Shown one piece after another: positions 1-64,000 of a stretch of 64,000 nucleotides of DNA (position 1 is the first letter of the stretch; the number at the start of each line of letters is the position of its first letter). The DNA is from Isurus oxyrinchus. Lineage: Eukaryota. The stretch spans positions 3,968,001 to 4,032,000 of the forward strand of contig JANJGN010000052.1 of NCBI GenBank assembly GCA_026770705.1. The letters run 5' to 3'. Made by a program: the position numbers and the translations under genes. The notes beneath the pieces were generated by a model. That model saw only the letters and a list, made by a program, of their open reading frames with translations. It made no database searches and was not told where the DNA came from.

Positions 1-611
1 TTGAGCTGTAACCTTGAGATGGTTTGAAAACCCCAACCTGCTGTCTTGGAGAGAGAGAGAGAGAGAGTGAGTGCGTGTGTGAGAAAGAGAGACAATGTGT
101 GTGTGAGAGAGTGACAGTGCGTATGTGTGCGAGAGAGAAGGATAGAGAGAAAGAGAAAATGTGTGAGAGAGCAAAAGAGAGGTAGAGTGTGTGTGCATGA
201 GAGAGGGAGGTAGCTTAATTGTGGAGAGAGAGAGTGTGTGTGAGAGAAAGGGAATGTTTGTGTTAGAGAGAGAGCTTACGTGTGAGAGAGAAAGATAGAG
301 TGAGAATCTGTGTGTGTTAGATAGTGTGTGTGTGAAAGAGAGAGTGTGTATGTGAGAGAGCGTGTGCATGAGAGCGTGTGTGTGTGTGTGTTTGAGAGAG
401 AGGGTGTATGTGTTTGAGAGAAGGAGTGTGCGAGAGAGGGTGTGCGTGTTTGAGAGGGAGTGTGAGTGTTTAAGAGAANNNNNNNNNNNNNNNNNNNNNN
501 NNNNNNNNNNNNNNNNNNNNNNNNNNNNNNNNNNNNNNNNNNNNNNNNNNNNNNNNNNNNNNNNNNNNNNNNNNNNNNNNNNNNNNNNNNNNNNNNNNNN
601 NNNNNNNNNNN

Positions 612-1750
612 ACAGTTTCACACGTTGCTAGGGACCACTTTTCCGCCTCTCTGTCAGACTGTGTGTATCTGACAGCAGGTCAGGCAGAAATAGTCCAGAA
701 TGTGCTGTGGTTTTGTAGCATTGAAACAACGACATGAACTAAATGCGAGCTGCACCAAATAAAGACATGGAGTTACCACACCAAAAAACCACGTGACTTC
801 CCCAGTTTCACATCTCCCTCAAACACAGAAAAACTGGAGTAACACTGACCCTCCTCCCAGAGCCAGTTCACCTCGTGTCCGATGCAGTCAGGAGAGGAAG
901 ATCATCTCTCCTCCGATCCTGGTAAACTGAACATTTCCAGAATTAGATCAGCTCCCTGAAGTGTCTCCAGTTAGACATTCATCTGACAGGATTGACTCTA
1001 CAACCCTGGGGACTCATTCTCCTGTAAGTAAAACACTTGCTGCTCCTGTCAAATCTCTTCAGTACAGCATGGTCTCTGGATGTCCCAGAACACTTTACAT
1101 TTGAGTTCACCCTTTTTTCGAAGTGTGGTTACTGTTGTAATGTAGGAAACGCAGCAGCCAATTAGCGCACAGCAAGCTCCCACAAACAGCAATGTGATCA
1201 TCTGTTTTTGGTGATGTTGGTTGAGGGATAAATATTGGTGCCAGGACACCGGGGAGATCTCCCCCCTGCTCTTCCTCCAAATAGTGGCTGTGGGATCTTT
1301 CACACCCGCCCGAGAGGGCAGACGGGGGACTCGGTTTAGTGTCTAATATTGGACTAATCTCCAGGCGAGGTTGGCTGGATGGTTTATTGACAAGGTCCAT
1401 TCACCCTGTAAAGAGTTTCTCTGGTTTGAAATACCCAATCAAACATCGAGTTCTGTGTCTAAACCTTGTGTTGAAAAGACACCTTTCCAGCTCTTCACCT
1501 GCCATTAGCTTGTTGAGTCTTCACACGCTCCGTCTGTCCGTGACCAACCCCTCTTAGCTCATCCTTTCCTTGTCGTACATCGAGCTGTTCATCCTGACGG
1601 GTTCCATCCTTCCCAGTAACACTCCATCTCTGACATCAAACTCACTCCCAACACGTTGATGAATTGTATGGATTCCAGCGTCAGTTGGTTCTGTCTGAGG
1701 CTGTTTCTCTGATCGGGGACCGAGCTGTTCTGAATGGACATTGTGTTCAG
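612..1750 (+). repeat. Segmentally duplicated 5' module (copies about 51862-53000 and 55944-57080) with candidate non-coding exon donor CCT|GTAAGT at 1024
   Basis: Three near-identical copies, upstream of the A and D leaders; includes a SINE fragment at about 1070-1345. Confidence 0.8.
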
Positions 1751-3527
1751 CAGTTCTTATTGCAGATCAGGCTGTTCAACCAATGCTGCTGTTCACTGAG
1801 GTGACTCCGATTCTACATTCACACATTAATGATCTCATGTCCAGCAGCAAACATCTGAATGAAGCCAGGTTCAAGAAAAATCCCAGCTGCTTGATCCGAC
1901 AGTTATCTGTTCAGGCATGGCCCCTTGTTCCAAATAACAAACATTATTTAAAAATAGTCATCACATGAGCCTGGTTAACAAGGAAATGAAACCATGAACA
2001 ATTTGCAGTGAAGTGAAACGTACAGGATTAATCTATTTATATTGAGCTGATGATATAGAATTTTACATGAGGCATGTTGCTAATTTCAAACATCATCTGA
2101 ATTACGGTAGTTCTGACAGTGCAGCACTCCCTCAGTACTGACTGACAGTACAGCCCTCTCTCAGTACTGACCGTCTGACAGTGCAGCACTCCCTCAGTAC
2201 TGACGCTGTGACAGTGCAGCGCTCCCTTAGTACTGACCCTCTGACGGTGCAGCACTCCCTCAGTACTGACCCTCTGACAGTGCAGCGCTCCCTCAGTACT
2301 CCCTCACTGGGGATAATCTGCCTGAGTTTTGAGCTGAAATCATGAGCAGGTCTTAAAACCTTCTGTATCAGAGAGAGAGAGTGTCTGAGAGAAAGAGAGA
2401 CAGAGAGACTGTGTGAGAGAGAAAAAGAAATAGAGAGCATGTGTGCGTGTGTGAGGGAGAGTGTGTGTGTATGAGGGACATAGTGTGTGTGAGAGAGAGA
2501 GTGTGTGTGTGTGTGAGGGAGAGTGTGTGTGTGTGATGGAAAGTGTNNNNNNNNNNNNNNNNNNNNNNNNNNNNNNNNNNNNNNNNNNNNNNNNNNNNNN
2601 NNNNNNNNNNNNNNNNNNNNNNNNNNNNNNNNNNNNNNNNNNNNNNNNNNNNNNNNNNNNNNNNNNNNNNNNNNNNNNNNNNNNNNNNNNNNNNNNNNNN
2701 NNNNNNNNNNNNNNNNNNNNNNNNNNNNNNNNNNNNNNNNNNNNNNNNNNNNNNNNNNNNNNNNNNNNNNNNNNNNNNNNNNNNNNNNNNNNNNNNNNNN
2801 NNNNNNNNNNNNNNNNNNNNNNNNNNNNNNNNNNNNNNNNNNNNNNNNNNNNNNNNNNNNNNNNNNNNNNNNNNNNNNNNNNNNNNNNNNNNNNNNNNNN
2901 NNNNNNNNNNNNNNNNNNNNNNNNNNNNNNNNNNNNNNNNNNNNNNNNNNNNNNNNNNNNNNNNGTGATAGAGAGAGATTGTGAGTGTTAGAGAGAGAAA
3001 GTGTGTGTGAGAGAGATAGAGCAGAAGAGTGTGATAGAGAGAGATTGTGAGTGTTAGAGAGAGAATGTGTGTGTGTGTGAGAGAGAGATAGAGCAGAAGA
3101 GTGTGATAGAGAGAGATTGTGAGTGTTAGGGAGAATGTGTGTGAGAGAGAGATAGAGCAGAAGAGTGTGATCGAGAGAGATTGTGAGTGTTAGAGACAGA
3201 ATGTGTGTGTGTGAGAGAGAGAGATAGAGCAGAAGAGTGCGATAGATAGAGATTGTGAGGGCTAAACTCACTGAGAGAAAAAGCTGGACACCCAGCAAAG
3301 GGAGTGAGGAACCAATGAATTTTTGCCGTGTTTGATGAATCAGTTTGCGATGTCCCTTCTCAATCTCTCCTTCCTTGTCTTGACATTAGTTTATTCCCTG
3401 GGGCTGTTTAATTCCCTGAAAGGTGCCATTTAAACACAAGTTGTTGTTGTTTGAGGAGAGAAAGCTGGGGACAATTTCTGAAAAAGTCTCTGTCTTTATC
3501 ATTTTCCATTTAGATGAGGAACTGAAG

Positions 3528-3573
3528 ATGGGAGAAGTCGGTCTGATATTGATCTTCATCAGCTTGCTGCAAG
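3528..3573 (+). CDS. Gene A signal peptide exon MGEVGLILIFISLLQ(V)
   Basis: Acceptor ttccatttag at 3512-3513, ATG at 3528, hydrophobic peptide, phase-1 donor CAAG|gtac; near-identical copy at 60335-60380. Confidence 0.8.
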
Positions 3574-4893
3574 GTACAAATTCATTACTGATCGGAACTC
3601 AGAGAATTGGATTCTTTCCTGGAGTGAGGAAGTGAGGAGGTTACAGAGAGAGGGAGGGTTGTAGATGCTGGAGGAGGTTACAAAGAGAGGGAGGGTTGTA
3701 GCAGCTGAAGGAGGTTACAGAGATAGGGAGGGTTGTCGGGGCTGGAGGAGGTTACAGAGATCGGGAGGGTTGTAAGGGCTGGAGGAGGTGACAGAGATAG
3801 GAAGTGGAGAGGAGTTTGTTGGGATTGGGAATTGAGAATGAGAAACTTAATATCAAGGCGTTGCTTGATTGGGAGCCTACAAAGGTCAGTGAGTGATGTG
3901 GGTGCGGGTTGGGTGGTTAAAGGCTGAGTAGAAGAGCAGGAATAACAACTGGGGATGAAGTCTTTCCCAATGTTAGGTGTCTGATAGCAATATCCTGAAA
4001 TTAGTGTCTTTTGCTGATTTTAATCAGAATTTCCCATGAAGACAACACAGCAGCTCCTAGAATAGACAGGCTGTTCAGTGTCACACTTCCTGTCCATTCT
4101 CACCTTGCTAGATACTTCAATAAGGGAGCAAGATAACTGAAAGAGAGAAGGAAGGTAAAGCTGTCCGTGTGTAAAGGTGTCAATATTCAGTTTGTATATT
4201 TGTCTTTGCTCTTGACACATGCAGAGCTCAGGCTAGAGGCACTGTGTTAGTGTGTTTCACAGTGTCTGCTGGAGTAGGGTCAGTGCTGAGCTTGGGGACA
4301 AGTCAGTCTACAATGCTGCATCGGAATCAACAATACAACAATATGGGGTTTGGATCAGAAATAATCCCTTAGACAATGAGGATCCAAAGAGATTCATTAA
4401 ACAATGAGGATCCAAAGAGATTCCTTAGATAATGAGGATCCAGAGATTCCTTAGCAATGAAGATAAAAATGCACCAATCAGATTGAATCAGATTAGCCAA
4501 TCAGCTGTGTTGAAGAGCAGACAGGAATGTTAGGCTAATTAGTGATTCATGACGGTGATAATGGGGGAGTGCTGAGGGCTCCTAATCCATTGTCCTGTCT
4601 TGTAAATCAGCACTGAATGGATCTCAATTGGTGCGTCCTGTAGATACTGTGTTGGGTGGAAGACTGGTTTCACTAAACAGGGTCCTGAGGACCATGAGCC
4701 AATGTAGAATGAACTTGTCCACTCCTATGTCCTGGATTCTCTTCCATTCGTTGTGAAATCTTGGGGAGATCCCCGTGTGTCCTGTAGATGGTCCACACTG
4801 CAGCCACTGTGCCCCAGTGATGGAGGGGGTGGATATCGAGTCTAGTGGATCTACAAACCATCCAAAGTAAAATATTGATATTTCTCTCCCCAG

Positions 4894-5259
4894 TTGGATT
4901 GTCACAAGAGTGGAAATGCGACATTCCACGAGATGTGACAGCGCAGGAAGGTTCCTGTGTACAGATTCCATGTCATTACAGTTATCCATCAGAGTTGGAA
5001 AACCAACCACGAGATGGAGTCTGGTTTAATAATGAAGAACGAGGAACATCGTCTATTGCCTTTCACTCCAAGGATCACAGTCACGAGTTACCACGGTTCC
5101 GCCATCGGACCCGGCTGTCTGGAGACCTGAAAGACGGTGACTGTTCCCTGATTATAAACAACATCAGACGGGAAGATGCAGGACATTATGTTTTCCGAAT
5201 AGAATTTGACAGCAGAAACAGTTACAGCTACCTTCCTGTAACCCAGCTTCACGTTTCTG
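4894..5259 (+). CDS. Gene A Siglec-type V-set Ig exon
   Basis: ctccccag acceptor, G|gtaagt donor; GSCVQIPC, DCSLII, EDAGHYVFRIE: B/E-strand Cys pattern and F-strand Arg typical of Siglec V domains. Confidence 0.9.
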
Positions 5260-6987
5260 GTAAGTGCTGTGTTATAATTACTCAACAATTCACATCCAAC
5301 ATTCAATGGGAAATAATAGTGTTTGATTTGCTTGTTTTTTGGCCGTGTTAACCAGCGTCACTATTTTTAATGATTTGTCTATTTCTGCTCCCAGATCCAT
5401 GAGCTTATTGTGTGTGATTGAATCCACATCATAGCTGTAACGTAAACCGAGCTGAGGGGTGATGACACCTCCCCCCTGAGTGAAGTGTCTCCTCCCCACT
5501 ACACCTTCCACCCCTCACACCATCAGGACTGACCTGGTGACAGCGCGGAGCTTATCACCAAATCACACCTTGGCTTGACCCCCACCCCCACCTCCTCTGG
5601 CACTTTCTGCTCCTTTGAATATCTCACCGTGTTCCACCCCTCTCATCTCTCCTTCTAAATTCTCGTTCTCTATCGCCGATCACTCCAGGAATGATAAGCA
5701 TCTTCGCCCCAGGATATCTTCACTGCTTTCCTCCCTCAGTCTCTGCACCGACTGAATTCCCATCCTCGGAGATCTCAATCTCCATCTCATCTCATCCCGC
5801 TCGGTTATTCCAACTCACTCCTGGCTGGTCTCGCACATTCTACCCTCTGTAAACTTGGGGTCATCTAAAACTCAGCTGCCCCTGTCTTAACCAGCAGTAA
5901 CTCCCGTTCCCCTATCCCCACTGTACTCTCTGACCTTGAGTGGCTCCTGGTCAAGGAGCCAATGATTTCATGATTTTAAAATGCTCGTCCTTGCTTCCTC
6001 CCTATCTCTGTAATCTCCTCCTGTGCGACAGCCTTCCCAGATTTCTGCACTCCTCTACCTCTGGACTCTTCAGCATCCCTGATTTCCATCGCTGCAGCAT
6101 GGACGGCCAAGCCTTCAGTAGCCTGGGTCCTGAGACTTAAATCCTTTCATCTTTCTATCTCCTCCTTTAAGGTGCTCCTTAAAACCCACCTCTTCAACCA
6201 AAGTTCTGATTGTCTGACCTAATATCTCCTTATATGGCGTGGGATCATACTTTGTATTATAATGCTCCTGTGGAGTTCCTTGGCATGTTATATTATAATA
6301 TAGGCACTATATAAATATAATCTATTGTTCTATGCTCCTCTAGACCATTTAGATTCTTACTTTCGAGTTAACATGCAACCTGGTAACCAGGTGATAGCTT
6401 CCAGTTCAGTTCGAAAGCAACCTCTAATACTCACTTTAATATCAATGATTCAATGTACTGAGTATGTCCATCAATGTTATCAGGTTATCCACTCCCATCG
6501 ATCTCTCTAATCCTGTCTCGAAGTCTGACATATCGACAGAAGAATGATTCACATTTCTGTAGCACATTTCACCACCTCAGCACAGACCAAATCACTTCAC
6601 AGCCAATGAGCTGATTCCTGAATTGTAGTTACTGTTGTAATGTGGGAAACACAACAACCAATTTGCGCACAGCAAGCTCCCACAAATTGACAGGTAACAA
6701 ATGACCTAGATCGCTGAGTGAATGATGGGGTAGTGCACTCCAAACTCTGGTCTGCTCCTCCACTCTCACCCACTATTATCACTTCAAGTTTCTCGGAGTG
6801 AACGTGTATTAAGCTGAGAGACAGAAACACCAAAGTCTCGAAGCAGTAAAGTCTCTCCTGATCGTTGTAACCTCTCAGATCTGATATCATCCTTGTAAAA
6901 GTTCTTTCTCTTGTGGGACTGTGGGTTCTATTTGAACTGATGCTTCACGTTATATTTCTCTAAAAGGATCCATTCCCTGTCTGTTAG

Positions 6988-7284
6988 ATTTCACAGATAA
7001 ACCCACGATATTCCCTGCTGAAATTATTGCAGGAAAGCGTGTGGATGTAAGCTGCACCTTCAACACAACGTGCAATGGAACAGCAGCACCTGTCTTAACC
7101 TGGGACACTCCCACTGACGTACGTGGATCAGTCTCAAACACTGTAACTCAGCATGGTGTCACTCTGACCTATACTTCTGTTCTGACCCTGATCCCATCAC
7201 CCAAACACCACGGACACACACTCAGCTGCAGAGTGAGATATCCATCTGTTTCATCGGAGCGGACCCTCGTACTCACTGTGCAAG
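6988..7284 (+). CDS. Gene A C2-set Ig exon (DFTDKP...VSCTFNTTCNGTAAPVLTW...LSCRV)
   Basis: ttag acceptor, G|gtaagt donor; extra Cys after the B-strand Cys as in Siglec domain 2. Confidence 0.9.
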
Positions 7285-7809
7285 GTAAGTACGGACGACC
7301 TTCATTCTACATTGGCCATTATAGTCCACATGTTTCACAGCAAAAACCCATAAAATACAGTTTGTTTAACAACAGATCATCTGCTTTTATTGATAAAAAT
7401 TCACCTCTGACATTGCAGAGCAACTTCCTACTGACCCCCCGACAGCGNNNNNNNNNNNNNNNNNNNNNNNNNNNNNNNNNNNNNNNNNNNNNNNNNNNNN
7501 NNNNNNNNNNNNNNNNNNNNNNNNNNNNNNNNNNNNNNNNNNNNNNNNNNNNNNNNNNNNNNNNNNNNNNNNNNNNNNNNNNNNNNNNNNNNNNNNNNNN
7601 NNNNNNNNNNNNNNNNNNNNNNNNNNNNNNNNNNNNNNNNNNNNNNNNNNNNNNNNNNNNNNNNNNNNNNNNNNNNNNNNNNNNNNNNNNNNNNNNNNNN
7701 NNNNNNNNNNNNNNNNNNNNNNNNNNNNNNNNNNNNNNNNNNNNNNNNNNNNNNNNNNNNNNNNNNNNNNNNNNNNNNNNNNNNNNNNNNNNNNNNNNNN
7801 NNNNNNNNN

Positions 7810-7868
7810 CTGCTGAGTGAGATATCCATCTGTTTCATTGGAGCGGACCCTCGTACTAACTGTGCTAT
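7810..7868 (+). pseudogene. 3' end of a duplicated C2 exon with AGA>TGA stop
   Basis: TGC TGA GTG AGA TAT CCA... CTA T|gtaagt matches CRVRYPSVS...TVQ of the C2 exons; 5' part lies in an N gap. Confidence 0.7.
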
Positions 7869-8547
7869 GTAAGTACAGACATCCTTCATTCCAGATTAGC
7901 TGGAATATTCTAGATTATGCATAGAAGGATCCCATAGAGAGGTATTGTGATGAGAAACAGATCATCTGTTTTTTCAGGAAAATAGTGACCAGCACAACAT
8001 TAATAACAGTTTCTGAACAGTAACACAGCGGCTTTTATTTACAGCCAAGAGACCGATAGAGCAGAGCAGGAATCACAATGTACTCACCCCCTGACAGTGC
8101 AGCACTCCCTCAGTACTGACCCTCTGACAGTGCAGCACTCCCTCAGTACTGACCCTCTGACAGTGCAGCACTCCCTCAGTACTGACCCTCTGACAGTGTA
8201 GCACTCCCTCTGTACAGACCCTCTGACAGTGCAGCACTCCCTCAGTACTGACCCTCCGACAGTGCAGCACTGCCTCAGGACTGACCCTCCGACAGTGCAG
8301 CACTCCCTCTATACTGACCCTCCAACAGTGCAGCACTCCTTCAGAACTGAACATTTGACAGTGCAGCACTCCCTCAGTACTGACCCTCTGACAGGTCAGC
8401 ACTCACTCCTTACTGAACTGAAGTGTCTGCCTGGGTTACGTGCTTTGTGGTGAAGGAACCTACATTGATATCACGCCTTTCACATTCTCAGTGTCTCTCA
8501 AAGTGCTTCACAGTCAGTGTAAGTAACTGATCTTCATTTGTTTTCAG

Positions 8548-8829
8548 ACACACCACAGAATCTCTCAATTACTTCTCTTGATATGATTAATGCTTCATCG
8601 ATCAATATAATTGAGGGGAATTCTGCAGTGATAACCTGCTCTGTCGAGAGCTTCCCAGCTTCTAACCTGACGTGGCGACATCTTAATGTCCCAATGAACA
8701 GAACAAGTTCCAACAATGAGCTGTGGTTGGTGATTCCTCACGTTACATCCAGGGACACTGGAGACTATCAGTGTGTGGCAGAGAATGAACATGGAGCAGT
8801 GGAGGGGTTCATAACCATCACTGTGGAAT
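8548..8829 (+). CDS. Gene A third Ig exon (C2/I-set)
   Basis: ttttcag acceptor, T|gtgagt donor; TPQNLSI...CSVESFPASNLTW...DTGDYQCVAEN. Confidence 0.9.
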
Positions 8830-9318
8830 GTGAGTTACACAGACTTCAACATCTCTCTCAGATTTGAACACATATACACAAATGATCTACCACATGCACA
8901 CACAAACATTCACTGCACTGGAGTCCCGGTGTCAGCTCTAATTCTGTGTTGAAGGAAGGGAAACTCCAGATCAACAAGACCCTGAATTGGATGGAGCAAC
9001 CTCCTGAACAGAGAAATGTAGATTTACCCCTCAGTGCTCCATTGGTCAAATACAATTCATTGCCTGCCCAGCCCTTGGTGAAATACTGAGGATGTGAATG
9101 GAAGGTTCTTTCATTCTAGATGGACAGCACCTCAATGGGTGGGAGAATGTAACTGCAGTGTGACAGTTTACATAGGCAGTATCCATTGTAAATGTGACAG
9201 AGGAACGTATGCTGAGGAAGGTGCCTGGAATTGCATTCAGACATCAGATACAGAGAGATGATGCATGGAGTCTTGCTGTGCACTGTGCTTGCTCACATTA
9301 AAATCTTTATGTTTTTAG

Positions 9319-9600
9319 ATGCCCCACAGAATCTCTCAATTACTTCTCTTTATATGATTAACGCTTCATCGATCAATATCATTGAGGAGAATTCTGCAGT
9401 AATAATCTGCTCTGTCGAGAGCTTCCCAGCTTCTAACCTGACGTGGCGACATCTTAATATCCCAATGAACAGAACAAGTTCCAACAATGAGCTGTGGTTG
9501 GTGATTCCTCATGTTACATCCAGGGACACTGGAGACTATCAGTGTGTGGCAGAGAATGAACATGGAGCAGTGGAGGGGGTCATAACCATCACTGTGGAAC
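9319..9600 (+). CDS. Gene A fourth Ig exon (tandem duplicate of the third)
   Basis: tttttag acceptor, C|gtgagt donor; 282 nt, near-identical to 8548-8829. Confidence 0.9.
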
Positions 9601-9629
9601 GTGAGTTACACAGAATTGAACGTTCTCTT

Positions 9630-10665
9630 GTTATTAGCTCATGGGATGTGGGCATTGTTGACAAGACCAGAAATTATTGCGCATCTGTTACTGCCCCTTG
9701 AGAAGGTGGTGGTGAGCTGCCTTCTTTAACCATTGCAGTCCATGTGATGTAGGTACACCCACAGTGCTGTTGGGGAGGGTGTTCCAGGATTTTGACCCAG
9801 CGACAGTGAAGGAACGGCTGATATAGTTCCAAGTCCCAGGGCAGACCACCACCACAAGTTCGCCTCCAAGTCACACACCACACTGACTTGGAACTGTCTT
9901 GGTGGAAGAGGTTAAGTCTTTGGAAGGTGCTGTCGAAGGAGCCTCGGTGAGTTGCTGCAGTGCATCTTGTAGATGGTGCACACTGCTGCCATTGTGTGCC
10001 AGTGGTGGAGGGTATGAATGTTTATGCTGTGGATGGGCTGTCGATCAAACAAGCTGCTCCTGGATGGTGTTGAGCTTCTTGAGTGTTGTTGGAGCCGCAC
10101 TCATCAATTGGAGATTATTCCATCACACTCCTGACTTGTGCCTTGTCGATGGTGGACAGGCTTTGGAGAGTCAGGAGGTGAGTTACTCACCACAGAGTTC
10201 CCAGCCTCTGACCCGCTCTTGTAGCCGCATTATTTCCTGTTGCCGGGTTGTTGCCAGGGCCAATAGCCTTTGCTGTATCCAGTATAATCAGCTGATTCCT
10301 GATGTCACGTGGAGTCAATCGAATTGTCTGAAAGCTGACATCTGTGATGCTGGGACCCTCTGGAGGAGGCTGAGATGGAGCATCCACTCAGCACTTCTGG
10401 CTGAACATGGTTGCCAATGCTTCAGCCTTGTCGTTTGCACTGATGTGCTGAGCTCCCCCATCATTAAGGATGGGGATATTTGTGGAACATCCTCCTCCTG
10501 TTAGATCTTTAATTGTCCATCACCATTCATGACTGGATGTGGCAGGACTGCAGAGCTTAGATCTGACCCGTTGGTTGTGGGATCGCTTTGCTCTGTCTAT
10601 AGCATGTTGTTTCCACTGTTTGGTGTGTATGTAGTCCTGTGTGTCACCTCAGCAGCTTGGCACCT
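9630..10665 (-). mobile_element. Degenerate LINE (RT region and 3' UTR); same family at 33560-34030, 36400-36870 and 39170-41250
   Basis: Shared sequence among copies; RT-type peptides (IRLTPRDI...KAIGP; GVTQGSVQDP...FINDLP...FTDD in the + strand copy). Confidence 0.8.
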
Positions 10666-10858
10666 CTGTTATATGTGAATCCTCCTTATAGAAACCTGCA
10701 TGTACATGGATATTATCAATAAATATTACATAGATAAATGTTATTTGTATAGATCTTTCATGCATAGACAATATCACTTCACAAGTTCAGAATTACTACA
10801 TGTACATAGGGAACCATTCTCAAACTGTACCGGAGTCATTCATTGGCTGATTTTACAG

Positions 10859-10955
10859 GGTGAGATTCCAATGAATGGAAAGCAGGATTGCTTGGAGCTG
10901 GAATCTGTTTGAGTGTTGGACTGAGTGGATTCTTCATCTTCAAGTGTGTGAGAAA
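10859..10955 (+). CDS. Gene A transmembrane exon with early stop: R*DSNEWKAGLLGAGICLSVGLSGFFIFKCVRK
   Basis: ttttacag acceptor, AA|gtaagt donor; 97 nt, collinear with the gene C TM exon 33349-33445. Confidence 0.8.
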
Positions 10956-11664
10956 GTAAGTGTGAAGCTTTAATTGGTTGTTTTTGAACATGTTTTCTTC
11001 AACCTTCTCTCCTTATAGAAAGAACTTGCATTTCTATAGCACCTTTGACAACACAAAACCCTTCACAGCCCCTGAAGAGCTTTGATGTTCACTCACTGTT
11101 TCACATCTCATCCAACATTCACTGTTTCACAACGCAGTCCTGTAACTGGCAGTGTTGACCTGGACCATAAAATACCTTGTGACCTACTGAGGATGTGAAA
11201 AGTGCTATATAAATGAAAACCTTTCTTTTGTTAGTGAATGCAATCTCTTTCCATTTTCCCTGTTGCATTCACTCTCTCTCTTATCTCTACTAATGCTGGC
11301 CTTCTCATTCTCTCTCTCTCTCATTCACTCTCTCTCTTAACTCCATTAATGCTCTCCTTGTCATTCTCTCTCTCATTCACTCTCTCTCTTATCTCCACTA
11401 ATGCTCTCCTTCTCATTCTTTCTCTCGTCCTCTTACACATTGTTCAGGATCTCACATTTTTAAGGAGCGCTGAGAAACATCTGCTCCTTCAGAAAATCCA
11501 CCTCAACACCTGGAGTGAGCAGTGATTTGAAACTCGCTCAACGACTGTTCAACTTTACACAAGAATCACGTCACAGAGTCAGGACACAAAGAGTTAACAG
11601 TTTGCTTACAACACAAAACTAAGGCCCTACGTTTCAATGAAAGGGTTTTCACAATTGTTCCCCA

Positions 11665-11967
11665 ATTCCTGATTTGACTCACAGAGACACATCAACCGTT
11701 TCTCATTAAATACACAGAGGGAGCAGCACAGGAAGAGGTCATTCAGCCCAAGCAGAGCGTGTGGGCAGTTCCTCCCCAGGCGAGCAGTCGGACAGGTACT
11801 GGGTAAGTAACGGAACGATTGGAATTCCCTTCCACCACCAACACCGTCCTTTGTTGATGTTGTGACTTTATAAAGACAGATTCCAATGATTGATGCCTTT
11901 GAAAGATTTCTACTGATTATTGAGATCTGGGTGTGAGGCTCAAGTCTGTTGTACAGAACATCTTTCT
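11665..11967 (+). promoter_or_regulatory. Orphan copy of the B/C promoter-first-exon module inside gene A
   Basis: Near-identical to 17180-17470 and 24430-24707; donor GT at 11803; followed by a CR1 fragment rather than a leader exon. Confidence 0.65.
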
Positions 11968-12313
11968 GGTTAAATTATGCAGACAGGTTACACACAGTCT
12001 ACGATTATATTCCCTCAGGTCTAGGAGATTAAGGAGGGATCTAACTGAGGGGTTCATACTGATTAAACACTCGATAGGGTCGATAGAGAGAAGCTATTCC
12101 CTCGGGTGGGGGTGGGTGGTGGGGGTCGGGTGGAGTCCAGAACAAGGGGGCTGGAACTTCAGATTGGAGCCAGGCCATTTAGGGGTGATGTCAGGAAGCA
12201 CTTCTTCACACAAAGGGAAGTGGAAATCTGGAACTCTCTCCCCAATAATCAAACCCAACACCGAATACACATCATGTTGATTGTCACTCAGTCCATTTCC
12301 ATCTCTATTACAG

Positions 12314-12418
12314 AAGAGAGGCGAGGGGAAAGCAGGAATCAAATCGAACCACCGTGTTGATGAATATCGAGGTCCTGTTTATGAAAACTGTGAGCGTGGT
12401 TGGGCTTTGAGGAATCAG
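12314..12418 (+). CDS. Candidate cytoplasmic exon KRGEGKAGIKSNHRVDEYRGPVYENCERGWALRNQ
   Basis: ctctattacag acceptor, CAG|gtgagt donor, phase 0-0; paralogous to 14180-14296 including the upstream intron. Confidence 0.65.
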
Positions 12419-12552
12419 GTGAGTCACACACCACAGGATCCCCAGCCTCTCAGCTGCTCCAGTAGCCTGGTTATTGATATGGCTGCTCCAGTCCTGTATC
12501 TGCAATGTTTTATACAGTCACTCCCAAACCCAACCAAACTCACACCCAACAC

Positions 12553-14080
12553 CATTCAGAATCAATAATCAAACCCCGATCAGTATCAATAATCAAACCC
12601 CGTTCAGTATCAATAATCAAACCCCATTCAGAATCAATAATCAAACCCCGTTCAGTATCAATAATCAAACCCTGTTCAGAATCAATAATCAAACCCCATT
12701 CAGTATCAATAATCAAACCCCGTTCAGTATCAATACTCAAACCCCGTTCAGAATCAATAATCAAACCCCGTTCAGATTCAATAATCAAACCCCGTTCAGT
12801 ATCAATAATCAAACCCCGTTCAGCATCAATAATCAAACCCCGTTCAGATTCAATAATCAAACCCCGTTCAGAATCAATAATCAAACCCCGTTCAGAATCA
12901 ATAATCAAACCCCGTAAAGAATCAATAATCAAACCCCGTTCAGTTTTAATAATCAAACCCCGTTCAGATTCAATAATCAAACACCTTTCAGAATCAATAA
13001 TCAAACCCCGTTCAGAATCAATAATCAAACCCCATTCAGAATCAATAATCAAACCCCGTTCAGTATCAATAATCAAACTCTGTTCAGGATCAATAATCAA
13101 ACACCGTTCAGAATCAATAATCAAACCCCGTTCAGAATTAATTATCAAACCCCGTTCAATATCAATAATCAAACTTCGTTCAGGATCAATAATCGAACCC
13201 CGTTCAGAATCAATAATCAAACCCCATTCAGTATCAAGAATCAAACCCCGTTCAGAATCAATAATCAAACCCCATTCAGTATCAATAATCAAACTTCGTT
13301 CAGGATCAAGAATGAAACACCGTTCAGATTCAATAATCAAACCCCTTTCAGAATCAATAATCAAACCCCGTTCAGAATCAATAATCAAACCCCGTTCAGA
13401 ATTAATTATCAAACCCCATTCAATATCAATAATCAAACTTCGTTCAGGATCAATAATCAAACCCTGTTCAGCATCAATAATCAAACCCCATTCAGTATCA
13501 ATAATCAAACCCCGTTCAGTATCAATAATCAAACCCCGTTCAGAATCAATAATCAAACCCCGTTCAGTATCAATAATCAAACTTCGTTCAGTATCACTAA
13601 TCAAACACCGTTCAGATTCTATAATCAAACCCCGTTCAGTATCAATAATCAAACCCCATTCAGAATTAAAAATCAAACCCCGTTCAGTATCAATAATCAA
13701 ACCCCGTTCAGAATCAATAATCATACCCCTTTCAGTATCAATAATCAAACCCCGTTCAGTATCAATAATCAAACCCCATTCAGAATTAAAAATCAAACCC
13801 CGTTCAGTATCAATAATCAAACCCCGTTCAGAATCAATAATCAAACCCTGTTCAGTATCAATAATCAAACACCGTTCAGAATCAATAATCAAACCCCATT
13901 CAGTATCAATAATCAAACTTCGTTCAGGATCAATAATCAATCCCCGTTCAGTATCAATAATCAAACATCATTCAGAATTAAAAATCAAACCCCGTTCAGT
14001 ATCAATAGTCAAACCCCGTTCAGAATCAATAATCAAACCCTGTTCAGTATCAATAATCAAACTACGTTCAGTATCAATAA
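12553..14080. repeat. 24-bp minisatellite (cccgttcagwatcaataatcaaac)n, roughly 60 copies
   Basis: Visible tandem periodicity; explains spurious ORFs on both strands. Confidence 0.95.
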
Positions 14081-14179
14081 TTAATGTTTCTATTATGGTT
14101 GGAATTTTCGATTTGGATCAATAATACTAAACACTGATCACTCTGATTGTCACTCTGATCATTTCTGTTTCTATTACAG

Positions 14180-14296
14180 AAGAACGATGAGAAGGATCTG
14201 GAAATGAAATCTAACCGCGGAGTCAATCCTGATACAGATGATGATCTTTACGCAAACTGTGATTTTGCCAAGGATTCTGTTTATGGGAATTTATAA
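14180..14296 (+). CDS. Candidate terminal cytoplasmic exon KNDEKDLEMKSNRGVNPDTDDDLYANCDFAKDSVYGNL*
   Basis: ttctattacag acceptor; two YxN motifs at the C-terminus; TAA at 14294-14296. Confidence 0.7.
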   Translation, partial: KNDEKDLEMKSNRGVNPDTDDDLYANCDFAKDSVYGNL

Positions 14297-15411
14297 ACTG
14301 AGCAAGAATGAGACACACACAGTGTGGGGAGAATACAGAATGGGAGAATCATTCAAAACTCTAACTTACCTTCCTAATATCCACAGAAACTCACTCCCAG
14401 GAAATAGATTTAAACCTCTTGTTACAATCTGATGGAATTTCTTCGGAATAATCTATCCAGGATGGTTGTCTGTGGGTTTCAATTCGAACATCCTCCTTCA
14501 GAATTGTCCCTCACTGTTGGAAACATCCTTCTCTCCATTCTGATTGTAAATGTCTTTAGATATCGTTCGATGATGTACCAGGACAGAACGGACAAATTCA
14601 ATCCCGTGTCCTTGATTATGAGTTAATTTTCATTCTGTTATTCACTTTTCTGTCTGTCAGTGTTTACAGAATATTCATCAGCCAGTGTGGACTTCAGGAA
14701 ATGCAGGATCGGTGGATAATTGGAGCAGAGGAGATTGGCAAAATTTACTCACGATTTTGTAGTCAAATGTATTTTCAGATATATATTTGGATTTTACACT
14801 TCATCGTTAAACTGCGAAACAAAGAAGAATCTGGGAAACACGGAAACAATTTGATTGGAGATTTGAGAAATTCTCTGCAGCTCAGATGATAACAGATGTG
14901 CTACAGTGCCACCACTGGTGGGAGGACATCATTTCAGCGTGACATGTTTACATTCATGTTGCCAATGAACATTGAAAACTATGATGTGAAAAATTGTTTG
15001 CAGGTTTATCTTCTTCAATATGTCATGGATGGATGAGACAGCTTTGATAACAGAATGAGATAGAGCTGCAATAAACCACCATGTTAGTCTTTCACACTTG
15101 GAGAGTACAATTAGCATCCATCCTGATGGTGAGTGGATGGGTGGACTGTGCGATGTGTTACAGATCACAGAGACCAACATACTTGATCCTGGTTCCGCTC
15201 TGTGTTTGATGAGATGCTTGATTCAAAGATTGGGAAAATAAATAATCCTCCTGCATTGATCTGTAACTGGTCATTTTCTCTGTTAATGAGGTGAGGACAG
15301 ATTTGGGTTCGAGGTCCAAAATCAGACACATGCTTTAACTGCCCATTGAATAGGAACAGGAGGAGGCCATTCAGCCCCCTCGAGCCTGCTACACAGGAAC
15401 AAGAGGGCACC

Positions 15412-15628
15412 TGAAATAAAAACAGAAAATGCTGGAGAAACTGAGTAGGTCTGGCAGCATCTGTGCAGAGATAAACAGAAATAACATTTCGAGTCCGTAT
15501 GACCCTTCTTCAGAGTCTCAAAGCAAAAACTCTGTTTCTCTCTCCACAGCTGCTGCCAGACCTGCTGAGTTAATGCAGCATTTTCTGTTTTTATTTCAGA
15601 TTTACAGCATCTGCAGTATTTATTTTTA
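15412..15628. mobile_element. Two inverted Penelope-like terminal repeat fragments
   Basis: 15412-15480 is the approximate reverse complement of 15530-15600; same family as 16025-16120, 19349-19480 and 60525-60610. Confidence 0.7.
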
Positions 15629-15629
15629 A

Positions 15630-16020
15630 TGAGAGGAGGACATTCAGCCCCTCGAGCCTGTTACACAGGAACAGGAGGAGGCCCATTCTGTCCCCTTGAG
15701 CCAGTTACACAGGAACAGGAGGAGGCCCATTCTATCCCTTTGAACCTGTTACACAGGAACAGGAGGAGGCCCATTCACCCTCCTCGAGCCTATTACACAG
15801 GAACAGGAGGAGGCCCATTCTGTCCCCTTGAGCCTGTTACACAGGAACAGCAGGAGGCCCATTCACCCTCCTCGAGCCTGTTACACAGGAACAGGAGGAG
15901 GCCCATTCTGTCCCCTTGAGCCTGTTACACAGGTACAGGAGACCCATTCAGCCTCCACAAGCTTGTTACACAGGAACAATTGGGGTTCCATTCAGCCACT
16001 CAAGCCTGTTCCACATGAAC
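15630..16020. repeat. About 41-42 bp minisatellite acacaggaacaggaggaggcc(c)attcagcccctcgagcctgtt (also 16660-17060 and 62866-63100)
   Basis: Tandem copies; the unit resembles the antisense of CR1 3' ends found elsewhere in the window. Confidence 0.85.
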
Positions 16021-16024
16021 GGGA

Positions 16025-16640
16025 ACAAAAACAAAAATAGCTGGAAAAACTCAGCAGGTCTGACAGGATCTGCGGAGAGGAACACACTTGACGTTTTGGG
16101 TCTGTATGACTCTTCATCAGAACTAAGGGAATCGAGAAATGAGGTGACGTTTTAGCTGGTAGAGGGGGTGGGGCAGGTAGAGCTGGATTGTGGGCCAGTG
16201 ATAGGTGGAGGCAAAGAAGAGGTTGCCAAAGATGTGATAGACAAAAGGACAAAGGGGTGTTGACGGTGGTGATATTATCTGAGGAATGTGCTAATGGGGA
16301 CATTAAGGGTAGAAAGCAGGACGAGCAAGAGACAGAAAGTCCTAGTGGGGGTGGGGTGGGGGAAAGGATTGAAATAGGCTAAAAGGTAGAGATACAACAA
16401 CAGATGTAAAACATTTAAAAATAATGGAGACCAAGGACGGACATGTGGGCATGAGAGCAGGGTGGGGTGTTAAAATGGCAAGTGACAGGGAGGTCTGGGT
16501 CATGCTTGTGGACAGACCGAAGGTGTTCATCAGAGCGATCACCCAGTCTGTGTTTGGTCTGTCCCATGTAGAGGAGACCACATTGGGAGCAGTGAAGGCA
16601 GTAGATTAAATTGAGGGAAGTGCAAGTGAAATGCTGCTCC
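16025..16640 (-). mobile_element. Penelope-like element 3' fragment (GIY-YIG endonuclease plus UTR with hammerhead-like motif)
   Basis: Minus-strand translation FTCTSLNLIYCLHCSQCGLLYMGQTKHRLGDRSDEHLRSV...LPVTCHFN; CTGATGA-stem motif at 16089-16120. Confidence 0.85.
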
Positions 16641-17164
16641 CAATGATGCTCCTAATGTACTCGAGCCTGGTACACAGGAACTGGGGAAGGCCAATTCAGC
16701 CCCTTTAGCCTTTTACACAGGAACAGGAGGAGGCCCACTCAACCCCATGAGCCTGGTACACAGTGAGAGAAGGAGGCCATTCAGCCCCCCTGAACCTGTT
16801 GCACAGGAAAAGGAGACCCATTCAGCCCCTCGAGCTTGTTACACAGGAACAGGAGGAGGTCCATTCAGCCCCTCAAGTCAGTGACATAGGAACAGGAGAA
16901 GTCTCATTCAGCCACATAAGCATCTTATATAAGAACATGAGGGGGCCCAAACAGCCCCTCAAGCATGTTACACAAGAAGCGGAGGAGGAGGCCCATTCAG
17001 CCACATGAGCCAGTTACACAGGGACTGGAGGAGGCCCATTCAGCTCCCTCGAGCCTCTTGCATGTGAACAGTCGATGGCCCTTCAACCACATTCTTGGTA
17101 CGCAAAGGGTTAACAGTTTTCTAACTGTGTGAGGCAAAGAATTGCTTTCTAACTTGGTACCAAG

Positions 17165-17311
17165 CACTTCCTCATTTTGATTCACAGTGACACATCAACC
17201 CTTTCTAATTAAATACACAGAGGGAGCAGCACAGGAAGAGGTCATTCAGCCCAAGCAGAGCATGTGGGCAGTTCCTCCCCAGGCGAGCAGTCGGACAGGT
17301 CCTGGGTAAGT
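17165..17311 (+). promoter_or_regulatory. Putative promoter / non-coding first exon of gene B
   Basis: PU.1-like CACTTCCTCATTT at 17165, Ets-like CAGGAAG, donor TGG|GTAAGT at 17306; conserved upstream of gene C. Confidence 0.5.
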
Positions 17312-17755
17312 AACAGAACGATTGGAATTCACTTCCACCACCAACACCGTCCTTTTTTGATGTTGTGACTTTATAAAGACAGATTCCAATGATTGATGCC
17401 TTTGAAAGATTTCTACTGATTATTGAGATCTGGGTGTGAGGCTCAAGTCTGTTGTACAGAACATCTTTCTAGCTCAAGGGATGAGGGAAGTGCAGAGACA
17501 TGAGCTTTGGGACATCCGGAGATAGTGAAAGGTGCTATAGAAATGCAAGTCCTTCATTATTTTTCTTTCTTAAAGCCTTGTAACTCTCTGCAGAGCACCT
17601 ATCATCCCACAGAGAATCAAATTAGTCAGTGAAGACATTGTCTAAAAGCAGTTCTGATCTCTCGAGAGCTGTCGGACAAGAGGTGAGGTCTCATTAACTC
17701 CTTTCTCTTTCACAGCTTGAGAGTGAGAAGTGGATGGAATATCTGGGAGTGGACA

Positions 17756-17795
17756 ATGATCGGGAAATCTTACTTTCTCTTGTCACTTCTCCAAG
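17756..17795 (+). CDS. Gene B signal peptide exon MIGKSYFLLSLLQ(V)
   Basis: Acceptor at 17714-17715, donor CAAG|gtaat; paralog at 24992-25031. Confidence 0.8.
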
Positions 17796-20700
17796 GTAAT
17801 ATCATCATCAGCTCGGATAGATTTATGTTTAACAGTCTTTGTAAAAGATCATTCTTATCTCTTTATCTCTGTAACCTCCTGCAACTCACCCAAACAACTT
17901 CCCAGATCTCTGTGTTAGTCCAATTCCGGCCTCTTGACCATCCCCCGATTCCCATCACTCCAATACTGGCGGCCGGGCCTTCAGCTGCCTGGGGCCTGAG
18001 CTCTGGAATTCACTCGCTAAACCTCGGGGATGGAGGAGATCAGATGGATTCATTTTACTGACAATCACCACGACCACATCACAGCTGCAGTGAGAATAGA
18101 CAGAGAGTCCAGCCCTCACACTTCCTGCACAGTTTCACCATAGCAACCACAATAAGGAAGTAAAATAACTGAAAGTTAAACCGAAGCCAAGCCAGTCAGT
18201 GTAGAGAGATGAGATGTTTACACAGTTTCCCTGTGTATCTTGTAGACACTGTGTTGGGTGGAAGACTGGCTTCACTAAACAGGGTCCTGAGGACCATGAG
18301 CCAATGTAGAATGAACTTGTCCACTCCTGTGTCCAGGAATCTCTTCCATCCATTGTGAAACCTTGGGGAGTTCCTTGTGTGTCCTGTAGATGGTCCACAC
18401 TGCAGCCACTGTGCCCCAGTGATGGAGGGAGTGGATATCGAGTCTAGTGGATCTACAAACTATCCAGAGTTAAATATTGATATTTCTCTCCCCAGTTGGA
18501 CTGTCACAAGAGTGGAAAGGCGACACTCCACGAGAGGTTGCAGCACAGGAAGGCTCGTGTGTACAGATTCCATGTCATTACAGTTACTCATCAAATTTAG
18601 TAGGGAGATCGCGTGTCAGAATCTGGTTGAAAGGAATAGATGTGAATCCACAGCCTAAATGGTCTATAGCCTTTCACTCCGAAGGTCACAGTCACAGGGA
18701 TCAAAGATTCCACCATCGGACCCGGCTGTCAGGAGACCTGAAAGATGGCGACTGTTCCCTGATTATAAATAACTTCAGACGGGAAGATGCGGGACCTTAT
18801 TTTTTCAGAATAGAATTTGACAATGGTCCGAGCCATAACTATTACCCTGTAACCCAGCTTCACATTTCTGGTAAGTGCTGTGTTATAATTACTCAACAAT
18901 TCACATTCAACACTTGATGGGAAATAACACAAACTGTGACGTTTACATATTAACACAAAACACAGCTTACACATCAGACACACTGTCTGATTCTCAATAA
19001 CCTGGTGATAGCTTCCAGTTCAGTCCTAAAGCAACCTCTAATACTCACTTTAATATCAATGATGAAAAGCATTAACTGTATTATCAGGTTATCCATTCCC
19101 ATCAATCTCTCCTGTCCTGTTTAAAAGTCTGACGTATCGATAAAAGAAAGATGTGCATTTCTGCAGCGCAATTTACCACCTCAGGAGGATCCAAATCCCT
19201 TCACAGCCAATGAAATTATTCCTGAATTGTAGTCACAGATGTAAAACACAGCAGGCAGATTGTGCACAGCAAGATCCAACAAACCACAAGGTGATAAATC
19301 ACCCAGATCACTGAGGAAATGAGAAGCCAGTGAACTCAAACCTCTGGTCTGATGAAGAGTCATACGGACTCGAAACGTTAACCCTGTCTTCCTCTCCACT
19401 GATACTATCAGACCTGCTGAGTCTTTCCAGCAATTTTTGTTTTGGTTTCAGATTTCCAGCATCCGCAGTATTCTGCATTTAACTCCAATCTCTGGTCTGA
19501 GCCTCTTCTCTCATCCAGTGTTCTCAATTCACATGTCTCGGAGTGAACGTGTATTAAGCTGAGAGACAGAAACACTACTGCCAAAGAGCAAGAAAATCTT
19601 TCCTGATCATTGTAACCTCTCAGTTCTGATATCATCCTTGTAAAAGTGCTTTCTCTTGTGGGACTGTGATTTCTATTTGAACTGATGCTTCACGTTATGT
19701 TTCTCTAAAAGGATCCATTCTCTTTCTGTTAGATTTCACAGATAAACCCACGATTTTCCCTGCTGAAATTATTGCAGGAAAGCGTGTGGATGTAAGCTGC
19801 ACCTTCAACACAACGTGCAATGGAACAGCAGCACCTGTCTTGACCTGGGACACTCCCACTGACGTACCTGGATCAGTCTCAAACACTGTAACTCAGCATG
19901 GTGTCACTCTGACCTATACTTCTGTTCTGACCCTGATCCCATCACTCAAACACCATGGACACACTCTCAGCTGCAGAGTGAGATATCCATCTGTTTCATC
20001 GGAGCGGACCCTCGTACTAACTGTGCAAGGTAATTACATACACTTTCATTCTACATCAGCACTCCCTCAGCGCTGACCCTCTGACAGTGCAGCCCGTTCT
20101 CAGTGTCCACATTCTCAGACCTCTCTAAGTGCTTCACAGTCGATAGAAGTTAATTGATCTTTATTTGATTATTGCTGAATGAAGAGACAAGCTGTCTAAA
20201 CTTTACATCTCGCACACACCATTCTCCACGGTAACACCTCCACCTATCAGAGACCACTTGCCAACCAATCAGCACTCTCTTCCCATTAAGTATAAATTGT
20301 TGTTCACTTTCTGTTGGTAATCCTGCGAACGTGCTTCTTGATTCCAGCCCTGACATCTTAATGTCCAAATGAACAGAACAAGTTCCAACAATGAGCTGTG
20401 GTTGGTGATTCCTCACGTTACATCCAGGGACACTGGAGACTATCAATGTGTGGCAGAGAATGAACATGGAGCAGTGGGGGTTTTCATAACCATCACTGTG
20501 GAACGTGAGTGTACACAGACTTCAACATCTCTCTCAGATTCAAACATTACACAAACACCCTCAAATATACAGAACTAAATAGACACGTGCAGACACACAT
20601 GTATGAGCAAATACAAAGACACACTCACGAGCAAACACACTAGCACACACTCCCCTGTGGTTTACCTGAGTACTGCACTGGAGAGTTGGCCTGGATTCTG

Positions 20701-22315
20701 GGATTTGTGTTCCCAATCATATTTATGGAAGTATATGGAAATTACAAAGTCTATTACAGACACTCAGATGCATAGAGGCTCTCACAGATACTCTCTGCCT
20801 CTCCAACTCTCTCTTTCCCTTTAAGAAGCTTCCTGAAAGCTAACCCTTCGAACAATCATCGGTCCCAACTCCTCCTTATCTGATTCTGTGTGATTTTGTT
20901 TGTGTATCTGAGAGTAAGAGAGAGGTGGAGAGGTTTAGTTAGAGAATTCCTGCTGGTGAAAAGCTTACATCATTTACTCACCTTTCCAGTGCACATATTT
21001 CCCAGTATGTCCAATGCCCCTGTTTATAATGATGACTGCCTATGTAAATGTCACGCTGTAGTTACATTCTCCCACCAGTGGTGGCATTGTAGCACTTAAT
21101 CCTTGTGTTTCCCAGCTTTTCAAGCAACTCCACTTCCCAGTTTGCTACACAAGCTGTGAGTTCATCAGAATTAAAATATTTCTCAAATGATAGATTTGAT
21201 AATTCATTTTATTGAAAACTTCCTCAGTGCCTCCCTGAAGGGTTTACACTCTCTGGGAAGCAGGAATAGGCTGGATGTTGGGGAGGTCATCTTTTCCCAG
21301 AGAGTAGGGATCCTTGAGAATGTGCTGTCAGTGGGTGTGGTAGTTCCTGTTTCTCTGTTGCCTTCAAGAGGGATCTGGAGTGGTTACTGACTGGGGGAGA
21401 GATCATGGAAGCGGAGAATGATACAGCACAGGAGGAGGCCATTCAGCCCATTGTGCCTGTGCCAGGTCTTTCAATGTTCTATCCAATCAGATCCACTAAC
21501 CAACACTCCACTTTGCCACCATCATCCTCCTTCAAGTGTTTATCCAATTTCCCTTTTGAAAGTTCCTATTGCATCTGCTTCCAGCGCCCTTTCAGGCAGA
21601 ACCTTCCAGATCACAACAACTCGCTCTGTCAAAACAAATTCTCCTCATCTCCACCTCCGGTTCGTCAATCTTGTCCCTCTGGTTACCGACCCTCCTGCCC
21701 CTTAAATACATCGATACTGTTCACTTCAACCAGTCCCAGTGAGAGCGAGTTCCACATTCTCCCCTCTCTCTGGGTAAAGATTGGAACTGTTCATTAAACG
21801 GGGTGTGTAAGTCCATGGGGGAGTCCATCTCGATCCTGCCCGATTCGCACACACGTCCGAGATGGATTTCCACCCTGCACTAAACGTTTCCAGAATTTTC
21901 TACAGCACAATCCTGTACACAGCGATGGAGAGAAACATTGGACAGGGAGTCCAACAGCACAATGATCCATTCTCACCAATGTTCCACGCTAAGGGGAAAG
22001 TTCCGATTGTCCACTCTTAGAGTGTTTACAATGAAAACATTCATTCCACATTGAATCCCAGTGGATGGGTCAATATTACAGCAAATGTTGCAGTGATATG
22101 AAGCTTGATTGTTCAGCCAGAGTGAGAGATTGAAAGCGGAGAGTCAGTGATGATTTCTTTCTGTGTGTTCTCTAGACAGTGGAGGAGAGATTCTGCACGT
22201 GATCCTGATCCTGGGAATACGAGCTGTGATATTCCTTGTGGCTGTGGTTATCACTATCGCTGGAGTCTGTGTCTGGGAGAGACAAACAGTGAAAGGAAGT
22301 CGACAGACTGTTTGA
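17756..22315 (+). CDS. Siglec-like gene B, activating type (leader-V-C2-[broken Ig]-TM with Arg)
   Basis: Exons 17756-17795, 18496-18870, 19733-20029 and 22176-22315 join in frame if the broken exon near 20351-20504 is skipped. Confidence 0.75.
18496..18870 (+). CDS. Gene B Siglec-type V-set exon
   Basis: GSCVQIPC, DCSLII, EDAGPYFFRIE; canonical splice sites. Confidence 0.9.
19349..19380 (+). ncRNA. Minimal hammerhead-ribozyme-like motif in a Penelope-derived insertion (19349-19480)
   Basis: CTGATGA-A-GAGTC-atacg-GACTC-GAAAC-GTTA. Confidence 0.5.
19733..20029 (+). CDS. Gene B C2-set exon
   Basis: 297 nt, near-identical to 6988-7284. Confidence 0.9.
20351..20504 (+). pseudogene. 3' half of the gene B third Ig exon; acceptor and 5' half replaced by foreign sequence (about 20168-20350)
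   Basis: HLNVQMNRTSSNNELW...YQCVAEN...TVE and the donor remain; homology to the paralog introns stops at gatctttatttg (20167). Confidence 0.8.
22176..22315 (+). CDS. Gene B TM + short tail exon: SGGEILHVILILGIRAVIFLVAVVITIAGVCVWERQTVKGSRQTV*
   Basis: gtgttctctag acceptor; phase-1 translation gives a hydrophobic helix with CGA (Arg) at 22220-22222; TGA at 22313-22315. Confidence 0.8.
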
Positions 22316-22439
22316 AGCTTTGTAGAGCAACAATCTGGTCAGTCAGTACGGACAAATAACGTGTGATGTTGGGTTAAGTTGTAAAGAAACTGGTCAGTGT
22401 CCTGGTTAGAATCACCTTCGTATCAGAGAGGCATTCCAG

Positions 22440-23035
22440 CAGAGTGGGAGCCCATTCAGCCCATTGAGTCCATGTTGTCTCTCTGTAGAGCAATCCAGTC
22501 AGTCCCATTTCCCCTCTCTATCCCCGTATCCCTGTGAGTTTATTTCCAATTGTCCGTCAAATTTCCTTTTGAAATCGTTCATCGTCTCCACTTCCACCAT
22601 CCTGGTAGGCAGCGAGTTCCAGCTCATTACCACTCGCTGTGTAAAAAAGTTCCTCCTCACATCACCCCCTCTGTCCAAAACCTTCAATCTGTGTCCCCCA
22701 GTCCTTGTACCATCAGCTAATGGCAACAGCTTCTCTTTGTCTACCTGATCTAAACCCATCATCATCTTGTACACCTCGATCAGATCCCCCCTCAATCTCC
22801 TTTGCTCCAAGGAGAACAACCCCAGCTTCTCCAACCCAACCTTGTAGCTAAAATCCCTCATCCCTGGACCCATTCTGCTCAATCTCCTCCCTAACCTCTC
22901 AAGGACCCTCACTTCCTTCCCAAAGTGAGGAGACCACAACTGGACACAATACTCTAGTTGTGACCTAACCAGAGCTTTATAAATGTTCAGCATAACCTCC
23001 CTGTGTTTGTTCTCAATCCCTCGATTTATGAAAAG
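22440..23035 (-). mobile_element. CR1 LINE 3' fragment
   Basis: YKALVRSQLEYCVQLWSP...LFSLEQRRLRGDLIEVYK...FFTQRVVMSWNSLP. Confidence 0.9.
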
Positions 23036-23574
23036 CTTATTCTTTCCATCAGCACAAACAGCAATTTCCAAGCGGACTCCCATCAGCAGACTGAGTGCAA
23101 TGAAACATCGGCATGCCTGCTTCTTAATGTACGGAGAGAATCCTGGAACGAGAGATTCTCCTTCTTCTCCTCAGCAAGCTGAAACTTTTCCTTATACCTG
23201 GTGCTCCCCAGTCCTGCTGTGTGGACACATCATAACCACGGCATTGATTAACACAAGTGATTAAAATGCTCAGGCTGTTCTGTAAATATTTACACATTAA
23301 AATTCTCATTTTACTGCAAATTCTTGGCTCAAAGACATTACTTCATGTTGTGATGATTTTCCAATCATGTGAATTATTGTGCCCATCATTATAATGGAAA
23401 CTTCCCATGTAAACATGTCACATTGTAGTTAGGCACTCCTGCCATTGGGTGGTGTGATATCAAAGCTGCCTTGCTGCTCAGAAACAGCGAGAAATATTCC
23501 TGTTCTAAATTTGAAGTTAGTGAGACAAAGGCATTAGATGCAATTTTGTGAAACTTGTACAATGTTCTTTAGAT

Positions 23575-24230
23575 AGTGCAGCACTCCCTCAGTACTGACC
23601 CTCCAACAGTGCAGCACTCCCTCAGTACTGACCCTCCAACAGTGCAGCACTCCCTCAGTACTGACCATACAAGAGTGCAGCACTCCCTCAGTACTGACCA
23701 ACCGACAGTGCAGCACTCCCTCAGTACTGACCCTCCAACAGTGCAGCACTCCCTCAGTACTGACCCTCCAACAGTGCAGCACTCCCTCAGTACTGACCAT
23801 ACAAGAGTGCAGCACTCCCTCAGTACTGACCAACCGACAGTGCAGCACTCCCTCAGTACTGACCCTCCAACAGTGCAGCACTCCCTCAGTACTGACCATA
23901 CAAGAGTGCAGCACTCCCTCAGTACTGACCAACCGACAGTGCAGCACTCCCTCAGTACTGACCCTCCAACAGTGCAGCACTCCCTCAGTACTGACCCTCT
24001 GACAGTGCAGCACTCTCTCAGTACTGACCCTCTGACAGTGCAGCACTCCCTCAGTACTGACCCTCTGACAGTGCAGCACGCCCTCAGCAACAATACAACA
24101 ATACTCTACAGTGCAGAACTCCTTTGCTGCTGACCCTCCAACAGAGCAGCACTTCTTCAGACCTGATCCTGCGACAGAGCAGCACCCCATCAGAACTGAC
24201 CCCTAATGGTGCCGCACTTGCTCAGTATTT
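23575..24230. repeat. 33-bp minisatellite (cagtgcagcactccctcagtactgaccctcyra)n; also at about 2113-2307, 8080-8410, 31830-32170, 35320-35440, 38300-38600, 50740-51075, 53000-53110, 57080-57190
   Basis: Tandem repeats seen directly; a Deu-domain SINE origin is inferred from recollection of the motif. Confidence 0.9.
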
Positions 24231-24415
24231 ACCCTGCAACAGCACAATTTAATATTAACCCTCGGAGCCATGGTAGAAAACTGACGTTACCAAATAGCAA
24301 ACAACAGAAGAGAAGCATCACAGAGTCACAATAAATAGGTCAAAAGTGTGATTATGTTGTAACGCTTTGTGGTATGAAGCACTCATTCCTACTGCCTGTT
24401 TACTCACTCCTTTGC

Positions 24416-24548
24416 TACTTCCTCATTTTGTCTCACAGAGACACATCAACCCTTTCTAATTAAATACACAGAGGGAGGTCATTCAGCCCAAGCAGAGCGT
24501 GTGGGCAGTTCCTCCCCAGGCGAGCAGTCGGACAGGTCCTGGGTAAGT
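24416..24548 (+). promoter_or_regulatory. Putative promoter / non-coding first exon of gene C
   Basis: TACTTCCTCATTT; donor GT at 24543; lacks the gcagcacaggaaga segment present in the other two copies. Confidence 0.5.
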
Positions 24549-37000: not shown

Positions 37001-38970
37001 TTATTGCAGGAGAAAGACAGCGATGGAGGAGAGAGTTTCAGGGACCAGTGACATTGCATTGACCCCCAGTCCACTCTCTGTGAATCACCAGGTACAGGAA
37101 CTGTTTACACTCACTCCAAAGCTTCAATCTCAGTGTGTAGACAACACATGTCCCAGATTCCCAGCCCAGTTACCCACTGATTTGTACCTGTGGAGTCAGC
37201 AATGGTTCAGTATCATGCTGTCTCTCTGTTATGACACAGCAACTGGTAAAGGCTGTTGTTTAAAATCCCAGAGGGAAACTTTAAACAACTGTCATAACCT
37301 ATATTTCCCAGTGGAATGTTTGAGATGCAGCTCTAAATTCAGGAATTAGACCACCGTTCTCGAGATGGTTTTATATCAAACTACATGAAACATTTATTAA
37401 TTTACACAAGTTAAATATATGCACATGGCTACAAACTAGTGTTATCATAACTTTTTAACAAATTCTCAAACTAATCTCCGCTAAGACAACCCATAGTCTT
37501 TAAGCAGATTCCAGGCAAAGCATTTTCACCTCACAAATTCCAAATGAGGTTCCTTTCACTTTGGTTCCTTTGCAGACAGGTGTAGGCTTACAGCTGCTTT
37601 GATGTTACAAGCCTCTGCTCTGCACACACAAAACTGCTCAAGTTATACCCAGCTCTTGAGTGTAAAGAAGACGGAGATTGATGGGCTCTTGATTGGTCAG
37701 GGGATCAAAGGTTAGGAGAGAAGGTGGGAGAATGGGGTTTGTGAAACATATCAGCCATGTATGAATGGTGGAGCAGACTCGATGGACCGAATGGTCTAAT
37801 TTCTCCTCCTCTGTCGTATGGTCTTATGGCTTCTGTTTGAAGGTAAATTCGCAATGTATCATCAGGACCTTTGAACTCCATCTCTTCCAATAATAAATCC
37901 CCTTTCATCGTATCAATTTTATTAGTAATATAAACGTTGATTGGTTTAAGATTTCAATCTCAGGCTTTGAATGTTTTATTTAAAAATGCAAATTACCACT
38001 TTACCTCTTTGTTTGCATCTCAAAACTACTATACATCAAAGCACACAGACTGGCTGTCTTTAATCCAATTTAAATACACACAGACACACACACAGACTAA
38101 ACCTCTGTTTAAAAAGACAGTTTGCAATTACATTACATACATTAATAGATTAATAACACTCTGTCTCTGTCCCTTCATCTCTATCTCTCTCTCTAATCCT
38201 CTCTCTGATTACAAGGTTCATGTTATTGAGCCTCACACCAGGCACCTGAGTGCAGAATCCAAGCCGTCACTCACCAGAGCCATTACCGAGGGATTGCGAG
38301 ACTGACAGAGGGTCAGTACTGAGGGTGTGCTGCACTGCTGGAGGGTCAGTACTGAGGGAGTGCTGCACTGTTGGAGGGTCAGTACTGAGGGAGTGCTGCA
38401 CTGACAGAGGGTCAGTACTGAGGGAGTGCTGCACTGTCGGAGGGTCAGTACTGAGGGAGTGCTGCACTGACAGAGGGTCAGTACTGAGGGAGCGCTGCAT
38501 TGTCGGAGGGTCAGTACTGAGGGAGTGCTGCACTGTCAGAGGTTCAGTACTGAGGGAGTGCTGCACTGTTGGAGGGTCAGTACTGAGGGAGTGCTGTACT
38601 GCCATAGGTGGTTTCTTTTCTCCGATAGGAGAGAGAGAATTAAACGAGTCTGCACAATAATTTAACCCTATCAGTACCAGTAAATGATGTGTGGATGTCT
38701 TCTGTTTCCATTTCTCTGTAGGATGAACAGAACGTGCTGATTACTGAGCCCAGGGACACAACCAGAGACACAACTAGTGAGGGGGAGACCCCAGCTCCCC
38801 GGGGTCTCTCTGAAGGTCCAGTGGGAGGCGATGTTGGACATGGGAACTCCGACAAACCAGGTGAGCATCTCTACGCCAACATCAACTTTTCAAAGCTGCC
38901 CAGTGGTGACAGGACTGTGCACAGGAGCGAGGACACGGAATACGCACAGATCAGGTTCCAGAAAAACTGA
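24992..38970 (+). CDS. Siglec-like gene C, inhibitory/switch type (leader-V-C2-Ig-TM-tail 1 or tail 2)
   Basis: Open, phase-compatible exons 24992-25031, 25926-26294, 27606-27902, 32315-32596, 33349-33445, then 34167-34248 + 35582-35830 or 37010-37091 + 38722-38970; the gap 32619-33253 could hide another exon. Confidence 0.85.
25926..26294 (+). CDS. Gene C Siglec-type V-set exon
   Basis: GSCVQMRC, DCSLII, EDAGPYYFRIE; canonical splice sites. Confidence 0.9.
27606..27902 (+). CDS. Gene C C2-set exon
   Basis: 297 nt; T|gtaagt donor. Confidence 0.9.
28090..29809 (-). mobile_element. Degenerate CR1 LINE ORF2 (endonuclease end to RT)
   Basis: VPEDWRMANVVPL..KG...NYRPVSLTSVVGK, QHGFVKGRSCLTNL, SGVPQGSVLG. 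Confidence 0.9.
29810..31796 (-). mobile_element. Internally deleted Gypsy LTR retrotransposon nested in CR1
   Basis: Diverged LTRs at about 29810-30108 and 31498-31796, PPT-like agggggaagga next to the 3' LTR, PBS-like tgggggtgaggatg, gag (WSQCVERLVFFFTAN) and integrase (PYRPASNGRAE, PAELL) remnants. Confidence 0.85.
32315..32596 (+). CDS. Gene C third Ig exon (YAPQNLSI...TVE)
   Basis: 282 nt; canonical splice sites; near-identical to gene A exons 3 and 4. Confidence 0.9.
33349..33445 (+). CDS. Gene C TM exon RRDTSKWTVGLFTAGIMLSVLLAEIFIFICVRK
   Basis: ttttacag acceptor, AA|gtaagt donor; hydrophobic helix. Confidence 0.85.
34167..34248 (+). CDS. Gene C tail cassette 1, exon a (RKTVMEERVSGTSDIALTPSPLSVKHQ)
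   Basis: ttattgcag acceptor, CAG|gtacag donor; phase 2 to 0 links the TM exon and the terminal exon. Confidence 0.75.
34384..35137 (-). mobile_element. Solo-LTR-like element (duplicated copy about 37227-38157 carries an extra CR1 tail at about 37660-37830)
   Basis: TGTTATGA...TCATGACA termini; end resembles the reverse complement of 39264-40225. Confidence 0.55.
35582..35830 (+). CDS. Gene C tail cassette 1, terminal exon (...EEFLYANPQV...EETEYAQIRFEHN*)
   Basis: tgtctgtag acceptor; Siglec-like tandem Tyr motifs; AATAAA at 36386-36391. Confidence 0.85.
   Translation, partial: GKQNVLITEPQNIKRDATGEGETPAPRGLSEDAVGGDVGHGNPDKSEEFLYANPQVLRMSSGDGSVHREEETEYAQIRFEHN
37010..37091 (+). CDS. Gene C tail cassette 2, exon a (RKTAMEERVSGTSDIALTPSPLSVNHQ)
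   Basis: Duplicate of 34167-34248 with intact splice sites. Confidence 0.75.
38722..38970 (+). CDS. Gene C tail cassette 2, terminal exon (...EHLYANINF...EDTEYAQIRFQKN*)
   Basis: ttctctgtag acceptor; open frame; YxxI and TxYxxI motifs. Confidence 0.85.
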   Translation, partial: DEQNVLITEPRDTTRDTTSEGETPAPRGLSEGPVGGDVGHGNSDKPGEHLYANINFSKLPSGDRTVHRSEDTEYAQIRFQKN

Positions 38971-39169
38971 GTGTGAAACAGGGAGCGGGGCTGTGGGTTG
39001 TGTGCAGCCAACATGGTCAAATAGTAATGAACAGAAATATGATGTTGCTCAACTTTTTTTTTAATCTGTTCTGAGTGAGCTTTCTGAATGCTGCAGCTTT
39101 TTCCATGCGATAAAAGATTGTGAGAAGCTTATGAATTATGTATAATGTTACATCTGTTAATACAAAGTG

Positions 39170-41250
39170 AGGTGAGAGTGACTGCCTTTGACATCAAGGC
39201 TGCATTTGACCGAGTGTGGCATCTAGGATCCCGAGCAAAACTGAAGTCAATGGGAATCAGGGGTGGTACGAAAGTATAATAATTTGCTTCATATTTTCCT
39301 GGTTTGTTGTAAACTAGGTTTATGGGTGTGAGTGTAGATGGGTCTGTCTGTGTGGCTTAATTACACCTGGAGTCAGGTAGACTGCAAGTTTGAGATTATC
39401 AAAAGAAGCTCGGTGTAGAAATGTAATTGAAATGCTAGTGAGTGAACATGGAGGCTGACTTAGCATGTAAGGTGTGAGGGGAATTTGCATTTTTAGATAA
39501 GTGACGGGATTGTTTGGATTTCAATGGGCTGTTGGTCTGTTTACAACGAGGCCGATATGCAAGGCAAAGGAGTGTGTTTATTTTTCCCAAAGGTTATTGA
39601 CAACATTGGCAACATGAAAGTTTTTATATTATTGGAAATGTATCATTCCAAAGACATATGGAACAATGAAATTTACATATCATAGAGAGAGAAACATCAA
39701 CAAAGGAGAATGAAAGGCTATGATGAGGATCATGTAAAATCTAACAAGAGTGTGTGAATCAGCCTTGAAGAAGCCTCCAGGCATTTGTCCATAGGTCTGT
39801 TATGTTCAGTGACTGTCGTTCGAGAAAGCCATTTGGAAATCCACTCTCAAGTGTGTTTTGTGTTAACTTGCTGGTTCTGTTCTTAAATCTGAAATCTATT
39901 TTGGACTGTTGCCTTAAATGGGGTTGTACTACTCAGCTCTGGGCTCCCCAGTGCCTGGCCCCCATCTTCAAGGTTAATTAGGAAGTTTAGGATTTGTTAT
40001 AGTAGTAACCGTATCCTTATGTGTGTGCTTGAAATCTTGTATTTTGTTAATAAATATTGAAATTTAATTTTTAAGATCTCTAAATGTCTTGGTTGACACA
40101 TTACTCCTGAATTCAGTGCACACATCTCATAATAAATACAAATTGCAAAACCGTTGTGAGAGTGTGACCAAGTTTCCCTTGTGGATTTGGTCCCCCTGGC
40201 ACACATCATCTACCACGTCATAACAGAGGGAAAACTCTCCACTGGTTGGAGCCATACCCAGCACAAAGGAAGATAGTTGTGGATGTTGGAGGTCAATCAT
40301 CTCAGTTCCAGGACATCACTGCAGGAGTTACTCAGGGTAGTGTCCAAGACCCAACCACCTTCAGCTGCTTCATCAATGACCTTCCTTCCATCATAAGGAC
40401 AGAAGTGTGGATGTTCACTGATGATTGCACAATGTTCAGCACCATTCACGGCTCCTCAGATACTGAAGCAGTCCTTGTCCAAATGCAGCAAGACCTGGAC
40501 AATATCCAGGCTTGCGCTGACAAGTGTCAGGCAATGACCATCTCCAATAAGAGAGAATCTAACCATTGCCCTTTGATGTTCAATGGCATTACCACTGCTG
40601 AATCCCCCACTATCAACATCCTGGGGATTACCATTGACCAGAAACTGAACGGGACCAGCCATAAAAACACTGTGGCTACAAGAGCAGGTCAGAGGCTGGG
40701 AATCATGCAGTGAGTAACTCACTCCAGACTCCCCAAAGCCTGTCCACCACCTTCAAGGCACAGGTCAGGAGTGTGATGGAAGACTCTCCACTTGCCTGGA
40801 TGAGTGCAGCTCCAACAAGATTCAGTAAACTCAACACCACTCAGGAAAAAGCAGCCCCACTAGATCCACTCTCTGCACAACCGATGAACAGTAGCAGCAG
40901 TGTGTAACATCTACAAGGTGTACTGCAGGAACTCACCAACACTCCTTAGGCAGCACCTTCAAACACACGACCACTACCATCTCGAATTACAGGGCAGCAA
41001 ATAGATGGTAACACCACCACCTGGAAGTTACCCTCCAAGTCACTCACCATCCTGACTTGGAAATATATCGGCCGTTCCTTCACTGTCACTGGGTCCAAAT
41101 CCTGCAATTCCCTCCCTAACAGCACTGTGGGTGTACCTACCCCACATGGACTGCAACAGTTCTAGACGGCAGCTCACTACCACATTCTCAAGGCCCATTA
41201 GGGATGGGCAATAATTCTGGCCTAGACAGTGCCGTCCACATCCCATAAAT
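39170..41250 (+). mobile_element. Degenerate LINE RT and 3' end
   Basis: ORF 40246-40713 with RT motifs; 3' UTR shared with the minus-strand copies. Confidence 0.8.
39264..40225 (+). mobile_element. Solo-LTR-like insertion interrupting a LINE
   Basis: TG...CA ends; splits gggaatcagggg / gagggaaaactctcc of the surrounding LINE. Confidence 0.6.
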
Positions 41251-42259
41251 GAATATAAAAAACAAGCAATTAAAATGCTCAGACATTTCTGTACATTGTT
41301 TTTCAAATGTGAATTCCATTCTCTGGTGAATAATTCCATTCTCAAGGCACCATTTCCTGTTATCACATGCCCTTTTCATTATTTACAATCATATACCTTC
41401 ATTTGTAATGTAACATTCCCATGTAAACATGTCACACTGTAGTTACACCCTCCTGCCAGTGGCGGTGCTCTAGTATCATAGTTTTACCTCTCGGAAGATG
41501 GAGGAAATATATCCACTGTGTTTACAATATTAGAAACACTCAGGGGTGACCAGGGGATTCTTTAGGTCATGTTTACGATGTTGTTAAGATACAAGGGGCC
41601 AGTGGGATTTTTCCTACTGCGTTTACAATGTTGTTAAGACAGGATTCGGGTGAAAGATGTCCTTCAACCCATCATCCATCTCATGCCGAGAGAGAACAAT
41701 AGCCTTAAGACAGGGCCTGGCAGTTCGTGGGAACAGTCCCTGTGCCTGATTGGATAGGCTCAAAGTGAACCCAATGTTGGGTCTTGAGCCTCAAGATCCT
41801 GGAACAGGCACAGAGTGGACACCTCGGATGGATGTCAAAAACCCCATGGACACTTTTTGGGTGAAGTGTAGGGGGTGGGTATGGAGTCGGGTGGGGCAGT
41901 TATCCCCAGTGTCCTGGGACCAATATTTATCCCTAAACCAACATCATTAAAAAAAAACAGATGTTCTGGGTCTGTATCTCACTGCTGTTTGTGGGATCCT
42001 GCTGTGCAGAAATTGTCTGCCATGTTTCCTACTGTTCCACAGCATCCACTGTTCAAAACCATTTCTCAGGGAATGAAGGACTATCTTTGAAGTGCGGATC
42101 CCCGTTGTAATGTAGGAAACACCACAGTCAATTTGCGCACAGCAAGCTCCCACAAACAGCAATGTGAGAATGAGCCAGACCATCTGTTTTTAGGGTGTTA
42201 GTTGGGGGTAAATATTGGCCCCAGTATTCTAAGGCACTCGATACAGGGTTGAATTTAAG

Positions 42260-42700
42260 AAGTTTTTGAAGTGTCCGGCACAGTTTTCTAAAGCTCCCCT
42301 CAGACCCCACCTGTAGTCACTGGGGTCAGTCCTGGACCCCGCACCTCAGGGAGGATATATTGTCCTCGGAGGGGCTGCAGCCCAGAGTCACCAGAACGAT
42401 CCCGGGGCTGAAAGGGTTAAATCCCGAGGACAGGTTGCACAGACCAGGCTTGTGTTCCCTCGAGTCTCGAAGATTAAGGGGTGATCTAATCGAGGGGTTT
42501 AAGATGATTAAAGGATTCGATGGGGTCGATAGAGAGAAACTATTTCCCCTGGTGGTAGGGGTGAGGTGAGGGGGTGGGGGTGGGGGGTGGGGGTGGGGGT
42601 GAGGTGAGGGGGGGTCCAGAACAAGGGGGCAGAACCTTAAAATTGGACCCAGGCCGTTCAGGGGGTGATGTCAGGAAGCACTTCTTCACACAAAGGGGGA
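42260..42700 (+). mobile_element. CR1 3' fragment (also about 11985-12243 on + and 60710-61170 on -)
   Basis: SLESRRLRGDLIEGFKMIKGFD...RKHFFTQR. Confidence 0.85.
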
Positions 42701-45700
42701 TTAGGAAAGGGATGAGGAGGGGGATGAGGAGGGGCATGAAGAGAGAGATGAGGAGGGGATGAGGAGGGGGATGAGGAGGGAGAGGAGGAGGAGGATGAGG
42801 ATGGGATGAGGAGAGGGATGAGGAGGGTGATGAGGAGGAGGTTGAGGAGGGGATGAGGAGGGGGATGAGGAGGGAGATGAGGAGGAGGATGAGGAGTGGG
42901 ATAGGGAGGGGGATGAGGAGGGGATGAGAAGGGGAAGAGGAGGGGATGAGGAGGGAGATGAGGAGGAGGATGAGGAGGGGGATGAGGAGGGAGATGAGGA
43001 GGGGATGAGGAGGGGGATGAGGAGGGAGATGAGGAGGAGGATGAGGGGGGATGAGGAGGGGAATGAGGAGGGGATGATGAGGGGATGAGGAGGGGATGAG
43101 GAGGGAGATGAGGAGGGAGAGGAGGAGGGGATGAGGAGGGGGATGAAGAGGGGGATGAGGAAGGAGATGAGGAGGAGGATGAGGAGGGGATGAGGAGGGG
43201 GATGAGAAGGGGATGAGGAGGGGGATGAGGAGGGAGTTGAGGGGATGAGGAGGGAGATGAGGAGGAGGATGAGGAGGGGATGAGGAGGGGGATGAGGAGC
43301 GAGTTGAGGACGGGATGAGCAGGGCGATGAGGAGGGGGATGAGGAGGGGGATGAGGAGGGAGGTGAGGAGGGAGATGAGGAGGGGATGAGGAGGGGGATG
43401 AGGAGGGAGATGAGGAGAAGGATGAGGAGGGAATGAGGAGGGGGATGAGGAGGGGATGAGGAGAAGGATGAGGAGGGAATGAGGAGGGGGATGACGAGTG
43501 GATGAGGAGGGGGATGAGGAGGGGATGACGAGGGGAAGAGGAGGGGGATGAGGAGGGAGATGAGGAGGGGATGAGCATGAGGAGGGGGATGAGGAGGGGG
43601 ATGAGGAGGGGGAAGAGGAGGAGGAAGAGGAGGGAGATGAGGAGGTAGATGGGGGGATGAGGAGGAGGATGAGGAGGGGAATGAGGAGGGGGATGAGGAG
43701 GGGGAAGAGGAGGGAGATGAGGAGGTAGATGAGGAGGGGGAAGCGGAGGGGATGATGAGGGGATGAAGAGGAGGATGAGGAGGGGAATGAGGAGGGGGAT
43801 GAGGAGCGAGATGAGGAGGGGACGAGGAGGGGGAGGGGGAGGTGGAGGGGGATGAGGAGGGGAATGAGGAGGGGGATGAGGAGGGGATGAGGAGGGAGAT
43901 GAGGAGGAGGATGAGGAGGGGATGAGGAGGGGATGAGGAGGGAGATGAGGAGGAGGATGAGGAGGGGATGAGGAGGGAGATGAGGAGGAGGATGAGGAGG
44001 GGATGAGGAGGGGGATGTGGAGGGAGATGAGGTGGAGGATGAGGAGGGGATGAGGAGGGAGATGAGGAGGAGGATGAGGAGTGGATGAGGAGGGGAATGA
44101 GGAGGGGATGATGAGGGGATGAGGAGGGGGATGAAGAGGGAGATGAGGAGGAGGATGAGGAGGGAGATGAGGAGGAGGATGAGGATGGGATGAGGAGAGG
44201 GATGAGGAGGGTGATGAGGAGGAGGATGAGGAGGGGATGAGGAGGGGGATGAGGAGGGAGATGAGGAGGAGGATGAGGAGAGGATGAGGAGGGGGATGAG
44301 GAGAGGATGAGGAGGGGGATGAGGAGGAGATGAGGAGGGGATGAGGAGGGGGATGAGGAGGGGATGATGAGGGGAAAAGGAGGGGATGAGGAGGGAGATG
44401 AGGAGGGGATGAGGAGGGGATGAGGAGGGGGATGAGGAGGGGATGAGGAGGGAGATGAGGAGGGGATGAGGAGGGGATGAGGAGGGGATGAGGAGGGGAT
44501 GAGGAGGAGGATGAGGAGGGGATAAGGAGGGGGATGAGGAGGGGATGAGGAGGGAGATGAGGAGGTGGATGAGCAGAGGGATAGGGAGGGGGATGAGGAG
44601 GGGATGAGGAGGGAGATGAGGAGGAGGATGAGGAGGGGATGAGGAGGGGGATGAGGAGGGAGTTAAGGACGGGATGAGGAGGTGGATGAGGAGGGGGATG
44701 AGGAGGGGATGAGGAGGGGGATGAGGAGGGTGATGAGGAGGGGATGAGGAGGGGGATGAGGAGGGGGTTGAGGAGGGAGATGAGGAGGAGGATGAGGAGG
44801 GGATGAGGAGGGGGATGAGGAGGGAGATGAGGAGGAGGATGAGAAGTGGATGAGGTGGGGGATGAAGAGGGGATGACGAGGGGAAGAGGAGGGGGATGAG
44901 GAGGGAGATGAGGAGGGGATGAGCATGTGGAGGGGGATGAGGAGGGGGATGAGGAGGGGGAAGAGGAGGAGGAAGAGGAGGGAGATGAGGAGGTAGATGA
45001 GTGGGGATGAGGAGGAGAATGAGGAGGGGAATGAGGAGGGGGATGAAGAGGGGGAAGAGGAGGGAGATGAGGAGGGGGAAGCGGAGGGGATGATGAGGGG
45101 ATGAAGAAGAGGATGAGGAGGGGAATGAGGAGGGGATGAGGAGCGAGATGAGGAGGGGGACGAGGAGAGGGAGGGGCAGTTGAAGGGGATGAGGAGGGGA
45201 ATGAGGAGGGGGAAGAGGAGGGGATGAGGAGGGAGATGAGGAGGAGGATGAGGAGGAGATGAGGAGGGGGATGAGGAGGGAGATGAGGAGGAGGATGAGG
45301 AGGGGATGAGGAGGGAGATGAGGAGGAGGATGAGGAGGGGATGAGGAGGGGATGAGGAGGGAGATGAGGAGGAGGATGAGGAGGGGATGAGGAGGGAGAT
45401 GAGGAGGAGGATGAGGAGGGGATGAGGAGGGTGATGAGGAGGGAGATGAGGAGGAGGATGAGAAGGGGATGAGGAGGGGGATGAGGAGGGGATGATGAGG
45501 GGATGAGGAGGGGGATGAGGAGGGATATGAGGAGGGGGATGAGGAGGGATATGAGGAGGAGGATGAGGAGGGGATGAGGAGGGGGTTGAGGAGAGTGATG
45601 AGGAGATGAGGAGGGGATGAGGAGGGGGATGAGGAGGGAGATGAGGAGGAGGATGAGGAGGGGATGAGGAGGGGGATGAGGAGGGGATGAGGAGGGAGAT

Positions 45701-46880
45701 GAGGAGGGGGATGAGGAGAGGGATAGGGAGGCGGATGAGGAGAGGATGAGAAGGGGATGAGGAGGGGGATGAGGAGGGGATGAAGAGGAGGATCAGGAGG
45801 GGAATGAGGAGGGGGATGAGGAGGGGAAGAGGAGGGATATGAGGAGGTCGATGAGGAGTGGATGACGAGGGGATGAAGAGGAGGATGAGGACGGGAATGA
45901 GGGGGGAATGAGGAGGGAGATGAGGAGGGGGACAATGAGTGGGAGGGGGATGAGGAGGTGATGAGGAGGGAGATGAGGAGGGGAAGAGGAGGGGGAGGGG
46001 GAGGTGGAGGGGGATGAGGAGGGAAATGAGGAGGGGGATGAGGAGGGGATGAGGAGGGAGATGAGGAGGAGGATGAGGAGGGGATGAGGAGGGGGATGAG
46101 GAGAGGGATAGGGAGGGGGATGAGGAGGGGATGAGAAGGGGATGAGGAGGGGGATGAGGAGGGGATGAGGAGGGAGAAGAGGAGGAGGATGAGGAGGGGA
46201 TGAGGAGGGGGATGAGGAGGGAGATGAGGAGGAGGATGAGGAGGGGATGAGGAGGGGGATGAGGAGGGAGATGAGGAGGAGGAGGAGGAGGAGGAAGGGA
46301 TGAGGAGGGGGATGAGGAGGGAGATGAGTAGGAGGATGAGGAGGGGATGAGGAGGGGGATGAAGAGGGGATGACGAGGGGATGAGGAGGGGGATGAGGAG
46401 GGGGATGAAGAGGTGATGAGGAGGGAGATGAGGAGGAGGATGAGGAGGGGATGAGGTGGGGATGAGGAGGGGATGAGGAGGGGATGAGGTGGGGGATGAG
46501 GAGGGGGATGAGGAGGGGGGTGAGGAGGGAATGAGGAGGGGATGAGGTGGGGGATGAGGAGGGAGATGAGGAGGGGGATGAGGAGGGGGGTGAGGAGGAC
46601 GATGAAGAGGGGGATGAGGAGGGGATAAGGAGGGAGATGAGGAGGAAATGAGCAGGGGGATGAAGAGGGGGATGAGGAGGGAGATAGGGAGGGAGATGAG
46701 TACGGGGATGAGGAGGGGGATGAGGAGGGGAGGAGGAGGGGAGGGGATGAGGAAGGGGATGAGGAGGGGGATGAGGAGGGGGATGAGGAGGGGGATGAGG
46801 AGGGGGATGAGGAGGGGGAGGGGATGAGGAGGGGGATGAGGAGGGGGATGAGCAGGGGGAGGGGGATGAGGAGGGGGAGG
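42700..46880. repeat. About 4.2 kb purine-rich (gaggagggrat)n simple repeat
   Basis: Almost C-free G/A/T array. Confidence 0.95.
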
Positions 46881-48089
46881 AGACACAGGGTCTTCACCAT
46901 TGACCACCCACCTCTCAAATGGGCCTTTCTGAAGGCCCCGCTTTTTATCGGTGCCCGAGGGACCCGACCCCCACCGGGCCCTCCCCTGACCCCTCACCGC
47001 TCCGGGGTCACCCAGTCAGACTGCTATTCTAGACCACATCACCCCTCCCCACCCCCAACACCACCACCACCACCACCCCCACCCCCACCCCCACCCCCAC
47101 CCCCACCACCATGACCGACCCACCCACATCCCCCGACCCCTGGACCACACATCGGAATCCGGGACTGACATGTTTAGAGGTGGAGTTGGCGGGGCCGGGA
47201 ATTCTGCCGTCTCTGTGTCCCCCAACCCGGGACTGAAAATCTGGCCTTAACTTCCACTTTCTAGTGTCTGAGACAAGAGGCAATGAGTGAGTGGGCTGAC
47301 GGTCAGGATTAATGCTGTTAATCTGTGTTTGAGGGGCTGTGAATTCTCGGGGGACTAGTTACTCTCTGAGCAGCAGCTTCCAAATCCTTATTTGATGCCG
47401 TGCATGTGGGGTTGGAAGATTATTTTTAAAACCACAGGCAGTTCACAGAAACCCACAGGAAACCCACAGAGAGACAGTCACTGAGAAAGTCACTCACTCC
47501 TTGTGGTTTCACCTTTTAACCACATCCTGTCTGTGTGCCTTAAATGTTAAACACACCGGCCACACTCAGGGAGGTTTCACTNNNNNNNNNNNNNNNNNNN
47601 NNNNNNNNNNNNNNNNNNNNNNNNNNNNNNNNNNNNNNNNNNNNNNNNNNNNNNNNNNNNNNNNNNNNNNNNNNNNNNNNNNNNNNNNNNNNNNNNNNNN
47701 NNNNNNNNNNNNNNNNNNNNNNNNNNNNNNNNNNNNNNNNNNNNNNNNNNNNNNNNNNNNNNNNNNNNNNNNNNNNNNNNNNNNNNNNNNNNNNNNNNNN
47801 NNNNNNNNNNNNNCAGACAGACACAAACACACTCACATTCTCACATACACACATTCACTCACACACTCACACACACATGCACAAACACACACACAAAGAC
47901 AATATCCCAACAACAGCAAACTGCGATTAAGAGCTTCCTACAACTTAACTAACAGACCAAAGATGTATTGAACACTCTAAAAGTGACCTGTTTTTCAAAG
48001 AAATACAAGATTGTACTCAGATGAAAAATGGCTGACACAAGTCATCTGATTGCTGATACTGTGAAGTTGATCACTTCTCTGGAAAGGTT

Positions 48090-48775
48090 CAAATGAATTG
48101 CACTGCAGACCTGTTGCATGGAAGTTCATGCCTGGCTTGTGTCAGGGTCCACTTCAAACAGGAACACTCTTAAAAGGAAGGCATTAAAATGCAAAGTGCT
48201 GGACTTTGATCAGCTGTAGTTCTATCAAAACAGTGGGAACTGCTCACCAAGCGGATAATCATCAGCCATTCAAAACCCCCTGTGGAGGATGCAATACCCC
48301 CGTCTCTTGTTGATTTATATCTTGAAATGCATCAAATGTTTTGGAGATGCAAAGATAAAAAATGGGAATACTTGGACTATAACAATGAATGTAAAACATG
48401 TTGATTGAATTCCCTCTCAGGAATATACAGACAGAAGTTTAACAAATGGTTCTGCCAAGCAGTTATAAGAAAAAGGAGGGGAAAAAGAAATATGGCAGTC
48501 ATCTAAAAACCCTGCTAGAAAAGAACAGAAATGATTTTTCCTTCTCTCTCTCTCTCTCTCTCTGTCGCTCTTTCGCTTTCTCTCTCTCTCTGTCTGAAGC
48601 TAACAGAATGTCTTCAAACACGTCCAAGTCTGAGCTAGATGAACTACAGGATTCTAGAGCTAACCAACTAATTTAAAACAGCTTCAACATTCACAACCTA
48701 CACCTCAAAGACAAGCAAACAATTTAATCATATCCTCTTTTAAATTTTTATTGCACTCTAAAATTATATTACCTG
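48090..48775 (+). repeat. About 650-bp unclassified repeat, diverged second copy at 49538-50150
   Basis: Collinear similarity (tgttgcatg.aagttc...ttgaaatgcatcaaatgttt...tctgaagctaacaga...tcaaagacaagcaaa). Confidence 0.75.
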
Positions 48776-62575: not shown

Positions 62576-63489
62576 TGGGGGAATATGAGAGTGTATCTCG
62601 GAATGAGTTTGAAGAATTGAAGCATCCTCACAGGCTGCAAGTGTCCCTCAGGTCAGAGTTGGTTCCACTGGAAAATCCTGAAGAGAAAGAAAGCGAATTC
62701 TGTGCCGCTCTGAGCAAACTGAAGAAACAGTTGGCAGGGAAGACCCAACCATGTCCAATGTTCCAGGAGGAAGGCAAGAGATACAAGGAAGAGACTGAAG
62801 AGCTGAAGATTCAGCTGAATGAAACCAAAGAGGCAGTTACAGTATCACAACAAGTTTACAGTGCAGAAGGAGGCCATTCAGCCCCTTGAGCCTGTTACAC
62901 AGGAACAGGAGGAGGCCATTCAGCCCCCTCGAGCCTGTTACACAGGAACAGGAGGAGGCCATTCAGCCCCTTGAGCCTGTTACACAGGAACAGAAGGAGG
63001 CCATTCAGCCCCCTCAAGACTGTTACACAGAAACAGGAGGAGGCCATTCTGCCACTTATGTCCGTTATACAGGAACAGGAGGAGGCCATTCAGCCCCTTG
63101 TAGGGTGTGGTGGTGTGTGTCAGCTTCACCTGCGACTTCTGAGCCGTCTGAATCACTCCCAATCCCTGGGTTCTAGACCTTGGACTTATTCGGGGCTTGT
63201 CACAAAGTGCAGCAGACAACTGGTTTTGGTGCAAGACAAAAACTGAGTTTACTGAAGTCACAAATGAACTTATAACATTAGGATGACACTGAGATTATAC
63301 AGACTTACAAAGTACACTGAGTTAAGAATGGGGAACACACGGCATAACGAGGGAGAATCACGCTACTAATGCCCTTACCCTTGTCCCACCACCAAACCCT
63401 AACTAAATTGCACTAGGAGAGGTCAAGGGTCATGCTCACCAACCCAGGGTTCCTTGACAGTTGGAAATTTTGAGAACCCTTCAAGAGAT

Positions 63490-64000
63490 GGGGAGGGTTA
63501 CAGGGGCTGGAGGAGGTTACAGAGATAGGGAGGGTTGTAGGGGCTGGAGGAGGTTACAGAGATAAGGAGTGTTGTAGGGGCTGGAGGAGGTTACAGAGAT
63601 AGGGAGGGTTGTAAGTGCTGGAAGCTGTTCCAGAGATAGGGAGGGTTGTAGGGGCTGGAGGAGGTTACAGGTATAGGGAGGGTTGTAGGGGCTGGAGGAT
63701 GACACAGAGATAGGGCGAGTTGCAGGGGGTGGAGCAGGTTGTAGAGATAGGGAGGGTTGTAGGGACTGGAAGAGATTACAGAAATAGGGAGGGTTGTGGT
63801 GGTTGGAGGATGTTACAGAGATGGGCAGGATTGTCAAGGCTGGTGGAGGCTTGGGAGATTATTAGGGTTACAGTGGCTAGAGGAGGTGACATGTATAGGG
63901 GTGTTGTCGGGCTGGAGGTTGTTACAGGGATAGGGAGGATTGTATGGGCTTGTGAAGGAGGTTACAGATATAGGGAGGGTTGTGGGAGGTGGAGGAGGTT
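63490..64000. repeat. 37-bp minisatellite ggaggttacagagatagggagggttgtaggggctgga (also 3635-3800)
   Basis: Tandem copies seen directly. Confidence 0.9.

What the first reader, a model, noticed from the sequence alone, without database searches (positions are those of the whole stretch)
3528..38970. Paired activating/inhibitory Siglec-like receptor cluster with shared ectodomains and three different signalling ends
Seen: genes A, B and C share nearly identical C2/Ig exons and Siglec-type V exons, yet end differently. B has an Arg-containing TM and no Tyr; C has ITIM-like and TxYxxI tails; A has a stop at the TM plus YxN-rich exons. Known: this is the architecture of paired receptors (Siglec-5/14, Siglec-11/16, LILR, KIR). 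Inference: an independently expanded paired Siglec-like family in a probable cartilaginous fish. I cannot confirm novelty without a database and literature search.
Basis: partly seen in the sequence, partly recalled or inferred. Interest (0 to 1): 0.88.

Follow-up and report, generated by a model that had tools for sequence, protein, structure and literature searches.

The report
Shark Siglec receptor genes, swapped tails
This stretch of a shark genome holds three duplicated Siglec-type (sialic-acid-lectin) immune receptor genes with very similar outer domains but an activating-type, an inhibitory-type and a third kind of signalling end; the design is real and partly expressed, but automatic annotation already predicts it in many sharks and rays.

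Summary
Three tandem genes at 3528-38970 share a leader, a Siglec-type V exon, a C2 exon and Ig exons. All Ig exons are phase 1-1 with AG/GT borders. C2/Ig proteins are 94-99% identical and V proteins about 75%.

- **Gene B** (V-C2, then a TM exon with an in-membrane Arg and a 12-residue Tyr-free tail) is spliced exactly as predicted in contigs of four public runs.
- **Gene C** ends in a TM exon plus two cytoplasmic cassettes, each carrying LYAN and TEYAQI motifs. White-shark and basking-shark RefSeq models join such cassettes in tandem.
- **Gene A** carries a third, YxN-rich tail. It is in phase once an overlooked exon (11718-11802) is added. Its TM exon has an in-frame TGA where the basking-shark model has Arg.

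The V exon matches Siglec V-sets first by sequence and by predicted fold, and the sialic-acid Arg is in place.

All three tail types recur in RefSeq models auto-named Siglec, CD33-like or MAG-like in other sharks; the inhibitory and YxN types also occur in rays. No protein is identical to the window's. I found no paper on shark Siglec pairs. The scan has already found such clusters elsewhere in this genome. Ligand, adaptor and inhibitory function remain inferred. Verdict: new member of a known kind.

The parts
3528..3573 (+). Gene A leader exon (MGEVGLILIFISLLQ, donor G|GT, phase 1). It is identical to the leader at 60335-60380 of a fourth, different Siglec-like gene.
4894..5259 (+). Gene A V-set exon with the Siglec Arg (YVFRIEF) and the three-Cys pattern
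   Evidence: colinear with Cetorhinus P0187
6988..7284 (+). Gene A C2-set exon (three Cys, Siglec domain-2 type)
7448..7809 (.). Assembly gap. The flanks are not continuous in homologous coordinates. It was not filled.
7810..7868 (+). 3' end of a second C2 exon copy with an in-frame TGA at 7814-7816. It is either a pseudo-exon or a scaffolding artefact.
8548..8829 (+). Gene A Ig3 exon (I-set/Ig_3)
9319..9600 (+). Gene A Ig4 exon, a tandem copy of Ig3 (94% DNA identity)
10859..10955 (+). Gene A TM exon (phase 1 to 2) with an in-frame TGA at 10861-10863, followed by DSNEWKAGLLGAGICLSVGLSGFFIFKCVR
   Evidence: Cetorhinus P0187 has Arg at the stop position.
11718..11802 (+). Gene A cytoplasmic exon X (phase 2 to 0; GSSTGRGHSAQAERVGSSSPGEQSDRYW). 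Copies lie upstream of the B and C leaders (17220-17304 and 24473-24543).
12314..12418 (+). Gene A tail exon 1 (phase 0; EYRG and VYENC motifs)
14180..14296 (+). Gene A tail exon 2 with stop (LYANC x7 VYGNL-COOH)
17756..17795 (+). Gene B leader exon (MIGKSYFLLSLLQ)
   Evidence: spliced joint 17795|18496 in run X2
18496..18870 (+). Gene B V-set exon (YFFRIEF; Arg codon at 18807-18809)
   Evidence: joint 18870|19733 in four runs
19733..20029 (+). Gene B C2-set exon
   Evidence: joint 20029|22176 in four runs
20352..20504 (+). Gene B remnant of an Ig3 exon (3' half only, no acceptor), skipped in transcripts
22176..22315 (+). Gene B last coding exon: a TM with an in-membrane Arg (ILHVILILGIRAVIFLVAVVITIAGVCVW), then ERQTVKGSRQTV and stop; no Tyr
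   Evidence: 91-96% identical in Carcharodon models
24992..25031 (+). Gene C leader exon (MIGKYYCLLSLLQ)
25926..26294 (+). Gene C V-set exon (YYFRIEF)
27606..27902 (+). Gene C C2-set exon
32315..32596 (+). Gene C Ig3 exon
32619..33252 (.). Assembly gap inside the intron between Ig3 and the TM exon. It could hide a second Ig3-type exon. It was not filled.
33349..33445 (+). Gene C TM exon (RDTSKWTVGLFTAGIMLSVLLAEIFIFICVR; phase 1 to 2)
34167..34248 (+). Gene C cytoplasmic exon cyt-a (phase 2 to 0)
35582..35830 (+). Gene C cytoplasmic exon cyt-b (FLYANPQV ... TEYAQIRFEHN, stop). An internal GT donor follows 35814.
37010..37091 (+). Second cassette, exon cyt-a' (93% protein identity to cyt-a)
38722..38970 (+). 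Second cassette, exon cyt-b' (HLYANINF ... TEYAQIRFQKN, stop)

Best explanation
The region is part of a large, tandemly duplicated family of Siglec-type (CD33-like) immune receptor genes in a shark. The proteins are closest to those of lamniform sharks.

Each gene is built from exchangeable modules: a leader, a sialic-acid-lectin V-set exon, a C2 exon, zero to two further Ig exons, and one of three signalling ends.

**Gene B** is an activating-type receptor (V-C2). Its membrane span carries an Arg and it has a 12-residue tail without Tyr. By analogy with Siglec-14, -15 and -16, the Arg would pair with an acidic residue of an ITAM adaptor such as DAP12 or FcR-gamma.

**Gene C** is an inhibitory-type receptor (V-C2-Ig3-TM). 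Its tail carries LYAN and TEYAQI motifs. TEYAQI fits TxYxxI, like the distal TEYSEI/V motif of CD33-related Siglecs, and would recruit SH2 phosphatases. The tail cassette is duplicated and may be used alone, or both in tandem through an internal donor.

**Gene A** (V-C2-Ig3-Ig4-TM-X-t1-t2) carries a third, YxN-rich tail ending in YxxC-x7-YGNL. This would fit Grb2-type or ITAM-like signalling. In this assembly a TGA at the second codon of its TM exon makes it a null allele or a secreted form, unless an AG six bases downstream is used as acceptor.

**Shown:** the exon structure, the Siglec sequence and fold signature, splicing of B, and conservation of all three ends in other sharks, two of them also in rays.

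**Inferred:** sialic-acid binding, the adaptor partner, phosphatase or Grb2 recruitment, and expression of A and C.
For: - **Exon map:** phase-consistent exons with canonical splice sites.
- **Siglec signature, sequence:** PDB sequence matches are Siglecs first, with the essential Arg aligned to the YYFRGD of MAG and the YFFRVE of Siglec-5. Pfam V-set and Ig_CD22 score above cut-off. The C2 exon matches domain 2 of CD33, MAG, Siglec-10 and Siglec-5.
- **Siglec signature, fold:** Siglecs fill the top 32 Foldseek ranks for the predicted V fold.
- **Splicing of B:** GT..AG joints at 17795|18496, 18870|19733 and 20029|22176 in contigs of runs from two labelled organisms and three studies.
- **Colinear models:** Cetorhinus P0187 (557 aa) is colinear with gene A on seven of its eight coding exons; exon X matches separately (85%). 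Carcharodon P0183 has C's V-C2-Ig3-Ig3-TM-cyt-a order. Carcharodon P0176, P0180 and P0194 end in B's Arg-TM exon at 91-96% identity.
- **Wider conservation:** the Arg-TM exon is also found in Scyliorhinus and Chiloscyllium. The YGN[ILV] tail is found in 16 fetched proteins, including Mobula rays.
- **Selection:** purifying selection on C2 (omega 0.07-0.26) and on the V frameworks (0.12-0.41), with omega about 1.1 in the C-C' loop region.
- **Tree:** the V domains of B and C are sisters (98/89), and V domains do not sort by tail type (at least 9 changes among 17 rows).
Against: - No binding, adaptor or signalling data exist.
- Only B was tested against RNA data, and only as contigs of runs whose RNA nature is a guess.
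- A has a stop codon before its TM and an unresolved gap with a stop-bearing second C2 copy.
- C's proximal motifs (FLYANP, HLYANI) miss the ITIM consensus [ILVS]xYxx[ILV], which several orthologues do meet (LLYANI, LLYINV, LLYASI).
- B and C differ at a quarter of their V residues, mostly in the specificity loop. They need not see the same ligand, which is the point of a strict pair such as Siglec-5/14.
Confidence: 0.75

Rival explanations
1. This is a duplicated gene family in decay. Only some copies, such as B, work. A is a pseudogene, C's second cassette and the exon-X copies are relics of unequal crossing-over, and no matched activating/inhibitory pair acts on a common ligand here.
For: - TGA in A's TM exon and TGA in the second C2 copy.
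- Half an Ig3 exon in B.
- Exon-X copies stranded upstream of the B and C leaders.
- A's leader is borrowed from another gene type.
- Reverse-transcriptase fragments and satellites fill the introns.
- V identity between B and C is only 75%.
Against: - B is spliced as predicted.
- All of C's exons, and A's exons apart from the one codon, are open and 79-96% identical to basking-shark models.
- dN/dS is below 1 in the framework regions.
- The two-cassette layout is kept in white-shark and basking-shark models.
Confidence: 0.2
2. These are Siglec-fold IgSF receptors whose real ligands are not sialoglycans, for example proteins or other acidic glycans. The Siglec name would then describe ancestry only.
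For: - No binding data exist.
- Several mammalian Siglecs bind independently of the Arg (abstract of PMC12953582, listed).
- Orthologues of the neighbouring gene D type have Tyr in place of the Arg (YYFYVD in P0217).
Against: - The canonical Arg is nearly invariant in a 20-sequence elasmobranch alignment, as are the N-terminal Trp (W6) and a Tyr (Y115) near the C-terminal end of the V domain.
- The Arg aligns with the ligand-binding Arg of MAG and Siglec-5.
- The best structural matches are sialoside-bound Siglec V-sets.
Confidence: 0.12
3. The apparent triplication is an assembly artefact, from collapsed or duplicated haplotigs around the gaps.
For: There are eight N runs in the window, and gap 7448-7809 has a duplicated C2 end on its far side.
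Against: - The copies differ by 5-17% in DNA and have different V loops and different 3' exons.
- B's own exon chain is confirmed by independent runs.
- The same multi-gene layout is annotated in other shark genomes.
Confidence: 0.03

Closest known systems
Human paired Siglecs, Siglec-5 (inhibitory) and Siglec-14 (activating, DAP12-coupled through a TM Arg); PMC4042635 as listed
   Same: Neighbouring genes have related V and C2 domains. One has a Tyr-motif tail. The other has a basic residue in the membrane span and a short tail. Ectodomain exons are homogenised between the genes (C2 dS 0.05-0.07).
   Different: [quoted passage not shown] Here B and C share 75% identity, with most changes in the C-C' loop. 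The shark Arg-TM exon shows no detectable sequence relation to the mammalian one. The adaptor is unknown.
CD33-related Siglecs (CD33/Siglec-3, Siglec-7, -8, -10)
   Same: V-set with the essential Arg and the Siglec Cys pattern, and a C2 domain with an extra Cys. The tail carries a proximal xLYAxI/L-type motif and a distal TEYxxI motif, encoded by a TM exon plus two cytoplasmic exons. The comparison of motifs rests on my own knowledge of CD33 (LHYASL ... TEYSEV).
   Different: Only 23-28% identity in V. Synteny was not tested. The tail cassette is duplicated. The proximal motif is degenerate in this window. Published work states that fish genomes lack CD33-related Siglecs (PMC7226832; based on teleosts).
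MAG (Siglec-4)
   Same: It is the best single PDB sequence match of the V exon (3.4e-13). Its Ig4 is among the matches of the Ig3 exon. RefSeq names some relatives 'MAG-like'.
   Different: MAG is a single conserved five-domain gene of the nervous system with a different tail. Here there is a multigene family with two to four domains and immune-type signalling ends.
RefSeq (Gnomon) models in other elasmobranchs: Cetorhinus XP_078389734-type 'Siglec-12/13' models, Carcharodon XP_041037177/79/80 'CD33-like', Scyliorhinus torazame XP_072325011 'CD33-like'
   Same: The same exon modules and all three tail types, at 75-98% identity per exon.
   Different: They are predictions with arbitrary human-derived names, and none is identical to the window's products. 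I found no paper describing them.
KIR, LILR and PILR paired receptor families
   Same: Multigene clusters that mix ITIM-tailed members with charged-TM members, and that evolve by duplication and exon shuffling.
   Different: They belong to different Ig families and bind different ligands. PILR V-sets appear only from rank 39 among the fold matches.

Membership tests
Siglec family (I-type sialic-acid lectins) | N-terminal V-set Ig domain most similar to known Siglec V-sets | tested here: met
   The top 17 PDB sequence hits are Siglecs. Pfam Ig_CD22 scores 38-44 bits against a cut-off of 27. Foldseek ranks 1-32 are sialoadhesin, MAG, CD33 and Siglec-7, -8, -10, -15, with TM up to 0.88.
Siglec family (I-type sialic-acid lectins) | Conserved Arg that binds the sialic-acid carboxylate | tested here: met
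   Y[VFY]FRIEF in A, B and C. It aligns with the YYFRGD of MAG and the YFFRVE of Siglec-5. R104 is nearly invariant in 20 elasmobranch sequences.
Siglec family (I-type sialic-acid lectins) | Siglec Cys pattern: three Cys in V (two near the N-terminal end, one in DCSL, none at the usual Ig YxC position) and three Cys in the first C2 domain | tested here: met
   V has SCVQ.PC and DCSL, with FR in place of YxC. C2 has VSCTFNTTCNG ... LSCRV, aligned to CD33 LTCSVSWACEQ ... LTCQV. Assigning these Cys to particular strands and disulfides rests on my own knowledge.
Siglec family (I-type sialic-acid lectins) | Binding of sialylated glycans | not testable with these tools
   This needs recombinant protein and glycan arrays.
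CD33-related Siglec subgroup | Tail with a membrane-proximal ITIM and a distal ITIM-like (TEYSEI/V-type) motif | tested here: inconclusive
   The distal TEYAQI is present in both cassettes. The proximal FLYANP and HLYANI miss the ITIM consensus at position -2 or +3. Orthologues have LLYANI, LLYINV or LLYASI.
CD33-related Siglec subgroup | Orthology or synteny with the mammalian CD33rSiglec cluster | not tested
   No flanking non-Siglec genes lie in the window, and no mammalian sequences could be put in the tree. V is about equally close to MAG and to CD33-type Siglecs.
Paired activating/inhibitory receptors (Siglec-5/14 type) | Neighbouring genes with near-identical ligand-binding domains | tested here: inconclusive
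   C2 is 99% identical, and the V domains of B and C are sisters in the tree (98/89). However, V is only 75% identical, with omega about 1.1 in the specificity loop.
Paired activating/inhibitory receptors (Siglec-5/14 type) | One partner with a basic residue inside the TM and a short tail lacking Tyr, expressed as such | tested here: met
   Exon 22176-22315 is joined to C2 in four runs. It is conserved in Carcharodon, Scyliorhinus and Chiloscyllium.
Paired activating/inhibitory receptors (Siglec-5/14 type) | Association of the charged-TM partner with an ITAM adaptor, and opposite signalling by the two partners | not testable with these tools
   No shark adaptor sequence was at hand. A literature search gave nothing on shark DAP12.

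The most novel reading that the evidence does not exclude
The full Siglec signalling toolkit would be an old feature of elasmobranchs, shared across orders that split hundreds of millions of years ago, rather than a mammalian innovation. The toolkit comprises an Arg-TM activating end, a CD33-type LxYAxI...TEYxxI inhibitory tail, and a third YxN-rich, ITAM-like tail (YxxC/W-x7-YxN[ILV]-COOH) not known from mammalian Siglecs. In addition, sharks would tune inhibitory strength by chaining whole tail cassettes through an internal splice donor.
Probability: 0.35. Interest if true: 0.65.

Novelty: new member of a known kind. Interest (0 to 1): 0.45.

Why it matters
Published comparative work states that fish lack CD33-related, inhibitory Siglecs and that only Siglec-1, CD22, MAG and Siglec-15 are regularly present (PMC7226832, based on teleosts). 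A large shark family contradicts that picture in three ways:

- It has Siglec V-sets joined to activating-type, inhibitory-type and a third type of tail.
- The activating member is visibly spliced in RNA data.
- All three ends are conserved across shark orders, and two of them into rays.

This suggests that modular on/off sialic-acid sensing is much older, or much more easily re-invented, than the mammalian literature implies. It also offers a natural system for studying exon shuffling between receptor heads and tails.

The value of this particular window is limited. Automatic annotation already predicts these proteins in many elasmobranchs, and the scan has already met the same design elsewhere in this genome.

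Tried and rejected
1. I first read A's tail exons (12314, 14180) as out of phase with the TM donor, so not part of gene A. I rejected this after homologues revealed exon X (11718-11802), which restores the phase.
2. I took the ORF at 34066-34569 for C's TM. I rejected this: it is cyt-a plus intron, and the real TM exon is 33349-33445.
4. A search with a turtle Siglec, meant to fetch mammalian references for the tree, returned only turtle proteins. The tree therefore has no mammalian Siglecs, and I make no claim about orthology to CD33rSiglecs or MAG.
5. A search restricted to the Arg-TM region found only sharks. It is word-limited and length-limited, so absence from rays is not shown.
6. Five literature searches found no paper on shark or ray Siglec clusters, and one more found nothing on shark DAP12. 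Subscription journals are largely outside that library.
7. A 30-base loose end joined to C2 in run X1 has no match in the window. It comes from a paralogue elsewhere.
8. Spliced (joined-exon) protein models were never sent to any search or folding tool. Every search was done exon by exon, by reference, or with natural proteins returned by the tools.
9. The N runs were not filled.

Full report
**What is there.** The window has 46.5% G+C and a CpG observed/expected ratio of 0.29. It has eight N runs and many satellites and retroelement fragments, as expected for a vertebrate genome. A self-comparison shows three copies of one unit. The V-exon regions are 83-87% identical in DNA, the C2-exon regions 86-92% and the Ig3 regions 88-95%.

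I mapped the exons by reading frame, splice sites and phase. All Ig exons are phase 1-1 with AG/GT borders. The finding's limits are exact: 3528 is the ATG of A's leader, and 38970 is the last base of the stop codon of the second tail cassette.

**The three genes.**

| Gene | Exon chain (window coordinates, + strand) |
|---|---|
| A | leader 3528-3573, V 4894-5259, C2 6988-7284, [gap], Ig3 8548-8829, Ig4 9319-9600, TM 10859-10955, X 11718-11802, t1 12314-12418, t2 14180-14296 |
| B | leader 17756-17795, V 18496-18870, C2 19733-20029, Ig3 remnant 20352-20504 (3' half only), TM-and-stop exon 22176-22315 |
| C | leader 24992-25031, V 25926-26294, C2 27606-27902, Ig3 32315-32596, [gap], TM 33349-33445, cyt-a 34167-34248, cyt-b 35582-35830 (stop), then cyt-a' 37010-37091 and cyt-b' 38722-38970 |

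- Protein identity between copies is 97-99% for C2, 94-97% for Ig3-type exons and about 75% for V.
'Shared ectodomains' is only loosely true for the lectin domain.

**The gaps, tested first.**

- *Gap 7448-7809.* The left flank is the intron after A's C2 exon and aligns to C's intron up to 28064. The right flank, 7810-7907, aligns to C 27844-27941 and to A's own 7226-7307 at 90%. So the sequence restarts about 220 bases 'earlier' in homologous coordinates, inside the 3' end of a second C2 copy that carries TGA at 7814-7816. The two sides are not continuous. Either a second, dead C2 exon sits there, or the scaffold joins two things. That A's 5' and 3' halves belong to one gene is supported only by colinearity with a basking-shark model (below).
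- *Gap 32619-33252.* It lies between two intronic flanks, and the exons on either side are both phase 1. A second Ig3-type exon could hide in it.
- I did not fill either gap.

**Is it a Siglec?** Yes, by every sequence and fold test available.

- The V exons reach Pfam V-set and the Siglec-specific Ig_CD22 model above cut-off.
- The 17 best PDB sequence matches are all Siglecs: MAG at 3.4e-13, then Siglec-5, Siglec-7, sialoadhesin, CD33, Siglec-8 and Siglec-10. The Arg of YYFRIEF aligns to the ligand-binding Arg of MAG and Siglec-5.
- The Cys pattern is the Siglec one: three Cys in V with none at the usual YxC position, and three Cys in C2, aligned with CD33.
- An AlphaFold model of B's V exon (pLDDT 88.6) has Siglec V-sets as Foldseek ranks 1-32, led by sialoside-bound sialoadhesin with TM up to 0.88.
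- Sialic-acid binding itself is inferred.

**The three ends.**

- *Gene B.* The last exon encodes SGGEILHVILILGIRAVIFLVAVVITIAGVCVWERQTVKGSRQTV and then stop. That is a strongly hydrophobic span with one Arg in its outer third, and a 12-residue tail without Tyr.
- *Gene C.* The TM is uncharged apart from one Glu. Its tail reads K-RKTVMEER...KHQ-GKQNVL...EEFLYANPQVL...ETEYAQIRFEHN. The second cassette has GEHLYANINF...DTEYAQIRFQKN. TEYAQI fits TxYxxI. The proximal motifs miss the ITIM consensus in this window (F or H at -2, P at +3 in cassette 1). Orthologues have LLYANI, LLYINV or LLYASI, which fit it.
- *Gene A.* I first thought the YxN exons were out of phase with the TM donor (phase 2). White-shark and bamboo-shark proteins showed a missing exon between them. 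It lies at 11718-11802 (phase 2 to 0) and makes the chain TM-X-t1-t2 consistent. The tail holds VYENC and LYANC and ends in SVYGNL. Across sharks and a ray the end reads [IL]Y[AK][NS][CW]-x7-[VI]Y[GV]N[ILV]-COOH. This has ITAM-like spacing, an imperfect first half, and several YxN (Grb2-type) sites. Its function is a guess.
- *The stop in A.* A's TM exon starts GG TGA GAT. With the acceptor shared with C this gives an in-frame stop at codon 2, where the basking-shark model has Arg. An AG six bases downstream would keep the frame and skip the stop, but nothing shows that it is used.

- Contigs of four public runs (two labelled organisms, three studies) carry GT..AG joints exactly at 17795|18496 (one run), 18870|19733 (all four) and 20029|22176 (all four).
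- Depth is concentrated on the exons, and the Ig3 remnant is skipped.
- The runs are only guessed to be RNA. The intron-less joints are themselves the evidence, and a processed DNA copy is not formally excluded.
- A loose end shows C2 joined to the start of an Ig3-type exon at the predicted acceptor, one mismatch from A's Ig4.
- A and C have no read evidence.

**Relatives.**

- A full HMMER scan with C's V exon found 1039 proteins, 28 of them below 1e-30.
- The ones I looked up are RefSeq or UniProt predictions from about 20 sharks and rays. They carry arbitrary names: Siglec-5, -7, -8, -10, -12, -13, -14, CD33-like, MAG-like.
- None is identical to the window's exons. The closest are from Carcharodon carcharias and Cetorhinus maximus (85-98% per exon). 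The source is therefore a shark, probably a lamniform or close to one.
- Cetorhinus P0187 (557 aa) lies colinearly on seven of gene A's eight coding exons, from V to t2. Exon X was matched separately at 85%.
- Carcharodon P0176, P0180 and P0194 are V-C2 proteins ending in B's Arg-TM exon (91-96% identical). The exon recurs in Scyliorhinus and Chiloscyllium.
- Carcharodon P0183 has C's V-C2-Ig3-Ig3-TM-cyt-a order.
- Carcharodon P0191 and P0168 and Cetorhinus P0189 join two tail cassettes in one protein (...TEYAQI-R-RKTAM...). This uses a donor inside cyt-b. The window keeps that donor (AG|GT after 35814) and the matching phase-2 acceptor at 37010.
- The two cassettes may therefore be chained, not only chosen between. 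That is a reading from predicted models, not from reads.

**Evolution.**

- C2 exons have dS 0.05-0.07 and omega 0.07-0.26.
- V frameworks have omega 0.12-0.41, but the C-C' loop segment has omega about 1.1 with dN up to 0.77. The stalk is conserved and the specificity loop is diverse.
- In a V-domain tree the elasmobranch sequences form one group (support 94/95), apart from turtle (98/99) and osteoglossomorph teleost Siglec-like proteins.
- B and C are sisters in that tree (98/89). Tail type needs at least 9 changes among 17 labelled rows, so heads and tails have been shuffled.
- A itself is a mosaic. Its leader is identical to that of a fourth, different gene at 60335, while its first intron matches C's.
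- The tree has no mammalian sequences, so ancient origin and convergence with CD33-related Siglecs remain undecided.

**Known or new.**

- Paired Siglecs are described in primates (for example PMC4042635).
- A study of fish Siglecs states that fish genomes lack CD33-related Siglecs (PMC7226832; based on teleosts).
- I found no paper on shark Siglec clusters.
- The proteins are, however, already predicted by automatic annotation in many elasmobranchs.
- Notes of this scan show that other agents reached the same reading on several other stretches of this same genome.
- I therefore rate it a new member of a known kind, of moderate interest. The third tail and the chained cassettes are the least expected parts.

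Noticed in passing
60335-61487 (+): A fourth Siglec-like gene (D). Its leader at 60335-60380 is identical to A's. Its V exon (61194-61487) is 93% identical to Cetorhinus P0217. That V type has Tyr where Siglecs have the essential Arg (YYFYVD in P0217). In the window the V exon stops matching at 61487, and unannotated ORFs without Pfam hits follow, so it looks interrupted.
   Followed up: partly
17220-17304 and 24473-24543 (+): Copies of gene A's cytoplasmic exon X, with their splice sites, sit about 450 bases upstream of the B and C leader exons. The C copy has a short deletion. Cetorhinus isoforms P0184 and P0185 read from a true exon X into such a copy and on into the next gene's leader and V exon out of frame. 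This hints at read-through transcripts or at use as a 5' non-coding exon.
   Followed up: partly
12548-14081: A 24-bp satellite of about 1.5 kb lies between the two paralogous tail exons t1 and t2 of gene A. The upstream intron ends of the two exons are alike.
   Followed up: no
8080-8416, 23572-24242, 31831-32170, 35281-35443, 38281-38608, 50713-51069: A 33-bp satellite (reads LSTDPPTVQHS in one frame) recurs on both strands. In A and C it lies just upstream of the Ig3 exon, and in C it lies inside both tail cassettes.
   Followed up: no
28450-28851 (-) and 40246-40710 (+): Reverse-transcriptase fragments (Pfam RVT_1). The first lies inside gene C's 4.4-kb intron between C2 and Ig3.
   Followed up: partly
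42540-46997 (-): A 1485-codon open frame made of a Pro/Ser/Leu/His-rich simple repeat (PPHPLLIPSSS...). This is a low-complexity satellite, not a gene by any test made here.
   Followed up: no
51862-55544 and 55944-59608; also 612-1750: A 3.7-kb segment is duplicated in tandem at 95% identity, and part of it is repeated near the window's start at 98%. It is flanked by N runs and rich in TC/CA-type simple repeats.
   Followed up: no
4896-5258 (+): A's V exon has an extra Cys near its N-terminus (EWKCDIP, where B and C have EWKGDTP). This unpaired Cys is not seen in the other copies.
   Followed up: no

What the first reader, a model, noticed from the sequence alone, without database searches (positions are those of the whole stretch)
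22176..22315. Hidden TM exon with intramembrane Arg and a 12-residue Tyr-free tail (activating receptor)
Not in the ORF track. Phase-1 translation gives ILHVILILGI-R-AVIFLVAVVITIAGVCVW-ERQTVKGSRQTV*. It is unrelated to the A/C TM exon. A basic TM residue is the established docking site for DAP12, FcRgamma or DAP10. Inference: an activating TM exon was grafted onto a shared ectodomain.
Basis: partly seen in the sequence, partly recalled or inferred. Interest (0 to 1): 0.8.

Follow-up and report, generated by a model that had tools for sequence, protein, structure and literature searches.

The report
Portable activating anchor of shark Siglecs
This is a real, spliced membrane-anchor exon shared by about two hundred Siglec-like immune receptor genes of a shark, sitting among partner genes that carry inhibitory-type tails, and its buried arginine likely makes these receptors activating by docking a signalling chain.

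Summary
Observation confirmed. Exon 22176-22337 encodes a transmembrane segment with Arg (22220-22) and a 12-residue Tyr-free tail, completing an intact 283-aa leader-V-C2-TM Siglec-like gene. The acceptor is used in 7 of 7 presumed-RNA runs, 6 studies; this is family-level, not copy-level, evidence. The assembly holds 217 copies, 212 with Arg, beside 331 unrelated TM exons whose genes carry ITIM/ITSM-type tails: a very large paired-receptor family, at least 159 TM exons on one contig. The exon is old (three shark orders) and portable: it also ends CD22-like, sialoadhesin-like and SLAM-like models, and a homologous exon plus about 300 intron bases lies on a SLAM-like gene on another chromosome-scale contig. 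Ectodomains group by shark lineage, not TM type. So grafting happened, but anciently; the shared ectodomain is likely kept by continuing exchange. Adaptor docking is inferred, untested: FcR-gamma (present) about 55%, DAP12 about 30%. Only 24 of 60 sampled Arg-type loci look intact. Ten open-literature searches found no description.

The parts
17756..17795 (+). Leader exon, coding part (ATG at 17756)
   Evidence: Model; joint 17795>18496 in X1, X2
18496..18870 (+). Siglec-type V-set exon with F-strand Arg (FRIE)
   Evidence: Pfam V-set and Ig_CD22; best solved-structure hits sialoadhesin, Siglec-5, -10, MAG; joint 18870>19733 in 4 of 4 runs
19733..20029 (+). C2-set exon, about 98% alike across all TM classes
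   Evidence: Pfam C2-set_2; identities
20352..20504 (+). 5'-truncated remnant of a third Ig exon; skipped in this gene form
   Evidence: 94% to gene A Ig3 exon; truncated at the same alignment position in 52 exons of 60 loci
21880..22298 (+). Segment (about 300 intron bases plus exon) homologous to a SLAM-like gene at G000:C21:89447206-89447634
   Evidence: blastn 67% over 434 bases, E 4e-30; alignment
22174..22175 (+). Splice acceptor AG
   Evidence: Used in 7 of 7 presumed-RNA runs; intact in 60 of 60 sampled copies
22176..22337 (+). Arg-type TM exon: coding to 22315, then 22 bases of 3' UTR
22220..22222 (+). Intramembrane Arg codon (CGA)
   Evidence: CGN in 212 of 217 copies
23053..23246 (+). 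Start of a non-coding last exon (end not mapped)
   Evidence: Joint 22337>23053 GT..AG in X2 and X7; one 850-base X7 contig covers C2, TM and this exon
10859..10955 (+). Partner gene A: uncharged A-type TM exon, here with a stop at 10861-63
   Evidence: 100 copies of type
33349..33445 (+). Partner gene C: C-type TM exon; tail exons at 35582-35830 and 38722-38970 carry TEYAQI

Best explanation
The exon is the spliced membrane anchor of one class in a very large family of shark Siglec-like receptors, and its buried arginine likely docks an ITAM signalling dimer, most likely FcR-gamma, so that the class would activate where its look-alike partners would inhibit. Shown: splicing at family level, intact 283-aa frame, copy numbers, Arg retention, tails, presence of an FcR-gamma-like TM exon, the same exon on other ectodomains. 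Inferred: sialic-acid binding by the V domain, pairing of Arg with the adaptor's two Asp, Syk-type activation, a role as counter-trap against microbes that engage the inhibitory partners, continuing exchange of ectodomain exons between classes, and faster decay of the activating class. Adaptor odds: FcR-gamma or zeta 0.55, DAP12 0.30, other or none 0.15.
For: Splice joints. 217 copies, 212 Arg; 331 other TM exons and 526 C2 starts, which roughly sum. Partner tails carry SxYxxL/V and TxYxxI motifs in the window and in other sharks (motif definitions from PMC13358205). Arg followed by 18 uncharged residues and Glu in lamniform, catshark and bamboo-shark copies tested. Polar residues 4-5 places before Arg in Carcharodon and SLAM-type copies put the helix start late and Arg near position 5, the FcR-gamma pattern of PMC1440944. 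FcR-gamma-like exon with Cys and Asp. V-domain Arg in 51 of 54 intact V exons of Arg-type loci. C2 identity 97.9/97.7/97.9% within Arg, between, within other classes; one clade for Arg-type C2 rejected, p-AU 0.0025, 39 rows. Broken V/C2 exons 33 of 132 in Arg-type loci, 1 of 44 in others.
Against: No binding or signalling data. The NxxR motif of known FcR-gamma-type anchors is absent (PMC6557307). The uncharged stretch is 29 residues and a rough hydrophobicity scan puts Arg anywhere from position 2 to 11. No purifying signal among paralogues: 13 amino-acid-changing against 3 silent distinct coding variants once one frameshifted copy is set aside, and the intron just upstream is as uniform as the exon, so near-identity of copies shows homogenisation, not selection. 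36 of 60 sampled loci are disrupted. Letters of gene B's V exon at 18539-40 appear in no contig of four runs, and all 15 sampled V exons of its subfamily are broken. No excess of amino-acid change in V exons (pN/pS 0.64, about 1 in the variable loop).
Confidence: 0.72

Rival explanations
1. Same activating class, but the adaptor is DAP12, as for mammalian Siglec-14, -15 and -16.
For: Activating Siglecs of mammals use DAP12 (PMC13358205, PMC6288428). A bat Siglec-14 record has an Arg at a similar computed depth, position 6-8 (P0111). Some windows place the shark Arg at 7-11.
Against: DAP12 prefers a central Lys and FcR-gamma an N-terminal Arg (PMC1440944). The shark exon shows no similarity to the bat Siglec-14 anchor (975 of 1000 shuffles as good; not aligned). 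I could not show a DAP12 gene in this genome: no query was available; the DAP10 family search gave no convincing match.
Confidence: 0.25
2. The class is real, but this particular copy (gene B) is silent: a not-yet-decayed member of a dying subfamily.
For: 15 of 15 sampled V exons of its subfamily are broken; B letters at 18539-40 absent from contigs of four runs; strictly intact single-V/C2/truncated-Ig3 loci are 0 of 60 in the sample.
Against: All four coding exons, splice sites and frame are intact. The runs are of other individuals or a related species and contigs drop rare variants. This does not compete with the family-level reading.
Confidence: 0.4
3. Non-signalling decoy or uptake receptor: Arg lies at the outer membrane edge and docks nothing; the receptor binds and internalises ligand or competes with inhibitory partners.
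For: 18 uncharged residues follow Arg, nearly a full span; some windows put Arg at position 1-2. Siglec-1 lacks a signalling domain (PMC13358205).
Against: Arg is kept in all shark homologues retrieved while neighbouring positions vary, although its codon here contains CpG; transfer of the exon to several ectodomains fits a signalling module; FcR-gamma partners also carry Arg at position 3.
Confidence: 0.13
4. Recent local graft of a foreign TM exon onto a duplicate of gene A or C.
For: Likeness of B to A/C-type loci stops at about 20600, just after the Ig3 remnant.
Against: Same exon in three shark orders, 217 copies, and an Ig3-bearing form in 9 of 60 loci and in RNA.
Confidence: 0.03

Closest known systems
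Paired Siglecs of primates (Siglec-5/-14, Siglec-11/-16)
   Same: Siglec V-C2 ectodomain near-identical between classes, ITIM/ITSM tails against a basic TM residue with short tail, concerted evolution, frequent null copies of the activating class (PMC6288428, PMC5701461, PMC13358205).
   Different: Two pairs there, roughly 200 against 330 TM exons here; V exons are often tandem (VV, VVV); the anchor shows no sequence likeness to the Siglec-14 anchor tested; adaptor may be FcR-gamma; orthology to CD33-related Siglecs not tested.
NxxR-type FcR-gamma-associating TM module (LILRA, FcalphaRI, GPVI, NKp46, OSCAR; Xenopus XFL and SLAM-like receptors)
   Same: One Arg-bearing TM exon reused by several Ig receptor families that then expand; acidic residue at the C-end; short tail (PMC6557307, PMC2413239).
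   Different: No Asn three places before Arg, no DYT; never reported on Siglec ectodomains in the passages read; homology not shown, so likely a parallel module.
NCBI gene models 'sialic acid-binding Ig-like lectin 7/12/13/14', 'CD33-like' of Carcharodon, Scyliorhinus, Chiloscyllium
   Same: Same exon, 80-96% identical peptide, same C2-to-TM junction.
   Different: Automatic names only; they do not mark the class as activating or as a family of hundreds.

Membership tests
Siglec | N-terminal V-set domain of Siglec type followed by C2-set domain(s), type I membrane protein | tested here: met
   Pfam; top 14 solved-structure hits are Siglecs; model
Siglec | Essential F-strand Arg and A-strand aromatic residue | tested here: met
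   FRIE aligns with FRFE of sialoadhesin and W with its N-terminal W; Arg in 72 of 77 intact V exons. That these are the ligand residues is recalled.
Siglec | Binds sialic acid | not testable with these tools
   Needs glycan array
CD33-related Siglecs (mammalian clade) | Orthology or synteny with the mammalian CD33-related cluster | not tested
   Best structural-sequence hit is sialoadhesin, then Siglec-5; no tree with mammalian Siglecs built; contig is unplaced
Paired activating/inhibitory receptors | Near-identical ectodomains across classes | tested here: met
   V 89.0/88.6/88.8%, C2 97.9/97.7/97.9%; tree
Paired activating/inhibitory receptors | One class with ITIM/ITSM tail, the other with basic TM residue and short tail | tested here: met
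   partner tail exons were not confirmed by RNA here
Paired activating/inhibitory receptors | Opposite signals in the same cells | not testable with these tools
   No functional or cell-type data
NxxR-type FcR-gamma TM module | Asn three residues before Arg | tested here: not met
   LGIR here; motif from PMC6557307
NxxR-type FcR-gamma TM module | [quoted passage not shown] | tested here: inconclusive
   Glu follows 18 residues after Arg (met); Arg depth 2-11 by window, 1-6 in the Carcharodon form
DAP12-associated receptors | Central Lys | tested here: not met
   Residue is Arg; rule from PMC1440944, to which Siglec-14 appears an exception

The most novel reading that the evidence does not exclude
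Sharks evolved their own portable activating anchor, an Arg exon moved by exon shuffling among Siglec, CD22-like and SLAM-like genes, and used it to build the largest paired Siglec system known (hundreds of genes, about two in five activating-type), signalling through FcR-gamma rather than DAP12. Paired Siglec logic would then be as old as jawed vertebrates or have arisen twice, and the stingray Arg anchor would date the module before sharks and rays split.
Probability: 0.35. Interest if true: 0.78.

Novelty: new variant of a known kind. Interest (0 to 1): 0.58.

Why it matters
Paired activating and inhibitory Siglecs are described from primates as two gene pairs. A shark cluster with at least 159 TM exons on one contig and about 550 in the assembly, split into an Arg class and ITIM/ITSM classes, extends the principle to cartilaginous fish at a far larger scale. 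It makes two questions directly testable: whether activating Siglecs can use FcR-gamma, and whether activating members turn over faster (hundreds of copies to count). The exon shared with a SLAM-like locus, intron included, is a rare direct trace of a signalling module moving between receptor families. An FcR-gamma-like exon in this shark also bears on a 2014 report that found none in sharks (PMC4016189).

Tried and rejected
Complex prediction of the TM peptide with two copies of the FcR-gamma-like exon product: no answer, score 0.08 against mark 0.34; not used either way. First tree held two misframed window rows and is superseded, which uses 39 rows (four Carcharodon, Cetorhinus, Mustelus and catshark near-duplicates and some own and ray rows dropped) and a simpler model. 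Profile search script failed. TM peptide has no solved-structure match and only sub-threshold Atlas hits. Homology with the bat Siglec-14 anchor rejected. Purifying selection among paralogues and positive selection on V exons not detected. Top-scoring 30 loci were not used for counts because they are picked for likeness. Retrocopy as the source of joints: run X19 (kind unknown, DNA-like) lists no such joint among rows shown (134 hidden) and has a contig across the acceptor. Earlier-findings look-ups were empty. Two reviews were not held.

Full report
Observation. The window holds three Siglec-like genes, here A, B and C. At 22176 a phase-1 exon follows a pyrimidine tract and AG and reads SGGEILHVILILGIRAVIFLVAVVITIAGVCVWERQTVKGSRQTV*. 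With leader 17756-17795, V 18496-18870 and C2 19733-20029 it gives an intact 283-aa protein. The V exon matches Pfam V-set and Ig_CD22; its 14 best solved-structure matches are Siglecs, with the F-strand Arg aligned. The exon is unrelated to the TM exons of A and C, which are related to each other.

Splicing. I laid 8 of the 22 runs offered. The joint 20029>22176 appears in X1, X2, X5, X6, X7 and X9; X8 joins the Ig3 donor 20504 to 22176 instead. That is 7 of 7 presumed-RNA runs from 6 studies; X5, X7 and X8 have at least 31 letters on both sides, and one 850-base X7 contig covers C2, TM and a non-coding exon from 23053. X19, large and DNA-like, lists no such joint and reads across the acceptor. 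RNA status is the tool's guess and copies are near-identical, so this shows the family spliced, not this copy; B letters at 18539-40 were in no contig of the first four runs.

Family size. An exact pattern around the Arg codon has 217 matches, 212 with CGN (control 0); a protein search gave 237 candidates. The A/C TM pattern has 331 matches, 100 of A type, and the C2 start 526. Contig C52 (4.17 Mb) alone lists 66 Arg-type and 93 other TM exons. Totals are probably inflated: contigs C546, C646 and C838 repeat the same spacings, as allelic or segmental duplicates would.

Anatomy of copies. In 60 of the 66 Arg-type loci of C52 the acceptor is intact in 60, Arg in 58, one copy is frameshifted. Ectodomains vary: V, VV or VVV, with or without C2, with a full third Ig exon in 9 cases and a 5'-truncated one in 52. 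B-type genes therefore likely descend from V-C2-Ig3-TM(Arg) by loss of an acceptor. Only 24 of 60 loci are strictly intact within the 8 kb read, 22 with Arg. Broken full-length V/C2 exons are 33 of 132 against 1 of 44 in 40 of 93 other-type loci (Fisher p 3e-4, overstated because lesions are shared; about 20 distinct lesions by my reading of 37 rows; only 20 of the 40 loci included a full C2, and A types were over-sampled). The uniformity of the exon is not evidence of selection: the 300 intron bases upstream are 98% alike, the next 300 only 89%, and coding variants are not depleted of amino-acid changes.

Other species. The exon ends NCBI models of Carcharodon (91-96%), two catsharks, bamboo, epaulette and whale sharks and a smooth-hound, Arg kept in all retrieved. 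It was not seen in the basking shark, horn shark, sevengill or skate representatives among the 94 hits, many of which lack any TM. Two stingray models have a similar Arg anchor (0 of 1000 shuffles as good), a weak homology lead.

Grafting. In carpet sharks the exon ends CD33-like, CD22-like and sialoadhesin-like models, which are predictions and could be chimeric. Stronger: two carcharhiniform SLAM-like proteins carry it (P0116, P0118), and in this genome a SLAM-like gene on 118-Mb contig C21 has the homologous exon with about 300 bases of upstream intron, 67% over 434 bases. That copy looks broken (stop in V, polar residues in the span). Shared intron means DNA copying of exon with acceptor; direction unknown. 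Between Siglec classes, V and C2 are as alike between as within classes; each of 10 Arg-type C2 domains is closer on average to non-Arg genes of its own lineage than to Arg-type genes of others, and one Arg-type clade is rejected (p-AU 0.0025; few forks are resolved). Conversion and repeated recombination both fit.

Mechanism. Partners carry ITIM- and ITSM-type motifs (definitions). Gene B has none, so a signal needs an adaptor. FcR-gamma favours an N-terminal Arg, DAP12 a central Lys (PMC1440944; PMC13107469). The genome has an FcR-gamma-like exon (two near-identical places) and a zeta-like exon, with Cys and Asp, each best matching its namesake. Arg depth is ambiguous here (2-11) but 1-6 in the Carcharodon form, and SLAM-borne copies are polar upstream. 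Against: no NxxR, and mammalian activating Siglecs use DAP12, one with a similarly placed Arg in a bat record. I commit to FcR-gamma at about 55%. Binding, ligand and cell type are inferred.

Known and new. It works like Siglec-5/-14 and -11/-16 and parallels the reuse of the NxxR anchor in Xenopus; it is a Siglec by sequence features, not a member of the NxxR type. Ten searches of the open library (terms combining siglec, shark, cartilaginous fish, elasmobranch, chondrichthy, CD33, DAP12, FcR, SLAM, expansion) listed no paper on shark paired Siglecs. I read keyword passages only of PMC8455134, PMC13107469, PMC1440944, PMC6557307, PMC13358205, PMC6288428, PMC4016189, PMC2832619, PMC5701461 and PMC2413239; no supplements (whale-shark Supplementary file 9 may list Siglec families); two reviews were not held, so prior description in subscription journals is not excluded.

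Verdict. Real exon, real and very large paired-type family, ancient portable anchor; function predicted. New variant of a known kind, interest 0.58.

Noticed in passing
window 10861-10863: Gene A's TM exon starts with an in-frame TGA where 17 of 18 other sampled A-type exons have an open frame (one is frameshifted); gene A may be a null or secreted form.
   Followed up: partly
window 33349-33445: Gene C's TM has a Glu inside the span, a variant seen in 2 of 22 sampled C-type exons.
   Followed up: partly
window 33554-34815 and 36397-37657; 35281-35838 and 38446-38978: Gene C's cytoplasmic exons are tandemly duplicated (95% and 82% alike), giving two alternative ITSM-type tails.
   Followed up: no
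window 22338-23052: An intron in the 3' UTR begins 22 bases after the stop; by the recalled 50-55 base rule this would escape nonsense-mediated decay.
   Followed up: partly
L092, L093 (G000:C1723, C1648): FcR-gamma-like TM exon in a shark; PMC4016189 (2014) reported none in sharks. Only this exon was examined.
   Followed up: partly
L149-L158 (G000:C795, C962, C87, C133, C219, C225, C790 and others): A further multi-copy family of SLAM-like C2 exons on unplaced contigs, perhaps another expanded receptor family.
   Followed up: no
L112, L122, L126, L129: C-type genes with six to seven tandem full Ig3 exons in 10 kb: stalk length varies widely in the cluster.
   Followed up: no
window 7810-7934: A second partial copy of the C2 exon end follows a stretch of N in gene A.
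   Followed up: no
window 61137-61502: Short V-set-like frame of a different, MAG/sialoadhesin-looking type, followed by retroelement-like frames.
   Followed up: no
window 12548-14084, 23572-24240, 42540-47015: Long tandem and low-complexity repeats inside introns and between genes.
   Followed up: no
P0063, P0064, P0071, P0075: Skate Siglec-like models end in an uncharged TM with a tail of under 10 residues and no Tyr: a third, signal-less class.
   Followed up: no
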